A DNA stretch of 64,000 bases. Origin: a virus. The position numbers were made by a program, and so were the translations under genes. The notes under the pieces were generated by a model that ran no database searches, was not told where the DNA came from, and saw nothing but the letters and a program-made list of their open reading frames with translations. Shown piece after piece: positions 1 to 64,000 of the stretch. The number at the start of each line of letters is the position of its first letter. Positions within the stretch are counted from its first letter, which is position 1. The stretch lies in IMG/VR virus record IMGVR_UViG_3300037502_002729, positions 43,343-107,342 of that record, one strand, 5' to 3'.

Positions 1-1
1 T

Positions 2-469
2 GTCACAACAACAGAAATAGCCACTCATATTCAATTTTTAAAGCATTCTGTGGCATTATTAGCAGAGAATGCAGAATCAGCAAGATATAAGGAATTAAAA
101 GAAGATAAATTCTATTTGCCAAAAGATTGGCTTGAGTTTGGAGAAAAAGGTAAATTTTGGTATGATACATTAAATGCTCAAAGTGAGAAATTGAATAAAA
201 TGTATCATAATTGTTTTAAAGATTTGGTTGAAGCAGGAGTGCCAAAAGCAAGAGCAAAGGAATCTGCTAGATTTTTCAAGATGTATAACTCACAGCTAAA
301 TAGTAATAAGTTCCTATCATTTGATGGGTTTGTCCAAATCTACAAGAAAAGATGTTTGGAATCACCATCACAATATGAGATTGGTAATGTTGTTGAACAA
401 ATGCTTAATCAGATTAAAGAAATACCTGGAAACCCATTTAAATATTCATTAAAAGCATTTGGCTTATAA
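2..469 (+). CDS. thyX: FAD-dependent thymidylate synthase ThyX-like (C-terminal part; gene starts before the window)
   Basis: Frame open from base 2 (VTTTEIATHIQFLKHSVALLAENAESARYKE). It has ESARY and GVPKARAKESARF, matching the ThyX SxRY and G.PxE.AR motifs. The RHR motif is degenerate (KHS). Confidence 0.7.
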   Translation, partial: VTTTEIATHIQFLKHSVALLAENAESARYKELKEDKFYLPKDWLEFGEKGKFWYDTLNAQSEKLNKMYHNCFKDLVEAGVPKARAKESARFFKMYNSQLNSNKFLSFDGFVQIYKKRCLESPSQYEIGNVVEQMLNQIKEIPGNPFKYSLKAFGL

Positions 470-507
470 AAAAAAGGGCTTATATCACTATAAGCCCTTT
501 TCTATTT
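468..507. terminator. Bidirectional intrinsic terminator
   Basis: AAAAGGGCTTATA-tcac-TATAAGCCCTTTT hairpin with A and T tracts, between convergent genes. Confidence 0.85.
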
Positions 508-519
508 TGGCAAATTTGA

Positions 520-741
520 TTATTTACCTTTTTTTGCAACTTTTGGAGTTTCAACTGGTGTTTCAGTAGGTGTAATAACTGGGGTTTTTGAGATAAAAGA
601 CCACACAGCACCAATTAATGTAGAAAGACCACCAATGATTTCAGTTACAACTGTTTCATCAACAAGGCCTTTTGTAACTAGAATACCACCAAAGAATGTA
701 AGTAAATGTCTAACAACTCCTAGAATCTGTTCTTTAGTCAT
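520..741 (-). CDS. Putative holin (Pam3-gp28-like), 2 TM segments
   Basis: MTKEQILGVVRHLLTFFGGILVTKG...IIGGLSTLIGAVWS, with a basic C-terminus. Start placed at the Met at 741. Confidence 0.65.
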   Translation of the reverse strand: MTKEQILGVVRHLLTFFGGILVTKGLVDETVVTEIIGGLSTLIGAVWSFISKTPVITPTETPVETPKVAKKGK

Positions 742-784
742 TTGTTTTTTTTTTAAAAAAATGTTTAGATATAACAATATTGTT

Positions 785-798
785 ATATTTATAAATAT
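785..798. promoter_or_regulatory. Palindromic back-to-back TATTTATA motif (putative bidirectional late promoter)
   Basis: ATATTTATAAATAT between the divergent genes 520-741(-) and 819-2396(+). Confidence 0.45.
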
Positions 799-818
799 AT
801 AAAAAATTGTAAAAATTT

Positions 819-2396
819 ATGAATAGTTTTAATTTATTTAGATTAGATGAGGGTGCAGCTAGGAAACCAAAATATATTTCAGAAAATGAATTCCAATTTG
901 TTTATGATTGTATTAAGGGAAAATATAAGAGTATTGTAAGTGAGGCAGATAAAGATAAATTGCGGGACAAAATATTAAGTTATTTGACTGTAGAAACTAC
1001 TTTTGAGGAAAATGTTAATTATGGTAATTGTGAAGCTGCTATGGCATATATTAAAAAATTAAAAAAAGATAATCCTAATAGTGAAGATTTATCAAAAGTT
1101 CAATTATTTTGTAGTACAGTACCAAAATTTATGAATGAATGGATTCAAAAAATATTTGACAATATTGTACAAGAAAAAAACTACCTTCTTCGTAAAAATT
1201 TCATTTCATTACATATAGATATTTTTATTGATTTTTTTACAAATAGGGAAAGCGCAGATATTGTTAAAAAAACACCAAAAAGTTCACTTTATGATAGTTT
1301 GGTTGTATTGTATGATTCAAAATTTGATAAAAAAAATAGTTTAATCTCATTTGAATTTAATAATGAAACTAAAAATTTTATATTTAAATTATTAAAAATT
1401 TATTTAGGTATTAACCAAAAAAATCAACCTAAAAGTAAAACTTATGGGCATAATGATTGTAGAAGGTTAGATACAACAATTAGAAAACTTTTATGTGCAA
1501 TAACTCATAGTAGACGGTCCCCAGATTATTTTAAATTTGAAAGAGGGTTTGAACATTCAAATCAATTTAAACCATTTAAAGGTGGTATTGCTTATAATAT
1601 ATCCACAATTGATGATTTAAATGCTGCTGGACAAATTGAAAAATATAGTGATGAAAAAGAAGAATCTATTACTCAACAAAAAGTATATGTTGGATATATT
1701 AATTTATTAAAAATAATGTTAGCAAGTGATAGTATTAAAGAATTATATAAAAATTGCCATCAAGAAAATGAAAACTATACTAATTGCAAAGTTAATAATT
1801 CAAAGGTTAAAGAAGAAGTTAGAGAAATTTTTAATAATACAGTTTTTTTACAAATAATTAATAATGAAAAAATGACAAAAGGTGATGTAATGGTGACTAA
1901 TCCTGTTTCTTTATGTAGAAATTATGAAGAAAATGTTTTAGTTAAAGATGATATTTTAGAATTAAAATACTTCACCATAAAGGATATTGTAGATAAAGAT
2001 TATATTGTTCATATAACAAGAATATTAGAACCAGATTTTAAAAAAATATATGCCAATATTGATTATAATACTTTTATTAAAAATAATGGAGGTGATTCTA
2101 ATTTTTTTATTAAATTTTTTAAAGAATTAATCTCTACTATAATAGAGATTTCCCAAGAAAAAATTGAAAAAGATTTTGAACAAATTAAAAATACATTTTC
2201 AAACTTAAATGGTTTAATAATTGCAGGACCAAAGTATGTTAAAAATGAAAATTGGAGAATTTTTATAGATAGGGGTACTGGTAAACAAAGAGGTATTGGT
2301 GTGGCTATTAATGTAGAGTTACCACCAGATTTTGCAACTAAAGCAAGAGATATTTATTATGTTAAATCAAGGAATCTTTTCTGTTTCAAAAACTAA
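819..2396 (+). CDS. Hypothetical protein (525 aa)
   Basis: Long ORF with no recognised motif. Confidence 0.8.
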   Translation: MNSFNLFRLDEGAARKPKYISENEFQFVYDCIKGKYKSIVSEADKDKLRDKILSYLTVETTFEENVNYGNCEAAMAYIKKLKKDNPNSEDLSKVQLFCSTVPKFMNEWIQKIFDNIVQEKNYLLRKNFISLHIDIFIDFFTNRESADIVKKTPKSSLYDSLVVLYDSKFDKKNSLISFEFNNETKNFIFKLLKIYLGINQKNQPKSKTYGHNDCRRLDTTIRKLLCAITHSRRSPDYFKFERGFEHSNQFKPFKGGIAYNISTIDDLNAAGQIEKYSDEKEESITQQKVYVGYINLLKIMLASDSIKELYKNCHQENENYTNCKVNNSKVKEEVREIFNNTVFLQIINNEKMTKGDVMVTNPVSLCRNYEENVLVKDDILELKYFTIKDIVDKDYIVHITRILEPDFKKIYANIDYNTFIKNNGGDSNFFIKFFKELISTIIEISQEKIEKDFEQIKNTFSNLNGLIIAGPKYVKNENWRIFIDRGTGKQRGIGVAINVELPPDFATKARDIYYVKSRNLFCFKN

Positions 2397-2626
2397 TTAT
2401 TCTTTTTTGCATTAAAAACTTCTGCAAACTTTTCACTTGCAACAAAACCTAATCCAGCAATTGCCAACCAAACCAAACCTTCAAAAACATAGTTAGTTAT
2501 TGTAAAATCTGAAAATAAATCAACAATTGATGCAAATATGATTGTCATTGATGCTGAAATACCTATTGATCTTTTACTTGAAATTTCCCCATTTGCTGTC
2601 AATAATGATTTAAAAAACTTTTTCAT
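2393..2626 (-). CDS. Small 2-TM membrane protein, holin-like
   Basis: SSKR followed by two hydrophobic helices; overlaps the M23 peptidase stop. Confidence 0.55.
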   Translation of the reverse strand: MKKFFKSLLTANGEISSKRSIGISASMTIIFASIVDLFSDFTITNYVFEGLVWLAIAGLGFVASEKFAEVFNAKKNN

Positions 2627-3789
2627 TTCATAATACTAATTATTCTATTTATTTCAGTTATTAGTTGTTTTGATATAATCTTATTTTCAAATTTATAAGG
2701 TTCAGTAAATGATTTTGATATATTTGACAATGAAAAATCATAAGGTTGATTTAATGAATTTGTAATATTTGATGATGAGAAATCATAAGGGCTAACAAAT
2801 GACTTTGTTTGTGATGTGGTTGGAAAAGTATATCCTGTATCAACATCATCATTTTTAGAGAATTTATATGGTTCTGATTGTTTTTTTTGTTTTTCTTTTA
2901 GTTTTATTTTAGATGTTAGCCCTAAAGTAACTGTTACATCAATATATGAATTTTCTTGTGAAAAACTAGCAATTAAGTCTCCTAATACTGCATTTTTTTT
3001 ATTAAAGTTTATATCTTCTGAGCATATTTTTACTATATAATTTTTTGAATTATGAGAAACTGATATTTTATGGCAATTACTAGATGATGTGTTATTTACC
3101 TTACATGTTTTGAATTTACAATAAAATTTTGTAGCATCAGGGTTATACATGTAATCACTACTAAAATTATCTTCACTAGAATTAAATGAATTTTGAATAA
3201 TACTACCTATTTCTGTTAAACTATAATTTGGTTTGTCCTTTACTGATTCAACAGTTATATTATTTTTTGTATTTTTTCCACTAAAATCATATGAATCATC
3301 TTTTAGTTTTTGACTAAAATCATATGAATCATATTTAACTATAGGTTCATTATTAACATCTTTTGGTATTAGTTGCCCACTTATCACATCTTCAGGATTC
3401 AAAAATTCCCCCCTTCTAATTACTTCAAAATGTAGATGAGCACCAGTTGTATGACCTTTACCAGGGTCATTTTGATCACCCCCACTTAATCCAATAAGTT
3501 GACCAACTTTAACAACATCTTTAGGCTTAACTAACACTTTTCTCAAATGACAATATTTTGTAACAATATCATCATTATGTTTTATCTTAATGAATCCACC
3601 ACAAGTACTCCTATTTGGATCACTATCTATAACAACCCCATCTGCTGGGGCAAAAACTTCAGTTCCAGATTTAACACCAATGTCTAAACCTTTGTGTTTT
3701 TTATTACCCCTAACTGCATTAAATTTAGAGGTTATTAGACTTTTTTGATAGTTCTTTATTGGTGGATATAGAATATTTTCAATCAACAT
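2623..3789 (-). CDS. M23 family metallopeptidase (peptidoglycan endopeptidase) with C-terminal extension
   Basis: HKGLD, YCHL and TTGAHLHFEV motifs. The C-terminal part has repeated (P/S)YDFS motifs. Confidence 0.9.
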   Translation of the reverse strand: MLIENILYPPIKNYQKSLITSKFNAVRGNKKHKGLDIGVKSGTEVFAPADGVVIDSDPNRSTCGGFIKIKHNDDIVTKYCHLRKVLVKPKDVVKVGQLIGLSGGDQNDPGKGHTTGAHLHFEVIRRGEFLNPEDVISGQLIPKDVNNEPIVKYDSYDFSQKLKDDSYDFSGKNTKNNITVESVKDKPNYSLTEIGSIIQNSFNSSEDNFSSDYMYNPDATKFYCKFKTCKVNNTSSSNCHKISVSHNSKNYIVKICSEDINFNKKNAVLGDLIASFSQENSYIDVTVTLGLTSKIKLKEKQKKQSEPYKFSKNDDVDTGYTFPTTSQTKSFVSPYDFSSSNITNSLNQPYDFSLSNISKSFTEPYKFENKIISKQLITEINRIISIMK

Positions 3790-3824
3790 AATTTATATAT
3801 TTTATATATAAATATAGTAAATGA

Positions 3825-4430
3825 TTAAACTATTTTTTTAACATCAATCAAATCACATAATTTTTTTTGGTATTCATCAATATTTCTACTTTCTTTTAAT
3901 TGTTTTAGTAATTTTAAGTCCTTATTTATTATGTGTTGATTTTCATTTATTATCTTCTTAACATAATGGACATATGTTTTATTTTCAGCATATATTCTAT
4001 ACAAGAAATCAAAATAATCATCCCTTGACTTTTCTTTATTTCTAAATAAAAATTCTTGAAATAATTTATAATCTTTAACACTATCTATCCAGCAATTATA
4101 AGTTGAATAATTTTTATTAACCCCTACTGCAACAGTTGGTCTTCTTTCAGGGTAACGCATACCAAATAGATTGTTGTTTTCAACAAAAATTTGACTAGAC
4201 ATATATCCACTTTCTAATATTGCTTGGGCAAAAACAATGTCTGGATATTTTATATTATTTTCAAGAATTTCAAAATATAGAAAAACTAATTCAACATTAT
4301 TTTCCTCCATTAATTTTGCTTCATCTATTTTCAAAGAGGGAATTTTATTTTGTTGAGGTTTAAAACCTACTACTTGCCCAAATAAGCAAATATTTCCAAT
4401 TACACATATTGTGTATAATATTTTTTTCAT
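3825..4430 (-). CDS. Glucosaminidase (GH73) domain protein with signal-like N-terminus
   Basis: FAQAILESG...NNLFGM...YA motifs. Confidence 0.8.
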   Translation of the reverse strand: MKKILYTICVIGNICLFGQVVGFKPQQNKIPSLKIDEAKLMEENNVELVFLYFEILENNIKYPDIVFAQAILESGYMSSQIFVENNNLFGMRYPERRPTVAVGVNKNYSTYNCWIDSVKDYKLFQEFLFRNKEKSRDDYFDFLYRIYAENKTYVHYVKKIINENQHIINKDLKLLKQLKESRNIDEYQKKLCDLIDVKKIV

Positions 4431-4463
4431 AAAATTATTTTTAAAGTTTTATATAATAAAATA

Positions 4464-4488
4464 GAAGAGTCATATAATATGACTCTTC
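4464..4488 (-). terminator. Terminator downstream of tmRNA
   Basis: GAAGAGTCATAT-a-ATATGACTCTTC inverted repeat followed by a T-rich tract on the minus strand. Confidence 0.75.
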
Positions 4489-4491
4489 ATT

Positions 4492-4913
4492 TGGTGGAGA
4501 CGCAGGGAATTGAACCCTGGTCTTGCTCGTAATTAAGTAAATAGACTACATGTTTATTCCATAGATTCTGTATGGACACATAAGACAGTTCATATTTTGC
4601 CATTTGATCTGCCAACTGTGGAGGGTTCACTTCTGCTATTTGCATAGACTAACAGGTAGCACCCCTAACCAAAACCTTTGACACAATAAGTAGTATCACA
4701 CTATGAGGCTTCTGTTCCTAGGTTATATGCCCACCGACCTGGGGTTGTTATGACTACTAAGCCGCAACAACAGCATCTTCACGTACAAGACCTAAAGTTG
4801 CTAAAGTTTCTAAAGTGTTGCCATTTAAAGGCTTGAACCAGTTGTTAATGAGGTTAATTCAGCCCCAACATGCCTACTTACACAATCCACGCCAATCGAT
4901 ACCTTTCGTCCCC
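4492..4913 (-). ncRNA. ssrA: tmRNA (422 nt) with tag reading frame GNTLETLATLGLVREDAVVAA**
   Basis: 5' GGGGACG pairs with 3' CGTCTCC-ACCA and contains the G3:U alanine identity pair. T-arm is CAGGG-TTCAATT-CCCTG. Tag ORF at 4822-4760 ends in AA followed by two TAG stops. Confidence 0.95.
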
Positions 4914-4950
4914 TTGTCTTTGTATAAATACCTCACTTGTTTTGAGAATA

Positions 4951-4982
4951 CAAATATACATCCCTTTTTTTGATTTTCCAAA
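4951..4982 (-). promoter_or_regulatory. Bacteroidota primary-sigma type promoter (-33 TTTG, -7 TATATTTG) for tmRNA
   Basis: TTTG-N20-TATATTTG on the minus strand. Confidence 0.6.
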
Positions 4983-5055
4983 TGTTTTTATATAAATTTT
5001 ATTAGAAGTTTACAAAAATTATTTTTATATTTGCATTTAATAAAAACAAAAAACT

Positions 5056-5916
5056 ATGTTAGTAGCACATATGCCAATTCCAAAATCAAATCTTATTGAT
5101 TCTATATTTTCTTTATTGAAAAAAAATAATGGGAAATTTAAATCAGAGAAACAATCTAATTTTTTAATAACTCAATTAAAAATGCATAATGGGTTTTTAG
5201 GTTATGTTAATAATGGCAAAATAAAAAATCCTATATTTGTTGAATATGATAAATATGGTATTACAAAACTATTAAAGAAATTAACTGGTTCAAATATGAT
5301 TGAAATTATTTTTGAGAGGAATGCACAAAGTGAATTACATCCTAAAGATGTTATAATGCTAAAAAAAATTGAATCAATTTTGATTGAGCAACAACCAAAA
5401 GAAACTATTACAAATAAAAAACAATATAGGTTATCAACATATGAACTTGCAAAAAATGTATATAGTTTAGCAAAAAACAATAATGGACTTTTTAAGTCAG
5501 AGGCACAAGGAAATTTCTTGATTGAACAACTAAATTTATCTGATGGATATTTGGGTCAAACAAATGGGATTAAGTATAAAAACCCAATTTTTGCAGAATA
5601 CAATAAGGAGGGTATTACAAAGATATATAAACAAATGGCTGCTTCAACTAAGGTTGAAATAATTTTTGAGAGAAAAGTTGAAGGTGAGTTGACATCTCTT
5701 GAGGTTAAAGCCCTAGCTTCTTATAAAAGGAAATTGAAAAAACTTGAAAAGGAATTGAAGGAAAGAATGACATCTTTTTTGACTGGGGATTTCAATAGTA
5801 GTGGGGATCCTTCAACATATACAGAAGATATCATTGAAATGTATAATAGGGATAATGATGTGAAAATAAAAGCCATTGAACATATTAAAAGTGAGATTGC
5901 CAAACTTGAAAAATAG
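5056..5916 (+). CDS. Hypothetical protein with internal ~115-aa duplication
   Basis: Two copies of KNNGxFKSExQxNFLIxQL...GxLG...KNPIFxEYxKxGITK...EIIFER. Preceded by a TATATTTG -7 box. Confidence 0.8.
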   Translation: MLVAHMPIPKSNLIDSIFSLLKKNNGKFKSEKQSNFLITQLKMHNGFLGYVNNGKIKNPIFVEYDKYGITKLLKKLTGSNMIEIIFERNAQSELHPKDVIMLKKIESILIEQQPKETITNKKQYRLSTYELAKNVYSLAKNNNGLFKSEAQGNFLIEQLNLSDGYLGQTNGIKYKNPIFAEYNKEGITKIYKQMAASTKVEIIFERKVEGELTSLEVKALASYKRKLKKLEKELKERMTSFLTGDFNSSGDPSTYTEDIIEMYNRDNDVKIKAIEHIKSEIAKLEK

Positions 5917-5952
5917 TTTGGTTGTATATTTATAATTGAAATTAACTATGCA

Positions 5953-6357
5953 ATGGAAAAAGAAAAACTAAAAAAAATATTTGAATTCATTGAAGAGAAG
6001 GAAGGGCATAAATTTCCAATTATATGGAAATTAATTAATAATATCCCATTTACAAAAGAAGAATTAAATATTGAAGGTGATTTGGATTTATCATACACTA
6101 CTAAAATAACCTCTTTACCCCAAGGCTTGAGAATTGAAGGTGATTTTTATATTGATTATTCATATGTTGAACTACCAAAAGGATTAGAAGTTGGTGGTGA
6201 TGTGTATGTAACAGGCACATACTTGGAGGATTACACAAAGGAACAGGTAATGACAATGATTTATCCTGGTTTTATAAAAGGTGATTTAATTTATAATATG
6301 GGTGATTCTTATGAGAATGATGGGGATGAGGATGAAAATGATGATGGGTTTCTATAA
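5953..6357 (+). CDS. LRR-like repeat family paralog 1 (array 1; 2 modules, acidic tail)
   Basis: MEKEKLKKIFEF N-cap, ITSLPQGLRIEGD modules, PGFIKG C-cap. Confidence 0.85.
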   Translation: MEKEKLKKIFEFIEEKEGHKFPIIWKLINNIPFTKEELNIEGDLDLSYTTKITSLPQGLRIEGDFYIDYSYVELPKGLEVGGDVYVTGTYLEDYTKEQVMTMIYPGFIKGDLIYNMGDSYENDGDEDENDDGFL

Positions 6358-6369
6358 ATTAAAAATACA

Positions 6370-6747
6370 ATGAAAAAAGAACAATTAAAAAGAATATTTG
6401 AATTCATTGAAGAGAAGGAAGGGCATAATGTACCATTTTTATGGAAATTTAAAAATAATATACCATTAACAGAAAAAGATTTGAATGTTAATGGTGATTT
6501 GAATTTATCTGATTCAAAAATAAAATCATTACCAGAAGGTTTAAAAGTTGGTGGTGATTTGTATTTAGATGGTTCATATGTGGAATCATTACCAAAAGGA
6601 TTAGAGGTTTATGGAGATTTATATATAGCAGATACAGTCTTAGCCTCTAAATCTAATGATGATTTAATAGTAATGATAAAACCTGGATTTATAAAAGGAG
6701 AAATAATAAATAATGAAGAAGAATATGATGAAGGATATGATGATTGA
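6370..6747 (+). CDS. LRR-like repeat family paralog 2 (array 1; 2 modules, acidic tail)
   Basis: Same caps, LPEGLKVGGDL modules. Confidence 0.85.
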   Translation: MKKEQLKRIFEFIEEKEGHNVPFLWKFKNNIPLTEKDLNVNGDLNLSDSKIKSLPEGLKVGGDLYLDGSYVESLPKGLEVYGDLYIADTVLASKSNDDLIVMIKPGFIKGEIINNEEEYDEGYDD

Positions 6748-6764
6748 TTTAAATTAAAAATAAA

Positions 6765-7175
6765 ATGGAAAAAGAACAATTAAAAAGAATATTTGAATTC
6801 CTTGAAGAGAAGGATAACAAGAGAGTACCCCTAACATGGAAATTAATCAATGATTTTGATTCAATAGATGATAAAGATTTATTTTATGATGATAATTTTG
6901 ATTTATATGGTGCAAGAGTAAAAAGATTACCAGACAATTTTACTGTTAAAGGATATCTTGATTTAAGATTGACAAAAATAAAAACTCTCCCAGATAATTT
7001 AACTGTTGATGGTGATTTATACCTAACGGCTTTAGAAATAGATTCAGTTCCAAAAAATCTAAAAGCACACTCAATGTTTGCAAAATACACAACTCTATCT
7101 GAAAAATATTCATACAAAGAAATTAAGGATATGATAAAAGAAAAGGGTGGTGAAGTTAAGTTTTTAACAATTTAA
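6765..7175 (+). CDS. LRR-like repeat family paralog 3 (array 1; divergent, 3 modules)
   Basis: MEKEQLKRIFEFLEEK N-cap, LPDNLTVDGDL modules. Confidence 0.85.
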   Translation: MEKEQLKRIFEFLEEKDNKRVPLTWKLINDFDSIDDKDLFYDDNFDLYGARVKRLPDNFTVKGYLDLRLTKIKTLPDNLTVDGDLYLTALEIDSVPKNLKAHSMFAKYTTLSEKYSYKEIKDMIKEKGGEVKFLTI

Positions 7176-7200
7176 TTACCTATATTTATAGAAAAAAAAT

Positions 7201-8013
7201 ATGAACAAAGAATTATTAAAAGAAGTGTTATCAATTCCATCATATAGTGGCAGGGAACTAAAATTAGTTAATTACATATGTGAATTTCTAAAAAAGAATA
7301 ATATACCATATGAGGTAGATGAGATGCTCAACATATATTGCACAAAGGGTGAAACAGAAACCTATCCTTGTGTTGTAGCACACACAGATACAGTCCACAA
7401 CAACACTTATATAGATGTTAGAACTGAACTAAGGGAAAATTCAAAAGGTGTCTTAAAAGAGGCTTATAAGGGTTATAATAAGATTGGGCAACCAACTGGA
7501 GTTGGGGGTGATGATAAAGCTGGTGTTTTTGCCTGTTTGACTTTATTGACAGAATTACCAGTTTTAAAGGCTGCTTTTTTTGTATCAGAAGAAATTGGGT
7601 GCATTGGTTCATTGGCAGCAGATCCAGAATTTTTCAAAAATGTTGGCTATGCCATACAGTTTGATGCTCCATTTGATTGGATGGTGACTGAAATTTCATC
7701 TGGTGTTCCTTTATTTAATAGGGATAGTGAGTTCTTCAATAAGATTAATAGTGTATTAGTAGAGAATATAGCCCCCAAGTATGGTTCACATCCTTATACA
7801 GATGTATATGCTTTAAAGAAGTTATTTGATTTTAGTTGTCTTAACATATCTATTGGGTATTATGATTATCATACACCAGATGAGTATGTTGTTTTAGAAG
7901 ATGTGGAGAATGGAATTAAAATAGGAAGGGAAATGATTGCAAGTTTAGGTTATAAAAAATATGAAAAGAAACATATACCAGTTATAAGGCCTTTTTTAAG
8001 GGAAAAGGGATAA
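7201..8013 (+). CDS. M20/M28 family zinc peptidase
   Basis: AHTDTV, GGDDKAG, SEEIG, QFD and YHT metal-binding motifs. Confidence 0.85.
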   Translation: MNKELLKEVLSIPSYSGRELKLVNYICEFLKKNNIPYEVDEMLNIYCTKGETETYPCVVAHTDTVHNNTYIDVRTELRENSKGVLKEAYKGYNKIGQPTGVGGDDKAGVFACLTLLTELPVLKAAFFVSEEIGCIGSLAADPEFFKNVGYAIQFDAPFDWMVTEISSGVPLFNRDSEFFNKINSVLVENIAPKYGSHPYTDVYALKKLFDFSCLNISIGYYDYHTPDEYVVLEDVENGIKIGREMIASLGYKKYEKKHIPVIRPFLREKG

Positions 8014-8018
8014 AAAGG

Positions 8019-8040
8019 AAGGGGGTCAATTGACCCCCTT
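8019..8040. terminator. Perfect 22-bp palindrome at the junction of convergent genes
   Basis: AAGGGGGTCAATTGACCCCCTT, overlapping the Clp ATPase stop codon. Confidence 0.6.
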
Positions 8041-10038
8041 TTTAATTATAACATTTTCATCTTCAACAACCAAATTGTAAGGTTCATTTTCTTTAATGAA
8101 GCCATTTAAAACCTCATCAGATATTAAATCCTCAATCTTATCTTGGATTGCTCTCTTAATTGGCCTTGCACCATAAGTTTCATCAAATCCAACTTTGCTA
8201 ATTAAATCAATAATAGATGAATCAAAGGAAACAATGTAATTAGATTCTGTTAATCTTGTAATTAGTTTGTTAAGTTCAATTTCAGTTATCTTTTTAACAT
8301 TCTCATCATTCAATGTATTGAATACAATGGTATCATCAATACGGTTCAAGAATTCAGGTGAAAAGAACTTTTTCAATTCTTTCATTAGCATTTCTTTTTT
8401 AGCAACTTCATTGCCATATTTGGATGATGTGAAACTAATTCCAGTTCCAAAGTCTTGGAATTTTTTAATACCCAAGTTTGTTGTTAAAATGATGATTGTA
8501 TTTTTGAAATTAATAGTTTTACCTAAACTATCTGTTAGATGACCTTCATCCAATATCTGCAATAACAAATTAAAAACATCCTTGTGGGCTTTTTCAATCT
8601 CATCAAATAAGATAATTGAATATGGGTTATTCTTAACTTTTTCAGTTAGTTGACCACCTTCATCATGACCAACATAGCCTGGAGGTGAACCTATTAATCT
8701 TGATATGGTGTGTTTTTCTTGGTATTCACTCATATCAACCCTAATCAATGATTTCTCATTTCCAAATAATTGTTTGGCTAATTGCTTTGCTAAATGTGTT
8801 TTACCAACTCCTGTGGATCCTAAGAATATGAAACTACCTACTGGTCTATTTGGGTCTTTAATGTTAAGCCTATTTCTTTTAATAGACCTTGTAATAGATT
8901 CAACAGCAGCATCTTGACCAATAAGGTTTTCTTTAATTTTCTTATCTAAATTTATTAATTTTTGTTTTTCATCTATGTTCATTTGTTCTAGTGGAATATT
9001 TGTCATAATAGAAACCACAGAATAAACATCCTCAATATCAATCTTTCTCTTATTCTTTAAATTATTTTCTTCAAACTTTTTTGTTTCAGAATCAAGTTTT
9101 GTCAATAACTTCAATTCTTTATCTCTAATTTCAGCAGCCAATTCATATTCTTGGTTGATAACAACTCTTGTTTTTTCTTTCTTCAAATCATTAATCTTTT
9201 CTTTTAATATTTGAATTGATTCTGGTATCTTGACATCAACTTGGAGTTTTGCACCAACTTCATCAATAATATCAAAAGCCTTATCAGGGAATGCTCTATC
9301 ATTAATATATCTATCAGCCATCTTAACACATAATTCTATAACATCATCACTATATGATGCCTTATGGAAGGATTCATATTTGTCAATAGATTGTTTAACA
9401 ATTTTTATTGTTTCACTTATTGAAGGTTGTTCAAGTTTGATTTTTTGAAATCTTCTTGCTAATGCACCATCTTTTTCTATTGATTTTTTGAATTCATCAA
9501 ATGTGGTTGCACCAATACATTGAATTTCCCCAGATGCCAATGCTGGTTTAAATATGTTTGCACCATCCATAGCATTAGATGAATTACCAGATCCAATTAA
9601 TGTGTGTATTTCATCAATGAATATAATAACATTTGGGTTTGCAATTAACTCATCAAGAATTACCTTCATCCTTTCCTCAAACTGACCCCTATATTTGGTA
9701 CCAGCAACAACAGATGTTAAATCTAAATTTACAATTCTTTTGTTTAGTAGATTTTGAGGTCCTTCACCTTTTGAAATCATTAAGGCAACGCCCTCAATCA
9801 AGTTTGTTTTACCACAACCAGCATCACCAAGAATTAATGGATTGTTTTTCTTGCGTCTTGATAAGACTTGAGCCAATCTCTTAACTTCTTTTTCCCTACC
9901 AATTGACATATCTAGTTTCCCCATTTCAGCCAATTTGGTTAAATCTCTACTAAAATTGTCCAATACTGGAGTTTTTGAACCAGAGGTGTTTTTCTTACCT
10001 CTTGTTGTTTTTTCATCATCAAAATAGTCAACATTCAT
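8026..10038 (-). CDS. clpC: ClpC-like Hsp100 ATPase (two AAA+ modules, UVR middle domain, no Clp-N domain)
   Basis: GDAGCGKT, FIDEIH, GEIQCIGATT, YELAAEIRDKE, GSTGVGKT, RLIGSPPGYVG, FDEIEKAH, GARPIKR. Confidence 0.9.
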   Translation of the reverse strand: MNVDYFDDEKTTRGKKNTSGSKTPVLDNFSRDLTKLAEMGKLDMSIGREKEVKRLAQVLSRRKKNNPLILGDAGCGKTNLIEGVALMISKGEGPQNLLNKRIVNLDLTSVVAGTKYRGQFEERMKVILDELIANPNVIIFIDEIHTLIGSGNSSNAMDGANIFKPALASGEIQCIGATTFDEFKKSIEKDGALARRFQKIKLEQPSISETIKIVKQSIDKYESFHKASYSDDVIELCVKMADRYINDRAFPDKAFDIIDEVGAKLQVDVKIPESIQILKEKINDLKKEKTRVVINQEYELAAEIRDKELKLLTKLDSETKKFEENNLKNKRKIDIEDVYSVVSIMTNIPLEQMNIDEKQKLINLDKKIKENLIGQDAAVESITRSIKRNRLNIKDPNRPVGSFIFLGSTGVGKTHLAKQLAKQLFGNEKSLIRVDMSEYQEKHTISRLIGSPPGYVGHDEGGQLTEKVKNNPYSIILFDEIEKAHKDVFNLLLQILDEGHLTDSLGKTINFKNTIIILTTNLGIKKFQDFGTGISFTSSKYGNEVAKKEMLMKELKKFFSPEFLNRIDDTIVFNTLNDENVKKITEIELNKLITRLTESNYIVSFDSSIIDLISKVGFDETYGARPIKRAIQDKIEDLISDEVLNGFIKENEPYNLVVEDENVIIKKGVN

Positions 10039-10092
10039 ATCTTATGTTTTTTTTATAAATATCATACAAATTTTGGACTAATCCAATAGTTT

Positions 10093-10167
10093 TGACAAAT
10101 TGTCAGGAAAATAATATATTATATGACATTTTGGCATATAATGACACCTATAACTGACGTTTTGTCA
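10093..10167. promoter_or_regulatory. Three TGAC-N5-G(T/G)CA palindromic operators spaced exactly 31 bp apart
   Basis: TGACAAATTGTCA (10093), TGACATTTTGGCA (10124), TGACGTTTTGTCA (10155). Confidence 0.75.
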
Positions 10168-10179
10168 TATAAAAATAAT

Positions 10180-10196
10180 TTGGCATTAAATTTGAC
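10180..10196 (+). promoter_or_regulatory. sigma54-like -24/-12 promoter for Hsp20
   Basis: TTGGCATTAAATTTGAC compared with the consensus TGGCAC-N5-TTGC. Confidence 0.5.
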
Positions 10197-10237
10197 TTCC
10201 TCATAAAAAAAATAAACAATTATAAAAAAACAAAATT

Positions 10238-10669
10238 ATGAAAAACAAAGATTATTTAGCAGAGTTATTATTTGGATCATTTAGTCCATTTATTATTTCA
10301 TCAAACTCACCTTACAACCCTTTTAGTTCATTAGACCAAAACATTTCATCACAATCAACCCAAAGTCATAGTATTTTTGGTGATGAGTATGATATTGAAA
10401 CAACAAAAGATGGGGCATATGTTTCCTTTGAAGTTCCAGGTTATACAAAAGACAATTTAGAAATTGTTTTAGAAAACAAGGAAATAAATATAATTGGAAA
10501 AAGGACATATAACAAGAAGGGGGATACCAAAACAATAAAACACAGGTTTAAGTTGGGTAATTACCAAATTAATGAGGCTAACATTGAGGCAACAGTTTCA
10601 AATGGAATTTTAACATTATTTTTACCAAATTATGTTGAAACAGGTAAAAAAACAATATCCATTTCATAA
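10238..10669 (+). CDS. Small heat-shock protein (Hsp20/alpha-crystallin)
   Basis: FEVPGYTKDNLEI...IEATVSNGILTLFLP. Confidence 0.9.
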   Translation: MKNKDYLAELLFGSFSPFIISSNSPYNPFSSLDQNISSQSTQSHSIFGDEYDIETTKDGAYVSFEVPGYTKDNLEIVLENKEINIIGKRTYNKKGDTKTIKHRFKLGNYQINEANIEATVSNGILTLFLPNYVETGKKTISIS

Positions 10670-10696
10670 ATGCTATATATTTATATTAAAAAAAAT

Positions 10697-11161
10697 ATGA
10701 AAAATTTCATTCCCCTACTTATACTATTCTTAATGTTCTCATGTGAGAAGGATGTAATTACATTACAACAAGTTGTGTTAAATAAAAAAATAAATGCTGT
10801 TGAGTTGTCAATTGATTCTACAATAAAATATTCTAGTCTAAATGAAGATTGGTTTTCAATTGCCTCAAATGCAACTCATAGAATTTCAACTAAATTTTAT
10901 CATAATGATAGTTTGGGCAATATAACAAACTTAACATCTATGATTATAGATAGTAATTATGTTGTTAAATATCAGTTAGATTCTTTATCAAAAAGCAAGA
11001 TTACTATTTTGGATAAGAATAAAGAGGGGAATGATTTAGGTTTACTTTTTAATATAAAGACAACAACACCTGAATTTGGTTTTGTGTATGTTAAAGTCTA
11101 TAACAAAAATTGTGATTCTATTTTCCATTACAAATATCCTTTTATTGTTTCTACACCTTAA
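10697..11161 (+). CDS. Putative lipoprotein
   Basis: MKNFIPLLILFLMFSC-EKD signal peptide and lipobox. Start placed at the Met after a TATTTATA motif. Confidence 0.65.
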   Translation: MKNFIPLLILFLMFSCEKDVITLQQVVLNKKINAVELSIDSTIKYSSLNEDWFSIASNATHRISTKFYHNDSLGNITNLTSMIIDSNYVVKYQLDSLSKSKITILDKNKEGNDLGLLFNIKTTTPEFGFVYVKVYNKNCDSIFHYKYPFIVSTP

Positions 11162-11182
11162 ATTAGACTAATTATTTTTACT

Positions 11183-11223
11183 AAGTCTCCAAAATATTTT
11201 ATATATTTTTGGAGGCTTTTTTT
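11183..11223 (+). terminator. Intrinsic terminator
   Basis: AAGTCTCCAAAA...TTTTGGAGGCTT followed by a T run. Confidence 0.55.
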
Positions 11224-11250
11224 ATTTTATATATTTATATAAAAAAAACT

Positions 11251-11493
11251 ATGGCAATCACAAAAGAAATTATAAGTGGCACAAAAATCATTAATGAAAT
11301 AAAATCTAGTAATGTCAAAAAGACTGAATACAATTTAGAAACAAAGAAATTGCTAGTAGAATTCAATAATGGAATTAAATATGAATATGATGATGTCCCA
11401 CACAAAATATACACACAATTTAGAATGGCAGAATCCCAAGGCAAATTCTTTAGTTCAAATATTGCAAAAAGTTATAAATACACAAAGAAATAA
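11251..11493 (+). CDS. KTSC domain protein
   Basis: SSNVKKTEYN...LLVEFNNG..YEY..VP..IY..F..AESQGKFF. Confidence 0.85.
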   Translation: MAITKEIISGTKIINEIKSSNVKKTEYNLETKKLLVEFNNGIKYEYDDVPHKIYTQFRMAESQGKFFSSNIAKSYKYTKK

Positions 11494-11495
11494 GA

Positions 11496-12239
11496 ATGGA
11501 AAATAATATATTAAAAAGTTTTGTTGTTAAAGATACATTGAATCCAAAAGTTTGGGATCATCCCAATGATATAAAAAAGGCAAAAATAAAACCAGAAATC
11601 AAAAAAGGTTTATTGGATATTGCAAATGAATTTATTGAATTTTTGGATGAGGATGTTTTTGTTGAAGATATAATATTAACTGGTTCCCTATCCAATTATA
11701 ATTGGTCAGAATATTCTGATTTTGATTTGCATATAATTATTGATTTGAATCAATTTGAGGATGAAGGTGAGATTTATTTAAAATTATTTTCAGCAAAGAA
11801 ATTAATTTTTAATGATAAACATAATTTAACAATCAAAGGTTATGATGTGGAAGTTTATCCTCAAGATGAAAAAGAAGAACACACAGCAGAAGGTCAATAC
11901 TCATTAATGAATGAGGAATGGTTGGTTGTGCCAAAAAAAGAAAAGCCCCCAGTTAATAAAACAAAATTAAAATTAAAAATAAACCATTGGGTTGAATTTG
12001 TTAAGAAGACATTAAAAGATGCAGATGAGGCATCATTAAAAGTTTCAAAAACAAAAATAAAAAAATTAACAGATAAATTAAGAAAGTTTAGGAAAGGTGG
12101 TTTGGAGAAGGGAGGGGAATTCTCAAATGAAAATTTAGTTTATAAATATTTAAGAAGAAGTGGCCTATTAGATAAGGTGTTTAATTATCAATATAAGAAA
12201 AGAACAAAGGAACTATCTATTGAGAATGAAATTTATTAA
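11496..12239 (+). CDS. Pol-beta superfamily nucleotidyltransferase-like protein
   Basis: hTGS...SDFDLH signature, with a third acidic residue in YDVEVY. Confidence 0.7.
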   Translation: MENNILKSFVVKDTLNPKVWDHPNDIKKAKIKPEIKKGLLDIANEFIEFLDEDVFVEDIILTGSLSNYNWSEYSDFDLHIIIDLNQFEDEGEIYLKLFSAKKLIFNDKHNLTIKGYDVEVYPQDEKEEHTAEGQYSLMNEEWLVVPKKEKPPVNKTKLKLKINHWVEFVKKTLKDADEASLKVSKTKIKKLTDKLRKFRKGGLEKGGEFSNENLVYKYLRRSGLLDKVFNYQYKKRTKELSIENEIY

Positions 12240-12302
12240 ATTTTATTTTTTGCATATTAATATTTGACATTATAGATATATTTATATATAAATAAAAATA
12301 AA

Positions 12303-12497
12303 ATGGCAGTAGTTAGTGCAAATACTTTTTATGAATACACCAAAGGTATGTTGGGTTTTTTTGATGGAAGTCCTATAACTGGGACAACACAAGTACCACA
12401 TCCACAAGCAGTTGTTATAAATACAACAGGTGGGACTGATACAGTTATTGAATTGTCAGCAGTTGCATTAGGTGGAATAAATGGCTTAAATAATTAA
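12303..12497 (+). CDS. Small hypothetical protein (possibly virion)
   Basis: 64-aa ORF after a TATTTATA motif. Confidence 0.6.
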   Translation: MAVVSANTFYEYTKGMLGFFDGSPITGTTQVPHPQAVVINTTGGTDTVIELSAVALGGINGLNN

Positions 12498-12510
12498 AAA
12501 AATATAAAAA

Positions 12511-13809
12511 ATGAGTAGATTAAAACCAATAGGTAGTGAAAAACTACAAGGTGATGCAAAGTTAAATAGAATGTTAGAGATTGCTATGTACAAGGAAGTT
12601 GATAAAGAAAATATCAATGAAACTAGTTCAAAAGAATATGACATTCAATTGATGGATGGTAATATATATGCAGTTGTCAAGGAAAAATTGGGCTATATAA
12701 TTAAAAAAGGCATAAATGAATCTTCATTAGATTATATTGACCCAATTAGGAATAGAAAATATTATAGATCATATTCTCAAGCATTTAAAAAATTAAATTT
12801 AATAACAAAAGAACTAAATGAGTTATATGATAACCCAAATGGTATATCATTGTTTGGTGAGCAAAAGAAATTTACATTAAAAACGCCAAAACCAGCTCAA
12901 CCAGATAATGAAATGGGTGATATGCCTGCACCACCACCAGAACCACCTGCTGTGCCAAGTCCAGAATTACCCCCATCCCCATTGGAAGGTGGTGAAGGTC
13001 AAATGCCACCACCTGCTGAACCAGGTATGGAAGGTGAAATGCCAGATATGGAAGGTATGGATGATGAAATGCCAGATATGGAAGGTATAGATGGTGATAT
13101 GCCAGATATGGAAGATGAACCAATAGATTCAAAACAAGACAAGGGTGATGAGGAAGTTACATTTAAAACAATCCAAAAACTAACAGGAAGATTAACACAA
13201 AAGATTAGAACTTTGGAAAATGAGGAAGGTTTAACATCTGAAGAAGTTAAGTATGTTATTAATATGGTTATATCCTCATTAAATATTGACATTCTTGATG
13301 AAGAAGATATTGATGATATTATTTCAAAATTTGAAGGAGGTGGAGAAGAAGGTGATATGGATAATGAATTACCTGATATGGAAGGGATAGATGACACAGA
13401 GGGAATGCCTGATATTGAGGGTATGGATGATATGGGTGGTGAAATGCCAGATATGGAAGGTATGCCTGATATGGAAGGAATGCCACAACAAGGGGGTGAA
13501 GAATATACACCAAAAAAGAGGTATAGTGAGTCTAAGATTGATAATATTATTTCAAAATATTTTGAATTAAGCCCTCAAGAAAAATTAATATCTGAACAAA
13601 AGAAAAGAAAATTAGAAAAATCATTAAATGAAAATTTAAAATCAATTAAAATTTTATCTGAAACAGAAAAACAATATTCTGCTGCAAATAATTTCTTAAA
13701 TAAGTTTAAAAGATTTGAAGTTATAGGTAAGACTAACTTGGGTAATATTATGTTGAAACTAAATGAAAACACTATAAAAATAACAAAAAAAGGACAAATC
13801 ATAAAATGA
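12511..13809 (+). CDS. Hypothetical protein with Pro-rich and acidic MPDMEG repeats
   Basis: Repeated (E/D)MPDMEG units; lies in the head-gene neighbourhood. Confidence 0.8.
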   Translation: MSRLKPIGSEKLQGDAKLNRMLEIAMYKEVDKENINETSSKEYDIQLMDGNIYAVVKEKLGYIIKKGINESSLDYIDPIRNRKYYRSYSQAFKKLNLITKELNELYDNPNGISLFGEQKKFTLKTPKPAQPDNEMGDMPAPPPEPPAVPSPELPPSPLEGGEGQMPPPAEPGMEGEMPDMEGMDDEMPDMEGIDGDMPDMEDEPIDSKQDKGDEEVTFKTIQKLTGRLTQKIRTLENEEGLTSEEVKYVINMVISSLNIDILDEEDIDDIISKFEGGGEEGDMDNELPDMEGIDDTEGMPDIEGMDDMGGEMPDMEGMPDMEGMPQQGGEEYTPKKRYSESKIDNIISKYFELSPQEKLISEQKKRKLEKSLNENLKSIKILSETEKQYSAANNFLNKFKRFEVIGKTNLGNIMLKLNENTIKITKKGQIIK

Positions 13810-14198
13810 ATAGATTAGTTTTTATAAATTCTCTTGGTGTTAATTATAAAGGTGATTTTTTGTATGAATTTATCTTTTCATCTTCTGATTCAGTTTGGGG
13901 TGAAAACTGGGAGGCAAAACCATCAAATGGTTATCCAAAACCACCAGAATTAAAATATATTAAAAAAGTTGGACAATTATTATCAGAAGATGTATCATTG
14001 TATTTGATACAGAACTCTGATTATTTTTCTATGATTGATTCTGTTGATGGTGTTATAGCATTAGGATGGGAAGTTAATGAAGATGTCAAAAATAGATTGG
14101 TATTTAAGTTTGGGGAAACTGAACAAGAAATAAAAAATAAACTCTATGAAAGAGATTTAGTTTTGGAATTTGAAAAAACCATAGTATATGAAAATTAA
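13806..14198 (+). CDS. Hypothetical protein
   Basis: ORF overlapping both neighbours. Confidence 0.8.
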   Translation: MNRLVFINSLGVNYKGDFLYEFIFSSSDSVWGENWEAKPSNGYPKPPELKYIKKVGQLLSEDVSLYLIQNSDYFSMIDSVDGVIALGWEVNEDVKNRLVFKFGETEQEIKNKLYERDLVLEFEKTIVYEN

Positions 14199-14967
14199 TA
14201 AAAAAGTATTAACCTTATTGGAGGAGGGTTTTTCTATAAACACTTTAAAAGGTATGAGTGATAATAATATAAATTATTTATACTCAAAGTTGTTAGGTGA
14301 GCAATCAACCACAACAAAAGGAAGCATCTCAACTAAAAATGAACCAAAGGCTATGCAATTAGCAGCCAAAGGTTATAATGTTAGATTAGAGAAAAGAGAA
14401 ATGGGTGAGGCTAAAAAGTCTAAAGCCAATCCTTGGGCTATTTGCACAGCACAATTAAAGAAAGAATTTGGCACATCTGAAAGAAGTGAGTGGACAAAAG
14501 CACAAAAAAACAAATATGAAAGATGTGTTATGGATGTTAAGGGTAATTCAAAAAAAGATATGAAGGAATCAAATATGATTGATTCTTTTATTGAAGACCA
14601 AATGAATAAAATGGTTGAATCAAAATTAAGACCACAAGTTACAAAGAGAGGTTTGTTAAATCATTTAAAAGAACAAGCCCCTGACACAAAGCCAGTTGTA
14701 AAACCAGCTAATCCAAAAATAAAACCATCAAGGAGAGATAACCCATTCCAAAACCCACGCCCAGGTGTAAAAACTGTTCCAAAAGCAGATACTACAACAA
14801 AGCCAGTTGTAAAACCAGCTGATCCAAAAATAAAACCATCAAGGAGAGATAACCCATTTCAAAACCCACGCCCAGGTGTAAAAACTGTCCCAAAGGCAAT
14901 ATCACCAGATAAAGCAAAAAATGCTATTATTGATAACATCATGCAATTAATAAATTTTGAAGGATAA
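14188..14967 (+). CDS. Basic hypothetical protein with 37-aa tandem duplication
   Basis: TKPVVKPAxPKIKPSRRDNPFQNPRPGVKTVPKA occurs twice. Confidence 0.8.
   Translation: MKINKKVLTLLEEGFSINTLKGMSDNNINYLYSKLLGEQSTTTKGSISTKNEPKAMQLAAKGYNVRLEKREMGEAKKSKANPWAICTAQLKKEFGTSERSEWTKAQKNKYERCVMDVKGNSKKDMKESNMIDSFIEDQMNKMVESKLRPQVTKRGLLNHLKEQAPDTKPVVKPANPKIKPSRRDNPFQNPRPGVKTVPKADTTTKPVVKPADPKIKPSRRDNPFQNPRPGVKTVPKAISPDKAKNAIIDNIMQLINFEG
14686..14898 (+). repeat. 111-bp-period in-frame direct repeat (2 copies)
   Basis: Near-identical copies start at 14686 and 14797. Confidence 0.9.
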
Positions 14968-16313
14968 TGAAGAACATAGACAAACTAATCAACAAAAAAT
15001 TAAGAGAACAATTAGAATACACTGGTCCTGAACGCATGGATCCTAGATTGGAGAAAAAACTTGCAGACCCAAATTCTATGTTTGGACAAAACCCCGCCTT
15101 AAAGAGGGGGGCATTAGATGTTCAAAAACTATATAGCCGTTCATTTAATGATGTATTAAATAGGGTTAGAAGAATTGCAGGTAAAGAAACTTTAACAGCA
15201 AATGAATTAGTTTCAATTGTAACATCAAGAGTATATCAGAATGCTGCTGCAATTCAACAATTAGAATCTAGGTATAGTGATGAACTAGTTGAACTAGCAA
15301 TTAGTGAAACATTAAATGAAATGGAAGTTAGTGATGATGAGTTTATCATTAATGCTACTTTAGGAATGCCAGGCAATGATGTTGTTGGTAAAATGAGAAA
15401 AGAAAAAGATAAAATTAAACAAGAATTATCACCAGAAGAAGAAGAAGAATTATCAAATGAAGTTTTCAAAAGGGATATTATCAATGCTATCATTGGTGGG
15501 GTTGCAAGGAAAACTCATTACATATATGAGAAGCCAGAGGTTAAAGCACAATTAGATGCAATTAACCCAAAATTATACCAACTATACTCAACAACAGTTC
15601 CTTTAATTGATGCATTATATTTCTTGAATGAAGGTATGATGGATATGGCAGCAAAAGGTGGTGGAGTTTCAGCTGCTGTTGATGTTGATGATGAAGAAGA
15701 TCCAGAAACTGGTGAAACAAAGACTGTAATCAATGCAACAGCATTTATGTTTCCAATATTATGTCATGAAATTGCAAAGGGGATTGAAGAGGCATTAGCA
15801 AAGCATGGTTATCCTAGTGATGATAATATGGCTAATATGACATTAGGTCAAGCAGACACATTAAAATCAGAAACAGAAGGTTTAAGAATTGGTCCAGCCA
15901 TTTTGGAAAAAATAAGAAATATTTTACCTACCGAATTATTTGATAAATCAGATATTGGTTTGATTAGGTTTTTCTTTGTTGAGTTATATAAAACACCAGC
16001 AGATGAATTTATTAATTTAATGAAATATGTAATATCAGATACACCATCTGACCAAGACTATGCAAAAAGAGAATTTGATGGATTAATTGAACAAGCTAAA
16101 GTTAGTAAAGAGAGATATCTTGATTACTTACAAAGCCAATATATGGATGATATGGATATAGATGATGAAGATGCTTATGATGGTAGTGGATTTGCTCCTA
16201 ATCAAGCACCAGATGATTATACTGGTGGTAAGCAAACAAATTTTGACCCCTCAGATTTTGAGGACATATCACTTGATGAGTTATTGAAAGATTTAAATAT
16301 TAGAAGAAATTAA
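14967..16313 (+). CDS. Hypothetical protein (448 aa) with LCHEIAKG (HExxK) motif
   Basis: Long ORF coupled to the upstream gene by TAATG. Confidence 0.8.
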   Translation: MKNIDKLINKKLREQLEYTGPERMDPRLEKKLADPNSMFGQNPALKRGALDVQKLYSRSFNDVLNRVRRIAGKETLTANELVSIVTSRVYQNAAAIQQLESRYSDELVELAISETLNEMEVSDDEFIINATLGMPGNDVVGKMRKEKDKIKQELSPEEEEELSNEVFKRDIINAIIGGVARKTHYIYEKPEVKAQLDAINPKLYQLYSTTVPLIDALYFLNEGMMDMAAKGGGVSAAVDVDDEEDPETGETKTVINATAFMFPILCHEIAKGIEEALAKHGYPSDDNMANMTLGQADTLKSETEGLRIGPAILEKIRNILPTELFDKSDIGLIRFFFVELYKTPADEFINLMKYVISDTPSDQDYAKREFDGLIEQAKVSKERYLDYLQSQYMDDMDIDDEDAYDGSGFAPNQAPDDYTGGKQTNFDPSDFEDISLDELLKDLNIRRN

Positions 16314-16327
16314 TAAAAAAAATATTT

Positions 16328-16362
16328 AAAACCCCAATCTTTAATTAGGTTGGGGTTTTTTT
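16328..16362 (+). terminator. Intrinsic terminator
   Basis: AAAACCCCAATCT...AGGTTGGGGTTTTTTT. Confidence 0.8.
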
Positions 16363-16392
16363 ATTTTGTGTGTATTTATAAAAAAAGAGAAT

Positions 16393-18144
16393 ATGACAAG
16401 AGACCAAGTATTAATTGAATCTGCTAAATGCATAAAAAGTACACCATACTGTTTAAAGACTTATTTGCAGACATATGATAATACTGTAAAAAAATATGTT
16501 CCATTAGATTTATTTCCAGACCAGATTAAACTAATTGAGGATTTTGATACATATAATGAAAATATAGCACTAAAATATAGACAAGCAGGTGTGTCAACAG
16601 TAACTGCTGCTTGGATATCAAAAAGGTTGGCATTTGCAAATAGAAATAAACCTGAGAAAATATTGATTATTGCAAATAAATTGGATACTGCTGTGGAAAT
16701 GGCAAATAAAGTTAGGCATTTTACAGAACAATGGCCAAATTGGGTTGGTATTGGATTTTCATCAGAAAAAAACTCTGCAAGGCATTTTAAATTGAATAAT
16801 GATTGTGAGGTTAAGGCAGTAGCAACATCAAAAGACGCATTAAGGGGTTATACCCCCACCACATTAATATTTGATGAGGCAGCATATATTGATGCTGATC
16901 CTGACTTCTGGGCAGCATCTATGGCATCCCTATCAACAGGTGGTAAAGTTGTTGTGATATCAACACCTAATGGATATGACCCAATATATTATGAGATATA
17001 TGATCAAGCATTGCGTAATGTTAATGATTTTAAAATCACAGAAATGGTTTGGTATAGAGATCCAAGATATACCAAAGATTTGTATATGGTGAAAACAAAA
17101 GATATGATTCATTATCTTTTGAATAAAGAAGAGTATAGCAAAGATGATATAATTGATTTATCACATGAGAGTTCTTATGATAGAGACCATCAGAGAGTTA
17201 TTGAATATATTGAAGAAGGTTATAAGCCATGTTCATCTTGGTATGAAGGAATGGTTAAAAAACTTAAATATGATAAGAGAAAAGTATCACAAGAGATTGA
17301 GAGTAATTTCTTGGGGTCAGGGGATAATGTATTTGATTCTGAATTATTAATGAATATATCAAAAAACTATTTGGCAAATCCAATATCAAAATTGATGGGA
17401 AATAGTTTATGGATGTTTAAAGAACCAGAAAATGGTCATAGGTATGTTGCAGGTGTTGATGTATCAAGAGGAGATTCAGAAGATTTTTCTGTAATTCAAA
17501 TAATTGATTTTGATGCTCAAGAACAAGTTTTGGAATATGTTGGCAAAATACCTCCGGATATATTGGCTGAAGTTGTTTATAAATGGTGTTCATTATATAA
17601 GGCATTTGTTGTTGTTGATTTAACAGGCGGAATGGGTGTGGCAACATCTAGGAAACTACAAGAAATGAATTATCCAAGTTTATATTATGATAATATTGAT
17701 TCAGGAAATAAATGGAAATATGACCCAAAAATAAATGAAAGAATACCAGGAATAAATTTTAATAATAAAAGAGTTCAAATGATTGCTTCATATGAGGAAG
17801 CTCTAAGACATAACTTTAAGATTTATTCAAATAGACTATACAATGAAATGAATACGTTTATATATATAAATGGAAGACCAGATCACCAAAAAGGACATCA
17901 TGATGATTGTATTATGGCAATTGCTATGGCAACATTTGTTGCTGAAAAATCATTCCAGAATTTGGAAAAAGTAACAAACCATACAAAAGCAATGATTAAT
18001 TCTTGGAGTACTTTTACAAACACATACACAGAACAATCTTTATTTTTTAACCCAATGATTCCAAGTAGTGGACCTAGAAAAATAAAAAATGAACCAAATG
18101 TAAATGATTATCAAAAATATAATTGGCTATTTGGTGTTAGATAA
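16393..18144 (+). CDS. terL: Terminase large subunit (T4 gp17-like)
   Basis: LFPDQ, KYRQAGVST (Walker A variant), LIFDEAA (Walker B), ISTPNG, AGVDVSRG and HDDCIMA (nuclease). Confidence 0.93.
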   Translation: MTRDQVLIESAKCIKSTPYCLKTYLQTYDNTVKKYVPLDLFPDQIKLIEDFDTYNENIALKYRQAGVSTVTAAWISKRLAFANRNKPEKILIIANKLDTAVEMANKVRHFTEQWPNWVGIGFSSEKNSARHFKLNNDCEVKAVATSKDALRGYTPTTLIFDEAAYIDADPDFWAASMASLSTGGKVVVISTPNGYDPIYYEIYDQALRNVNDFKITEMVWYRDPRYTKDLYMVKTKDMIHYLLNKEEYSKDDIIDLSHESSYDRDHQRVIEYIEEGYKPCSSWYEGMVKKLKYDKRKVSQEIESNFLGSGDNVFDSELLMNISKNYLANPISKLMGNSLWMFKEPENGHRYVAGVDVSRGDSEDFSVIQIIDFDAQEQVLEYVGKIPPDILAEVVYKWCSLYKAFVVVDLTGGMGVATSRKLQEMNYPSLYYDNIDSGNKWKYDPKINERIPGINFNNKRVQMIASYEEALRHNFKIYSNRLYNEMNTFIYINGRPDHQKGHHDDCIMAIAMATFVAEKSFQNLEKVTNHTKAMINSWSTFTNTYTEQSLFFNPMIPSSGPRKIKNEPNVNDYQKYNWLFGVR

Positions 18145-18155
18145 ATTAAAATATT

Positions 18156-20012
18156 ATGGAGAGCAATAAAAATCAAAATTTAACAGTTTGGCAAAGGTTA
18201 TCTGCAACTTTTGGTCCAAATTCATTATTAAGTCAAGATGTTCCAACATATAAGTTTGACAAAAAAGAATTGTTAAGAACTCAAAATAAACTTGATTATG
18301 AAAGGGAACGTTTACAAGCACAACAATCATTCTACTTATCAAACCAATGGGCAAAAATTGACAATCATTTATATACACAAGCAGTTTACTATGAACCAAC
18401 AAGATTGGCCTCAGTTTATGATTTTGAATCAATGGAATTTACGCCAGAAATAGGTGCAGCATTGGATATATATGCAGAAGAGTCAACAACAACAGATGAA
18501 GATGGGCATATGTTGCAAATATATTCTGAATCAAAAAGAATAAAATCAGTATTGGCTGACTTATTCAATAACATTTTGGATATAAATACATCATTACCAA
18601 TGTGGACAAGAAATACTTGTAAGTTTGGTGATAATTTTGTCTTTTTAAAATTAGATCCTGAGAAAGGTATTGTTGGTTGTAATCAATTACCAAATATTGA
18701 GATTGAAAGATTAGAGCCAGGTAGTTCAGAAAAATCTCCAAATTATGGTGAAATGTCATCAAGCAATGAAACATTGAAATTTAAGTGGAAGAATAAACAA
18801 ATGGAATTCCAACCTTGGGAAATTGCACATTTTAGAATATTAGGTGATGATAGAAAATTACCATATGGAACATCATTATTGGAAAAAGCAAGACGTATAT
18901 GGAAACAACTTTTGTTGGCAGAAGATGCTATGTTGATTTATAGAACATCAAGAGCACCAGAAAGAAGGGTGTTTAAGGTGTTTGTTGGAAATATGGATGA
19001 TAATGATGTTGAAGCATATGTACAACGTGTTGCAAATAAATTTAAAAGGGAACAAATTGTTGATGGTAAAACAGGAAATGTTGATATGAGATTTAATCAA
19101 ATGGCTGTTGACCAAGATTATTTTGTTCCAGTTAGGGATCCAGGTCAAGTAAGTCCAATTGAAACTTTACCAGGTGGAACTAATTTAGGTGAAGTTGCTG
19201 ATATTGAATATATACAAAAGAAATTGGTAACAGCACTAAGAATTCCAAAAACATTTTTAGGGTTTGAAGATGTAGTTGGTGATGGTAAAACATTGTCATT
19301 ACAAGATATTAGATTTGCAAGAACCATAAATAGAATACAAAAATGTATGATATCTGAACTAAACAAGATTGCAATTATACATTTATTTTTGTTAGGGTTT
19401 GAAGATGAACTTTCAAATTTTACATTAGGTTTAACAAATCCATCAACTCAAGCAGATTTATTAAAAATTGATATATGGAAAGAAAAAATTGGTCTATATC
19501 AACAAGCAGTTGCTGATCCTGGAACAGGTATTGCCCCAACATCTACAACTTGGGCTAAAAAACATATTTTTGGTTGGTCAGATGAGGAAATTAGATTAGA
19601 TTTACAACAACAAAGAATTGAGAGAGCAGCTGGTGAAGAATTAAAACAAACACCATTAACTATAAAGAAAACTGGATTATTTGATAATATTGACAAATTA
19701 TATGGTGCAGTTAGTGGTACAACAACTGGTACACCACCACCACCTCCACCCCCAGGCGGAATGGATATGGGTGGAATGGATTTGGGTGGAATGGATATGG
19801 GGGCACCTCCACCTCCTCCAGCACCAGAATTAGGTGGTGGAGAAGCACTACCACCACCTGAACCTGGATTGGCTCCAGAGTCAAGAATACGTAATTTGAA
19901 TATTCTTCTTGAAAATAATACTATTGATAGTGGCGGTTATAAATCATTAGAAAAAAGTAGAAAATCTTTAGGTGTTATTGAGAAAGAATTAAAAAAGTTA
20001 TTAAACTTATAA
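18156..20012 (+). CDS. Portal protein (T4 gp20-like)
   Basis: LLLAEDAMLIYRTSRAPERRVFKVFVGN, DYFVPVR, IETLPGG.NLGE..DIEY. Confidence 0.95.
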   Translation: MESNKNQNLTVWQRLSATFGPNSLLSQDVPTYKFDKKELLRTQNKLDYERERLQAQQSFYLSNQWAKIDNHLYTQAVYYEPTRLASVYDFESMEFTPEIGAALDIYAEESTTTDEDGHMLQIYSESKRIKSVLADLFNNILDINTSLPMWTRNTCKFGDNFVFLKLDPEKGIVGCNQLPNIEIERLEPGSSEKSPNYGEMSSSNETLKFKWKNKQMEFQPWEIAHFRILGDDRKLPYGTSLLEKARRIWKQLLLAEDAMLIYRTSRAPERRVFKVFVGNMDDNDVEAYVQRVANKFKREQIVDGKTGNVDMRFNQMAVDQDYFVPVRDPGQVSPIETLPGGTNLGEVADIEYIQKKLVTALRIPKTFLGFEDVVGDGKTLSLQDIRFARTINRIQKCMISELNKIAIIHLFLLGFEDELSNFTLGLTNPSTQADLLKIDIWKEKIGLYQQAVADPGTGIAPTSTTWAKKHIFGWSDEEIRLDLQQQRIERAAGEELKQTPLTIKKTGLFDNIDKLYGAVSGTTTGTPPPPPPPGGMDMGGMDLGGMDMGAPPPPPAPELGGGEALPPPEPGLAPESRIRNLNILLENNTIDSGGYKSLEKSRKSLGVIEKELKKLLNL

Positions 20013-20034
20013 TATTTATAAAAAAAAGAAAAAT

Positions 20035-20739
20035 ATGAAATTTGGCAAATTAAAAACAACCATTGAGAATGATCTTTCAGAATCAATAAAAGATAGAAAG
20101 GTTTTTAAAGAAAATATTAAAAATTTTAAAAAGCATATATTAGGTGATAAAAATTTATCCAAACTATATGTTCTATATGGTGATTTATCTAAACCTAGGG
20201 GTTTGAATGAAGTTGATGCAAAAAATTACTTGGATGAAGGTATTGATTGGGCAAAAAAGTTGATAAAAAAATCAAAAACACCATTGATATTAAATGGTTC
20301 AAATAACAATAATTATGAAGACATTGATAAATTGGTTTACGAAACAATCAATAATATTGATGAGCAGATTAAGGTTAAAAATAGAATATTGGAGACAATA
20401 AAAAAACCATTAGTTACTAATGAAAATATTATTAATATACCAATAAAATCTATGGTTAAGATTGCAAATAACAAAATTAGTGAGTATATAAATACTCTAA
20501 ATGAGGAAACAAAAAAAGAAATATTAATACTTTTGAAAGAAGATAAAAATAAATTAAACTTGGATTTTAATCAATTAAAAGAAGATGTTAGTAAAAAATT
20601 AAATGATTTATTGATTACTGAAAAGAATAGTGATGTTAGTTCAAAAATACTAAAAGCATTAGAAAAAGTTAATTCTGATAAATTTGATATATTAAATTAT
20701 TATGAATTAAAAACATTAAATAAGTCTTTAAATAGTTAA
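20035..20739 (+). CDS. Hypothetical head-module protein
   Basis: ORF between the portal and protease genes. Confidence 0.8.
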   Translation: MKFGKLKTTIENDLSESIKDRKVFKENIKNFKKHILGDKNLSKLYVLYGDLSKPRGLNEVDAKNYLDEGIDWAKKLIKKSKTPLILNGSNNNNYEDIDKLVYETINNIDEQIKVKNRILETIKKPLVTNENIINIPIKSMVKIANNKISEYINTLNEETKKEILILLKEDKNKLNLDFNQLKEDVSKKLNDLLITEKNSDVSSKILKALEKVNSDKFDILNYYELKTLNKSLNS

Positions 20740-20798
20740 TTATAATTTGATAATTATATTGTTTTTATTTATATTTTGATATAAATAACAAACAATAC

Positions 20799-21239
20799 AT
20801 GAAAAATGGAAAAAAAGTTAAACTTAAATTATTTAATGAGTTAAAAATATTTTATGGGACAATTGACCACATTGAACTAAAATCAATATATATCAATATT
20901 CAATCATGGATTAAACCAAAGAATGAAAATGATAATTGGAAAAAAATAATATGCACACAATCAAGGGAAATTAAACATACAATATTAGATGCTAATGATT
21001 TGAATTTGTTTCATAAATCAACAATAGTTGATTTGGATGTTAGATATAGTGGTATTAATTTAGATAAAAAATCATTTATGAACCTTGAAATAACCCTATT
21101 TGCTAAGAATGGGGTTTCTTTTAAATCCCCTGAATTAAAAGAATTTGTTAAAAAAATGATTAGGCATATTTATGCAAAAAACTTATCAAAAAACAAATAT
21201 TTTGATTTTTATTTAACAAAAAAAGAATTAACTGTTTAA
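20799..21239 (+). CDS. Hypothetical protein
   Basis: Clean ORF. Confidence 0.75.
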   Translation: MKNGKKVKLKLFNELKIFYGTIDHIELKSIYINIQSWIKPKNENDNWKKIICTQSREIKHTILDANDLNLFHKSTIVDLDVRYSGINLDKKSFMNLEITLFAKNGVSFKSPELKEFVKKMIRHIYAKNLSKNKYFDFYLTKKELTV

Positions 21240-21276
21240 AATAAAATATTTTAATATTTATATATTAAAATATAAT

Positions 21277-21978
21277 ATGAAAGATTTAAGAATTCTTGAA
21301 GCCAATGAAATAGGGCATGGTATTCTAATTGAAATGGATGCTGGGTGGGTTAATCCAAAAGATGAGTTGAACCTTGATTTAATAAGAGAAAATAAGAAAT
21401 TAGATTATAGCAAACCTTTTGAGTTTTATGCTGTTTTGCAAAAACATGATGTTCCAAATAGGAATGGCAGAACATATCCTGAAAAGATATTAAAGAGGGA
21501 AGCAGAAAGATATAAAAAGATTATTGAAAAAGGTTTATCAACATCAGAATTAAACCACCCAGAATCATCCCTTATTGACTTGGATAGGGTTTCCCATTTA
21601 ATTACAGATGTTTGGTGGGATAGCAATATCCTAATGGGGAAGTTATTGTTATTGACCTCTCCTGCCTTCCATGAGAGGGGCATAGTTTCAACCAAAGGAG
21701 ATATTGCAGCAAACCTAATGAGGCAAGGAGTAAGCCTTGGAATTAGTTCTAGGGGGGTTGGATCATTAAAGAAAGTTGGGGAGAAAAATGAGGTTCAAGA
21801 TGACTTTGAACTTATTTGTTTTGATTTGGTTTCATCACCATCAACGCCAGGGGCATATCTATTCTCAAACAAGGAAGATAGACATAAGTATGATGAAAAA
21901 TTGGAAGAGGAAAAGAAAATTGAACCAGTTAGTAATGTATTAAAATTAATGTCTAAACTTGATAGTTATTTAAAATAA
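21277..21978 (+). CDS. Prohead core protease (T4 gp21-like)
   Basis: NRNGRTYP, ELNHP, VSH.I, GISSRGVGSL, FDLVSSPSTPGAY. Confidence 0.93.
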   Translation: MKDLRILEANEIGHGILIEMDAGWVNPKDELNLDLIRENKKLDYSKPFEFYAVLQKHDVPNRNGRTYPEKILKREAERYKKIIEKGLSTSELNHPESSLIDLDRVSHLITDVWWDSNILMGKLLLLTSPAFHERGIVSTKGDIAANLMRQGVSLGISSRGVGSLKKVGEKNEVQDDFELICFDLVSSPSTPGAYLFSNKEDRHKYDEKLEEEKKIEPVSNVLKLMSKLDSYLK

Positions 21979-21991
21979 AATTTAAAATAAA

Positions 21992-22771
21992 ATGCAAATA
22001 GGACAATTAAAAAGAATAATTGATTTCTTAGAAAATAAAGAAGGAAAAACACCTAAAGACAAAGGTAATTTAAGATGGAAAATGGTATTTAATGAACCAT
22101 TTACAAAAAAAGAATTAAATATTAAAGATGATTTGTATTTAAATTTTTCAAATATAAGGTCATTACCAGAAGGATTTAAAGTTTGGGGTGATATAAATTT
22201 GGCTAAATCCCATATAGAATCATTACCAGAAGGATTGAAAGTTGGGGGTAGTTTGCGTTTGGGTTATACAAATATTGCCTCACTCCCAAAAGGTTTGAAA
22301 GTTGGGGGTGATTTGGAATTGCTTGAAACAAACATAACTTCACTCCCAGAAGATTTGAAATTTGGTGGTAATTTGGATTTATCAGGCTCTAAAATAATGT
22401 CATTACCAGATAATTTATATATTAGGGGTAATTTAGGTTTAGTTAGATGTGAAAATTTAACTTCATTACCAAATGGATTAAAAGTTGCTGGTAATTTGAA
22501 ATTAACCTTTGCAAAAATAAATTCATTACCATATGATTTACAAGTTGGTAATTATTTGGATTTATCATATACTAACATAACCTCATTACCACAAGGCTTG
22601 AAAGTTGGAGGTAGATTCAATGTGTCAAATACAAATATTGAATCCTTACCAAAAGGATTGAAAGTTGGTGAAAATTTACTTATTTACAGGTCAAATTTGA
22701 AAAAATATACTGATGAAGAATTAAGAGAAATGGTTAAACCAGGTTTTATAAAAGGAGAAATATTTAGATAA
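21992..22771 (+). CDS. LRR-like repeat family paralog 4 (array 2; 9 modules)
   Basis: 20-aa modules between conserved caps. Confidence 0.9.
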   Translation: MQIGQLKRIIDFLENKEGKTPKDKGNLRWKMVFNEPFTKKELNIKDDLYLNFSNIRSLPEGFKVWGDINLAKSHIESLPEGLKVGGSLRLGYTNIASLPKGLKVGGDLELLETNITSLPEDLKFGGNLDLSGSKIMSLPDNLYIRGNLGLVRCENLTSLPNGLKVAGNLKLTFAKINSLPYDLQVGNYLDLSYTNITSLPQGLKVGGRFNVSNTNIESLPKGLKVGENLLIYRSNLKKYTDEELREMVKPGFIKGEIFR

Positions 22772-22823
22772 TGAATTAAGAGAAATGGTAAAACCAGATG
22801 GTTATGTAGGTAAAATATATTAA
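22767..22823 (+). pseudogene. Orphan C-cap remnant of a deleted LRR-like paralog
   Basis: Reads DNELREMVKPDGYVGKIY* with no N-cap or modules, directly after the stop of paralog 4. Confidence 0.75.
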
Positions 22824-22824
22824 A

Positions 22825-23415
22825 ATGGAAAAAGAAACACTAAAAAGAATATTTCAATTCCTTGAAGAAAAGGAAGAACATAGTGCACCATTATTATGGA
22901 AACATAAAAATAATATGCAAATAACAAAAGAAGAGTTGAATTTTAAAGGTGACTTACATTTAGAAAATTCACCAATAACCTCCTTGCCAGATGGGTTGAA
23001 AGTTGAGGGTGATTTGATGTTAACCTTTTCAAAAATAGCCTCATTACCAGATGATTTGCAAGTTGGGGGTGATTTAAATATAATTGGTTGTGAAGCCATA
23101 ACCTCATTACCAAAAGGATTAAAAGTTGGCAAAGGCATACAATTATATGCAAAAAGAATAGTTTCCATTGGGGAAGGATTATTTGTTAATGGAGATTTAA
23201 ATTTATTTAATAGTCAAATAAAATCATTACCCCAAGGTGTTAAAATTGTGGGGGAGTTAGTTTTATCCTTTACAAAAATAGAAACATTACCAAAAGGTTT
23301 GATAGTTAAAGGTGGTTTGGAGATTTCTGGATCACCATTAGAAAAATATTCAAATAGACAATTAAGAAAAATGGTTGAACCTGGATTTATAAATGGTCCA
23401 ATAGTTAGAGATTAG
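22825..23415 (+). CDS. LRR-like repeat family paralog 5 (array 2; 6 modules)
   Basis: Same cap-module-cap architecture. Confidence 0.9.
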   Translation: MEKETLKRIFQFLEEKEEHSAPLLWKHKNNMQITKEELNFKGDLHLENSPITSLPDGLKVEGDLMLTFSKIASLPDDLQVGGDLNIIGCEAITSLPKGLKVGKGIQLYAKRIVSIGEGLFVNGDLNLFNSQIKSLPQGVKIVGELVLSFTKIETLPKGLIVKGGLEISGSPLEKYSNRQLRKMVEPGFINGPIVRD

Positions 23416-23418
23416 ATA

Positions 23419-23892
23419 ATGGAAAAAGAGAAGTTAAAAAGAATATTTGAGTTCCTTGAAGATAAGGAAAATCTAAACCCCCCATTCTTGTGGAAATGGA
23501 AAAATAATATACCATTAATAGAAGAAGATTCAAATGTTAAAGGTGATTTGAATTTAGCATTTTCAAAAATAAGATTTTTACCAGAAGGTTTGAAAGTTGC
23601 TGGTGATTTGGATTTGCAAGATTCATATGTGAAATCATTACCAAAAGGATTGGAAGTTGGTGGTGTTTTGAATTTAATAGGTACTTATATGACAACATTA
23701 CCAGAAGGATTGAAAGTTGGGGGTAGTTTGAATATAGCACATTCAACTATATTATCACTACCAAAAGGATTGGAAGTTGGAGGTGATTTATATATTAATG
23801 GCACAAAATTAACAAAATATACAAAAAACCAATTAAGAGAAATGGTTAAACCTGGATTTATAAAAGGAAAAATATATACAGGATATGAATAA
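23419..23892 (+). CDS. LRR-like repeat family paralog 6 (array 2; 4 modules)
   Basis: Same architecture. Confidence 0.9.
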   Translation: MEKEKLKRIFEFLEDKENLNPPFLWKWKNNIPLIEEDSNVKGDLNLAFSKIRFLPEGLKVAGDLDLQDSYVKSLPKGLEVGGVLNLIGTYMTTLPEGLKVGGSLNIAHSTILSLPKGLEVGGDLYINGTKLTKYTKNQLREMVKPGFIKGKIYTGYE

Positions 23893-24544
23893 AGAATCTC
23901 TAAAAAGGATATTTGATTTCCTTGAAGCCCAAGAGAATAAAACACCCAATTCCAAAGGAAACCTTAGATGGAAATTAATTTTCAATGAACCATTAACAGA
24001 AGAAGAATTGACTGTTGATGGTGATTTGAATTTAAATAATACACCCTTAACCTCATTACCAAAAGGATTAAAAGTTAGGGGTTATTTGAGTTTATCAAAC
24101 ACAAAAATAACCTCATTACCAGAAGATTTGAAAGTTGTTGGTAGTCTATATTTGGATCATAGCTTTATAAAATCATTACCAAAGGGATTAAAATTTGGGG
24201 GTGATTTTCATTTAGCACATTCTAAAATAACCTCATTACCAGAAGGATTGAAAGTTAATCATAGCTTGTATTTAAATGATTGTGAAGATTTAATCTCACT
24301 ACCAAAAGGATTAAAAGTTGGTGGTTGGTTGAAATTACCAAATACAAAGATAACCTCATTACCAGAAGACTTGGAGGTTGGTGGATCTTTGAATTTACGT
24401 TTTTGCACAGAATTAACTTCATTACCAAAAGGATTGAAAGTTGGTGGTGATTTGTATATTCGTGGAGCGTATTTATCAAAATATACAGATGAAGAATTAA
24501 GAGAAATGATTAAACCTGGATTTATAAAAGGAGAAATATATTGA
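23885..24544 (+). CDS. LRR-like repeat family paralog 7 (array 2; 7 modules)
   Basis: Same architecture; shares the KTP..KGNLRWK N-cap type with paralog 4. Confidence 0.9.
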   Translation: MNKESLKRIFDFLEAQENKTPNSKGNLRWKLIFNEPLTEEELTVDGDLNLNNTPLTSLPKGLKVRGYLSLSNTKITSLPEDLKVVGSLYLDHSFIKSLPKGLKFGGDFHLAHSKITSLPEGLKVNHSLYLNDCEDLISLPKGLKVGGWLKLPNTKITSLPEDLEVGGSLNLRFCTELTSLPKGLKVGGDLYIRGAYLSKYTDEELREMIKPGFIKGEIY

Positions 24545-24546
24545 TA

Positions 24547-25011
24547 ATGGAAAAAGAGAAGTTAAAAAGAATATTTGAGTTTCTTGAAGAGAAGGGAGAA
24601 CATAGATTACCACTTAAATGGAAATTAATAAATAATATATCATTAATAGAAGATGATTTAAATGTTAAAGGTGATTTAGACTTTTCATATTTAGATATAG
24701 CCTCATTACCAGAAGGATTGAAAGTTGTAGGTGATTTATCTTTAAGAGGTTCAAAAATAATCTCACTACCAGAAGGATTAGAAGTTGGTGGTGATTTGAT
24801 GTTATATAAATCAGCAATTGAATCATTGCCAAAAGATTTGATAGTTGGGGGTGGTTTGAGTGTAGCATATTCAAGTATATTCTCACTACCAAAAGGATTG
24901 GAAGTTGGAGGTGATTTATATATTCATGGAACAGATTTAACAAAATATACAAAACGACAATTAAGAGAAATGATAAAACCAGGTTTTATAAAAGGTAGAA
25001 TATATGACTAA
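24547..25011 (+). CDS. LRR-like repeat family paralog 8 (array 2; 4 modules)
   Basis: Same architecture; C-terminal part is near-identical to paralog 6. Confidence 0.9.
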   Translation: MEKEKLKRIFEFLEEKGEHRLPLKWKLINNISLIEDDLNVKGDLDFSYLDIASLPEGLKVVGDLSLRGSKIISLPEGLEVGGDLMLYKSAIESLPKDLIVGGGLSVAYSSIFSLPKGLEVGGDLYIHGTDLTKYTKRQLREMIKPGFIKGRIYD

Positions 25012-25094
25012 CAGAAATACAAAAACTAAAAATAATATTTGATTTAAACTAAAAAAATAACTATATTTACACAAACAAATAAAAAACAATACCT

Positions 25095-25304
25095 ATGGAT
25101 GAAAAATTCTTTGTTGCAAAACTAACTTTTAATTTACCAGATGAAAACACTGGCAAATTAAAAAAAATAAGAGAAGAAAAATTGGTGAAGGGTTATTCTG
25201 TAACAGATGTGGAAGCCAAAATAACTGAAAAGTATCAAAATTTCACACAAGAATGGAGAATAACTGCTGTGTCTGAATCAAAAATTGATGAAGTTTTCCA
25301 ATAA
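25095..25304 (+). CDS. Small protein, DUF4494-like
   Basis: FVAKL...TGKLKKIREEKLVKGYSVTDVEAKI resembles Bacteroidota-phage DUF4494 proteins (recalled, not searched). Confidence 0.55.
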   Translation: MDEKFFVAKLTFNLPDENTGKLKKIREEKLVKGYSVTDVEAKITEKYQNFTQEWRITAVSESKIDEVFQ

Positions 25305-25325
25305 AAACTAATTGTTTTTCCTTTT

Positions 25326-25357
25326 AAACCCCTAGCATTTTATGTTGGGGGTTTTTT
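25326..25357 (+). terminator. Intrinsic terminator
   Basis: AAACCCCTAGCAT-ttt-ATGTTGGGGGTTTTTT. Confidence 0.75.
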
Positions 25358-25432
25358 GTTTTTAAAAAAAAATACTACTAATTAGTATTTTTTTGCATTT
25401 GCATATATTTATAATAAAAATAAATAAAAATT

Positions 25433-27028
25433 ATGCAACCTGAAAAAAATTTAGTAGAAGAAGCACTAATTCAAATGAAACAAATTGAAGATGTGCTTTC
25501 AGAAAATGCAAAAGGAATACTTTCTTCAACAATGAAGGAAGAAATCGAAGAATTGGTTAAGGAATCTTTAAATGAGCAAGAAGATATTGAAGATGATGAC
25601 ACTAATTTAGATATGGAAGATGATGTAGAAGATATGGAGGATGAAATGGATATAGAGGATGAAGATGAACTAGATATAGAGGATGAGGATGAAATGGATA
25701 TGGAAGATGACAATGATGTCATTGACATGAGGGGATCTTCAGAACAAGAATTATTAAAAGTATTTAAAGCAATGGATGATGAAGATGGTATTATTGTTAG
25801 TAAAGATGGTGATGACATTTCTTTAACTGATGATGATAATGAATATTTAATAAGATTGGGTGAACAAATAAGTGAGTTTGGTGATGAGGATTATGAAGAT
25901 GAGGATGAAATGGAAATGGATTTTGAAGATGAGGATGAAATGGAAATGGATTTTGAAGATGAGGATGAAATGGATATGGGTTTTGAAGATGAAATGGAAA
26001 TGGATGGTGATTATGATGATGAAATGGGTGAAATGTATGAAGATGACACTCAATCAACCATTGATAAAATTTTTGAAAGAACTAATACCAAAAAATCTAA
26101 TATCATTTATGAAATTGAAGTAGATGAGCAAATTGATTTGGATGATGAAGATGAGTTTGATATGGAAGATGATATGGATATGGAAAATGATATGGATATG
26201 GAAGATGATTTAAACAACATTGAAGTTGATTGTGATAATTTTTCAGTTAGTGATTTCATAAAAGAACATGGAATTAAAGACGCTTCAAAAATATTAAAAG
26301 TATTAGAAAATAATGGATGCGTAGCAAGTAAAGGTGAAACATCAGAAGATTATAATTATTTAGGTGAGGCTAAAAAGGCTTCCAAATTTAAGTATAATAT
26401 GCCTAAAAATGGTTTTAATGAAAAAATGAAAGAAGGTCCTAAAAAAATGGGGACAGGAAAAGCTAAGTTTAACTATGATAAATCTGCTGCAAATGTTGAT
26501 GGTAAGATGAAAAAAGTTAATACTGGTAAAAAACAAGAAACCAAAGAAGCATCAAGAACTTATGGTATGGGAAGCAAAGCAGGTAGAGGCCTTAGAAAAG
26601 GTATAACACCAAATAGAAACATTACATATGAATCCCTAGAAGCAGAAATTTCTCAATTAAAACAAAAAAATAATGAATATAAAAAATCATTAAATGTATT
26701 TAGGGATAAATTAAATGAAGTTGCTGTGTTTAATGCAAATTTAGCATATGCAACAAGATTGTTCACTGAACACTCAACAACTAAAAAAGAAAAAATAAAC
26801 ATTTTGAGACGTTTTGATAATGTTCAATCACTACAAGAATCAAAACAATTGTTTAATGCAATAAATAGTGAATTGTCAAAAGAAACAAATACGTCTTTAA
26901 ATGAGTCTGTTAATCGCAAAATTTCAAATGTTGCATCAACAGGTTCATCTGCTAACTTGATTGAATCCAAGACTTATGAAAATCCTCAATTTTTGAGAAT
27001 GAAAGATTTAATGGGTAAATTAGGTTAA
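25433..27028 (+). CDS. Putative prohead scaffolding/core protein (very acidic, C-terminal coiled coil)
   Basis: Directly upstream of the major capsid gene; D/E/M-rich; many L/I-x-E sites. Confidence 0.7.
   Translation: MQPEKNLVEEALIQMKQIEDVLSENAKGILSSTMKEEIEELVKESLNEQEDIEDDDTNLDMEDDVEDMEDEMDIEDEDELDIEDEDEMDMEDDNDVIDMRGSSEQELLKVFKAMDDEDGIIVSKDGDDISLTDDDNEYLIRLGEQISEFGDEDYEDEDEMEMDFEDEDEMEMDFEDEDEMDMGFEDEMEMDGDYDDEMGEMYEDDTQSTIDKIFERTNTKKSNIIYEIEVDEQIDLDDEDEFDMEDDMDMENDMDMEDDLNNIEVDCDNFSVSDFIKEHGIKDASKILKVLENNGCVASKGETSEDYNYLGEAKKASKFKYNMPKNGFNEKMKEGPKKMGTGKAKFNYDKSAANVDGKMKKVNTGKKQETKEASRTYGMGSKAGRGLRKGITPNRNITYESLEAEISQLKQKNNEYKKSLNVFRDKLNEVAVFNANLAYATRLFTEHSTTKKEKINILRRFDNVQSLQESKQLFNAINSELSKETNTSLNESVNRKISNVASTGSSANLIESKTYENPQFLRMKDLMGKLG
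25891..26004 (+). repeat. 30-bp in-frame tandem repeat (FEDEDEMEMD)
   Basis: About 3.5 copies of TTTTGAAGATGAGGATGAAATGGAAATGGA. Confidence 0.85.
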
Positions 27029-27055
27029 AAAATAAATAAAAAAATAAATAAAAAA

Positions 27056-28828
27056 ATGGGAGCATTATTAGAATCAGGTCTTGTTGGTAATATTGGGTTA
27101 AAACACCTAAAAGTTATCAAAGAAGATACTATTAACAAATGGAATAAATTAGGATTCCTTGAAGGTCTTAAAGGCCACCTAAAAGAGAATGTTGCACAGT
27201 TGTATGAAAACCAAGCATCATATCTTATCAATGAAGCTGCTAGTACATCTGATACTGGTGCATTTGAAACAGTTGTTTTCCCAATTGTGAGGAGAGTATT
27301 CTCTAAATTATTGGCTAATGATATTGTTTCTGTACAAGCAATGAACTTACCTATTGGTAAATTGTTCTTCTTTGTGCCACAAATTCAAGAATATAATGGT
27401 ACAGAGCATTGGGCACCTTATGGTTCACCAAATGCTGTAGATGGTCAAACTCCAAGTACTGGTTATACATCAACAGCAAAAAATCTATATGATAGATTTT
27501 ATGAGGGTACTGAGCCAGGTTTAAATCCAGAAGGACTTTATGATTATTCAAGAGGTCAATATAGTGAAATAACTGCAAGTGCAACAACTGTTATATGGAG
27601 TGATGGTCAATTAATCCCAGGTGAATATTCTGGTAATAATAGAAAAGTTTTATTAGTTATGTCAGGTTTTTCTAGTGATGGTGCTGGAAAATTGATTGGA
27701 CCCGAAGGTCAACCAATGGATACAGAAACATTCTTAGCTAGTTTACAAGTGTTAGGTGTTACAGGAAATGCAACAACATCAGCTAATACATCAAATCCAT
27801 ATTTATTTAGAGTTGTTACTCAAAAATATGGAAAAGGTATTGTTCAATATGGTGCAGATAATACATTAGCTTTCCCTGGTTCTAAAACAGCTGGTGGAAC
27901 ATTCTATGATGTTTGTGATTCTGTTGGTCATATATACTTAGAAGTTGATTTACAAGTACCAGTTGAAATTGGTCAAACTTCACTTGATGGTTATACTGGT
28001 TCAACAATTACATCAACAACTGCTGCAGGTAATGCTTTTGTTACAAAATATAAAATTTATAAGAATTTAGAATTTGAAGATAAAATTGGTGAGGTTTCTT
28101 TTGATTTACAATCTGTTACAGTTTCTGTGACTGAAAGAAAATTAAGAGCTCAATGGTCACCAGAAATGGCACAAGATGTTGCTGCATTCCACAATATTGA
28201 TGCTGAAGCAGAATTAACTGCTTTATTGTCAGAGCAAATTGCAGCTGAAGTTGATAGAGAAATTCTTCGTGATCTTAGAAAAGGTGCTGCTTGGAACTTA
28301 CGTTGGGATTATAATGGATGGAGAAAACTTGGTTCTGCTGCAATTCCTTATACTCAAAAAGATTGGAATCAAACATTGATTACAACAATCAACCAAGTAT
28401 CAGCACAAATTCACAAATCAACACTAAGAGGTGGTGCAAACTGGATTGTTGTTTCTTCTGAAGTAAGTGCAGTTTTTGATGATTTGGAATACTTCCACGT
28501 ATCAAATGCTTCACCAGAGCAAGACCAATACAATATGGGTATTGAAAGAGTTGGTACATTAGCTGGTCGTTACCAAGTGTATCGTGATCCTTACTTCCCA
28601 GCAAACCAAATTTTGATGGGACACAAAGGAACATCTTTACTTGACACAGGTTATATCTATGCGCCTTATGTACCTCTACAATTAACTCCAACAATGTATA
28701 ACCCATTCAACTTTACACCAATTAAAGGTATAATGACAAGATATGCTAAAAAGATGGTTAATAACCGTTTCTATGGCCGTATCACAGTTGATGGTGTTAG
28801 AACATTTGACTTAAGAGAGTTAAGATAA
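27056..28828 (+). CDS. Major capsid protein (T4 gp23-like)
   Basis: FPIVRRVF..L.ANDIVSVQAM, RKLRAQWSPEMAQD, GYIYAPYVPL, FTPIKGIMTRY. Confidence 0.97.
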   Translation: MGALLESGLVGNIGLKHLKVIKEDTINKWNKLGFLEGLKGHLKENVAQLYENQASYLINEAASTSDTGAFETVVFPIVRRVFSKLLANDIVSVQAMNLPIGKLFFFVPQIQEYNGTEHWAPYGSPNAVDGQTPSTGYTSTAKNLYDRFYEGTEPGLNPEGLYDYSRGQYSEITASATTVIWSDGQLIPGEYSGNNRKVLLVMSGFSSDGAGKLIGPEGQPMDTETFLASLQVLGVTGNATTSANTSNPYLFRVVTQKYGKGIVQYGADNTLAFPGSKTAGGTFYDVCDSVGHIYLEVDLQVPVEIGQTSLDGYTGSTITSTTAAGNAFVTKYKIYKNLEFEDKIGEVSFDLQSVTVSVTERKLRAQWSPEMAQDVAAFHNIDAEAELTALLSEQIAAEVDREILRDLRKGAAWNLRWDYNGWRKLGSAAIPYTQKDWNQTLITTINQVSAQIHKSTLRGGANWIVVSSEVSAVFDDLEYFHVSNASPEQDQYNMGIERVGTLAGRYQVYRDPYFPANQILMGHKGTSLLDTGYIYAPYVPLQLTPTMYNPFNFTPIKGIMTRYAKKMVNNRFYGRITVDGVRTFDLRELR

Positions 28829-28880
28829 TTAAAATGTCCACTTTTTTTACTAAAAAACTGGACATTTTAAAGGATAATAG

Positions 28881-28912
28881 AAAGGGTTGCAAGGTTTTGC
28901 AACCCTTTTTTT
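28881..28912 (+). terminator. Intrinsic terminator after the capsid gene (a second inverted repeat lies at 28829-28870)
   Basis: AAAGGGTTGCAA-ggtt-TTGCAACCCTTTTTTT. Confidence 0.85.
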
Positions 28913-28995
28913 AATATCTTTTCCCATAGAGGTGAATATAGTTTATATATTATAGAAAAAAACATAATAGTTTTATATTTATAAATAAAAAAATT

Positions 28996-29349
28996 ATGGA
29001 AAACAAGCCATCATTTATAAATGAGGATCTTGCTGTTTGGTTTGGGACAAAGAAGAAACCAAAAGGTAGCAACCAACCCAAAGGACCCTGGGTTAATATA
29101 TGTAGAAAAGATTCAAGTGGTAAACATCCGCCTTGTGGAAGGGAGTCAGATAGTAAAGGGGGTTATCCAAAATGTAGAGCAGCAGGTGTTGCTGGAAAGA
29201 TGAGTGATGCAGAAAAAAAAGCTGCCTGTGCCAAAAAGAGGAGTGCTGAAAAAAAGAACCCAAAATCTGGAACAGGCAACAAACCAACAATGGTTTCAAA
29301 TGAAAGTATTGAAAGAATTATTTTAAAAGTTCTAAAAGATTTTCAGTAG
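28996..29349 (+). CDS. Small basic Cys-containing protein (possible internal head protein)
   Basis: INE-DL..WF...PCGR...YPKCR; lysine-rich. Confidence 0.75.
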   Translation: MENKPSFINEDLAVWFGTKKKPKGSNQPKGPWVNICRKDSSGKHPPCGRESDSKGGYPKCRAAGVAGKMSDAEKKAACAKKRSAEKKNPKSGTGNKPTMVSNESIERIILKVLKDFQ

Positions 29350-30217
29350 AACTATTAATAGTTTCTAAAATACATGAATTTGCAAAAGAACAATTTGCTA
29401 TCTGTTCATTTTCATATTTTCCATTTTTTTTGAGTTTTCTTTTTGTAATATCTCTCATTGACATAGAGTAAATACAAGTAGTTGATTCAATCCCATTTTC
29501 AATTTCTGTCAATAAGAATGAAATATAAGTGTATTGTTTTGGGCAAACATATATCTCAATATTTATTTCACTATTCAATGGAATACTTGAGAAGTCTAAT
29601 TTTTTAAAAACAAATTCATTGCCATCTCTATATACAAAAATTTTTGTTTTACTAATTTCATATTTAGATTCAAGTATAGTCACTTTTTCATTAAAAGCAT
29701 ATCCTATCTCTAATAATAGGATTATATGTATCATTTGTTGAACAGTAATGGTTTTTACAACTTTTGGAGTACTATATGTCTTAAATATTTGTGTTAAATT
29801 TTTAGTTAAAATGCAATTATATAAATCTTGAAAAATAGGATCAATCTTGTTTAAAAAGTAAAAAAGGGGGTATTTTATATTTGAATCCATAGTTTTAAAA
29901 AGAGTAGCATTATCATAAATGTTTGGTAAATGCATATCACTTCTTGCATTAAGGTAATTTTTTGCCTCAATAATATATATTATATTATTTAGAATAGAAA
30001 TATAATCACCTCTTATTGCAGATGCTATACGACTATTAGGCATTATGGTTTTTGTAGTATTTTTAAATTGTTTGTGGAAAGATTTTCTTATCTTAGTAAT
30101 ACCATCTTTTGAATCAAAATTAGTGATTTCATCATCACTTAATCCATTAGTATTCTGCAAGTAATTTAAGATTTCTTTTTGGTTAACTTTCCAAGGAATA
30201 TTTTTACTTTTACCCAT
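29318..30217 (-). CDS. Hypothetical protein, possible PD-(D/E)xK nuclease
   Basis: RGDYIS...IIEAKNY. Preceded by a TATCTTTG -7 box at 30236-30243. Confidence 0.55.
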   Translation of the reverse strand: MGKSKNIPWKVNQKEILNYLQNTNGLSDDEITNFDSKDGITKIRKSFHKQFKNTTKTIMPNSRIASAIRGDYISILNNIIYIIEAKNYLNARSDMHLPNIYDNATLFKTMDSNIKYPLFYFLNKIDPIFQDLYNCILTKNLTQIFKTYSTPKVVKTITVQQMIHIILLLEIGYAFNEKVTILESKYEISKTKIFVYRDGNEFVFKKLDFSSIPLNSEINIEIYVCPKQYTYISFLLTEIENGIESTTCIYSMSMRDITKRKLKKNGKYENEQIANCSFANSCILETINSSTENLLELLK

Positions 30218-30302
30218 TTTATTTTCTTGTTTATGCAAAGATATAAAAAAAATAATTAAATACAAAAAAAATATCACTTATTTAAGTGATATTTTTTAAA
30301 CA

Positions 30303-30680
30303 TTAAAAACTTTCAACCTTCACTAAGAAATTTTCTTTTAGGTAATTTGATAAATCATAGAATATATCAAATTTTGATGCCATCTTGTCATCAAAAGCCT
30401 TCACTATTTCCAAATGCGTGTTTTGGTGGGAAATAAAAAATTTAAACACCTCATATTCATATATGATACAAACATCTCTATCAATAATATTGATATAAAT
30501 GTTATCCTCCTCAAGATATACCAATCTTTCTGGGGATTTTGATGAATATGCTAATTTTGCATCAGGATGATTAATTAGTTTAAGACATATATTCTTGCAA
30601 CGTATGTCATCTTCTGATGGATCAACCATTGCTAAAATATTTTGCTTAAATGAAGCAATCAAATCATTTAATAGTTTCAT
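30303..30680 (-). CDS. Hypothetical protein (host-sigma promoter upstream)
   Basis: ORF with TTTG-N19-TATATTTG upstream. Confidence 0.75.
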   Translation of the reverse strand: MKLLNDLIASFKQNILAMVDPSEDDIRCKNICLKLINHPDAKLAYSSKSPERLVYLEEDNIYINIIDRDVCIIYEYEVFKFFISHQNTHLEIVKAFDDKMASKFDIFYDLSNYLKENFLVKVESF

Positions 30681-30701
30681 AGTTTTTATTTTGTTTCACT
30701 G

Positions 30702-30732
30702 CAAATATACAACAAAATTTCATAAAAACAAA
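30702..30732 (-). promoter_or_regulatory. Bacteroidota -33/-7 promoter
   Basis: TTTG at 30732-30729, 19-nt spacer, TATATTTG at 30709-30702. Confidence 0.6.
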
Positions 30733-31155
30733 TCACTCTTTCTTCCACTTTCCACCTAATTGCTTATAACGTTTTGCTGCTGCACCATTGCAATATGCAC
30801 TAGGACATACCTTATATCTTGATTTTGCCCAACTTAAACATTGACTCCATAATTTTGGATTTTTGGGTTTGTTCTTTTTGGCTTTAGCTTCTGTTAAATT
30901 TTGGTCATCATTCTCATTGAATTCATTCATCATAAAATCAAATACTTGATCCATATTTTCTTTTGCAACACTAATGTGGTCATCAGCCCAATCATGCCCA
31001 TTTTTTATTAACTCATTCACCTCATCTGGTTGCAGTTCAAGCAATAATTCACATTGTCTTTTTATTTGTTTTAAATTACCAAAGAACATATAGTTTTCAG
31101 TTGCTTGTTCCTTTATGGCAGTTTCAATAATTCTTTTAATTCTTGGATTAATCAT
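30733..31155 (-). CDS. Hypothetical protein with C-terminal PSAY..G...YK..GG.W domain (DUF5872-like)
   Basis: KPKNPKLW...PSAYCNGAAAKRYKQLGGKW. Confidence 0.6.
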   Translation of the reverse strand: MINPRIKRIIETAIKEQATENYMFFGNLKQIKRQCELLLELQPDEVNELIKNGHDWADDHISVAKENMDQVFDFMMNEFNENDDQNLTEAKAKKNKPKNPKLWSQCLSWAKSRYKVCPSAYCNGAAAKRYKQLGGKWKKE

Positions 31156-31311
31156 ATTAATTTTTATTTATAAATATCATTAAGGTCTATTTTGATTAAG
31201 GCTTCCATATTTTGATTTTAAGATACTTTTTGTTTTAGCCTATTACTATGTCATATTTATTAAAATCTATTGTCTTGGTTAAATTGTATGTGGTTAAATG
31301 GGATTTAATGA

Positions 31312-31851
31312 CTATATCTTAATTATTCCTTTTATATATCCAGGTTTAACCATTTCTCTTAATTCATCATTAGAAAAATTGCCTAAACTATCCTCAGTAC
31401 TTATATTTAAGTAGCGATTAACTATTAACCCTTTTGGTAACTTATTTATTGGTGTATTCATTATTCCTAACCAACCATCAATGACTAGCCCTTCTGGTAG
31501 TGAAGTTATTTTTGTATTATGTAAATACAAAGAATTACCAATTTTAATATCATGTGGTATGTTTTTTATGTTGGAGTGGGATAAATACAAACTACCACCA
31601 ACTTTCAACCCTTTTGGCAATTCTTCTATTTTTGAAAATCTAGTCTGCATATCACCTTTAACTTCCAAATTATCTGGCAATGATTTTAATGTTGAATCTG
31701 TTAAATCCAAATCACCATTAACAACTAAATCATCTTTTGTTAGGGGTTCATTAAATTTTAATTTCCAAATAAAGTTATCTCTATCTTTATGTTTTTTCTT
31801 TTCTTTCTTCTCAAAAAAATCAAATATTTTTCTTATTGTTTCTTTTTCCAT
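31312..31851 (-). CDS. LRR-like repeat family paralog 18 (array 3; 5 modules)
   Basis: Same architecture; first ~100 codons are near-identical to 33054-33650. Confidence 0.9.
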   Translation of the reverse strand: MEKETIRKIFDFFEKKEKKKHKDRDNFIWKLKFNEPLTKDDLVVNGDLDLTDSTLKSLPDNLEVKGDMQTRFSKIEELPKGLKVGGSLYLSHSNIKNIPHDIKIGNSLYLHNTKITSLPEGLVIDGWLGIMNTPINKLPKGLIVNRYLNISTEDSLGNFSNDELREMVKPGYIKGIIKI

Positions 31852-32471
31852 TATCTAAATATTTTACCTTCAAATTTTCCCCCATTTAAATTTTTATTAC
31901 TTCTTATTTCTTCATCTGTATATTTTTTGGCAAGGGGGGTGTTTCTTATGCCTATATCTCGTCTAACATATAAATTATTTGGAAAATCTTCTATTTGTGT
32001 AGAAATAATACCAAAATTACCTCCAACGTATAAATTATCTGGAAGTTCTTTTATTTTTACACAATCAGATAAATTTAAACTACCCCCAACATATAATTCA
32101 CTTGGGAGTTTTATTAATTCTTCACAAGAATCCAAATCTAAATAATCATCCACATATATTTTATCTGGGAGTTTTGTTATATTTAAACCTGCTAAATCTG
32201 CCCAACCTTCAACACGTAAATCACCTGAAAGTTCTTTTAAATTTTTACAATCTTTCACCATCAAATAACCCTTAACATTAAATTTATTTGGTAATTTTTT
32301 TATAGGCATTTCGTATAAATACAAATTATCATTATGTGTAAATTGAACATCATCAGGATAATTTTCTAGGTCATACATTAGGTTAAGTTTTCTTAACTTA
32401 ATATAGGAGGGGACTTTATTTTCTTTCTTTTTAATAAAATCAAGTATCTTTTTTATTGTTTTTATTTCCAT
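31851..32471 (-). CDS. LRR-like repeat family paralog 17 (array 3; divergent, Cys-containing modules)
   Basis: MEIKTIKKILDF N-cap; LPSELYVGGSLNLSDC modules. Confidence 0.85.
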   Translation of the reverse strand: MEIKTIKKILDFIKKKENKVPSYIKLRKLNLMYDLENYPDDVQFTHNDNLYLYEMPIKKLPNKFNVKGYLMVKDCKNLKELSGDLRVEGWADLAGLNITKLPDKIYVDDYLDLDSCEELIKLPSELYVGGSLNLSDCVKIKELPDNLYVGGNFGIISTQIEDFPNNLYVRRDIGIRNTPLAKKYTDEEIRSNKNLNGGKFEGKIFR

Positions 32472-32475
32472 CTTC

Positions 32476-33054
32476 TTAATATATGCTCCCATTTATGTAT
32501 CCAGGATGAATCATTTTTGCAATTTCATCATCATCAAGTTTATATATGGATGTTCCATAAACATGTAAATCTCCACCAACTATTAAGCCTTTTGGTAAGG
32601 ACTTTAAGTTTTTACAATTTCTTAAATTTAAATCACCACCAACTTCTAATCCTTCTGGCAATGATTCTATTTTTGAATGTTTTAAAACTAAATTATAATC
32701 AACTTTCAAACCTTTTGGTAATTTAGTTATTTCTGTACCACCTAAATCCAAACCTTCAACTTCCAAATCCTCTGGTAATGATTTTATTCTTGAACTAGCT
32801 AAAAATAAACCCCTAACTTTCAATCCTTTTGGCAATGAAGTTATGCTTGATTCATAAAGGTATAAATTACCATCAACATTTAACCCTTCTGGTAATGAGG
32901 TAATTTCTATTCTTTCTAAATCCAAATCACCTTTAACATTTAATTCTTCTTTGGTTAATGGGATATTATTTAATAATTTCCATTTAAATGGTGCATTATG
33001 CCCTTCCTTCTCTTCAAGGAACTCAAATATTCTTTTTAATTGTTCTTTTTCCAT
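32476..33054 (-). CDS. LRR-like repeat family paralog 16 (array 3; 6 modules, two shortened)
   Basis: Same architecture. Confidence 0.9.
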   Translation of the reverse strand: MEKEQLKRIFEFLEEKEGHNAPFKWKLLNNIPLTKEELNVKGDLDLERIEITSLPEGLNVDGNLYLYESSITSLPKGLKVRGLFLASSRIKSLPEDLEVEGLDLGGTEITKLPKGLKVDYNLVLKHSKIESLPEGLEVGGDLNLRNCKNLKSLPKGLIVGGDLHVYGTSIYKLDDDEIAKMIHPGYINGSIY

Positions 33055-33650
33055 TATCTTATTATGTCTCCTTTTATAAATCCAGGTTTAATCATTTCTC
33101 TTAATTCATTATTTGTGTATTCTAATAATGCTGTATTTTTAATAATCAACTCACCTTTAACTTCTAACCCTTTTGGTAATGAAGTTATTTTTGAACGCTG
33201 TAAATGCAAAATATCACCAACTTTCAACCCTTCTGGTAATGATTCTATATCTGCAAAAACTAAACTTAAACTACCACCAACTTTCAATCCTTTTGGTAGT
33301 GAAGTTATTTTTGTATTGTGTAAATACAAAGAATTACCAATTTTAATATCATCTGGTATGTTTTTTATCCTAGAGTAGGATAAATCCAAAGTACCACCAA
33401 CTTTCAAGCCTTTTGGTAATTCTTCTATTCTTGAAAATCTAGTAAGCATACCACCTTTAACTTCCAAATTATCTGGCAATGATTTTAATGTTGAATCTGT
33501 TAAATCCAAATCACCATTAACAACTAAATCTTCTTTGGTTAGGGGTTCATTAAACTTTAATTTCCAAATAAAGTTATCTCTATCTTTATGTTTTTTCCCT
33601 TCCTTTTCTTCAAGGAATTCAAATATTCTTTTTAATTGTTCTTTTTCCAT
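33054..33650 (-). CDS. LRR-like repeat family paralog 15 (array 3; 6 modules)
   Basis: Same architecture. Confidence 0.9.
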   Translation of the reverse strand: MEKEQLKRIFEFLEEKEGKKHKDRDNFIWKLKFNEPLTKEDLVVNGDLDLTDSTLKSLPDNLEVKGGMLTRFSRIEELPKGLKVGGTLDLSYSRIKNIPDDIKIGNSLYLHNTKITSLPKGLKVGGSLSLVFADIESLPEGLKVGDILHLQRSKITSLPKGLEVKGELIIKNTALLEYTNNELREMIKPGFIKGDIIR

Positions 33651-34057
33651 TATTTAAATATTTTTCCTTTTATAAAGCCAGGTTTAATCATTTCCTTTAT
33701 TTCATCCTTTGAGTAATGTATTAATGGAGTTCTATTAATAATAATATCCCCCCCAACTTTCAATCCTTTTGGTAAATCTTTGATGAATTTACAACTATCC
33801 AAAAACAAATCACCCTTAACTTCCAATCCATCTGGCAATGAGGATATAGTTGAAAATAGCAAATCCAAATCACCCCCAACTTTCAACCCTTCTGGTAATG
33901 AGTTTATTTCAATAGACCTTAAATCTAAATCACCTTTAACATTTAAATCTTCTTTGGTTAATGGGATATTATTAAATAATTTCCATTTAAATGGTGCATT
34001 ATGCCCTTCCTTTTCTTCAAGAAACTCAAATATTCTTTTTAATGCTTCTTTTTCCAT
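33650..34057 (-). CDS. LRR-like repeat family paralog 14 (array 3; 3 modules)
   Basis: Same architecture. Confidence 0.9.
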   Translation of the reverse strand: MEKEALKRIFEFLEEKEGHNAPFKWKLFNNIPLTKEDLNVKGDLDLRSIEINSLPEGLKVGGDLDLLFSTISSLPDGLEVKGDLFLDSCKFIKDLPKGLKVGGDIIINRTPLIHYSKDEIKEMIKPGFIKGKIFK

Positions 34058-34521
34058 TATCTAAATATTATTCCTTTTATAAACCCAGGTTCAATCATTT
34101 CCCTTAATTCTTCATCTGTGTATTCTAATAATGCTGTCTTTTTAATATATAAATTAGCACCAACTTCCAATCCTTTTGGTAAGGAGGTTATTTTTGTATT
34201 TATTAAATCCAACCAAAACCTAACTTTCAAGCCTTTTGGTAATGAGGTTATTTTTGTATTATATAAATTCAAATAACCACCAACTTTCAAATCTTCTGGT
34301 AATGAGGTTATATTTGTATCTCTTAAACTCAAAAACCCACTAACTTTCAATCCTTCTGGTAATGATGTTATATTTGTTTTATTTAAAAATAAACTACCTT
34401 TAATATTTAAATCACCTTCTGTTAATGGTATATTATTAAATAATTTCCATTTAAATGGTGCTCTATTCTCTCCTTTCTCTTCAAGGAATTCAAATATCCT
34501 TTTTAGTTTTTCTTTTTCCAT
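34057..34521 (-). CDS. LRR-like repeat family paralog 13 (array 3; 4 modules)
   Basis: Same architecture. Confidence 0.9.
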   Translation of the reverse strand: MEKEKLKRIFEFLEEKGENRAPFKWKLFNNIPLTEGDLNIKGSLFLNKTNITSLPEGLKVSGFLSLRDTNITSLPEDLKVGGYLNLYNTKITSLPKGLKVRFWLDLINTKITSLPKGLEVGANLYIKKTALLEYTDEELREMIEPGFIKGIIFR

Positions 34522-34919
34522 TATCTTATTATGTCTCCTTTTATAAATCCAGGCTTTATCATATCTCTTAATTCTTCATTAGTATAATCTTCTAATGGAG
34601 TATTTCTAATAAATAAACTACGCCCAACTTTCAAACCTTTTGGTAATAAGGTTATTTTTGTATTATATAGACTTAAATCATCACCAACTTTCAATCCTTC
34701 TGGCAGTGAAGTTATACTTGAGTTGTCTAAATACAAAGTACCCTTAACTTCCAATCCATTTGGCAATGATGTTATATTTGATAATTGCAAATCACCATTA
34801 ATTTCCAAATCTTCTTTTCTTAATGGCATATTAGTTTTCAACTTCCACACAAGTGGTTGGTTAAGATTTTCCTTTGTTTTAAGGAACTCAAATATTCTTT
34901 TTATTTTTTCTTTTTCCAT
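34521..34919 (-). CDS. LRR-like repeat family paralog 12 (array 3; 3 modules)
   Basis: Same architecture. Confidence 0.9.
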   Translation of the reverse strand: MEKEKIKRIFEFLKTKENLNQPLVWKLKTNMPLRKEDLEINGDLQLSNITSLPNGLEVKGTLYLDNSSITSLPEGLKVGDDLSLYNTKITLLPKGLKVGRSLFIRNTPLEDYTNEELRDMIKPGFIKGDIIR

Positions 34920-35623
34920 TATCTAAATATTTCTCCTTCTATATATCCAGGTTTTACCATTTCTCTTAATTGGTCATCTGTGTATTTTCTTAATATGCTT
35001 TTTTCTATATATAATTTTCCATAAACTTTCAAACCTTTTGGCAATGAGGTTATATTTGTATCTCTTAAATACAAACCTCCACCAACTTCCAATCCATTTG
35101 GCAATGAGGTTATATTTGTATGTGATAAAGTCAAATAACCACCAACTTTCAATCCTTCTGGCAATGAGGTTATTTTTGAACTGGTTAAACCCAAATTACC
35201 ATTAACTTTCAATCTTTCTGGCAATGAGGTTATTTTTGTATTCTCTATATGCAAAGAACCCCCAACTTTCAAACCTTTTGGTAGTGAGTTTATATCCGCA
35301 TATGATAAATTCAAAGAACCACCAACTTGTAAATCATCTGGTAATGAGATTATTTTTGAAAAGGTTAACATCAAATCACCATCAACTTTTAAACCTTCTG
35401 GTAATGAGGTTATGTTTGAATTAGTTAAATATAAATCACCACCAACTTTCAAACCTTCTGGCAATGAGGTTATATTTGCGTGTCTTAAACTCAAATCACC
35501 TTTAACATTTAAATCTTCTTTTGCTATTGGCATAGCCAATTTAATCTTAACTGGTAATGGTATAATGTGTTCTCCTTTCTCTTCAAGAAACTCAAATATT
35601 CTTTTTAGTTTTTCTTTTTCCAT
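34919..35623 (-). CDS. LRR-like repeat family paralog 11 (array 3; 8 modules)
   Basis: Exact 60-bp periodicity is visible at 35041-35500. Confidence 0.9.
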   Translation of the reverse strand: MEKEKLKRIFEFLEEKGEHIIPLPVKIKLAMPIAKEDLNVKGDLSLRHANITSLPEGLKVGGDLYLTNSNITSLPEGLKVDGDLMLTFSKIISLPDDLQVGGSLNLSYADINSLPKGLKVGGSLHIENTKITSLPERLKVNGNLGLTSSKITSLPEGLKVGGYLTLSHTNITSLPNGLEVGGGLYLRDTNITSLPKGLKVYGKLYIEKSILRKYTDDQLREMVKPGYIEGEIFR

Positions 35624-36027
35624 TATCTATATATTTCTCCTTTTATAAATCCAGGTTTAATCATTTCCCTTAATTCTTCAGCTGAATATTTTATTAATGC
35701 ACTATCATCAATATATAAATTTCTTCCAACTTCCAATCCTTTTGGTAAAAACTTTATATCTGTTTCAATTAAATCCAAATGACCACCAACTTTTAGTCCT
35801 TCTGGTAAATACTCTATAAATGTATAGGCTAAATCAAGCCAACCACTAACTTGCAATCCTTCTGGTAAGGTTTCAACTCCTGTATTACTTAAATCCAAAT
35901 CACCTTTAACATTTAAATCACCTTCTGTTAATGGTATATCATTTTTATACTTCCATAAGAATGGTGCATTATGTTCTTCCTTCTCTTCAAGGAATTCAAA
36001 TATTCTTTTTAGTGCTTCTTTTTCCAT
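35623..36027 (-). CDS. LRR-like repeat family paralog 10 (array 3; 3 modules)
   Basis: Same architecture. Confidence 0.9.
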   Translation of the reverse strand: MEKEALKRIFEFLEEKEEHNAPFLWKYKNDIPLTEGDLNVKGDLDLSNTGVETLPEGLQVSGWLDLAYTFIEYLPEGLKVGGHLDLIETDIKFLPKGLEVGRNLYIDDSALIKYSAEELREMIKPGFIKGEIYR

Positions 36028-36030
36028 TAT

Positions 36031-36432
36031 CTAATATATATTTCCATTTATATAACCAGGTTTTATCATTTCTCTTAATTCATCATTTAAAAGTTTTGTT
36101 AATTCTGTTCCTCCAAGAAATAAATCACCCTCTACTTTTAAACCTTTTGGTAGTGAGGTTATTTTTGTATTAGCCAAAGACAAATCACCACCAACTTTCA
36201 AGTCTTTTGGTAATGAGGTTATATTTGTATTTCTTAAAATCAAAAAACCACTAACTTTCAACCCTTCTGGTAATGAAGTTATATTTGATTGAAACAAATT
36301 CAAATTGCCTTTAACATTTAAATCATCTTCTGTTAATGGTATATTATTTTTAAATTTCCATAAAAATGGTGTTCTATGCTCACCCTCCTCTTCAAGGAAC
36401 TCAAATATTCTTTTTAATGTTTCTTTTTCCAT
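36031..36432 (-). CDS. LRR-like repeat family paralog 9 (array 3; 3 modules)
   Basis: Same architecture; TAATG-coupled to the upstream 501-aa gene. Confidence 0.9.
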   Translation of the reverse strand: MEKETLKRIFEFLEEEGEHRTPFLWKFKNNIPLTEDDLNVKGNLNLFQSNITSLPEGLKVSGFLILRNTNITSLPKDLKVGGDLSLANTKITSLPKGLKVEGDLFLGGTELTKLLNDELREMIKPGYINGNIY

Positions 36433-37937
36433 TATTTTTTATTTACAATAAAGAATGCTAATTGTTTTTTATATGTTGAAACTTCCCCAGCAATATGAAC
36501 TTTTAAATCAATAAAATATTTATTTGGGATTTTATCCCTTGTGTCAAATATAAAATAATATTCATTTGGGCTTCTATTTATTTCTGTCCAATCTTGCACT
36601 TGCACCTCTGTTTCACCCTCCTTAACATAAACCCTATAATATGCTTTAACCCCTGTCAATAATTCATCTGTGCTATATGCCTTCTTTATAATAACCCCAA
36701 CCTTCCTAATATCTGTGTTAAGGATTTTCTCCCCTTGCATAACATTATAAAAATCAAAATTATATGATTCATTTTCTGTTGTTTTTGTTCCGGTCTTAAT
36801 TTTATTATTCATATCATATAATACAAATTCATTTTCAACATTTGGCAAGGTTATTCCATTTAAGGTTAATCCACTCCATACATCTGTAAATACCATTGGT
36901 GCTGTGTATCCACTAAACACATTTGGAATAGAAACTTCATAAACCCCTTTTGTCACCAATTTTGTTGATAAGTTTGTACAACCTGTAACAACATCACCAT
37001 CACCATCAAAAATATTAACAATAGGATTTGAATCCAAATTTATGTAATTTCCATCATCTGTAATAAACAAATATAGTTTATTTATTTTATTTTTCACAAA
37101 ATTATTTCTATCATCTTTTACCAAATCATCATATGTGGTGATAAGATATGGTTCATAGAATGTTTGTGTATGCCTTGAAAAAAAGCCCACAGCATAGCTT
37201 TCTGTTAGCCCTGTTGCATTTTCATAAGAAGGTGGATAAGCAATACCCCAACCAGCATAAGATGTTGTAGCACCTGTTAGAATGTCATTTATCTCATTTG
37301 TCATATCAAAAGAAATATCTTCATTCCCAAATTCAAAATGCTGTGTATCAAGAATGGTTAATCCACTATAATTAATAGTAGTTCCTGTATTTTTATTGTT
37401 ATAAATTCCTGATTCTGTCCAGCCACTTATGGTCTTACCACTAAACCAATTGGATGGAGTTGTGGTAAATGAATTATCATCTTTAATGACAAGGGGATAT
37501 TTTGCGCCTGACTTTGAGTTTAAGTTTTTTGAATAATCTGTATAATCATACCCAACCCCTTCATCCCAATATTGCACATATCCGGTATTCCCGCTACTTA
37601 AAGGAATTCTAAATAAATTCAAATCAAATGAGGATGCTCTTCTCTTTTGACTAGGCATTTGACCATTTAATAATGTTTTATCAAATGATGCTGTATTTTT
37701 CATCACTAGTGTATGTGTTGCACTACTTAATGAACCACTAAAAATGATATTATCATTAACTTTATTAATTAATGGTTGTAAATCAAGATTAAATATTAAT
37801 CTTGTTGGGCCATATGTTGGGATTAAATAATCTGCTGCACCATAACACAATTCTATAACAGGATTTCTACCTGTATTAATTTTTGAATTTGAGATTAATG
37901 TGTTATTTTGACTAAAATAAGAAAGATGAATTGACAT
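36432..37937 (-). CDS. Putative virion structural protein (beta-rich)
   Basis: T/G/N/aromatic-rich; adjacent to the spike-like gene; preceded by TATTTATT. Confidence 0.55.
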   Translation of the reverse strand: MSIHLSYFSQNNTLISNSKINTGRNPVIELCYGAADYLIPTYGPTRLIFNLDLQPLINKVNDNIIFSGSLSSATHTLVMKNTASFDKTLLNGQMPSQKRRASSFDLNLFRIPLSSGNTGYVQYWDEGVGYDYTDYSKNLNSKSGAKYPLVIKDDNSFTTTPSNWFSGKTISGWTESGIYNNKNTGTTINYSGLTILDTQHFEFGNEDISFDMTNEINDILTGATTSYAGWGIAYPPSYENATGLTESYAVGFFSRHTQTFYEPYLITTYDDLVKDDRNNFVKNKINKLYLFITDDGNYINLDSNPIVNIFDGDGDVVTGCTNLSTKLVTKGVYEVSIPNVFSGYTAPMVFTDVWSGLTLNGITLPNVENEFVLYDMNNKIKTGTKTTENESYNFDFYNVMQGEKILNTDIRKVGVIIKKAYSTDELLTGVKAYYRVYVKEGETEVQVQDWTEINRSPNEYYFIFDTRDKIPNKYFIDLKVHIAGEVSTYKKQLAFFIVNKK

Positions 37938-37955
37938 TTTTTTTATTAATAAATA

Positions 37956-39458
37956 TCAATTTATCCTAATTTTTTTGCTTAATATTTTTTTAGTTGCTAA
38001 TGATAATTCATTTAGTAGATTATTTATTGTTGATCCATCTTCTGTAACTGAAACTGGGGGCAAACCTGGGAATGGATGAGCATGTGTTATTAAAAATCTA
38101 ACAATTAGATTAATAAGTTCCAATAATTCTTCTCCCCTCACAGAAGATGATGTATTTGGATATATATTATCAATTATTTTATCTTGCTCAATACCATATA
38201 ATGATTCATTTAATTCAATTTTTCTTTTATTTGGTGCAGGTTCTGATTCATGAGATAATATATATATTTCATCAGCACCAATTAATGTTGATGTATTTAT
38301 CTCATCCAAAATTTGTGATTGTATCACATCAACCACTTGATCCAATCTTGGAGGTTCTGTGCTACCTTTTGAGTAAATAAACCCATATCCTCCTTGTTTT
38401 TCAAACTTATTAAATTTAATCTGGTTATAAATATCCACCAAATTTTGTGGGGGTAGTTTACCAAATCCACCTGTTAATCTTATTTGTGTTGCAAAACCAG
38501 GCCTAAAAAATATTGGATATTTAATTTCATTTGGCAAAAATAATTGTGTACCATCATCTAATTTTAATAAATTATCACAATTTGAAATAAAATTATTTAT
38601 AAATGCTATTGTTTCAACTTTAGTTAATTGATTAAATGAAGTTCTTGCTCTAATTGATTTCAAATCATCAATTGAACTATTTACAGTTAATTTATCAATG
38701 GCAACTCTTTCATTTTGATTTAAACTATATAAGTTTATAACACCATTGAATTTTTCTGTTGAATCTGGGTTTTGAATTATCCATTCAATCAAGAATTTTG
38801 TGGACAATATTTTGGATTTAGTAAATTCAAGTTCTGCTGGGGGTAAGACAACTTTACGTGTGTCATATTGTGATACTTGAACAAATGCTCTATTTTCATT
38901 TGGTGTTGGAAATTCTCTTGGATTTAATTGTCCTTTATATTTTCCTGAACGTAATAATACATCATTTTCCTTAACAATTATGTCTGATGAACCCCTACCA
39001 ATAATTCCATTATCTTTAGGTTCAACAAATAAACCTTTTGTCTTTGATTTTCTATATGTCCCATCTAAGTTTTTTAAACTTAAACCTTTAGTGAATCTTC
39101 TACCAGAACCTGTTTTAATTCTTGCCTCTGTTGCACTAGTTAAATTATTCCTCATTGGTGAAGTGAAATCAGCCTGGATAAAATATTGGTTATCAAATTT
39201 AAAGTCTTTGTTTGCAAAAATAACCAACACCCTTTCCCCAACTTCAATAGGTGCATTTATATAATATGGCAAAAGAGGTTTGAAGATGAAAGGGTCTCTA
39301 GGCCCCCACATATCTACATTTACATTAAAAGGTGGATCTGTAATAGAATTTAAGATAGCATCATTTCTATCAGAATCAATTTCAGCACGGACACGACCAA
39401 TCATATCAGGGTCTTCAATATGTGTTATAGTTGCTGGGAATAATATTCTATTATCCAT
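37956..39458 (-). CDS. Baseplate hub/central spike-like protein (gp5/gpV-type OB fold, C-terminal HxH)
   Basis: N-terminal EDPDMIGRVRA and P..GERVLVIF; IIGRGSSDIIVKENDVLLRSGK; C-terminal THAHPFPG. Confidence 0.7.
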   Translation of the reverse strand: MDNRILFPATITHIEDPDMIGRVRAEIDSDRNDAILNSITDPPFNVNVDMWGPRDPFIFKPLLPYYINAPIEVGERVLVIFANKDFKFDNQYFIQADFTSPMRNNLTSATEARIKTGSGRRFTKGLSLKNLDGTYRKSKTKGLFVEPKDNGIIGRGSSDIIVKENDVLLRSGKYKGQLNPREFPTPNENRAFVQVSQYDTRKVVLPPAELEFTKSKILSTKFLIEWIIQNPDSTEKFNGVINLYSLNQNERVAIDKLTVNSSIDDLKSIRARTSFNQLTKVETIAFINNFISNCDNLLKLDDGTQLFLPNEIKYPIFFRPGFATQIRLTGGFGKLPPQNLVDIYNQIKFNKFEKQGGYGFIYSKGSTEPPRLDQVVDVIQSQILDEINTSTLIGADEIYILSHESEPAPNKRKIELNESLYGIEQDKIIDNIYPNTSSSVRGEELLELINLIVRFLITHAHPFPGLPPVSVTEDGSTINNLLNELSLATKKILSKKIRIN

Positions 39459-39669
39459 TTTGTCTTTTATTATATTCTTTTAAAATTGTATTATATAACT
39501 CTTCAATTTGATCCAACTCATAAGTTAAATTTATAACAACATTCTTTGTTATATTAAAATGATTACTTAAATTGTCAAGCATTTTGACAATATTAGAATT
39601 ACTTTGTTCCTTTAAATTTTTTGAAAATTCAATGGCATCATTAATGTGATTATTTTCCATATTATCCAT
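39451..39669 (-). CDS. Small coiled-coil hypothetical protein
   Basis: ORF overlapping both neighbours. Confidence 0.7.
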   Translation of the reverse strand: MDNMENNHINDAIEFSKNLKEQSNSNIVKMLDNLSNHFNITKNVVINLTYELDQIEELYNTILKEYNKRQNG

Positions 39670-41701
39670 GTCTTTTTTTGGCAAAAACTCTACCTGTTAG
39701 TTGGGGATCAATAAACCCATCCACAGCTCCATTTGCAATTTCCTCATTATCCATTCCATTAATTATAGATTCAGCAAATAACAATACTCTATTTGGTGTT
39801 CCATCTAATAATGGTTCAGTGGGTAAACCTAAACTTTGCATTTCAGAAATTACATTTATTTTTGCACGTTCATTTGAAAATCCTGGTAAAAATTGTGCAC
39901 CAATCAATAATGGTGGTGGAATTGGTATAATTGCTGCTTTGTTTAAAATATTTATAGAATTTAATATTTTTCCAATACTTTCAACAACACTCTTACATTT
40001 TTTAAAATCAGTTACTGTTGATATAATTCCAAGTAGTGCTGAACTTAGTGCCAATATTATTTGTTTTTGTTTTTTTGTGTAATTTTTAAATACACCTCCA
40101 ATAACCCTTGAAACTAATTTCTTCAATTTCTTTTTTAATTCATTAAAAAGTTCTTTTACAAAGATTTCTAAAACTCTAGTTGTTACATTTTGTAAATATG
40201 TTTTATACTTTTTTGCAAAAATTTCACTATCATCTACAATTTCTTTTGTGAAGTTTGTGATATTTTCATCATTTTGTTTAATAAACTTATCTGCTTGGGT
40301 TTTTAATTGTTTATAATTATTTCCAATTGTTTTTTCAATAACTTGGCCTAATGTCATAATTGGCAATAAAACTTTTGGGGATATAATTGATTCCATCATT
40401 GCCTTAACAAATGCAAATAGTGTTGAATTATTATTCTTTAAATTATTATTATTTAATATATTCAATACCCCATTTGTTATAGCATCACTTTTTTGATTAG
40501 GTGTTGATAATTCATTGATGTTTGCAATTATTTCTTTTGCATAATCCACAATACCATCATAATCAATAGGTTGGTTCTCAACACCACAACTATCAAAACT
40601 AACAATCTTATTTATATAATTGTTTATTAGACTATCAATATCTCTTAATTCTATTTCTGAAAATGTGAAAAAGTCATCACTATTATCATCTAATTCTGGA
40701 ATTTTTGCAATTCCACTAACATCAATTGAATCACTATTGTCAAAACATTTGCCACAAAATCTTTCAAGCAAAATCATAAATTTTGACTTACCACCAAGTT
40801 CAGTTGGGGATGTACTTTGAGTTATATCTGCACCATCAAGGATGTAGTTAATTATGTTTTTTGTTAAATTATTAAAATCAAAAACATTAATGCTACTATA
40901 ATAATCAAAAATAAATTTACTATAATAATTGAATTCATCATTATCACTTAATAATGTTATTGCAATAAAATCTCCTGTCTCCCCTAAATCATTTGTTGTG
41001 GTATAATTAAAGTCAAACAAAGGCAACCCAGAATTACCTCTATAAACATCTCCATATTTATTATAAAAACTTTCACCAGGCTTTATAAGCCTATTATAAA
41101 TTTCATAATTTAAAGGAAACCCAATTTGACCTCCAAAATTTTTATATGTATTATTATCAATTCCATCCTTAATAGATGCTGCCTCTAATTTCTCATAAAA
41201 GAAAACACCAGCAGTTGAGTTTGGATCTTTTTTTAGATTTTTCCATAAATCTAAATTTTTAATTGGTATAAATACTTTATTAGTTACTTGTATATTAGGG
41301 GATTCAAAATCTGAAAATTTCAATGTTGGGAATGTTTGCTCATCTCTACACCCTAATAAATTAATACATTCTTCTGCTAATATGTTTTTTATTTCAGGTA
41401 AATTTCTTCCAATAATACTAGAAAATAATTTTAATAAATTATTATTTGTATTATCACCTTCTCCATCTATTTTTTTTATAAAACCAATTAACTGGTCAAA
41501 TAATTTTGGGGTTTTGTTTTTTTTTAAGTTTTTAACTGAATTAGAAATATTTATTGCATTGTTTACACTTGATACTTTTTTATCAAAAAATATCTGTGCT
41601 TGTGCCCTTGCTTGTTCTGATGCTTTTGTACTAGCCAAATAAGTTGAATAAGCATCAATTTGCTTTGTTATTTTCTTATATTCATTTAATAAACTTGGCA
41701 T
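39662..41701 (-). CDS. Hypothetical protein (679 aa)
   Basis: Long ORF. Confidence 0.8.
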   Translation of the reverse strand: MPSLLNEYKKITKQIDAYSTYLASTKASEQARAQAQIFFDKKVSSVNNAINISNSVKNLKKNKTPKLFDQLIGFIKKIDGEGDNTNNNLLKLFSSIIGRNLPEIKNILAEECINLLGCRDEQTFPTLKFSDFESPNIQVTNKVFIPIKNLDLWKNLKKDPNSTAGVFFYEKLEAASIKDGIDNNTYKNFGGQIGFPLNYEIYNRLIKPGESFYNKYGDVYRGNSGLPLFDFNYTTTNDLGETGDFIAITLLSDNDEFNYYSKFIFDYYSSINVFDFNNLTKNIINYILDGADITQSTSPTELGGKSKFMILLERFCGKCFDNSDSIDVSGIAKIPELDDNSDDFFTFSEIELRDIDSLINNYINKIVSFDSCGVENQPIDYDGIVDYAKEIIANINELSTPNQKSDAITNGVLNILNNNNLKNNNSTLFAFVKAMMESIISPKVLLPIMTLGQVIEKTIGNNYKQLKTQADKFIKQNDENITNFTKEIVDDSEIFAKKYKTYLQNVTTRVLEIFVKELFNELKKKLKKLVSRVIGGVFKNYTKKQKQIILALSSALLGIISTVTDFKKCKSVVESIGKILNSINILNKAAIIPIPPPLLIGAQFLPGFSNERAKINVISEMQSLGLPTEPLLDGTPNRVLLFAESIINGMDNEEIANGAVDGFIDPQLTGRVFAKKRHG

Positions 41702-41705
41702 ATAT

Positions 41706-42074
41706 TTATTTTAGTGTATAGTTGTTATTAGAATCATTTGCAATATCTTTGTCTAGTAAATTTTGTAACAATGATTCATCTAAATCAGCAAAAGAATAAG
41801 ATGTTTCATCCTTGCTCATCTTCTCCCATATGCTTGATTGAAGTTTAGATAAACTTAACTTTTTCTCAACACAATCATTTATAATTTTTTGTTGTTTTTC
41901 AATAACTGGTCCAATCATTGTCATATCTTCAGGATCCTTCAACATTGCCAACATTTTATTTTGAATGCGTACAGCAGTTGTCCTCTGTTCAACAAGTTCA
42001 TTATAAATCTCTTGCATTAGATTTAAAATTGATTCTTTATTAAAAGCAATTTCTTTTTTAAATGGTCTAGGCAT
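41706..42074 (-). CDS. Coiled-coil hypothetical protein
   Basis: Clean ORF. Confidence 0.8.
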   Translation of the reverse strand: MPRPFKKEIAFNKESILNLMQEIYNELVEQRTTAVRIQNKMLAMLKDPEDMTMIGPVIEKQQKIINDCVEKKLSLSKLQSSIWEKMSKDETSYSFADLDESLLQNLLDKDIANDSNNNYTLK

Positions 42075-42076
42075 AA

Positions 42077-42802
42077 TTATACAATTTTATTTACAATAAA
42101 AATATAAAGAGATTTGAATTTTTTTAGGGAAACTCTAATCTCTTTTGTTGTTAAATTTGTCATCTCTCTCAATGACAATAATATTAAATTTTTATTAAAT
42201 TTTGAATTATCTGTTGATGTAAATATTGTTTCATATTTTTCAAAAACATCAATTAAGGCTAAACCTAATTTTTTCTCATTATCATTTAAATTTTGTGTAT
42301 CAACAAAATCTTTTAACTTTATAGTATATTGAAGAATTACACTATCTAAATCCAACACATCATCATCTATATGATAACTCATATCTGGTCTATCCTCTAA
42401 TGAAGCTGATATATCTTCATATGATACTTTTCTATTAGTTTCTTTTTGGTCTTTAAGAATTTGTCCCATTAAGTAATTCTTACAGATTGTTCCAAAATAT
42501 GAATATGCTTTTTTATTTTTGGATGGCTTAAACTTATCAACTTTAGTCATAAGAAAAGAATGGACATCGCTATGAATCTCATTGAAGTCCATATCTTTTC
42601 TATATAATCTATATCGTCTAATTATTGACGATATCATCTTGTCTAATGGTTTTCTAAGAAATTGGTTGTATATGTTATTTTTTTCTTGAAAAGTTTTTGC
42701 AGTTAAAAAATCAATAACAGCATTTTCTTCCCTTATGTCAAAATAATTTTCTTTTGGTTTTTTCTTTGTTTTCTTAGCCTCATCAATAATTTGGTTTATC
42801 AT
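42077..42802 (-). CDS. Phage sigma-factor-like protein (gp55-like, candidate late sigma)
   Basis: Region-2-like KVDKFKPSKNKKAYSYFGTICKNY, compared with the gp55-type F.P....AFxYFT.I..N pattern. Confidence 0.65.
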   Translation of the reverse strand: MINQIIDEAKKTKKKPKENYFDIREENAVIDFLTAKTFQEKNNIYNQFLRKPLDKMISSIIRRYRLYRKDMDFNEIHSDVHSFLMTKVDKFKPSKNKKAYSYFGTICKNYLMGQILKDQKETNRKVSYEDISASLEDRPDMSYHIDDDVLDLDSVILQYTIKLKDFVDTQNLNDNEKKLGLALIDVFEKYETIFTSTDNSKFNKNLILLSLREMTNLTTKEIRVSLKKFKSLYIFIVNKIV

Positions 42803-43608
42803 TAAGATTGTGCAATTTCGTATTTTATTTCTCTATCTGTTGTGAAAAAATATTCTTTTTTTGCAGTTTGAAGCCAAAACTTAACCTCATCTTCAGTAAT
42901 ATTATTCTTATCAAACTTGTAATTCCAAAAAATTGACCCCTCCCTTAAATTTGTATGTTTGTATCCTAGTCTAGGTATGGTCATAATTTGTGCACCATTA
43001 TAAGTTAACCTCAATAAAAATTCATATCCAAATGTTAATTTTATTGAAGGTTTAAATCCACCCATCTCAATAAATATATCTTTTTTCAAAATAATTCCAG
43101 ATGTTTGGAAATTTTGATAATCATGCAAAATATCATTTGTCAAAACTCCCATTTCTTGGGTGAAGTTTGCAGCAAAAGTTGCTTCATTTGTAAACCCAGC
43201 AAAAACATCCTTGGAATCAACATCAACAACAACTGGAAGAAAAGCATTATATTCTGGATATGCTTGGGCATATTTTTTGAAATTCTTAAACCATATATTT
43301 GAATACTCATCATCAAATTCAAAAAAACTAACCCAATTAGAACTAGCATTATTGACACCATAATTAATTTGTGCACAATAATTTGGTTCATTTTCCCAAA
43401 CTAATTTTTTAACATTTAATTCTTTAAAATCAAAATTATTTAAAAACTCAACAAGTGAATCTTCTTTTGTATGTACAATAACTAATTCATCAAAGTCATT
43501 TTGTTGTTTCTCTAGTGAGGTTATTGCCTTTTCAAAGAATAAATCAAAATCTTTGGCTCTTGATGATTTGATTGGTAATATTACAGATACTGATAATTTT
43601 TTGTCCAT
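42802..43608 (-). CDS. GT2-like (GT-A) glycosyltransferase
   Basis: SVSVILP, INYGVN, FFEFDD, FIEMGGF. Confidence 0.8.
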   Translation of the reverse strand: MDKKLSVSVILPIKSSRAKDFDLFFEKAITSLEKQQNDFDELVIVHTKEDSLVEFLNNFDFKELNVKKLVWENEPNYCAQINYGVNNASSNWVSFFEFDDEYSNIWFKNFKKYAQAYPEYNAFLPVVVDVDSKDVFAGFTNEATFAANFTQEMGVLTNDILHDYQNFQTSGIILKKDIFIEMGGFKPSIKLTFGYEFLLRLTYNGAQIMTIPRLGYKHTNLREGSIFWNYKFDKNNITEDEVKFWLQTAKKEYFFTTDREIKYEIAQS

Positions 43609-43609
43609 T

Positions 43610-44656
43610 TTATATTTTGTTTAATTGTTCTTCAAATGCATTTATTCTATTTTCAAAATAGCCACTAAAACAATCAATGATTGTTGATTTGAATTTATCT
43701 TTGTCCTGGTATTCTTTTGATGTGTTTTCAATCTCATCATATAATTCAGGTGTAATACTATCTTCAAGCCAGTTTTGAATAAATTCAGCAATATAATCAA
43801 CCATTTTTAACTTGTCTTGAATCCATATGCCATTCTTATCATTCATCCATTCTGGAATTAAATCAGGGATTTTGCCAATTACAGGAATTCCACAAGACAT
43901 TGATTCTAATGGGAATGTTCCAAATCCACTAATATCATCAATCCAAACACTTAAAAAACAATTCTTTAAAGAATTGGCAAATTCAGTATGGGATAATCCT
44001 CTCATATCCCTAAATGTAAACCACCTAAATTGGGGATATTTTAAATAAAATTCTTTTACAATATTAATTGTATCACTTTGTTCTCTTGTATGCATTGCAA
44101 TAATTGGCATTGGTGGCAGTTTTGGTTTTGTGAAAATGTCAGAAATAATTGGTTTGATTATATCAAATGATATTTTTTTCATATATGAATCAATCCTTTC
44201 TTTTTGTTTTTCACTTGTTGTAATACATTTAAGAAATCCAAATGATGTCCATGCTTGTCCTGGTTGAAGTGTGTCTAATACATATGAATATGATTGAGCC
44301 AAAACAATTCTACCACAAGGTAAATCTTTAATTTGTTCCATTATAAATCCATATATTTCTGGAAGAACAATAAAATCTTCAGGGCTTATCTCTAGGCTTT
44401 CCCCCTCAATGGACCGGTGGGGCAATTTTGACATATACTCCTCACCAAGCCAAGAATCTACACCAGTATAATCTTTTTTCTCATGGAGAATAATTGGGTT
44501 AAACCCATTTTCTTTTAAAGTTAAAGCAACATCATAGATATATTTTATTGAAGCCCTTGCATTTCCTTTTGTGTCTTGGGCAACAAAATAAATCCTTGAT
44601 TTTTTATCCTTTAGAATATTTAAAGAATTTTCAATTTTTGATTTTAAGTCATTCAT
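43610..44656 (-). CDS. GT-B/GT4-like glycosyltransferase
   Basis: SGFGTFPLESMSCGIPVIG; IVLPEI. Confidence 0.75.
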   Translation of the reverse strand: MNDLKSKIENSLNILKDKKSRIYFVAQDTKGNARASIKYIYDVALTLKENGFNPIILHEKKDYTGVDSWLGEEYMSKLPHRSIEGESLEISPEDFIVLPEIYGFIMEQIKDLPCGRIVLAQSYSYVLDTLQPGQAWTSFGFLKCITTSEKQKERIDSYMKKISFDIIKPIISDIFTKPKLPPMPIIAMHTREQSDTINIVKEFYLKYPQFRWFTFRDMRGLSHTEFANSLKNCFLSVWIDDISGFGTFPLESMSCGIPVIGKIPDLIPEWMNDKNGIWIQDKLKMVDYIAEFIQNWLEDSITPELYDEIENTSKEYQDKDKFKSTIIDCFSGYFENRINAFEEQLNKI

Positions 44657-44657
44657 A

Positions 44658-44936
44658 TTAATAGTGGTTTATTATTTTTTTATTAAGTAAAGTATTAAAT
44701 GCTATTTTGAATGGAATAGTTAAATCATTTGCAGAGGTCAACCCCAATTTATCATCAATATCATCAGCCTCTGTCAGTACAACATCTAACATTAATTTTA
44801 CAAGTTCATATTTTATTATATTTATTTTTGTTTCAGTTTCCCCTGTTGTTGTTAGTGTTGATGTTTCACTCATATCAACATATTTTTCAATAACATCCAA
44901 ATCAATATAATAATGATCTCCAAATACTTTTAGCAT
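44658..44936 (-). CDS. Hypothetical protein
   Basis: ORF within the operon. Confidence 0.75.
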   Translation of the reverse strand: MLKVFGDHYYIDLDVIEKYVDMSETSTLTTTGETETKINIIKYELVKLMLDVVLTEADDIDDKLGLTSANDLTIPFKIAFNTLLNKKIINHY

Positions 44937-45520
44937 ATTTCTAATATTTTTTCTTTTAATTCATTTATTTTTTTAATACTATGTTTTGACTTAATATTTT
45001 TGTTATATTCTTGCTCATATTTTATAACAATTTTATTGTTAGGCATTTCTAATAATAAGATAGGATTTGCTGTAAGTAAAACATCTATTGAATCAAGCAT
45101 ATTATTTTTTGTTTGTTCACTATAAAACATTATATTCTCAATCAAACAAGAAAACTTTGAAAGGAAAAATAATGTTGCAGGTTTGGATTTTCCAATTTCA
45201 TCTGAGACAATCACAATTTCATATTTATCTCTCATATCAATATAGAAATCATTCAAATCATTCATTCCAGTATATTCAATAGATGCTGCGTGACCAAATA
45301 TTTCCATAGGATGTTCAACATATAAAAAATTATATAAATCTTCACTAGTTTCAAACTTAAAATGATTCATAAGGTTTAAAGAATCAATTGGGTAAATTAT
45401 CTCATATTTAAACCCACCAACTTCATCTTCTTCATTTGATATATAGAATTTATCATAAACTTGCTCTATCTTTCCAAGAGTATCTCTTAAAACTCCATTC
45501 AAATCAATTGCTATCCTCAT
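44930..45520 (-). CDS. HAD-like 5'(3')-nucleotidase-related protein
   Basis: MRIAIDLNGVLRD (DxN variant of the DxD motif). Confidence 0.6.
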   Translation of the reverse strand: MRIAIDLNGVLRDTLGKIEQVYDKFYISNEEDEVGGFKYEIIYPIDSLNLMNHFKFETSEDLYNFLYVEHPMEIFGHAASIEYTGMNDLNDFYIDMRDKYEIVIVSDEIGKSKPATLFFLSKFSCLIENIMFYSEQTKNNMLDSIDVLLTANPILLLEMPNNKIVIKYEQEYNKNIKSKHSIKKINELKEKILEIC

Positions 45521-46235
45521 ATTTTTTTAATATTTTTGTTATAAGGGGATTTCTAACAATATCTTTAACATCAAATTCATGGTGAGCAATGTCCTCAACA
45601 TCTTGTAATCTTAGCATAGCATCATATAAACCTGTTCCCCTTTTGTCTTTATATCTGTCTGTTTGTTCCAAATCTCCAGATATAAAGAATTTAGTATTAA
45701 AACCAATTCTTGTCAATAGTAATTTCATTTGGTTTGGAGTTGTATTTTGTGCTTCTTCCAAAACCAATATGGTGTTATCAATATTTAAACCCCTCATATA
45801 AGCAAGAGCCATAACCTCAATAACCTCCATATCCATTAATTTCTCACGAATATTTTTGCCAATGATTTTATTTAAAAGATAAAAAGATGGATAAATATAT
45901 GGATCCATCTTCTCATTAACTGTCCCTGGCAAAGCACCTAGTTTTTCTTCTGCCTCAACAGCTGGTTTAACAATTACCAATTTGTCATATGTATTGTTTG
46001 GGTCTGCAAGTAAATCAATTGCTGCTTTCATTGACATATAACTCTTGCCTGTTCCAGCTGGGCCAACACAAATTGTTATTTGGTGATTTAATAATTTGTC
46101 ATAATAAATTGCTTGGTTGTCATTTAGGAATTTTTCTTTTGTTTTCTTTTTTAGCAAACTGCAAATTTGGCTTTTTCTTGATTGGGGAGCTAACTCAACC
46201 TCATCTTCTTTTTTCACAAATCTTCTTCTTGTCAT
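45504..46235 (-). CDS. phoH: PhoH family ATPase
   Basis: GPAGTGKS, LGALPG, AYMRG, EEAQN, LLTRIG, GDLEQ, DIVRNP. Confidence 0.92.
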   Translation of the reverse strand: MTRRRFVKKEDEVELAPQSRKSQICSLLKKKTKEKFLNDNQAIYYDKLLNHQITICVGPAGTGKSYMSMKAAIDLLADPNNTYDKLVIVKPAVEAEEKLGALPGTVNEKMDPYIYPSFYLLNKIIGKNIREKLMDMEVIEVMALAYMRGLNIDNTILVLEEAQNTTPNQMKLLLTRIGFNTKFFISGDLEQTDRYKDKRGTGLYDAMLRLQDVEDIAHHEFDVKDIVRNPLITKILKKYEDSN

Positions 46236-46269
46236 TAAGTTGTTTTTATTTAATAATAAATAATGGAAA

Positions 46270-47265
46270 CTAAAATTTAACTATTAAATTTTGATTGTTA
46301 AATTTATGTAACCAATATTCAATCATCTCATCAAGCATTGTTTCAAATGTATATTTTGGCTTCCAATTTATTGTTTTCCTTAATTTTGTGGAATCACCTT
46401 TTAAATCATTTAATTCTTCTGGTCTATAAAATTTCTCATCTTGGACAACATAATCCAAGTAATTTAAATCCAAAGCACCAAAAACATATTCACATAATTC
46501 TCTAACTGAATGGGATACCCCTGTGGCACACACAAAGTCATCAGGATTGCTTAATTGCAATATTGACCACATAGCTTCAACATAATCTTTTGCGTGTCCC
46601 CAGTCTCTTGTAGCATCCAAATTCCCAAGTTTTAAGGTGTTACTTAAACCTAGTTTTATCTTAACTGCTTCTTTAACCACCTTGTTTGTAACAAAATTTG
46701 TTCCTCTTCTTGGGCTTTCATGATTAAATAGAATTCCATTTGATATGAACATTCCATAAGAATTCCTATAATTCCTTGCAATATTATATGCAAATACCTT
46801 TGAACATCCATAAGGGGACACTGGTATGAGGGGGGTTGTTTCCCTTTGATATCCATCAGCATCAATTGAGTTGCCAAACATTTCAGATGATGATGCCTGG
46901 TAAACTCTAATATTTTTATCAATCAATTTAACTGCTTCAAATACATTCAATGCACCAATACCTGTTGCATTTGCTGCATATAATGGTTGGTCAAATGATA
47001 TTCTTACATGAGATTGAGCTGCCAAATTATATATCTCATTTGGTCTAACTTCTTGTATAACTCTAATCAATGAAGATAAATCAGTCAAATCAGCATAATG
47101 CAATTTTAACTTATCATAAACATTATTTAATCTTGATGTCTGATTCTCAGCAACAGAATTTCTCTTTAATAATCCATAAACCTCATATCTTTTATCAAGT
47201 AGTAATTCAGATAGATAAGATCCATCTTGACCATTAATTCCAGTTATTAATGCTATTTTATTCAT
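46270..47265 (-). CDS. gmd: GDP-mannose 4,6-dehydratase
   Basis: ALITGINGQDGSYL, YNLAAQSHV, YQASSSEMFG, GILFNHESPRRG, RDWGHAKDYV. Confidence 0.97.
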   Translation of the reverse strand: MNKIALITGINGQDGSYLSELLLDKRYEVYGLLKRNSVAENQTSRLNNVYDKLKLHYADLTDLSSLIRVIQEVRPNEIYNLAAQSHVRISFDQPLYAANATGIGALNVFEAVKLIDKNIRVYQASSSEMFGNSIDADGYQRETTPLIPVSPYGCSKVFAYNIARNYRNSYGMFISNGILFNHESPRRGTNFVTNKVVKEAVKIKLGLSNTLKLGNLDATRDWGHAKDYVEAMWSILQLSNPDDFVCATGVSHSVRELCEYVFGALDLNYLDYVVQDEKFYRPEELNDLKGDSTKLRKTINWKPKYTFETMLDEMIEYWLHKFNNQNLIVKF

Positions 47266-48406
47266 TTATTAATGATGTTATATTTTCAATGTTTTTAAGT
47301 GTCAAATCTTGGTGATTTGGAACATAGAAACCATAGTTATCAACTATTTCACAATTTGGTAATGAACCTTTTCCATAAATTTTAGTCCACATAGGCTTTT
47401 TTGACATATCCCCAGCAATTAATGGTCTAATCTCAATATTGTTGTTTAGTAATCTATCAACAATTTTATTTCTATTTTCATCAATAATAGGATATGCAAA
47501 ATTTGAAATAAAATGTTCTTTTTTATCCAAAACATTAATCTTGTTATATTTAATTCTTTTTTTATACTCTTTGAAATTTATATTTCTTACTTGTGAATAT
47601 TTTTCAAGTTTATCAATAGCTTTTAAACCAATAAATGCTTGTAAATCTGTTGACCTAACATTAAACCCTGGTAAGTAGAATGTATATAATGAATCAAATT
47701 CATTTATGTTATTTTCATTCCTAAATTTATTTTGAATATGTTTTGGTAAATCTCTATCCCAGCCATGACTTCTCATCATTAGTAATGCATAATAAAAATC
47801 TTTATCATTTGTATTTATAAATCCACCCTCAATTGTACTCAAATGGTGTCCAAAATATGTTGAAAAAAATGATGCAAACCCAAAAGACCCAAGATATTGA
47901 TTATTATATTTTGAACCCATACTTTCACAAACATCCTCCAATAATATAACATCATATGTTTTGCACAAATTTATAATCTTTTCCATATCTGGAACTAAAC
48001 CCAAAGGTGAAACTAAAATAAATGCAGAAGGATTATGTTCAATAAATAAAGTTTCCAAATGTTGTAAATCACAGGATAAATCATATAAATTGCAATCACA
48101 TAAAATTGGTTGTAATCCCAATAAAATTGGGGAACTAACATCAGTTGCCCAACTTAACCCAGGAACAATTATCTTATTGTTTTTTAGTGTATTTGTATGT
48201 TTTAATGCTGCTAAAGACAAAAGTATTGCAGATGAACCTGAATTAACATACACAGAATACTTTGTACCAATTTTATTAGCCCATTTACTTTCTAACTCCC
48301 AAGTTAATTCACCTTTTGTTAATTTAGGTATTTCACCTTGAGTTAACCATTCTACTAAAGATTTTATATCATCTTTATCAATTGTATCACTTACTAATTT
48401 TATCAT
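47258..48406 (-). CDS. colD: GDP-4-keto-6-deoxy-D-mannose 3-dehydratase (ColD-type DegT/DnrJ family)
   Basis: VNSGSSA, LLEDVCESMG, STYFGHHLSTIEGG (His in place of the PLP Lys), RSHGWDRDLP, FYLPGFNVRSTD. Confidence 0.8.
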   Translation of the reverse strand: MIKLVSDTIDKDDIKSLVEWLTQGEIPKLTKGELTWELESKWANKIGTKYSVYVNSGSSAILLSLAALKHTNTLKNNKIIVPGLSWATDVSSPILLGLQPILCDCNLYDLSCDLQHLETLFIEHNPSAFILVSPLGLVPDMEKIINLCKTYDVILLEDVCESMGSKYNNQYLGSFGFASFFSTYFGHHLSTIEGGFINTNDKDFYYALLMMRSHGWDRDLPKHIQNKFRNENNINEFDSLYTFYLPGFNVRSTDLQAFIGLKAIDKLEKYSQVRNINFKEYKKRIKYNKINVLDKKEHFISNFAYPIIDENRNKIVDRLLNNNIEIRPLIAGDMSKKPMWTKIYGKGSLPNCEIVDNYGFYVPNHQDLTLKNIENITSLINE

Positions 48407-49304
48407 AATATGAGTTGTAAATTAATTTTATTCCTTCTTCCAAAGATGTAAATGTAAAATTAGGAAATATATTTTTAAACACCTTTGTTGAAACATCTTT
48501 TCTATATTGACCATTTGGTTTTGACTTGTCCCAAATTATTTTCATTTTTTCATTTTTTGTTGCTTTTAATGCTAATTTAGACATTTCTAATATTGATATA
48601 TTTTCATTAGTTGCAACATTAAAACTACTAATGATATTTTTTTCAATTATTTCCTTAATTATTTTAGCAAAATCATTAGCATACATAAACTGACGTAATG
48701 GTGTGCCATCTCCAAAAAGTGTTATTTCATTTAAATTATTCTTATTAGCATAATATATTTTTTTAATTAAAGCTGTTAAAAAATGACTTTTATCCTCATT
48801 ATCTTTATCCCCAATTCCATATAAATTACAAGGAATTAAATACTGATAGTTTAAATTATATTGTTGGTTATAGGCATCAATTTGTGTAGCCATTAAACGT
48901 TTTGAATAAGCATATGTGAAGTTAGTTTTAGTTGGTGGTCCATTATGCAACATATATTCATCTAATGGATAAGTGTCAGACACATCTGGGTATATACAAG
49001 TACTCAAAATCCCAATAAATCTTTTAATATTAAATAACCTAGATTGCTCAATCACCAATGTGTTCATTAATGTATTTTCCCTCAAGTAATCAGCTGGGTA
49101 ATTTATATTATCTATAATACCCCCAACTCTTGCAGCTAAATGCACAACAATATTTGGGGTATGTGTTTTAAACATTTTAATAACATCAGTTTCTGATGTT
49201 AAATCAAAATCTTTTGATGATATATATATAGCATTGGGTAAAATCTTTTTAAGATAACTACCAACTAATCCTGAACCACCTGTTACTAATATTTTATCTT
49301 CCAT
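48387..49304 (-). CDS. GDP-L-fucose/GDP-L-colitose synthase (Fcl/ColC-type epimerase-reductase)
   Basis: TGGSGLVG, HLAARVGGI, STCIYP, YAYSK, PCNLYG, GDGTPLRQF. Confidence 0.9.
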   Translation of the reverse strand: MEDKILVTGGSGLVGSYLKKILPNAIYISSKDFDLTSETDVIKMFKTHTPNIVVHLAARVGGIIDNINYPADYLRENTLMNTLVIEQSRLFNIKRFIGILSTCIYPDVSDTYPLDEYMLHNGPPTKTNFTYAYSKRLMATQIDAYNQQYNLNYQYLIPCNLYGIGDKDNEDKSHFLTALIKKIYYANKNNLNEITLFGDGTPLRQFMYANDFAKIIKEIIEKNIISSFNVATNENISILEMSKLALKATKNEKMKIIWDKSKPNGQYRKDVSTKVFKNIFPNFTFTSLEEGIKLIYNSYYDKISK

Positions 49305-49317
49305 ACTAAATTTTTAT

Positions 49318-50097
49318 TTATAATTTTATCCAGCCTTCACAATACAAATCATCTGTGATAAAACTAGAATTAGATAATCCAAACCAATTTTTTGGGGCAA
49401 TTACTTGTTTATTTGAATATTCATTTAACCAAGCACCCCACCAACTAAATGTTGAATTTGCAATTATATTATTCTTACACATTGACATTAAATATAAATC
49501 CTCATAGTCTAAATTGTTCTCAACAAAAATACAATTATCCAAAAAATTAAAATTAGATTTACACCAAGATATATCGTCTGAAATGATAAAATATAATACA
49601 TCTAACCCAATAATATTAATTGCTTTTTTATAAAAATCCATATTTTGAACTGGATGAACATTTTGTAATCCTACATAATCGCCTCTTCTAATGTGAATGG
49701 AGCATATATTCTCATTTTCTAAATTGGGGTATTTTTCATATAATTTATCTTTTACTGATTTAGTAGGGGATAGTAAATTTTTTATTTGTTTTTTATTTTT
49801 GTTAAAATATTTTTCTGACTGGAAATACCCATCTATTATTGTTGGCAACTTAAAATCAGGTATTTTGTGGTAGTGGAAATGTGGCTCATAATATATATTA
49901 TCATATGAAATATGATCATCTAATTTGATGTTTCTAAATATATTACCTAAATAAAATTCTAATGGTTTATGTACAACTTGAATATAATTTGGGTTTATAC
50001 CATAATTGACATTTAAATCTATTGATTTAGAGTATCCAGCAGCTACTTGAAACAAGTAATTGCCTAACCCTCCCTTTAATCTTGAGGATATTAACAT
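49318..50097 (-). CDS. GT11 alpha-1,2-fucosyl/colitosyltransferase
   Basis: GGLGNYLFQ, GYFQSEKYF, HIRRGDY, NSTFSWWGAWL. Confidence 0.92.
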   Translation of the reverse strand: MLISSRLKGGLGNYLFQVAAGYSKSIDLNVNYGINPNYIQVVHKPLEFYLGNIFRNIKLDDHISYDNIYYEPHFHYHKIPDFKLPTIIDGYFQSEKYFNKNKKQIKNLLSPTKSVKDKLYEKYPNLENENICSIHIRRGDYVGLQNVHPVQNMDFYKKAINIIGLDVLYFIISDDISWCKSNFNFLDNCIFVENNLDYEDLYLMSMCKNNIIANSTFSWWGAWLNEYSNKQVIAPKNWFGLSNSSFITDDLYCEGWIKL

Positions 50098-50909
50098 TAT
50101 TTATTTTCTTTTAATTTATTATATATAATATCATCAGGTAATATATATTTTTTTGATTCATTAAAATTATGTACTACTGATTCTAATTTTAGATTATATA
50201 AATCCTCATTTAAGTTAAAGATAATGTCTGACAAATCATCAATGTTGTTAAATGTTATAATCCCATTTAAATCAAAAAAATCACCTATAGATGGACATCC
50301 CCAATAAATAGGTATTGTGCCAGTTCTAAAACAATCAATTAATTTTTCAGTAAACCAATAATCTCTCTTACAGTTTTCAACAACTATATGAAATCTATAA
50401 TCTTTTAAACCATCTATTTTAAATGGTATAGGATTATACCCTCTACCGTAAACATTTATATCACTCCCATATTTTGATATAATATTATGTCTTAATATAT
50501 GCCCATCAGTTGATTTTTTACCTGAAGAGATAATACTTATATTCTTTTTTTTATTATAAATTTTTTGATCACTAAAATTAATCCAACAACAGCCAAATGG
50601 TACCATTTCAAAAGGTTCACCTATATCTAATAATTCTTTTTCATGTGTAAAAACTTTTTTAAAATTTTTAATATTATTTATGACATAATCATAACTAAAG
50701 TTATTAATACACATTGGTTCTATTAGCCAAGCATAAGATTTTCCATTATTTATTGCTCTTGATAAAACTAAGTCTGTATATACAATAGTATCTTTATTAT
50801 AATCTATGTTTTCTCTATCCCAAACAAAATTTTCTGATTTTTGAAAATCAGAGCAATATCCTAAAACACTATGTGAAAAAGATGCATCTAATAATTTTAC
50901 ATTATCCAT
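50097..50909 (-). CDS. GT10-like fucosyltransferase
   Basis: YRFHIVVEN...YWFTEKLIDCF..GTIPIYWG. Confidence 0.85.
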   Translation of the reverse strand: MDNVKLLDASFSHSVLGYCSDFQKSENFVWDRENIDYNKDTIVYTDLVLSRAINNGKSYAWLIEPMCINNFSYDYVINNIKNFKKVFTHEKELLDIGEPFEMVPFGCCWINFSDQKIYNKKKNISIISSGKKSTDGHILRHNIISKYGSDINVYGRGYNPIPFKIDGLKDYRFHIVVENCKRDYWFTEKLIDCFRTGTIPIYWGCPSIGDFFDLNGIITFNNIDDLSDIIFNLNEDLYNLKLESVVHNFNESKKYILPDDIIYNKLKENK

Positions 50910-50926
50910 AAATTATTTTATTAAAT

Positions 50927-51550
50927 TTAAAATTTAGTCCAGGCTTCCCAAACAAAGGGGTAATCAAATTTAATTTTAAAACCATTAGACATTAATTTAC
51001 TTCTAATCATATCTCTCCTTTCAATAGCCCTATCAACACCTAAATGATATTGTATTTGTATATTTTTAAAATTATTTATTAGATTATAATCTAACATATA
51101 CTCCATTAGTGAATATTCATCACCTTCAATGTTAATTTGTATTAAGTCAACAAAATTTATATTATTATCTAAAAGTATTTTATCAATAGGTATTGTATTG
51201 ATTTTAACTACTTCACCTACTTTAAAAGTAGTTGATGATGCATCATTAGATTTATATAAATCTTTCTCAACTTCTTTTGAATCTATTGACACTCCGCAAT
51301 TTAAAACTTTAATATTATTATTATTACTAAATTTACTAACTAAGTTATTGAAAAATTCAGGAACAGGTTCAACTAAAAATATTTTAGGTTTTAATGATTT
51401 TAGTTTTTTTAATAAAACTTCACACCATAAACCATTATATGCACCTAAATCTATTATAACTGAATTTTCATTAAATTCATAATCTATGATATGAGTGTTA
51501 TCCCCATTATCTAAGAACCATTTATTTATACTTATTTGATTATTTTCCAT
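50927..51550 (-). CDS. FkbM family methyltransferase
   Basis: IDLGAYNG, VEPVP, INIEGDEY. Confidence 0.85.
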   Translation of the reverse strand: MENNQISINKWFLDNGDNTHIIDYEFNENSVIIDLGAYNGLWCEVLLKKLKSLKPKIFLVEPVPEFFNNLVSKFSNNNNIKVLNCGVSIDSKEVEKDLYKSNDASSTTFKVGEVVKINTIPIDKILLDNNINFVDLIQINIEGDEYSLMEYMLDYNLINNFKNIQIQYHLGVDRAIERRDMIRSKLMSNGFKIKFDYPFVWEAWTKF

Positions 51551-51564
51551 ATTATATTAATTTT

Positions 51565-52188
51565 TTATTTTATCAACCAATCATAATCAATAACTTTATT
51601 CTCAATATCACTATACCCATTAAGTTGTTTTGCTATGGCTTTAGATGTAGAATATACATTGTAACTTTTTTGTATTCCAGCATAAGTAACATCAATTGGA
51701 TTATTAAATTTTGACAACCTTTCTAAAATTACATCATACATATTCTGATTAATAGCAACAAAGTGAGTTGTGAATGTATTATGTAATTTTACAATTTTTT
51801 CATTTACTTTTTTAGGGGGCAAATCACCCATATGTGTATTATGATTACCTCCCAAATACAACATATCCCAATCATCTGGTAGAACATCAAAATATGAGTC
51901 TATATTTAACACTTCATTAGTAAAATAACAATCATCTTCAAGGATTAAAATATTTTTGTAATTACTATTCTTTGCCTCTTTAATAATTTCAATATTTGAT
52001 AAAATCAATCCAACACATCCATTAGGTATTCGATAAGTGTTAATTATATTACTACCATTAATTGCTTTGAAAAAAGATAAATTACCTAAATTATATTTGG
52101 CGCATTCAGATAAAATATGATTCTTTCTATCTTCTCTATGTTCTAAATTAATGCAATACACTTTATCAAACCTATCAAATAATTTCAT
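51565..52188 (-). CDS. GT25-like glycosyltransferase
   Basis: YCINLEHREDR, ILILEDD, DWDMLYLG. Start placed at 52188. Confidence 0.85.
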   Translation of the reverse strand: MKLFDRFDKVYCINLEHREDRKNHILSECAKYNLGNLSFFKAINGSNIINTYRIPNGCVGLILSNIEIIKEAKNSNYKNILILEDDCYFTNEVLNIDSYFDVLPDDWDMLYLGGNHNTHMGDLPPKKVNEKIVKLHNTFTTHFVAINQNMYDVILERLSKFNNPIDVTYAGIQKSYNVYSTSKAIAKQLNGYSDIENKVIDYDWLIK

Positions 52189-53557
52189 TTTTAAAATTTT
52201 TAGTAATAATTTTATGGTACAATTCTTTAATATTTTTATTAGCTTCTGTTGAAATAGTTCCTGTACTTTCATGATGAAAATAAACAAACATTGGCTTTTG
52301 TATTCTCTTGCCAACATAACCATTTAACCCCATTCTAATCCAAAAATCATAATCTTCCCAACCCATTAATGTTTCATCAAAACCATTACAAATATCAAAA
52401 GCCTCTCTATGAAACATAGAACAATTTACAATAAACGGACCATTCTTTAATTGTTCCATAGACCATTCAGGTCTTTTCTCAATACCTTGCATTTCACCAA
52501 TATGTATTGTATCACAATAAACTGGGCTAATCTTTTTATTTTTATTTAAAATTTTAACACAAGTATCAATATATTCTGGAATAATCATATCATCAGCATC
52601 TAATGGTAATATATATTGACCTATTGAATTTTTTATACCATTATTTCTAGCATTTGATGGTCCTTGGTTTTCTTGATTTATAATTTTAATGTTTGGATGA
52701 TTTTTTATACTATCTAATTTTAAATTAACATAAAAATCAGTTGATCCATCATTTACTACTACCACTTCAATGTTTTTATAGGTTGAAGCAAAAATAGATT
52801 GTAGTGTTCTTTCAAATTGAATTCCATAATTATATATTGGAATTATTATAGAAACTATTGGTTGACTTTCATTTATAGTTAAAATAGGATATTTTGACTG
52901 TAATTTAATAGGTAGTTCTTTACCATATTTTTCAACAAATAATAATCTATTTTGATTCCACTTATCATTTGTCATACCAATTGAAAGGTGCGTTACCCTA
53001 ACATTTGAAATAGTGCCAATTTTAACTTTGGACAAAAAATTGCTAAAACAAAAAGATATGTCATAAAAATGAAACCCATCAAAATCCTCAATAAAATTAT
53101 TACTTATTCTATTTTTATGTACAGCAATACATAAACCATCAACAACAACTGACTCTATTATTTTTGAACCAAAAGGTTTATTATATTCAGATAACCATTT
53201 TTTACCCTCATTCTGATGAAATACTTGACCAACCATTTCTGATTGAACTTCCCACCACATTCCAGATGATGGCATATATGTTGTTCCAGCAACACCCAAT
53301 ATACCATAATCACTTTTTTCAAAGTGTTCAAATAATCTTTTTCCCCAACTTTTGGTTTCAAATATTAAATCATCATGACAAAGAACAACAATGTCATTCT
53401 TTGCCTGATTCAATATCTCATTATAAACTTTGGTTAAGGATTTCTCCCCATCATTAACAACCTCAATTATTTCTGCATCTTTAAACCCTACAGTTGTTTT
53501 TAAATGTTCAATAAATGTTGGGTTGCTTCTTCTTGTTGAAAATCCTATTGTTATCAT
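52175..53557 (-). CDS. Two-domain GT-A glycosyltransferase (GT2-like plus GT2)
   Basis: N-domain YN...CHDDL...VVDG...FHFYD; C-domain SIIIPIYN, VNDGSTD, LDADD, WEDYDFW. Confidence 0.88.
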   Translation of the reverse strand: MITIGFSTRRSNPTFIEHLKTTVGFKDAEIIEVVNDGEKSLTKVYNEILNQAKNDIVVLCHDDLIFETKSWGKRLFEHFEKSDYGILGVAGTTYMPSSGMWWEVQSEMVGQVFHQNEGKKWLSEYNKPFGSKIIESVVVDGLCIAVHKNRISNNFIEDFDGFHFYDISFCFSNFLSKVKIGTISNVRVTHLSIGMTNDKWNQNRLLFVEKYGKELPIKLQSKYPILTINESQPIVSIIIPIYNYGIQFERTLQSIFASTYKNIEVVVVNDGSTDFYVNLKLDSIKNHPNIKIINQENQGPSNARNNGIKNSIGQYILPLDADDMIIPEYIDTCVKILNKNKKISPVYCDTIHIGEMQGIEKRPEWSMEQLKNGPFIVNCSMFHREAFDICNGFDETLMGWEDYDFWIRMGLNGYVGKRIQKPMFVYFHHESTGTISTEANKNIKELYHKIITKNFKNEII

Positions 53558-53558
53558 A

Positions 53559-54173
53559 TTAATTTAATCCAGTTGACCCAAAACCATTATCCCCCCTATC
53601 AGTTTGGGGTAATTCATCCAAATTTTCAAGATTGACATATTTGCCTTGTTGAACTGGACATAATACTGCTTGGGCAATCTTCATACCTTTTTTAACCTGG
53701 TAAGTTTCTCTTGATGTGTTAAAAAGAATAACCTTAACCTCTCCAACATATCCACCATCAATTGTGGATGGTGTGTTTAGTACTGTAAGCCCATAATTGA
53801 TTGCTAATCCACTTTTTGGTCTAATTTGTATCTCATATCCATCAGGGATGTTAAAAGCTAATCCTGTGCCAACCATAACCCTCGAAAGCCCACCCAATGC
53901 AACATCCTCAATTGAATATAAATCAAATCCAGAATCTTTTTCATAGTTGTATTTTGGATCAATAGCATTAGGGGATAATTTCTTATATCCAAGGGTTTTT
54001 GATTTCATTGCATCTTCAAGAACATTGGTATAATCATCCATTGACATCCCAAGCATACTTTGAATGAAGTCTTGCATTTCTTCATCACTTAATTCTTGTC
54101 CATCCTCAACACTATCAAGGTATTGCTTTAGGTTTTCAAGTTCTTCTTGATTATAATCTTCTCTAATTTCCAT
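53559..54173 (-). CDS. dut: Trimeric dUTPase with acidic N-terminal extension
   Basis: SGFDL, QIRPKSGLA, TIDGGYVGE, KIAQ, RGDNGFGSTG. Confidence 0.95.
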   Translation of the reverse strand: MEIREDYNQEELENLKQYLDSVEDGQELSDEEMQDFIQSMLGMSMDDYTNVLEDAMKSKTLGYKKLSPNAIDPKYNYEKDSGFDLYSIEDVALGGLSRVMVGTGLAFNIPDGYEIQIRPKSGLAINYGLTVLNTPSTIDGGYVGEVKVILFNTSRETYQVKKGMKIAQAVLCPVQQGKYVNLENLDELPQTDRGDNGFGSTGLN

Positions 54174-54174
54174 T

Positions 54175-54564
54175 TTATTTGTTTTTATTGTTTAAAATTT
54201 TAGTTGTACTAATATCATATTTTTTTTCAAAAAAATCAATTCTTTTTGCGTGTTCTAATCCAATTATATTTTTTGACTTGTATTCATCCCCAATAACAAT
54301 CACATCTGGTTGATATAGGTATAAGATGTCATTTAATTCAGTATCTGTATCAAACATACAAACATCATCAACAAATTTCAAAGATTTTAACATCTTAATC
54401 CTATTCTCAACAGAATTTATTGGTCTATCATTGCCTTTTAGTTGCTTAACCCTTTCATCAGAATCAACACCAACAAAAACATATCCAAGTGTTTTTGCAT
54501 ATTCCAATAATGATATGTGTCCAATATGCAACACATCAAAGCAACCATTTACCCAAATCCTCAT
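54175..54564 (-). CDS. Cytidylyl/adenylyltransferase (RfaE domain II / TagD-like)
   Basis: NGCFDVLHIGH, GVDSD, KG..RPIN, ISTT. Confidence 0.9.
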   Translation of the reverse strand: MRIWVNGCFDVLHIGHISLLEYAKTLGYVFVGVDSDERVKQLKGNDRPINSVENRIKMLKSLKFVDDVCMFDTDTELNDILYLYQPDVIVIGDEYKSKNIIGLEHAKRIDFFEKKYDISTTKILNNKNK

Positions 54565-55262
54565 TTTAATTGAATGAGTTTTTTTATAACTTCAATCAAT
54601 ACCTCAACATCCCTTTCACAATATTTGGTAATTCCTTCAATGTTTCCATCATTCCAATATGCATCATGTACCTTATTACCAGTAACATCCATATTTTTTG
54701 AAGATTCAATACCAAGGCTAACACACATTAATTCTAAAGATGCTATTGACCCAAATTGACCATATTGCCAAATGTCTTTAGTGTCAATTGCTTTTATCTC
54801 CCAAGGTTTTGTATCATAACTTGGCAAAATTTTTGGAGGCATTAAACCATTTATCATCATTCTCTTTGCTAAGATAGGAATATCAAAACCCTTTACATTA
54901 TGCCCACAAAGGAAATAATTAAGTGACCCAACTTTTTGCAAAACCTTTTGGGTTTTTTGCAATATGTCCAATTCATCTGTGCCAGAGAATGATTGCATTT
55001 TAATTGTTCCATCATCATTAACAAATGCTAATGAAACACAAGCAATTTTTAAGAATTCACCAACAAGTGCAGATCTATTATGAAACATAGAATCAAATCC
55101 ATCAGCACCATCTTCTGGAAATCTTTTTTCAAACCAATCAAAATAATTCTCAAATTGGTATGCTAATTCTGGTCTATTTGTTTTTAGATTATCAAAATTA
55201 GCCTCACAACCAACTGTTTCAATATCTAAAAAAAGAATTTTGTTTAAAGGTACATTTATCAT
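54561..55262 (-). CDS. Stand-alone PolB-related 3'-5' exonuclease
   Basis: FLDIET, GHNVKGFDIP, YCERDV. Confidence 0.85.
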   Translation of the reverse strand: MINVPLNKILFLDIETVGCEANFDNLKTNRPELAYQFENYFDWFEKRFPEDGADGFDSMFHNRSALVGEFLKIACVSLAFVNDDGTIKMQSFSGTDELDILQKTQKVLQKVGSLNYFLCGHNVKGFDIPILAKRMMINGLMPPKILPSYDTKPWEIKAIDTKDIWQYGQFGSIASLELMCVSLGIESSKNMDVTGNKVHDAYWNDGNIEGITKYCERDVEVLIEVIKKLIQLK

Positions 55263-55269
55263 GTTATAG

Positions 55270-56490
55270 TTATTTAATTAAAGATTTATAAAATTCTGCT
55301 CTATTTTTGGTCACAGTAATTAAGGAATATTTATCCTTAACTGCTTCATACAAATTTTCACCCAAATCCTTAACCAAATTTGGATTCTTCATCAATTTCT
55401 CAATATATTTTGCCCAATCAACACCATTTCTATCTACATCAACTAATAAAGCATTCCCCCCATTTACAAATGTACCTTTATTCAAAGCATGTTTCAAGTC
55501 TATAGTGTATGGACCAAAATTTGATGCAATTAATGCTTTCTTATAAAATCCAGCCTCAATTACTTTTAATTGTGACTTCATTTCATTAAAAATATGATTC
55601 TTTATTGGTGCCAAAGATATATCAAATTTTGCATAGTTTTTAGCATAACTTGTAACAGGTTTTGTCCACACTCTTAAATAAGCCTCATCATTTTCTTTGT
55701 CATATGATTCTTGCACAAATTTAAGCAAAAATTTCTTATAATCATCACTTATAGTAGAATATTTTTGGGTAAATATTTCCTCATATCTTGCCCATACTGT
55801 TTCTTCTGGCTTTATATTTCTCTTTTTTTGTTCTCTTGTTTCTGGATTTATTTCTGTAACTGTACCCCTAGTATCAAATCCACATAAAACAAATTGTAAT
55901 TTGTTTGAATACTTTTTTAATGCTCCAAAAGATTTATCTAATAACATAAGGTCATGATGGTGTGAACTTCCTCCAAGCCAACCAACCCTAACTCTATTAG
56001 ATTCTAATGTTGGTTCATTAAATTGTGGATTTTTTGGGTCAATAGCATTTGGGAAAACAAAAACATTTTTATTATATTTTCTAATTAAATCTGCATATAT
56101 TTTTGTTGTTGTTGTAACATACCTTGATACCTTTAAATTTTCTATTATTTTTTCATTTATTTTATGTATTTTAATTATATCATGTATTGGATGTTCTTTT
56201 GTTGGCAACCAATAATCATCAATATCACAAATGGTTATAATTCCCATTTTGTTTAAATCTTGTATTAATTTATTTGCAACATCAAAATCATGTCCAATAC
56301 TTCTATGGAATGCTACAATTTGATATTCTTTCCAAAAATTTAAATCATTAATTGGTGGCTCATAATTTATATCAACATAAAAATCATTTGGATATTCATT
56401 TTGAAGGTAAATATGTGGATCAACTGATCTAAATAAGCCTACACCAGATTTGTCAGATGGTATGACTAAAACTTTTATTTTTTTGCTCAT
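55270..56490 (-). CDS. GT-B glycosyltransferase
   Basis: CDIDDYW, VGWLGGSSH, DISLAPI...FNEMKSQLKVIEAG. Confidence 0.8.
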   Translation of the reverse strand: MSKKIKVLVIPSDKSGVGLFRSVDPHIYLQNEYPNDFYVDINYEPPINDLNFWKEYQIVAFHRSIGHDFDVANKLIQDLNKMGIITICDIDDYWLPTKEHPIHDIIKIHKINEKIIENLKVSRYVTTTTKIYADLIRKYNKNVFVFPNAIDPKNPQFNEPTLESNRVRVGWLGGSSHHHDLMLLDKSFGALKKYSNKLQFVLCGFDTRGTVTEINPETREQKKRNIKPEETVWARYEEIFTQKYSTISDDYKKFLLKFVQESYDKENDEAYLRVWTKPVTSYAKNYAKFDISLAPIKNHIFNEMKSQLKVIEAGFYKKALIASNFGPYTIDLKHALNKGTFVNGGNALLVDVDRNGVDWAKYIEKLMKNPNLVKDLGENLYEAVKDKYSLITVTKNRAEFYKSLIK

Positions 56491-56530
56491 TTTTATATTT
56501 TATGATAAAATATAATGTATAAAATCAAAA

Positions 56531-56565
56531 AAAAAAGCAATATGTGGAAATTACATATTGCTTTT
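56531..56565. terminator. Intrinsic terminator (minus-strand or bidirectional)
   Basis: AAAAAGCAATATGT-ggaaatt-ACATATTGCTTTTT. Confidence 0.75.
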
Positions 56566-56587
56566 TATAAATAAAACAATTGGATAT

Positions 56588-57163
56588 TTAACTCTTAATT
56601 TTTTTAATCTTATTTATTTTGCCCTCAAAAATATGAGACCCCACCCTAAATTGAAAAAAATCATCAGATTTTTCTGTACTTTCAGTTAATAGTCCCATTT
56701 CTTTAATAGTAGATTTAACTGTTTCCTTAACAATCTTTTTGATATATTCAGCATCTATTTTTGGAGTATTTAATTGTTTTTGTTCATTAACATTTTGTTT
56801 TGGTTTATTCCCCATTAATTGTGCAGCTTTTTCAATCATACTATCAGTTAGTATGTTTTTTGTCATTTGTGGTTGAACTTGTGCAATTGGATGTTCAATC
56901 ATAATTCTTTTTATCTCATCTGGTAGCCTTGATTTTTTTATGGCATCTGCTGATGGTGTTTCAGGTGTTCTTAATGGCATTACTGGTGCCACCATTTCAT
57001 TTTCTGTTAATATATCATCTGGTATGTTATATTTTGCATTTGTAATATTCATATTCATTCCATCTATTGAAGGCATACTTGAAGCATTTCCTCTACCCAT
57101 ATTGTTGTGCATATCCATTATAGCTTTGGACTTCACCAATTTTTGCATTAAATCATTTTCCAT
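56588..57163 (-). CDS. Hypothetical protein
   Basis: Start placed at the Met at 57163. Confidence 0.75.
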   Translation of the reverse strand: MENDLMQKLVKSKAIMDMHNNMGRGNASSMPSIDGMNMNITNAKYNIPDDILTENEMVAPVMPLRTPETPSADAIKKSRLPDEIKRIMIEHPIAQVQPQMTKNILTDSMIEKAAQLMGNKPKQNVNEQKQLNTPKIDAEYIKKIVKETVKSTIKEMGLLTESTEKSDDFFQFRVGSHIFEGKINKIKKIKS

Positions 57164-57167
57164 TTTA

Positions 57168-57566
57168 TTATATGTTTTGTTCAAATTCTGCTTTAACAAT
57201 GCAAACCCCTCCAGCAAAAGTCTTATCTCCATTAAAATTATAACCTTCTCTTGGATTAGTAAATAGTTCACCAGTTGGATTTAATGACATTATTTTATCT
57301 AGTCTAAATATTCTCCACCCTGGTAATATTTGTTTACCCAAGTAGCCTGTATGTGATGCACCTTCAATGTCATAAGCTCTAACTGCCTTGTTTCCACGTT
57401 TTGTTGTCCCAAGACAAACAGGTTCAATCAATCTTAATCCTTTTCCACCAGGTTCATCTCCATCATAATATATAACACAAACTTGTTTTCCCCTTATTGC
57501 AGATGCAATGGATTCAATAGATGCAATTTCTGTTAATAAGGTTTTTAATGTTGTTGTTAGTTTCAT
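57168..57566 (-). CDS. Stand-alone WYL-like domain protein
   Basis: IYY....G.R.IEP..LG...RAY...GWRIFRLDKI. Confidence 0.7.
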   Translation of the reverse strand: MKLTTTLKTLLTEIASIESIASAIRGKQVCVIYYDGDEPGGKGLRLIEPVCLGTTKRGNKAVRAYDIEGASHTGYLGKQILPGWRIFRLDKIMSLNPTGELFTNPREGYNFNGDKTFAGGVCIVKAEFEQNI

Positions 57567-57568
57567 AA

Positions 57569-57865
57569 TTATCTAAAATCTGGATATTCATAAGTTGATT
57601 TCCATTTGTTTATTTTTATTCCATTTTTCCTTTCTGCAATATCTTCCTTTGTTCCAATTTTTGGACTTAATACATCAAGGAATACCCCATTTCCCCTACC
57701 TTTAGAATCTCCATCACCAATAGCATTTGGGTTTGTTTGAGAATATTCAAATGATTTATTTTTATATTCATTTTTTGGAACTAATTTTGCTCTTTGCTCT
57801 TCAGCAAATTTACTTAAATTGTTGTCAATGTTTTGACTTAAATCTATTGCATCTTGATTTCCCAT
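57569..57865 (-). CDS. Hypothetical protein
   Basis: ORF within the operon. Confidence 0.75.
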   Translation of the reverse strand: MGNQDAIDLSQNIDNNLSKFAEEQRAKLVPKNEYKNKSFEYSQTNPNAIGDGDSKGRGNGVFLDVLSPKIGTKEDIAERKNGIKINKWKSTYEYPDFR

Positions 57866-57869
57866 AATT

Positions 57870-58340
57870 TTAATATTTTATTAATCTTTTTATTTTATTT
57901 AATTCTTCACTTATTCTAGGTACTGATGAAGCATGTCTGTCTATTGTTTTTTTATGAGTTTGGGATGGTCTAACATTTGTGTCATCTTTTTCATGTGTGT
58001 CAATAAATTGATTTGTTTCCCCAGCATTTGTTCTATTTATTTTGGTCATTTTTATATTTGCTCGTAATTGGTTTAGTGTTTGTTCAATCCAATATTTCAT
58101 TTTTAGGCCACCATTTAGAATAAACTCTGAATCTTTATAATCACCTTTATAAGTATCAAAGTAATTCTTAATTCTTTTCATTTGTGCATATGATATTGTG
58201 TTTTTTGTTTGTAATTCCTTATTCCTCTTATACCCTTCACTATTTTGTGGAATAGATTTAATAGAATTCATGCACATTGTGATATGCTGTTTCATTTCAT
58301 CTGGGAATGGAATTGGTTTACTATATAAAGCACTATTCAC
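57870..58340 (-). CDS. Hypothetical protein
   Basis: ORF within the operon. Confidence 0.75.
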   Translation of the reverse strand: MNSALYSKPIPFPDEMKQHITMCMNSIKSIPQNSEGYKRNKELQTKNTISYAQMKRIKNYFDTYKGDYKDSEFILNGGLKMKYWIEQTLNQLRANIKMTKINRTNAGETNQFIDTHEKDDTNVRPSQTHKKTIDRHASSVPRISEELNKIKRLIKY

Positions 58341-59127
58341 TTTTTAACATTTTAATTAAGTCATTTAATGATAATCCATTTTTTTCTGCTTGAGTTTTTA
58401 ACATCTTAATATTCTTTTTTATTATTGGATTTTCATCTTTCTTTGTTTGGATATCATTATAATTTTTTTTATTTACAATCAAATCTTCAACCACTTTCAA
58501 TAATTTCCCTTTCTTTAATTCGGATAAGGTCATCTTATCAATAGTTCCCTTCTTTTTATTTTTTGTGGATTTTCCATATGGATCTTTGCCAAATTGCTTT
58601 GTTCTTTGTTTTGCTTCATCTGGCTCAACACCAAGTTTATCCACCATATATTTATATGTCTTTTTACCATCCATATTCTTTGTTTCCTCATATCCAAAAG
58701 CACCAGATAAATCAACTTCAGATATTTCATCATCAACACTCTCACCATAATATGTTCTATAACCCCTTGTTACTGGGTCATTAGTTTGTCTTGCTGCTGG
58801 AACAATCTGATCCATTGTTCTATGTGTGTGTTTTGGGTTATCAAGAATTGGAATCTTTGAGGTCAACATTGATCCATCATCCCCAACTAATTCCTCTAAT
58901 TCTTTTTTTAGTTTTTTGTTTGTTAATTTTTTCTTTTCCTTAACTGCCTTTTGTAAATGGTTTTTAACTTTTTTGATATTTTTTTTATCAAAATGAATTA
59001 CTTCATCATTATCTCTTGCTTCGGATAATGTTTCTTTTATTGAAAAATATAATGAGTATTTATCCCCTCTATCTTTCAAAAAGAAGTAAAAAGGCGCATT
59101 ATAATATTCTTTATTGATATTTATCAT
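58333..59127 (-). CDS. Hypothetical protein
   Basis: Start placed at 59127, downstream of the TATTTATA motif at 59146-59139. Confidence 0.75.
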   Translation of the reverse strand: MININKEYYNAPFYFFLKDRGDKYSLYFSIKETLSEARDNDEVIHFDKKNIKKVKNHLQKAVKEKKKLTNKKLKKELEELVGDDGSMLTSKIPILDNPKHTHRTMDQIVPAARQTNDPVTRGYRTYYGESVDDEISEVDLSGAFGYEETKNMDGKKTYKYMVDKLGVEPDEAKQRTKQFGKDPYGKSTKNKKKGTIDKMTLSELKKGKLLKVVEDLIVNKKNYNDIQTKKDENPIIKKNIKMLKTQAEKNGLSLNDLIKMLKSE

Positions 59128-59181
59128 TTTATTTTTAATATAAATATTCATTAAATACTATTTATTATAATATAATTATAA

Positions 59182-61806
59182 ATGAGTTATCAAAATATTA
59201 ATCAATATAATTTTAAAAAAATTGGTTTTAGACCAGTAAATGAAGTTATTGATATAAGTTTGGTATCAGATGAATTAAATTTTGATGAAGAAACTATTTT
59301 TTCATCTAAATTAATTGCTGAAGATGATGGCAATAGAATGCCTTTTAATTTTGATTTTGCATATTCTGCAAATTCAATTTGTATTAGTTGTGGTGATTTT
59401 TCAAAAGATGTTATTCTTTCAAAAAATTATTATAATCCAGAAAAAGTTGATTTGTTAGTAAATCAAAGTACATCATCAATATGTGATGTTGGTTTAACAG
59501 GTATTGATAATGGTTTGACAAATGTTATAACAGGTCAAACAATTGAAATAAATTCAGGTTTATACACATTAAATACAGATAAATTTAGTAGATATAAATA
59601 TGATAAAAAATTAAAACTCCATCCAATAACTGGATTCACAACTACATCAAATAGAATTGTAAATGATAATAGTTACACTTATACAATAACATCAGCAACA
59701 ACAGAATCAATTGGAACATATGTTTCTTTAAATGGGGGTTTTTATCAAGGGTTTTATAAATTATTTGGTTATGATTATGAGATATTTCCAGAAAGGCCAA
59801 ATTTAGGTTGGACTGCTGAATTCTTATTAAAATATAGATGGACAGGTGATACAGCTGTTGGGTTGAATGCAAGGTATCCAGAAAATACCGGAATGTTCTT
59901 TTATCTTGGTGCAAGGGCTGAAAATAAGTTTTATCATTATGCAGATGGGGAATCCCCTTATTCAGGATATAGTAGGGTAACATCAGGTTTAACTTGTCTT
60001 GATACTTGTAGATGCAATGATACATATAGTGGTGCAACATTCTCAGCATCAAGTTGCAATAATGCATACCAAATAACAGGGATTACAAATACAACAGGGG
60101 ATATTATTTTCCCTGAAAAAAATGTATTTTATGATGATGTGTCAAATTCATTATCAATACAATTAAGTGGAAATAGTGGAAATCCAAAAATATGTGTAAA
60201 AACATATACAATAACAGGATCTTGTGAAACAACTGGTGCAACAATAAATAATTGGTGTTCAACAAAGGGTATTTTTGAGGATTTTAAAAATACAAATTAT
60301 GTACTAAAGGAAAATTGGGTTCAGATTGATGTTGTTTTTGTTAGAGACAGATTATTAGATAGTTGTGATTTAAAAGATTTAGGAGGATTAGGACTATTAG
60401 TTTCAAGTGAATACACAGCATCAACTAGTGGTAGAAGTGTTGAGTTAATACAACCCCCAACAACACAAAGTGGAAATACCCCAACAAGCATTGAAGTTGT
60501 TAACTTTGATAGCAGATGGTTTGAATCAAAGAAATATCGTGAGGGTAATTTAAGAATTTATATAAATGGTAAGCCATTCTTTATCATAGACAATTTTGAG
60601 GAAATAATTCCAAGACAATTAAATACAATAAAGGAAACCCAGGTTGGTGTTCCTTTTAACATTTCTTGGGGTGGTGGTACTCAAGGATTAAAAGATGCTT
60701 TAACATTTTCCTCTTGCACAAGTAATGACTTGATTCAGGATCCAGAATTATTACCAACAACTATATTAAATAATACAATATATTCAGGTTTAACAACTAA
60801 CATAATTCTTGAAAAATTATTTGGTGGAAATTTTATTGGTGATTTAAGTGCATTTAGAATGTACATTGAACCTTTGGATGCTGGGCAAATAAGGCACAAT
60901 TTTAGAATACTAAAAGATAAGTATGGTCTAATTGATCCATTTAATCCAGACAAAGAGCCAGTTATTGTTATAACACCATCAGTTTCTAACTCACCAACAC
61001 CAACGCCAACTATAACTCCAAGTGTAACCACATCAACTGTGTCAACACCAACTCAAACTCCAACACCAACAACAACCCCATCTATCACACCAACAATAAC
61101 CCCATCTATCACACCAACAATAACCCCATCTATCACACCAACAACAACCCTATCTATCACACCAACAATGACATTAACACCAACAATAACTCCAACACCA
61201 TCAAATATACCATATTATGCTTATGTATTTGCTGAACCTCAAACATTTGAAGATGGTGTTAATTTGGAAAATTATATGGTTATAGATAATGGTAAAGGTT
61301 GGGGTGGTTATCAGTTCTATGGCATTCCATCAACAAATGACTATTCATCAACATTAGATGTTTATGCACATTATTCTGGATGGACAAGTAACACAGGAAA
61401 CTATATAACACCTCCAATGTCTATTAAATCACCAATAAAACAAACATCAGCACCATCAACTGATACATTTGGTTGCCCACAAAATCAATATACTTTTGGT
61501 ACAGTAGAAATACTAAAAACTCAAGTTAATGAAAATATCAAATATTTCTATTCAATTTGGCTACCAATTGATGGATTAGGTGGAACATTCACAAATATGA
61601 CCATTGATGCTGGAACATCTGCTTGTTCAACTGATTATGTTAATGATGCTATTCCTGATTCAATTGCTATACAAAATGTAACAATAACATCAGGTGCAGC
61701 AATTCCAGCAGGAAATTATAGAGTGTTATGGTTGCAAAACTTAACACTACCAATAACTCAAACATTACTAACAAATATTTACATAAAAGGAGAAATTAAA
61801 ACTTAA
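59182..61806 (+). CDS. Putative virion protein with LamG-like region and Pro/Thr-rich linker
   Basis: LRIYING, FIGDLSAFRMY..PL...QI..NF (LamG-like), followed by TPTPTITPS repeats. Confidence 0.65.
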   Translation: MSYQNINQYNFKKIGFRPVNEVIDISLVSDELNFDEETIFSSKLIAEDDGNRMPFNFDFAYSANSICISCGDFSKDVILSKNYYNPEKVDLLVNQSTSSICDVGLTGIDNGLTNVITGQTIEINSGLYTLNTDKFSRYKYDKKLKLHPITGFTTTSNRIVNDNSYTYTITSATTESIGTYVSLNGGFYQGFYKLFGYDYEIFPERPNLGWTAEFLLKYRWTGDTAVGLNARYPENTGMFFYLGARAENKFYHYADGESPYSGYSRVTSGLTCLDTCRCNDTYSGATFSASSCNNAYQITGITNTTGDIIFPEKNVFYDDVSNSLSIQLSGNSGNPKICVKTYTITGSCETTGATINNWCSTKGIFEDFKNTNYVLKENWVQIDVVFVRDRLLDSCDLKDLGGLGLLVSSEYTASTSGRSVELIQPPTTQSGNTPTSIEVVNFDSRWFESKKYREGNLRIYINGKPFFIIDNFEEIIPRQLNTIKETQVGVPFNISWGGGTQGLKDALTFSSCTSNDLIQDPELLPTTILNNTIYSGLTTNIILEKLFGGNFIGDLSAFRMYIEPLDAGQIRHNFRILKDKYGLIDPFNPDKEPVIVITPSVSNSPTPTPTITPSVTTSTVSTPTQTPTPTTTPSITPTITPSITPTITPSITPTTTLSITPTMTLTPTITPTPSNIPYYAYVFAEPQTFEDGVNLENYMVIDNGKGWGGYQFYGIPSTNDYSSTLDVYAHYSGWTSNTGNYITPPMSIKSPIKQTSAPSTDTFGCPQNQYTFGTVEILKTQVNENIKYFYSIWLPIDGLGGTFTNMTIDAGTSACSTDYVNDAIPDSIAIQNVTITSGAAIPAGNYRVLWLQNLTLPITQTLLTNIYIKGEIKT
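60970..61200 (+). repeat. Pro-Thr (mucin-like) repeat with 24-bp units
   Basis: ATCTATCACACCAACAATAACCCC tandem copies (SITPTITP). Confidence 0.85.
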
Positions 61807-61809
61807 AAT

Positions 61810-64000
61810 ATGTCATTCCCTTATAAGAATCCACTTTCAAGTGTCCAATTAACTGGTCCAGAATCTATATCAAGAACTTCTGTTTTTGGAGCAGGTTTTT
61901 CTGTTTCAAATGTTGGAGGTTATATGGAAGTATATAATCTATCAGATTTAAATTATTCCACATATGGAAATACTGGTCTAATAGCATTATCAGCAAACAC
62001 AATTCCAATAAATTATACAGTTGGTGGTCTAGCAAATACACTAACATTAAATTCAGATAATATATCTTCTGGTAGAAGAAGATTGGGTATGCTTGTATAT
62101 GTACAAGAAACAAATAAAGTATATCAACACACAATACCTAATTATACTGATTTATGGAATGGTTTGAGCGGATTAACTGGTATATCTGCAATAACACAAT
62201 CAGATTATTCAACAACTATAAATACAAGATCTCAAGCAGGTAGAGATTTTATAGCAGCCTGGACAGGTTCAACTATTGAGGGAATTAGTGGTGTAACAAG
62301 GGAAAATGCTAGATGGAGAATATTTTATGGTACAGATACATTCATAACTGGTGGTACATATTATTCTGCTATAACAACATTAGATTTATATAAAAACAAT
62401 GGTGAAACAATATCAATATCAGGATTTAGTCAAACAATAACTGGTGGAACATATAATAATGCAAATGAAACATTAACATTAGTAAGTAATTTAGGTCAAG
62501 AAATAAATATATCTGGTTTCTCTAGTTCTATAACAGTTAGTGATGGAACAACATCAGTTAATCTAGTAAATGAAATAAGTTTTACAAATGCAACAGTTGT
62601 TGATTCTGGTAATGGTAGAGTTGATGTAATTTTATCTGCTCATACATCTGGAACTTCTGGTACAAGTGGAACATCAGGTACATCAGGTTCTAGTGGAAGT
62701 GCTGGAACATCAGGTACATCAGGTTCTAGTGGAAGTGCTGGTACATCTGGAACAAGTGGCTCTAGCGGAAGTGCTGGTACATCTGGAACAAGTGGCACAT
62801 CAGGTTCTAGTGGAAGTGCTGGAACAAGTGGCACATCAGGTTCTAGTGGAAGTGCTGGAACAAGTGGAACATCAGGTTCTAGTGGAAGTGCTGGTACATC
62901 TGGAACAAGTGGCTCTAGTGGAAGTGCTGGTACATCAGGTACAAGTGGAAGTGATGGAACATCAGGCTCTAGTGGAAGTGATGGCACATCAGGTTCAAGT
63001 GGAACATCAGGCTCTAGTGGAAGTGCTGGAACAAGTGGAACATCAGGTTCTAGTGGAAGTGCTGGTACATCTGGAACAAGTGGCACATCCGGAACAAGTG
63101 GTTCTAGTGGAAGTGCTGGTACATCAGGCTCTAGTGGTTTGAGTGGATCTACAGGACCTGCATTATTCACATTAACAACAGAATCACCTAACATAACCCT
63201 AACACCAAACTCTGCAATTAGAACAAGTAGTGGAGGAACTGCAGCATATGCTACAAGTTTAGAAAGTTATTCAACAGTTTTCCTAACTGGTAAAGTAAAC
63301 GTTGCTGCAAGTGGAAATCAAGGTCAATTTTTTATTAGAAGTGGAGCAATAGACTATGGTTTTTACTTTATAAATACAAATCTTTATTATAAAATAAATG
63401 CCACAACAGGTTATGTGGGGGGCTATTCTACTAATGACATTTTAACTATAATTGCAACACCAAATGGTGTCAAATTGATTCAAAATGGAGTATTAAAACA
63501 AAGTGGTTCATATTCAAGCGGCTCATATTCTATTTCAATAATGACATGGGCAATAAATGAAGGTTTCACAAATATATCATTTGGATATATTGATTCAGGT
63601 TCTAGTGGAACATCAGGAACAAGTGGAACATCAGGTTCTAGTGGAAGTGCTGGTTCATCAGGAACAAGTGGAACATCAGGTTCTAGCGGAAGTGATGGAA
63701 CAAGTGGAACATCAGGTTCTAGTGGAAGTGATGGAACAAGTGGAACAAGTGGAACATCAGGTTCTAGTGGAAGTGATGGAACAAGTGGAACATCAGGTAC
63801 ATCAGGTTCTAGTGGAAGTGATGGAACAAGTGGAACATCAGGTTCTAGTGGAAGTGCTGGGACATCTGGAACAAGTGGAACATCAGGTTCTAGTGGAAGT
63901 GATGGAACAAGTGGAACATCAGGTACATCAGGTTCTAGTGGAACATCTGGAACAAGTGGAACATCTGGAACAAGTGGAAGTGATGGAACAAGTGGGACAT
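61810..64000 (+). CDS. Collagen-like Gly-X-Y (X,Y = Ser/Thr/Ala/Asp) fibre protein, truncated by the window end
   Basis: ATG at 61810 (MSFPYKNP...RRLGMLVYVQE). The frame stays open to the window end, so it is missing from the ORF track. GTS/GSS/GSA/GSD triplets at ~62644-63150 and ~63595-64000. Confidence 0.85.
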   Translation, partial: MSFPYKNPLSSVQLTGPESISRTSVFGAGFSVSNVGGYMEVYNLSDLNYSTYGNTGLIALSANTIPINYTVGGLANTLTLNSDNISSGRRRLGMLVYVQETNKVYQHTIPNYTDLWNGLSGLTGISAITQSDYSTTINTRSQAGRDFIAAWTGSTIEGISGVTRENARWRIFYGTDTFITGGTYYSAITTLDLYKNNGETISISGFSQTITGGTYNNANETLTLVSNLGQEINISGFSSSITVSDGTTSVNLVNEISFTNATVVDSGNGRVDVILSAHTSGTSGTSGTSGTSGSSGSAGTSGTSGSSGSAGTSGTSGSSGSAGTSGTSGTSGSSGSAGTSGTSGSSGSAGTSGTSGSSGSAGTSGTSGSSGSAGTSGTSGSDGTSGSSGSDGTSGSSGTSGSSGSAGTSGTSGSSGSAGTSGTSGTSGTSGSSGSAGTSGSSGLSGSTGPALFTLTTESPNITLTPNSAIRTSSGGTAAYATSLESYSTVFLTGKVNVAASGNQGQFFIRSGAIDYGFYFINTNLYYKINATTGYVGGYSTNDILTIIATPNGVKLIQNGVLKQSGSYSSGSYSISIMTWAINEGFTNISFGYIDSGSSGTSGTSGTSGSSGSAGSSGTSGTSGSSGSDGTSGTSGSSGSDGTSGTSGTSGSSGSDGTSGTSGTSGSSGSDGTSGTSGSSGSAGTSGTSGTSGSSGSDGTSGTSGTSGSSGTSGTSGTSGTSGSDGTSGT

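What the first reader, a model, noticed from the sequence alone, without database searches (positions are those of the whole stretch)
5953..36432. Repertoire of 18 capped, variable LRR-like proteins in three tandem arrays (VLR-like binding-protein library in a jumbo phage)
Seen: 18 paralogs in arrays of 3 (5953-7175 +), 5 (21992-25011 +) and 10 (31312-36432 -), about 9 kb in total. Each has an N-cap (MEKExLKRIFEFLEEKE...WK...PLT.EDL.V.GDL), then 2-9 copies of a mostly 20-aa/60-bp module (I.SLP[EK]GL[KE]VxGxLxLxx[ST]x), then a C-cap (KYT.EELREMIKPGFIKG.I). That is about 84 modules by hand count. The SLPxGLxV framework is nearly fixed, while the x positions in xGxLxLxx differ in almost every module (DLYLTNS, DLMLTFS, SLHIENT, YLTLSHT, WLDLAYT). 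No catalytic domain, signal peptide or TM segment is present. Known: in LRR solenoids the xLxLxx strand forms the ligand-binding face, and cap + variable LRRs + cap is the design of lamprey VLRs. Inference: these are soluble binders with many different specificities, for example inhibitors or decoys of host anti-phage defence proteins.
Basis: partly seen in the sequence, partly recalled or inferred. Interest (0 to 1): 0.92.

Follow-up and report, generated by a model that had tools for sequence, protein, structure and literature searches.

The report
Phage multigene family of capped LRR binders
A roughly 300-kb T4-like jumbo phage spends about a tenth of this contig on 23 small leucine-rich-repeat proteins that share a rigid scaffold but carry different predicted binding faces, so it looks like an inherited set of binders whose targets are unknown.

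Summary
They are true LRR solenoids: AF2 pLDDT is 93.5 and 91.3, and the best solved match is Vibrio FlrP at E 3e-32. The repeat is 20 aa. Ten scaffold positions are nearly fixed. Six positions on and after the xLxLx strand carry 3.0-3.7 bits.

The family is accessory. Most phages with 80%-identical capsid genes have no arrays at the same sites. A 270-kb close relative has about 50 match places, and its arrays differ by gene gain, loss, reordering and replacement. The same phage from three samples has identical arrays, and neither genome has a reverse transcriptase. The repertoire is therefore inherited, not hypermutated.

Positive selection is not shown. In 45 ortholog pairs dN/dS at the variable sites is 0.57 (0.37-0.85), against 0.20 for the scaffold and 0.13 for core genes.

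All arrays examined follow the promoter-like motif that precedes the head genes, which suggests late expression.

The anti-defence role is untested. The VLR comparison is an analogy, not membership. First-stage notes flagged similar LRR pairs in another genome.

The parts
5953..6357 (+). LRR paralog, 134 aa, 2 LP modules, acidic tail (pI 4.2); first gene of array 1
   Evidence: promoter-like TATATTTAT 28 nt upstream
6370..6747 (+). LRR paralog, 125 aa, 2 modules, acidic tail
6765..7175 (+). LRR paralog, 136 aa, 3 modules, divergent C-cap; 95.6% orthologue in G001
21277..21978 (+). T4 gp21-type prohead serine protease (Peptidase_S77); heads the operon that holds array 2
   Evidence: 13-nt gap to the first LRR gene with no promoter motif in it
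21992..22771 (+). LRR paralog, 259 aa, 9 modules
22825..23415 (+). LRR paralog, 196 aa, 6 modules; orthologues in L020 and L074 (76%) and G001 (95%)
23419..23892 (+). LRR paralog, 157 aa, 4 modules; no orthologue at this site in G001
23885..24544 (+). LRR paralog, 219 aa, 7 modules (three are the 21-aa Cys-containing type); no orthologue at this site in G001
24547..25011 (+). LRR paralog, 154 aa, 4 modules (ATG start; the ORF lister gave TTG at 24541); 99% orthologue in G001
25326..25354 (+). Terminator-like hairpin (13 pairs plus a T run) that closes the protease-LRR transcription unit
31312..31851 (-). LRR paralog, 179 aa, 5 modules; its first 362 nt are 91% identical to the gene at 33054-33650 (mosaic)
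31851..32492 (-). Divergent LRR paralog, 213 aa (probable start at 32471), 21-aa Cys-type modules, atypical caps
32476..33054 (-). LRR paralog, 192 aa, 6 modules including two 19-aa ones
33054..33650 (-). LRR paralog, 198 aa, 6 modules
33650..34057 (-). LRR paralog, 135 aa, 3 modules; not in the part of the G001 array held here
34057..34521 (-). LRR paralog, 154 aa, 4 modules; folded by AF2 (pLDDT 93.5)
34521..34919 (-). LRR paralog, 132 aa, 3 modules; its orthologue sits at a different place in the G001 array
34919..35623 (-). LRR paralog, 234 aa, 8 modules; folded by AF2 (pLDDT 91.3); DUF5649 hit at 28.5 bits
35623..36027 (-). LRR paralog, 134 aa, 3 modules, acidic (pI 4.6)
36031..36432 (-). 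LRR paralog, 133 aa, 3 modules; first gene of array 3
36432..37937 (-). Conserved 501-aa gene of unknown function that heads the operon with array 3. Promoter-like ATATTTAT lies 19 nt upstream. Its stop overlaps the first LRR start by 1 nt. In relatives without arrays it directly abuts the orthologue of 30733-31155.
5927..5934 (+). Promoter-like motif (core TATTTATA within TGTATATTTATAAT) ahead of array 1; the same motif precedes the terminase, protease, scaffold-like and other genes

Best explanation
The 18 genes (23 in the contig) encode small, soluble, capped LRR solenoids. Each is a rigid 20-residue-per-turn scaffold (LPxGLxVxGxLxLxxTxIxS) between a two-helix N-cap and a helix-plus-hairpin C-cap. 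The outward-facing residues of the xLxLx strand and the loop and strand after it differ from module to module and from paralog to paralog.

I read the family as an inherited, accessory repertoire of binding proteins. Each paralog probably recognises its own target inside the infected cell. The targets are most likely variable host proteins or proteins of rival mobile elements, and defence proteins are one candidate class.

The repertoire changes by gene gain, loss, replacement and reordering, and by changes in module number, at a few plastic sites of an otherwise conserved T4-like jumbo genome. It does not change by hypermutation.

Shown: the fold, the pattern of variability, accessory status, turnover, stability within populations, and operon context. 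Inferred: that the variable face binds ligands, that the ligands differ between paralogs, and that the proteins act in the cytoplasm. Unknown: the targets.
For: Fold:
- A profile of the family finds solved LRRs: FlrP 8z5u at E 3e-32, SlrP and SspH1 at about 1e-9, and VLRs at 1e-6.
- AF2 gives pLDDT 93.5 for the 154-aa paralog and 91.3 for the 234-aa one. There is one strand per turn at module positions 10-13 and a short one at positions 5-6.
- Foldseek's top hits are FlrP, the SspH1 LRR (solved with its target PKN1), Leptospira LRRs and VLRs.

Variability:
- Positions 9, 11, 13, 14, 16 and 18 carry 3.0-3.7 bits; scaffold positions carry 1.6 bits or less.
- There are 411 distinct six-residue signatures among 459 distinct modules.
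- Strand positions 9 and 11 are rich in D, N, Y, S, W and H.
- Exposed positions 2 and 5 are held to K/E.

Specificity:
- The variable sites are weakly conserved within orthologues: omega 0.57, CI 0.37-0.85. They are saturated between paralogs. This fits specificity determinants.

Accessory status and turnover:
- Five long syntenic loci with about 80% identical MCP have no arrays.
- The close relative G001 has about 50 match places, and its arrays differ in membership and order.

Intact, phage-specific family:
- No stop codons occur in any copy.
- Overall omega is 0.55.
- The caps occur only together with LRRs in 3259 ORFs of the related phage loci.
- The capped form is almost absent from 185,579 cellular genomes.
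- Atlas clusters are 85-100% viral, apart from one longer cluster at 50%.

Use as a targeting module:
- The same repeat type is fused elsewhere to NEL E3 ligase, DnaJ, PcfJ, Thg1, DUF6745 and ToxN+SpoVG domains.
Against: - No ligand is known and no binding was tested.
- Variable x positions between repeats are a general property of any LRR protein. Alone they do not prove many specificities.
- Positive selection is not demonstrated. Omega at the variable sites is below 1 in orthologue pairs. The value of 1.44 between modules comes from NG86 in a 28% GC genome with strong codon bias and saturation.
- All arrays examined are preceded by, or co-transcribed from, the promoter-like motif that also precedes the terminase, prohead protease and scaffold-like genes. 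That points to late expression, which is unusual for proteins that must disarm the host early.
- Overall omega of 0.55 also fits relaxed constraint.
Confidence: 0.5

Rival explanations
1. Packaged or ejected head proteins, like T4 internal proteins. The LRR proteins would be made late, loaded into the prohead, perhaps trimmed by the gp21-type protease at an I/L-x-E site in the N-terminal helix, and injected with the DNA to act at once on host proteins.
For: - Array 2 sits directly behind the Peptidase_S77 prohead protease, in one transcription unit, and before the scaffold-like and MCP genes.
- All arrays follow the same promoter-like motif as the head genes.
- The conserved N-terminal helix contains I-F-E and L-E-E, which fit the T4 gp21 (L/I)xE rule (the rule is from my own knowledge; the sequence is).
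- T-even internal-protein loci are also hyperplastic (own knowledge).
- This reading would reconcile late expression with an early-acting role.
Against: - The N-terminal helix is predicted as a structured cap (pLDDT 74-81).
- That helix occurs only on LRR proteins, not on other candidate head proteins.
- In G001 other arrays lie in the replication and nucleotide-metabolism regions.
- Most relatives with the same head genes have no arrays.
- No proteomic data exist, because the nearest cultured phages share only 42-46% MCP identity.
Confidence: 0.15
2. Virion-surface adhesins or decoration proteins. The conserved caps would dock on the capsid, tail or fibres, and the variable faces would bind host-surface or environmental glycans or proteins, widening adsorption.
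For: - Late-type operon context next to head genes and probably baseplate genes.
- Goslar virion proteins with LRR/beta-helix domains have been proposed as host-recognition elements (bioRxiv 10.64898/2026.04.21.720040).
- FlrP shows that this LRR subtype can be a structural spacer in a large machine.
Against: - There is no separate anchor domain, and the proteins are only 125-259 aa.
- The N-cap is fast-evolving among orthologues (omega about 0.9), which is odd for a docking interface.
- Tens of different decorations would need a common site.
- Related phages with nearly identical capsid genes do without them.
Confidence: 0.1
3. Substrate adaptors for the phage's own proteolysis system. The variable LRR face would pick host proteins, and the conserved caps would dock on the phage ClpC-like AAA+ unfoldase or peptidase, in the way F-box-LRR or NEL-LRR proteins deliver targets.
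For: - Array 1 lies next to an M20/M42-like peptidase (7201-8013) and a ClpC/ClpB-type double AAA+ protein with a UVR motif (8026-10038). The same neighbourhood is kept in G001.
- A phage tmRNA lies 1 kb away.
- Conserved caps with variable faces suit a common-effector, variable-target design.
Against: - Only one of four arrays is adjacent to these genes.
- Adjacency alone is weak evidence.
- No ClpP-type peptidase was identified.
- No interaction was tested, because complex prediction was unreachable.
Confidence: 0.08
4. Largely neutral or selfish expansion. The 60-bp repeats and conserved cap-coding junctions would drive unequal recombination, so copies accumulate with little function.
For: - Overall omega is 0.55, against 0.13 in core genes.
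- There is frequent gain, loss and reordering.
- One clear mosaic pair exists.
- Module number is quantised in 20-aa steps.
Against: - All 23 copies, and the roughly 50 match places in G001, are open with no internal stops.
- Scaffold omega is 0.20, and the confidence interval for the variable sites excludes 1.
- Genes are translationally coupled (TAATG junctions).
- The family takes 11% of the contig, a heavy cost for a packaged genome.
Confidence: 0.07
5. An actively diversified library (DGR-like or other targeted hypermutation).
For: The variable positions are rich in D, N, Y, S and H, as in DGR targets.
Against: - No reverse transcriptase was found in G000 or in the 90%-complete G001.
- The same phage from three samples has identical arrays, with one non-synonymous SNP in about 82 kb compared.
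- Trp is common at position 9, and adenine-only mutagenesis of AAY codons cannot give Trp (inference).
Confidence: 0.01

Closest known systems
Vibrio FlrP (PDB 8z5u/8z5w/8z60), an LRR protein of the polar flagellar motor
   Same: It is the closest solved relative by sequence (E 3e-32) and by fold (Foldseek E 4.5e-4). It has the same 20-residue LPxGLxVxGxLxLxxTxIxx repeat and a small single-domain solenoid.
   Different: FlrP has a Sec signal peptide and is periplasmic. It is a single-copy structural spacer bound to the flagellar rod (bioRxiv 10.64898/2025.12.04.692373). It lacks the phage N-cap and C-cap, because the match covers only the repeats.
LRR domains of bacterial NEL E3-ligase effectors (SspH1, SlrP, IpaH) and YopM
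   Same: Short bacterial-type LRRs with an LP motif and a helical N-cap. The concave face binds the target, as in the SspH1-PKN1 structure among the top fold hits. Some long relatives of this repeat type carry a NEL domain.
   Different: The window proteins have no NEL or other effector domain. They are phage-encoded, cytoplasmic and much smaller, and they occur in tens of paralogs.
Lamprey and hagfish variable lymphocyte receptors (VLRs) and engineered repebodies
   Same: The design is cap, then variable LRR modules, then cap. Diversity is concentrated at the strand and adjacent positions, and module number varies. There are weak profile and fold matches.
   Different: VLRs have 24-residue LRRV modules and disulfide-knotted LRRNT/LRRCT caps. 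They are secreted or GPI-anchored and are assembled somatically from cassettes (own knowledge). Here the modules are 20 residues and the proteins have 0-3 Cys. There is no signal peptide. The genes are complete and inherited, and they are stable across samples.
Repeat-protein multigene families of giant eukaryotic viruses (LRR, ankyrin, MORN and F-box families of Mimiviridae, Pithoviridae, etc.)
   Same: A large viral genome carries tens of tandem paralogs of a binding-repeat scaffold of unknown target. BFVD fold hits include many 'leucine-rich repeat protein' entries from giant viruses.
   Different: Those viruses infect eukaryotes and their proteins belong to other LRR subtypes. This family belongs to tailed phages and has its own caps. 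I found no paper describing such an expansion in a phage.
T4 internal proteins (IPI, IPII, IPIII) and their hyperplastic locus
   Same: Small accessory proteins in a T4-like phage with a shared conserved N-terminus, in plastic loci. A gp21-type protease gene is adjacent to one array.
   Different: There is no sequence or fold relation. Packaging and cleavage were not shown. The shared N-terminus is predicted to be part of the fold.

Membership tests
Leucine-rich repeat (LRR) superfamily | Tandem 20-30-residue repeats with the LxxLxLxx(N/T/C)xL core | tested here: met
   The module xLxLxx(T/S)xI recurs with a 20-aa period (21 aa in the Cys-type modules). There are 109 LP anchors in 23 proteins.
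Leucine-rich repeat (LRR) superfamily | Solenoid fold with one parallel beta-strand per repeat forming a continuous sheet | tested here: met
   AF2 gives pLDDT 93.5 and 91.3, with a strand at module positions 10-13 in every turn. Foldseek's top hits are all LRR structures. These are predictions, not solved structures.
Leucine-rich repeat (LRR) superfamily | Significant sequence match to curated LRR models or to solved LRRs | tested here: met
   The profile against PDB gives FlrP at 3e-32, designed LRRs at 1e-31 and SlrP and SspH1 at about 1e-9. Pfam LRR_1, LRR_4 and LRR_14 hits stay below their gathering scores.
Pfam DUF5649 (PF18886) | Score above the gathering cut-off (25 bits) | tested here: inconclusive
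   One of six paralogs tested reaches 28.5 bits. Edno5_0047 reaches 24.2 bits. The other five paralogs have no hit.
NEL-type LRR E3 ligases (IpaH/SspH/SlrP) | C-terminal NEL catalytic domain | tested here: not met
   No NEL hit in the window proteins. NEL is present only in a distant 760-aa relative, P0139.
Variable lymphocyte receptors | Cysteine-knotted LRRNT and LRRCT caps and 24-residue LRRV modules | tested here: not met
   The proteins have 0-3 Cys. The caps are helical. The period is 20 aa.
Variable lymphocyte receptors | Somatic assembly of an incomplete germline gene from flanking cassettes | tested here: not met
   Every copy is a complete capped ORF. Arrays are identical in three samples of the same phage.
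Diversity-generating retroelement targets | Reverse transcriptase plus a template repeat; adenine-directed variation | tested here: not met
   PF00078 is absent from G000 and from the 90%-complete G001, and the control genomes were positive. No hypervariation between samples.
T4-type internal (capsid-targeted) proteins | N-terminal capsid-targeting sequence ending in (L/I)xE, cleaved by the gp21-type protease; protein present in virions | not testable with these tools
   The protease is present, and I-F-E and L-E-E motifs lie in helix 1. Cleavage and packaging need proteomics. The helix is found only on LRR proteins.
Known anti-defence protein families | Homology to a described anti-defence protein, or a demonstrated inhibition | not tested
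   Pfam and PHROGs give no named function. No anti-defence library was on hand (the PADLOC library holds defence models, not anti-defence ones). No paper was found linking a phage LRR to anti-defence.

The most novel reading that the evidence does not exclude
The phage carries an inherited arsenal of about 50 different binders on one LRR scaffold. Each would neutralise or redirect a different host immune or surface-maintenance protein, or a rival phage's protein. The arsenal would be delivered late or packaged into the capsid, and phage lineages would reshuffle it by swapping genes and modules. That would make it a viral counterpart of LRR-based immune receptor repertoires.
Probability: 0.2. 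Interest if true: 0.9.

Novelty: new variant of a known kind. Interest (0 to 1): 0.62.

Why it matters
If each paralog has its own target, this would be a clear case of a bacteriophage keeping a large inherited repertoire of binders on one scaffold. Here that repertoire takes 11% of the contig, and a near-complete relative has about 50 match places. It would point to a way of countering variable host defences, or of manipulating the host, that differs from the usual one-inhibitor-per-system pattern.

It would also supply hundreds of natural, small, cysteine-poor LRR binders with a well-defined variable face, which could serve as protein-engineering scaffolds. This work found 208 capped proteins and 411 distinct face signatures.

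Even without a known function, the family marks the plastic sites of an abundant, uncultured clade of T4-like jumbo phages. It is also a tractable system for studying how repeat-protein repertoires evolve by gene and module turnover rather than by point mutation.

Tried and rejected
- Complex prediction (two copies of the 154-aa paralog, meant to test head-to-tail or lattice assembly) was unreachable on six tries. No result.
I compared the same phage across three IMG/VR samples instead.
- A tree-based per-site dN/dS count needed ancestral sequences, which iqtree2 does not offer on this machine. I did not work around this. I used 45 disjoint orthologue pairs with a bootstrap instead.
- DNA mimicry was rejected. 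pI ranges from 4.2 to 9.3 and net charge from -17 to +7.
- DGR was rejected.
- A prophage or cellular origin for the capped family was rejected. Only 11 weak, repeat-only loci were found in 185,579 species genomes.
- The idea that the N-cap is a general capsid-targeting leader shared with non-LRR proteins has no support.
- PHROGs, Pfam and PDB sequence searches gave nothing for the conserved 501-aa and 500-aa genes upstream of array 3.
- No cultured close relative exists; the best MCP identity is 42-46%. No virion proteomics can therefore be borrowed.
- Literature searches for DUF5649, phage LRR paralogs, LRR anti-defence and LRR internal head proteins found nothing on this family.

Full report
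**Observation**

There are three on the plus strand at 5953-7175, five on the plus strand at 21992-25011 and ten on the minus strand at 31312-36432. All share three parts:
- an N-terminal region of the type MEKExLKRIFEFLEEKE...WK...PLT.EDL.V.GDL;
- 2-9 modules anchored on an LP dipeptide;
- a C-terminal region of the type KYTDEELREMIKPGFIKGxIxR.

Spacing between LP anchors is 20 residues in most cases. It is 21 where the module has the xxCxxLxSLP form, and 19 in two cases.

Two starts should be adjusted: 24547 (ATG) instead of 24541 (TTG), and probably 32471 instead of 32492.

The window is bases 43343-107342 of a 107,342-bp IMG/VR contig that CheckV estimates as 35% complete. A fourth array of five paralogs lies upstream at contig positions 14392-17084. 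The family therefore has 23 members here and covers 12,015 bp, 11.2% of the contig.

**What the proteins are**

Pfam gives only one hit above threshold, DUF5649 at 28.5 bits for one paralog, plus LRR hits below threshold. PHROGs gives only families of unknown function.

A profile of 55 four-repeat family members (A1) finds solved LRR proteins clearly:
- Vibrio FlrP (8z5u chain 0) at E 3.3e-32;
- designed consensus LRRs at about 1e-31;
- SlrP and SspH1 at about 1e-9;
- VLRs and repebodies at 1e-6 to 1e-3.

FlrP is a Sec-exported, 21.5-kDa LRR that binds the rod of the polar flagellar motor (bioRxiv 10.64898/2025.12.04.692373). It shares the repeat but not the caps.

AlphaFold2 models are confident. 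The 154-aa paralog scores pLDDT 93.5 and pTM 0.83. The 234-aa paralog scores pLDDT 91.3 and pTM 0.84. Each model has two N-terminal helices (residues 3-15 and 23-28). Each turn has a strand at module positions 10-13 and a short strand at positions 5-6. Two short C-terminal helices and a final hairpin close the fold.

Foldseek ranks FlrP first. The SspH1 LRR (solved with its target PKN1), Leptospira LRRs and VLRs follow. Among predicted viral structures, the best matches are uncharacterised 'Leucine-rich repeat' proteins of uncultured Caudovirales. These are therefore genuine LRR solenoids of the short bacterial type.

**Where the variability lies**

I numbered the module from the L of LP. Positions 0, 1, 3, 4, 6, 8, 10, 12, 15 and 17 (L, P, G, L, V, G, L, L, T/S, I) have 0.2-1.6 bits of entropy. 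Positions 9, 11, 13, 14, 16 and 18 have 3.0-3.7 bits (94 modules). The pattern is the same in 459 distinct modules from 208 capped homologues, which carry 411 distinct six-residue signatures.

Aligned to the canonical LxxLxLxxNxL core, these are positions 3, 5, 7, 8, 10 and 12. They are the outward-facing residues of the concave strand and the flank that follows it, which are the classical LRR ligand-contact positions (established LRR knowledge).

The other exposed positions (2 and 5) are restricted to K/E, often as E..K or K..E pairs. Variability is therefore one-sided and not simply a surface effect.

Positions 9 and 11 are rich in D, N, Y, S, W and H. Net charge ranges from -17 to +7, so a general DNA-mimic role is unlikely.

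**Genomic context**

The window encodes a T4-like head module:
- large terminase (16393-18144);
- portal (18156-20012);
- a Peptidase_S77 (gp21-type) prohead protease (21277-21978);
- a scaffold-like protein with acidic repeats (25433-27028);
- a 590-aa major capsid protein (27056-28828).

Array 2 starts 13 nt after the protease gene with no promoter-like motif in between. A strong hairpin terminator at 25326-25354 closes the unit.

Array 3 starts at the last base of a conserved 501-aa gene (36432-37937). Its genes are joined by 1-nt TAATG overlaps.

Array 1 has its own upstream motif. That motif, (T)ATATTTAT at 19-36 nt before the ATG, precedes about 32 of 119 ORFs in the contig. These include the terminase, protease, scaffold-like gene and other genes of the structural region. 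It also precedes the arrays I examined in a relative's replication and nucleotide-metabolism regions, whereas the DNA polymerase and helicase genes lack it.

I infer, but have not shown, that the arrays are expressed with the late genes.

**Relatives**

The capsid protein has more than 596 relatives at 75-83% identity in IMG/VR, so this is an abundant uncultured clade. The nearest cultured phages share only 42-46% identity; they are Flavobacterium and Microcystis myoviruses, and an uncultured huge phage record is at a similar distance.

In five long syntenic loci (L015, L025, L027, L035, L047) the protease orthologue is followed almost directly by the scaffold-like gene. The orthologue of 30733-31155 directly abuts that of 36432-37937. 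No LRR genes are present at either site. The arrays are therefore accessory insertions at plastic sites and not core structural genes.

Closer relatives do carry arrays at the same sites: L020 has 15 LRR genes and L074 has 4.

A 270-kb, 90%-complete relative (G001, IMGVR_UViG_3300036770_004143) has core proteins mostly 90-100% identical to the window's. It has about 50 LRR match places in at least six arrays. Its arrays differ from the window's as follows:
- At array 1, two window genes are replaced by one unrelated paralog.
- At array 2, two of five genes are missing and the first is a different paralog (47% identity).
- At array 3, two genes are missing from the part held here and one has moved.
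- The upstream array has seven genes instead of five, in another order.

By contrast, contigs of the same phage from three samples are nearly identical. There are 16 differences in about 82 kb, and one of them, an A/V change, lies in an LRR gene. No reverse transcriptase is present in G000 or G001. The repertoire is inherited and stable in the short term. It changes by gene turnover.

**Selection**

For 13 orthologue pairs between the window's phage and G001, pooled dN/dS is 0.56, against 0.13 for 14 flanking core genes.

For 45 disjoint close orthologue pairs drawn from all loci, using the pooled dS:

| Site class | dN/dS |
|---|---|
| Variable positions | 0.57 (bootstrap 95% CI 0.37-0.85) |
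| Scaffold | 0.20 (0.15-0.30) |
| N-cap | 0.90 |
| C-cap | 0.65 |

Between modules, NG86 gives 1.44 at the variable positions and 0.40 at the scaffold positions. With 28% GC, strong codon bias and saturation, I do not regard 1.44 as evidence for positive selection.

The fair statement is this. The variable positions evolve about three times faster than the scaffold. They are saturated between paralogs, yet they are under weak purifying selection within each orthologue. That is what specificity-determining residues look like. It is not proof of an arms race.

LRR orthologues also have a lower dS (0.06) than the terminase and portal genes (0.7-0.8) between the same two genomes. This shows that the genomes are mosaics.

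Within the window, one clear mosaic exists: the first 362 nt of 31312-31851 and 33054-33650 are 91% identical and the remainder has diverged. Otherwise the paralogs are 60-86% identical at the DNA level.

**Family range**

The capped form is essentially viral:
- 208 distinct proteins with both caps occur in the loci fetched. Their lengths are quantised in 20-aa steps.
- 1197 proteins match at E <= 1e-3 in the near-length search, none with a functional name (only 'hypothetical protein'), on contigs up to 324 kb.
- Atlas clusters are 85-100% viral, apart from one longer cluster at 50%.
- Only 11 weak loci were found in 185,579 species genomes. Ten of the 11 match the repeats only.

The repeat type itself is widespread: 8485 representative clusters match at E <= 1e-3. 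Elsewhere it is fused to NEL E3 ligase, DnaJ, PcfJ, Thg1, DUF6745 and ToxN+SpoVG domains. That pattern fits a general targeting module. A temperate Edwardsiella phage (Edno5) has one copy with other caps in its early region, between cI and exo/recT.

**Interpretation**

The functional part remains an inference.

I favour an accessory repertoire of intracellular binders with paralog-specific targets (0.5). The rivals are:
- packaged, T4-internal-protein-like delivery (0.15);
- virion adhesins (0.1);
- adaptors for the phage's ClpC-like AAA+ protein next to array 1 (0.08);
- near-neutral expansion (0.07);
- hypermutation (0.01).

The VLR comparison is a good description of the architecture. It fails every membership test I could apply.

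First-stage notes of this scan flagged the upstream array, the operon wiring and the mosaic pair in this genome. They also flagged LRR pairs with a shared leader in another genome. I checked the claims about this genome myself and did not examine the other genome.

**Limits**

- The host is not established. TAnnTTTG-like motifs, A-rich leaders and distant Flavobacterium-phage capsid similarity are only hints.

Noticed in passing
window 4492-4913 (-): Phage-encoded tmRNA (Rfam RF00023, 86.5 bits, full-length model match). ARAGORN predicts a 21-residue tag ending in AVVAA.
   Followed up: partly
window 8026-10038 (-) and 7201-8013 (+): A ClpC/ClpB-type double AAA+ protein (AAA, AAA_lid_9, UVR motif, AAA_2, ClpB_D2-small) lies next to an M20/M42-like peptidase, directly beside LRR array 1. 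The same neighbourhood is kept in the 270-kb relative. Together with the tmRNA, this suggests a phage-borne protein-quality-control or degradation module.
   Followed up: partly
window 25433-27028 (+), repeats at 25618-26217: The scaffold-like protein between the protease operon and the MCP contains long acidic 30-nt/10-aa repeats (EDEDEMEMDF type). Only about 260 of its 531 residues are conserved in relatives.
   Followed up: no
window-wide, e.g. 786-797, 28976-28987, 31165-31176: TATAAATA occurs 42 times against 19 expected. It often forms the palindrome TATTTATAAATA between divergent genes. (T)ATATTTAT lies 19-36 nt upstream of about 32 of 119 ORFs. A second motif, TAnnTTTG (like the Bacteroidota -7 box), precedes other genes such as 5056, 29318 and 30303.
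   Followed up: partly
window 16393-20012 versus L085: Between this phage and the 270-kb relative, terminase and portal have dS of 0.7-0.8. Neighbouring genes have dS of 0.03-0.17. This points to a mosaic genome with recent exchange of segments, including the LRR arrays (dS 0.06).
   Followed up: partly
L085 7509-7697 and L091 15792-16018: The few differences between contigs of the same phage from different samples are clustered: 9 SNPs in 190 bp at the start of the orthologue of 20799-21239, and 6 in 230 bp in and just after the orthologue of 11496-12239. Most are synonymous or intergenic. They look like small recombination patches.
   Followed up: no
window 27056-28828 (+): The major capsid protein is unusually long (590 aa). 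The best PHROG stretch covers only residues 298-567, so the N-terminal half is an unexplained extension.
   Followed up: no
window 2623-4430 (-): A probable lysis or cell-wall module: an M23 peptidase (388 aa) and a glucosaminidase-domain protein (201 aa).
   Followed up: no
P0187 (761 aa, metagenomic): A protein with a ToxN (type III toxin, Abi-like RNase) domain at the N-terminus, the same 20-aa LRR type in the middle and SpoVG at the C-terminus. It suggests that this LRR subtype also serves as a sensor or targeting part of conflict systems.
   Followed up: no
L085 9410-9997 (+): The G001 orthologue of 22825-23415 appears to start at GTG. It carries a different N-cap sequence on an otherwise 95%-identical body, which suggests that caps can be swapped by recombination.
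   Followed up: partly
L001 5944-6687 (Edwardsiella phage Edno5, Edno5_0047): A temperate phage has a single LRR of the same subtype, with seven nearly identical repeats and an unrelated 80-aa C-terminal domain. It lies in the early region between the cI repressor and exo/recT.
   Followed up: partly

What the first reader, a model, noticed from the sequence alone, without database searches (positions are those of the whole stretch)
23008..35380. Modules are shuffled between paralogs, including across arrays on opposite strands
Seen: 23008-23037 (+, GGTGATTTGATGTTAACCTTTTCAAAAATA) is the exact reverse complement of 35351-35380, and similarity continues through SLPDDLQVGG, yet the two genes have different caps and different neighbouring modules. 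Other shared segments: paralogs 6 and 8 share a near-identical last module and C-cap. Paralogs 4 and 7 share an N-cap. Genes 34057 and 36031 share KVSGFLxLRxTNITSLPxDLKVGG. Genes 32476 and 33650 share an N-cap and first module. Inference: the conserved TCATTACCA(G/A)AAGG-TT-AAAGTTGG framework provides homology for gene conversion or unequal crossover, producing combinatorial diversity without a dedicated enzyme in this window.
Basis: partly seen in the sequence, partly recalled or inferred. Interest (0 to 1): 0.8.

Follow-up and report, generated by a model that had tools for sequence, protein, structure and literature searches.

The report
Recombining LRR gene cassettes in jumbo phage
A large T4-like phage carries dozens of small leucine-rich-repeat genes in tandem arrays, and ordinary homologous recombination at their conserved ends and repeat framework reshuffles these genes and parts of them, which is a real but mechanistically familiar way to diversify a gene family.

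Summary
The 30-base reverse-complement match is exact and lies in a 60-nt module (56/60 identical) shared by gene C2 (22825-23415, +) and gene D3 (34919-35623, -), whose flanks differ.

The genes are capped 20-residue leucine-rich-repeat (LRR) proteins. There are 23 paralogs in four arrays on this 107-kb phage contig, and about 40 in a 270-kb close relative.

Mosaicism is real:
- N- and C-terminal parts give conflicting relationships.
- Close relatives carry the same cassettes in different order and number.
- Clean crossover switches map to N-cap coding nt ~16-75 at four array-D junctions and nt 1-49 at one array-C junction.
- Some chimeras break inside the conserved module framework.

No reverse transcriptase, integrase or resolvase was found. 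The relative encodes a UvsX-like recombinase, so general homologous recombination is the likely agent.

- The commonest mapped crossover site is the N-cap 5' end, not the module framework.
- The flagship module exchange is old, because it is shared by orthologs in several independent assemblies.
- Exact nucleotide runs alone are weak evidence, because codon choice is nearly fixed at each position.
- Two of the "shared cap" claims are only loose.

Function is unknown; variable intracellular binders is an inference. The scan had already noted this family on the same genome, not on other DNA.

The parts
5953..7175 (+). Array B: three paralogs. B1 is 5953-6357, B2 is 6370-6747 and B3 is 6765-7175.
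   Evidence: They have the same N-cap and 2-3 modules. The first 44 nt of B3 are identical to those of D7.
21992..25011 (+). Array C: five paralogs. C1 is 21992-22771, C2 is 22825-23415, C3 is 23419-23892, C4 is 23885-24544 and C5 is 24547-25011. The array lies between the prohead protease gene (21277-21978) and the acidic scaffold-like gene and the major capsid protein (MCP) gene.
   Evidence: Relative G001 has x-C2-C5 here.
31312..36432 (-). Array D: ten translationally coupled paralogs, listed in order of transcription. D1 is 36031-36432, D2 is 35623-36027, D3 is 34919-35623, D4 is 34521-34919, D5 is 34057-34521, D6 is 33650-34057, D7 is 33054-33650, D8 is 32476-33054, D9 is 31851-32492 and D10 is 31312-31851.
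   Evidence: G001 has D3-D7-D4-D8-D9-D10 and G003 has y-y-D3-D6-D8-D10.
23011..23070 (+). Module C2:M2, the rare 'LTF...DLQV' module type.
   Evidence: The module is present in the C2 orthologs of at least 6 assemblies.
35318..35377 (-). Module D3:M3, the counterpart of C2:M2 on the opposite strand. It matches at 56/60 nt and 19/20 aa.
   Evidence: It is identical in the D3 orthologs of G001 and G002 and differs by 3 nt in G003.
33294..33597 (-). D7 copy of the multi-module block shared with D10, running from N-cap nt ~54 to the middle of M4.
   Evidence: 304 nt, 94.4%; 79 nt exact; in G001 the two copies differ by 1 nt in about 265.
31495..31798 (-). D10 copy of the block shared with D7. D10 is the ancestral carrier, because its full-length ortholog is present in the distant relative L019.
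32917..33144 (-). Junction-spanning tract [D7 C-cap | D8 N-cap + start of M1]. It is duplicated at 33920-34147.
   Evidence: 228 nt, 91.7%.
33920..34147 (-). Junction-spanning tract [D5 C-cap | D6 N-cap + start of M1]. It is the partner of 32917-33144.
24478..24602 (+). Junction tract [C4 C-cap | C5 N-cap]. It is 93.6% identical to the reverse complement of 35568-35692 ([D2 C-cap | D3 N-cap]).
   Evidence: This is the clearest long cross-array, opposite-strand tract.
35568..35692 (-). Junction tract [D2 C-cap | D3 N-cap]. It is the partner of 24478-24602.
33031..33039 (-). Crossover interval J1 against G001. It lies in the D8 N-cap at gene nt 16-24.
   Evidence: G001 switches cleanly from the D8/D7 context to the D5/D4 context.
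34880..34904 (-). Crossover interval J2 against G001. It lies in the D4 N-cap at gene nt 16-40.
33611..33618 (-). Crossover interval J3 against G001. It lies in the D7 N-cap at gene nt ~33-40. This junction is less clean than the others.
35578..35588 (-). Crossover interval J4 against G001. It lies in the D3 N-cap at gene nt ~36-46 and could extend to about nt 75.
23415..23467 (+). The first 49 nt of the C3 N-cap. This is the overlap zone of the C3-C4 presence/absence difference against G001. Its partner is 24543-24595 in C5.
   Evidence: the matching blocks overlap by 53 nt.
36187..36246 (-). Module D1:M2. It matches D5:M2 (34276-34335) at 56/60 nt.

Best explanation
The region belongs to a lineage-specific, greatly expanded family of small cytoplasmic capped leucine-rich-repeat (LRR) proteins in a T4-like jumbo phage.

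**Anatomy.** Each gene has three parts:
- 2-9 modules of 20-21 residues, with a fixed hydrophobic and proline framework and six hypervariable positions;
- a conserved C-cap.

**How it works.**
- The genes sit head-to-tail in operon-like arrays.
- They share three islands of nucleotide homology: the first ~50 nt of the N-cap, part of the C-cap, and the 3' half of every module.
- General homologous recombination acts on these islands. The likely agent is the phage's own UvsX-type recombinase. This step is inferred.
- It produces unequal crossovers, gene conversion tracts and exchanges between co-infecting relatives.
- The outcome is gain, loss and reordering of whole gene cassettes, multi-module blocks copied between paralogs, and intragenic chimeras.
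- The C2:M2/D3:M3 match is an old example of such a shared piece, lying between arrays in inverted orientation.

**What is shown and what is inferred.**
- Shown: mosaic structure, crossover positions, absence of dedicated diversification enzymes, and the LRR fold.
- Inferred: which recombinase acts, how often, and that the variable faces bind diverse targets inside the host.
For: **Family and fold**
- 23 paralogs lie in 4 arrays.
- The AF2 model has pLDDT 94.6 and is an LRR solenoid.
- Foldseek and profile searches hit Vibrio FlrP (8z5u, E 7e-37) and the IpaH, SspH and SlrP LRR domains.
- Hypervariable positions are 1, 3, 5, 6, 8 and 10 of the module.

**Within-genome mosaicism**
- High-identity tracts stop abruptly and often span gene junctions.
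- In the N-versus-C triplet test, 26 triplets have p<1e-5 against 0.05 expected.
- In the quartet test, 13 quartets have p<1e-5 against 0.07 expected.
- The PHI test (pairwise homoplasy index for recombination) is significant for N-cap+M1 (p about 0.001) and for the 4-module genes.
- Only 9 of 82 adjacent module pairs have collinear nearest neighbours.

**Comparative evidence**
- Close relatives carry orthologous cassettes (93-99% aa) in different order and number.
- Informative sites show clean parent-1 to parent-2 switches inside N-cap nt ~16-75 at four array-D junctions.
- The array-C breakpoint is placed only by a 53-nt overlap of matching blocks at N-cap nt 1-49.
- Differences between orthologs concentrate in the caps.
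- A2 against its G001 counterpart is 95-100% identical in the 3' half and about 75% in the 5' half. The switch lies in the module framework.
- The D7/D10 block differs by 1 nt in G001 and by 16 nt in the window.

**Enzymes**
- G000 and G001 have no RT, tyrosine recombinase or serine recombinase.
- G001 encodes a UvsX-like recombinase.

**Homology islands**
- Mean pairwise identity is 0.82-0.89 in N-cap nt 1-36 and 0.74 in the module 3' half, against 0.58 in the module 5' half.
Against: - The window's own gene order rests on one short-read assembly.
- PHI is not significant for the C-caps or the 3-module genes.
- Synonymous-site tests give no significant module pair.
- Part of the triplet and quartet signal could come from accelerated divergence of the D10 and D8 C-caps and from long-branch attraction.
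- A2:M1 and C1:M8 share 55 nt exactly, but both are near-consensus modules, so that case is weak.
- Intragenomic conversion cannot be separated from exchange between phages.
- No recombinase was found in the 107-kb contig itself, which is only 35% complete.
Confidence: 0.8

Rival explanations
1. Plain duplication and divergence without exchange. On this view the patchy similarity reflects unequal rates, retention of near-consensus modules and strong codon bias.
For: - Codon choice is nearly fixed at each position, so identical peptides give near-identical DNA.
- Several 'shared' modules are near-consensus.
- C3 and C5 are simply close paralogs over their whole length.
- PHI is not significant in some partitions.
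Against: - Identity steps abruptly from 94% to about 60% in D7/D10.
- A2 against its G001 counterpart is 95-100% identical in one half and about 75% in the other.
- Clean crossover switches separate two genomes.
- Cassette order differs among relatives.
- The quartet test shows incongruence.
Confidence: 0.06
2. Assembly artefact. On this view the short-read assembler jumped between paralogs at shared k-mers and created chimeric genes and false gene orders.
For: - The arrays are repetitive.
- The window's order is unconfirmed by any other contig.
- Read mapping was not possible.
Against: - G001 and G002 come from different samples and have the same arrays at the same offsets.
- D3 with its M3 module recurs in G001, G002 and G003, and C2 with its M2 module recurs in at least 6 assemblies.
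- The longest exact repeat between paralogs is 79 nt and most are 56 nt or less. By my own knowledge, that is shorter than usual read lengths and final k-mers.
- A short internal patch with both flanks different cannot be made by a single graph jump.
Confidence: 0.04
3. A dedicated or programmed diversification system. Candidates are a diversity-generating retroelement (DGR), shufflon-type site-specific recombination at the N-cap sequence, or copy-choice assembly like that of lamprey variable lymphocyte receptors (VLR).
For: - Crossovers cluster in one short conserved sequence at the start of every gene.
- The variability sits at ligand-binding positions.
- The capped-LRR architecture resembles that of the VLRs (one search hits VLR B weakly).
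Against: - G000 and the 90%-complete G001 have no RT, tyrosine recombinase or serine recombinase.
- Every gene is a complete ORF with both caps. There is no incomplete 'germline' gene flanked by capless cassettes.
- Crossover points are spread over about 10-60 nt of homology rather than at one fixed site.
- Differences are not adenine-specific.
Confidence: 0.03
4. The exchange runs mainly between genomes. On this view the cassettes move between co-infecting related phages by homologous recombination at the conserved caps, and paralog-to-paralog conversion within one genome is minor.
For: - Cassettes are 97-99% identical in nt between the window and G001 (C5 99.4, D9 99.1, A5 99.3). Neighbouring core genes are 86-93% identical (portal 86.4, capsid region about 93).
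- Orthologous cassettes are interleaved with non-orthologous ones.
- 77 of 80 phages with a related capsid gene lack arrays next to that gene.
Against: - D7 and D10 of one genome are nearly identical over about 265 nt in G001.
- In G000 the tract [A2 C-cap|A3 N-cap] is duplicated at [A3 C-cap|A4 N-cap], 189 nt at 95.8%.
- Both observations point to events within one genome as well.
- This is a variant of the best explanation rather than a true alternative.
Confidence: 0.35

Closest known systems
Tandem LRR multigene families that evolve by unequal crossing-over and gene conversion (plant NLR/R-gene clusters, Listeria internalins); own knowledge
   Same: - Tandem paralogs share a conserved repeat framework, and variability sits at solvent-exposed LRR positions.
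- Copy number and repeat number vary between relatives.
- Chimeric genes have breakpoints in conserved tracts.
- The exchange depends on general recombination.
   Different: - The carrier is a bacteriophage.
- The genes are tiny (125-259 aa) LRR-only proteins with their own N- and C-caps.
- They are translationally coupled in operons.
- The main crossover site is the first ~50 nt of each gene.
Modular shuffling in hyperplastic regions of T4-type phage genomes (PeSL cassettes, Arbiol et al. 2010, cited from memory) and boundary-sequence mosaicism in lambdoid phages
   Same: - The host genome is T4-like.
- Small accessory genes are exchanged as cassettes between related phages.
- The exchange uses short conserved sequences that flank each cassette.
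   Different: - Here the linker is coding sequence (the N-cap 5' end and the C-cap), not an intergenic promoter/stem-loop.
- The genes overlap by 1-4 nt and have no intergenic spacer.
- All cassettes belong to one protein family.
Lamprey/hagfish variable lymphocyte receptors (VLR)
   Same: - Both are capped LRR binders.
- Diversity lies in which LRR modules sit between the fixed caps.
- Short framework homologies are used to join modules.
- Profile searches give weak hits to VLR B.
   Different: - VLR assembly is somatic and programmed. It depends on a cytidine deaminase and starts from an incomplete germline gene with capless donor cassettes.
- Here every gene is complete and the shuffling is evolutionary.
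- No dedicated enzyme was found.
Vibrio FlrP, a 20-residue-repeat LRR protein bound to the flagellar rod (PDB 8z5u; bioRxiv 10.64898/2025.12.04.692373)
   Same: It is the same LRR subtype. The profile E-value is 7e-37, with 35% identity, rmsd 1.4 A over 164 columns and TM-score 0.86 on the target.
   Different: - FlrP is a single-copy, Sec-secreted periplasmic structural protein.
- The phage proteins have no signal peptide, have different caps and form a large variable family.
Edwardsiella phage Edno5 gene 0047 and 'Leucine-rich repeat' proteins of uncultured Caudovirales in UniProt/BFVD
   Same: - Both are phage-encoded proteins with the same 20-residue repeat.
- Identity is 43% to Edno5 and 58% to A0A6J7X9U5.
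   Different: Edno5 has one copy, in the early operon of a temperate phage, with unrelated termini. No arrays or mosaicism have been described for it.

Membership tests
Leucine-rich repeat (LRR) superfamily, bacterial 20-residue subtype | Tandem 20-21-residue units with an LxLxx(T/S)xI...LPxxLxV hydrophobic pattern | tested here: met
   Across 90 modules, positions 2, 4, 9, 12, 13, 16 and 18 are nearly invariant.
Leucine-rich repeat (LRR) superfamily, bacterial 20-residue subtype | Curved beta-solenoid fold with one strand per repeat on the concave face | tested here: met
   The AF2 model has pLDDT 94.6 and pTM 0.86. The top Foldseek hits are all LRR proteins.
Leucine-rich repeat (LRR) superfamily, bacterial 20-residue subtype | Significant sequence-profile match to solved LRR proteins | tested here: met
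   FlrP at 7e-37, designed LRRs at 1e-8 to 9e-16, SlrP at 2e-8 and SspH1 at 3e-5.
Leucine-rich repeat (LRR) superfamily, bacterial 20-residue subtype | Pfam LRR model above the gathering score | tested here: not met
   Only sub-threshold LRR_1/4/8/14 hits. DUF5649 passes its cut-off for D3 alone, at 28.5 against 25 bits. The family is not captured by current Pfam LRR models.
Multigene family remodelled by ectopic homologous recombination | Different parts of the genes give conflicting relationships | tested here: met
   Triplet and quartet tests and segment identities.
Multigene family remodelled by ectopic homologous recombination | Breakpoints fall in tracts of shared homology and are seen as parent-to-parent switches against a relative | tested here: met
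   Four junctions in array D, one in array C, and intragenic switches in A2 and in D7/D10.
Multigene family remodelled by ectopic homologous recombination | Copy number and order vary among close relatives | tested here: met
Multigene family remodelled by ectopic homologous recombination | Rearranged molecules can be observed within one population, in reads | not testable with these tools
Diversity-generating retroelement target | A reverse transcriptase gene in the genome | tested here: not met
   PF00078 is absent from G000 and from the 90%-complete G001. The controls were positive.
Diversity-generating retroelement target | A template/variable repeat pair that differs only at adenines | tested here: not met
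   Differences between the shared tracts involve all bases.
Shufflon or other site-specific inversion system | A tyrosine or serine recombinase gene | tested here: not met
   PF00589 and PF00239 are absent from G000 and G001.
VLR-type programmed assembly | An incomplete recipient gene flanked by capless donor cassettes | tested here: not met
   All 23 genes are complete ORFs with an N-cap and a C-cap.
VLR-type programmed assembly | An AID/APOBEC-family deaminase that drives the assembly | not tested
   No search was made. T4-like phages commonly carry an unrelated dCMP deaminase, which would confound a simple domain search.
T4-type capsid-targeted internal proteins | An N-terminal leader shared with other packaged proteins and ending in a prohead-protease site | tested here: inconclusive
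The N-cap helix occurs only on the 23 LRR genes. Array C does lie next to the S77 prohead protease gene. Cleavage and packaging were not tested.

The most novel reading that the evidence does not exclude
The arrays are a phage-encoded, recombination-diversified repertoire of intracellular LRR binders. They would be used against host defence or for host takeover, possibly delivered with or made alongside the virion. On this reading the nearly invariant first ~50 nt of every gene has been retained as a recombination linker. That linker lets populations of related jumbo phages swap and reorder binder cassettes much faster than the rest of the genome evolves. It would be a population-level analogue of antigen-receptor or antigenic-variation cassette systems, run by general recombination alone.
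Probability: 0.2. Interest if true: 0.8.

Novelty: new variant of a known kind. Interest (0 to 1): 0.6.

Why it matters
- **Scale.** About 40 genes, roughly 8% of a 270-kb phage genome, would be devoted to one variable binder family. That points to a major, uncharted layer of phage-host interaction in a widespread environmental phage clade. More than 590 related capsid loci and more than 1400 protein clusters were found.
- **A natural experiment.** The system shows how repeat-protein repertoires diversify using only general recombination. The crossover sites are mapped, and an isolated phage (Edno5) with a distant relative could serve as an entry point.
- **A practical lesson.** In AT-rich repeat families, exact nucleotide matches are weak evidence for recent exchange unless flanks and orthologs are also examined.

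Tried and rejected
- **Synonymous-site test.** A Poisson-binomial test for recent exchange between module pairs had no power, because same-residue codon identity is 0.71 family-wide against 0.42 expected.
- **PHI test.** It gave mixed results on saturated short alignments.
- **Positive selection.** There were too few ortholog differences to test selection at the hypervariable positions: 13 nonsynonymous and 5 synonymous there, against 15 and 10 elsewhere.
- **Capsid-targeting-signal idea for the N-cap.** I kept it only as a low-probability lead.
- **A2:M1 and C1:M8 (55 nt exact).** I first took this as the best single-module case, then down-weighted it because both are near-consensus modules.
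- **Independent assemblies of window-specific junctions.** D5->D6 was scanned in viral and metagenome contigs and D7->D8 in metagenome contigs. Nothing was found.
- **Literature.** Searches found no description of phage LRR multigene families.
- **Complex prediction.** Not used, because there was no defined partner to test.

Full report
**1. Observation**

The 30-mer at 23008-23037 (+) recurs once, as an exact reverse complement, at 35351-35380. It lies in module 2 of gene C2 (22825-23415, +) and in module 3 of gene D3 (34919-35623, -).
- The two modules agree at 56/60 nt and 19/20 residues.
- The preceding modules agree at 46/60 and the following ones at 40/63.
- The N-caps are about 79% identical.

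The other claims hold to different degrees.
- D1 and D5 share the stated motif, with M2 at 56/60.
- D6 and D8 share an N-cap (120/126), but their first modules match only at 46/60.

**2. What the genes are**

The window is the 3' 64 kb of a 107-kb IMG/VR virus record that CheckV rates 35% complete.
- GC content is 28.6%.
- It has a T4-like terminase, portal, S77 prohead protease and major capsid protein.
- It encodes 23 paralogs in four arrays. Arrays B, C and D are in the window. Array A lies 26 kb upstream of it.

Each protein has three parts.
In the model it forms three short helices.
- Between 2 and 9 modules of 20-21 residues.
- A conserved C-cap.

Within the modules, positions 2, 4, 9, 12, 13, 16 and 18 are almost invariant, and positions 1, 3, 5, 6, 8 and 10 are hypervariable. 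By general LRR knowledge the hypervariable positions lie on the concave-face strand and the ascending loop.

The fold is well supported.
- AlphaFold2 gives a confident LRR solenoid (pLDDT 94.6).
- The best solved relative is Vibrio FlrP, a periplasmic 20-residue LRR protein on the flagellar rod (profile E 7e-37).
- The IpaH, SspH and SlrP LRR domains follow.

The phage proteins have no signal peptide. Pfam LRR models do not reach their thresholds. More than 1400 protein clusters in metagenomes are homologous, and all are unnamed.

**3. Is the nucleotide identity meaningful?**

Caution is needed, because codon choice in the modules is nearly fixed at each position.
- For example, Leu at position 2 is TTG, Leu at position 4 is TTA, Ile at position 9 is ATA, Pro at position 13 is CCA and Val at position 18 is GTT.
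- Two modules with the same residue use the same codon 71% of the time, against 42% expected from the phage's own codon usage.
- The same pattern holds in the distant relative L019.

Two consequences follow.
- Identical peptides give almost identical DNA, and no module pair is significant on synonymous sites alone.
- The signal in C2:M2 and D3:M3 is the peptide itself. Only 3 of 4005 module pairs reach 19/20 or more, and this pair uses rare residues.

A second striking pair, A2:M1 and C1:M8 with 55 nt exact, involves near-consensus modules and is therefore weaker.

**4. Mosaicism within the genome**

High-stringency self-comparison gives tracts that stop abruptly.
- D7 and D10 share 304 nt at 94.4%, then drop to about 60%.
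- [D7 C-cap|D8 N-cap] and [D5 C-cap|D6 N-cap] share 228 nt at 91.7%.
- [A2 C-cap|A3 N-cap] and [A3 C-cap|A4 N-cap] share 189 nt at 95.8%.
- [C4 C-cap|C5 N-cap] and the reverse complement of [D2 C-cap|D3 N-cap] share 125 nt at 93.6%.

Statistical tests point the same way.
- With a breakpoint fixed in advance between the N-terminal and C-terminal parts, 26 triplets have p<1e-5 against 0.05 expected.
- Likewise, 13 quartets have p<1e-5 against 0.07 expected. Most of this signal comes from D7, whose N-terminal part is sister to D10 and whose C-cap groups with D4 and D5.
- PHI is significant for N-cap+M1 and for the 4-module genes, but not for the C-caps.
- Only 9 of 82 adjacent module pairs have collinear nearest neighbours.

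**5. Comparative evidence, the decisive part**

Searches with the capsid, D3 and C2 proteins found four useful relatives.
- G001 is 270 kb and 90% complete.
- G002 is 200 kb, from another sample, and has the same arrays as G001.
- G003 is 12.7 kb.
- L019/G004 is a more distant relative, with a capsid protein 82% identical.

G001 has about 40 family genes in about 8 arrays. By contrast, 77 of 80 loci with a related capsid gene have no family member next to it.

Array composition differs between relatives.

| Array | Window / G000 | G001 | G003 |
|---|---|---|---|
| D | D1-D2-D3-D4-D5-D6-D7-D8-D9-D10 | D3-D7-D4-D8-D9-D10 | y-y-D3-D6-D8-D10 |
| C | C1-C2-C3-C4-C5 | x-C2-C5 | not recovered |
| A | A1-A2-A3-A4-A5 | A3-n-A2*-n-A4-A1*-A5 | not recovered |

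Crossover points were mapped against G001.
- At each of the four D-array junctions, G001 switches cleanly from matching one window context to matching another.
- The switches lie at N-cap nt 16-24, 16-40, ~33-40 and ~36-46.
- The C3-C4 presence/absence difference has its overlap zone in N-cap nt 1-49.
- Differences between orthologs pile up in the caps, for example 18 of 22 in the A4 N-cap and 11 of 17 in the A3 C-cap.

Intragenic chimeras exist as well.
- A2 and its G001 counterpart are 95-100% identical from module 5 to the stop codon, but only about 75% before that. The switch lies in the conserved proline-to-glycine framework.
- The 3' edge of the D7/D10 block lies in the same framework. 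The two copies differ by 1 nt in about 265 in G001 and by 16 in the window.
- D3 is identical to its G001 ortholog over nt 64-381 and 7.7% different after that.

Cassettes are also more alike between the two genomes (97-99% nt) than the portal or capsid genes (86-93%). This suggests recent exchange between phage lineages.

**6. History of the flagship module**
- The rare module type is present in the C2 orthologs of at least six distinct contig versions. These include the distant L019 and L073. It is also present in the D3 orthologs of G001, G002 and G003.
- D3:M3 differs from the C2-type copies by 2-5 nt, which is within the spread among C2 orthologs (1-7 nt).
- The upstream modules differ by 9-14 nt.
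- The downstream module of D3 resembles C1:M8 (11 differences), not C2:M3 (about 40 differences).
- D3 is therefore a patchwork of C2-like and C1-like pieces.
- The event predates the split of these phages and cannot be an assembly artefact.
- Whether it was a single-module conversion or an older block whose flanks were later replaced cannot be resolved.

**7. Mechanism**
- G000 and G001 have no reverse transcriptase, tyrosine recombinase or serine recombinase.
- G001 encodes a UvsX-like recombinase. By established knowledge, T4-type phages replicate through recombination.
- The homology islands coincide with the crossover sites. Mean pairwise identity is 0.82-0.89 in N-cap nt 1-36 and 0.74 in the module 3' half, against 0.58 in the variable half.
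- The best account is therefore general homologous recombination. It would include unequal crossover, non-crossover conversion (needed between the inverted arrays C and D) and exchange between co-infecting relatives.

**8. Function (inferred)**
- The proteins are small, cytoplasmic and LRR-only, with hypervariable concave faces. They are embedded in late structural operons.
- Array C starts 14 nt after the prohead protease gene, and array D starts at the stop codon of a 501-aa gene.
- I read them as a repertoire of binders for host or competitor proteins.
- Packaging into the capsid is possible but unsupported.

**9. Caveats**
- The window's own order rests on one assembly. No independent contig with its specific junctions was found.
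- The exact repeats are 79 nt or shorter, which argues against graph tangles.

**10. Comparison with known systems**
- In how it works, this resembles LRR multigene clusters that evolve by ectopic recombination. It also resembles cassette shuffling in the hyperplastic regions of T4-type phages.
- It is not a DGR, a shufflon or a VLR-type system, because their defining features were tested and not met.
- A capped-LRR family of this size in a phage, with the start of each gene serving as the crossover linker, was not found in the searchable literature.

Noticed in passing
window 21992-36432 compared with G001 (L082, L141): The LRR cassettes are 97-99% identical in nt between the window and G001 (C5 99.4, D9 99.1). 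Adjacent core genes are only 86-93% identical (portal 86.4, capsid region about 93, tail-side genes 78-91). This suggests recent lateral exchange of cassettes.
   Followed up: partly
all modules, e.g. window 22951-23313, 34949-35497: Synonymous codon choice is specific to each module position (Leu2 TTG, Leu4 TTA, Leu12 TTA, Leu16 TTG, Ile9 ATA, Pro13 CCA, Val18 GTT, Gly15 GGA, Gly20 GGT). Same-residue codon identity is 0.71 against 0.42 expected, and the distant relative L019 shows the same pattern. Whether the cause is homogenisation, recency or selection at the nucleotide level is unresolved.
   Followed up: partly
window 8026-10038 (-): A ClpB/ClpC-like double AAA+ ATPase (AAA_2 3e-68, ClpB_D2-small) lies 0.85 kb from array B. 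A phage-encoded unfoldase next to a binder family might mean an adaptor-unfoldase relationship. This is pure speculation.
   Followed up: no
window 25433-27028 (+): A 531-aa, extremely acidic protein with tandem Asp/Glu/Met-rich repeats lies between array C and the capsid gene. It has no Pfam or PHROG hit and sits where a scaffold protein would be expected.
   Followed up: no
window 19700-20012 (+), the C-terminal end of the portal gene: The portal protein ends in a Pro/Gly/Met/Asp low-complexity tail, with poly-Pro flanking GGMD repeats. This is unusual for portal proteins.
   Followed up: no
window 31851-32492 (-), gene D9: D9 is a divergent subfamily. It has its own N-terminus, 20/21-residue modules with Cys, and a different C-cap ending. 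It has two tandem orthologs in L019 (12814-13757) and is 99% conserved in G001.
   Followed up: partly
C1:M6, C2:M3, C4:M5/M7, D6:M3, D8:M6 in the window; A2:M9, A3:M5, A4:M4 outside it: A 21-residue, Cys-containing module subtype is often the last module before the C-cap (A2, A4, C4, D6, D8). This hints at a semi-fixed pre-cap module, as in other capped LRR proteins.
   Followed up: no
loci L001-L080: At least 596 IMG/VR stretches encode a capsid protein related to this one, and the 80 kept are 75-83% identical to it. This is a very widespread environmental phage clade, yet only 3 of the 80 loci have LRR genes beside the capsid gene.
   Followed up: partly
L158 (Edwardsiella phage Edno5, MH898687.1 26924-27667): An isolated temperate phage carries one gene with eight near-perfect copies of the same 20-residue repeat. 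The gene lies in the early operon between the CI repressor gene and exo/RecT, and its termini are unrelated. It could serve as a cultivable model.
   Followed up: partly
L073 427-1734 and L019 1010-1771: Some relatives have longer family members (253-435 aa). In these, runs of standard modules are interrupted by a repeated insert of about 45 residues that is not LRR-like.
   Followed up: no
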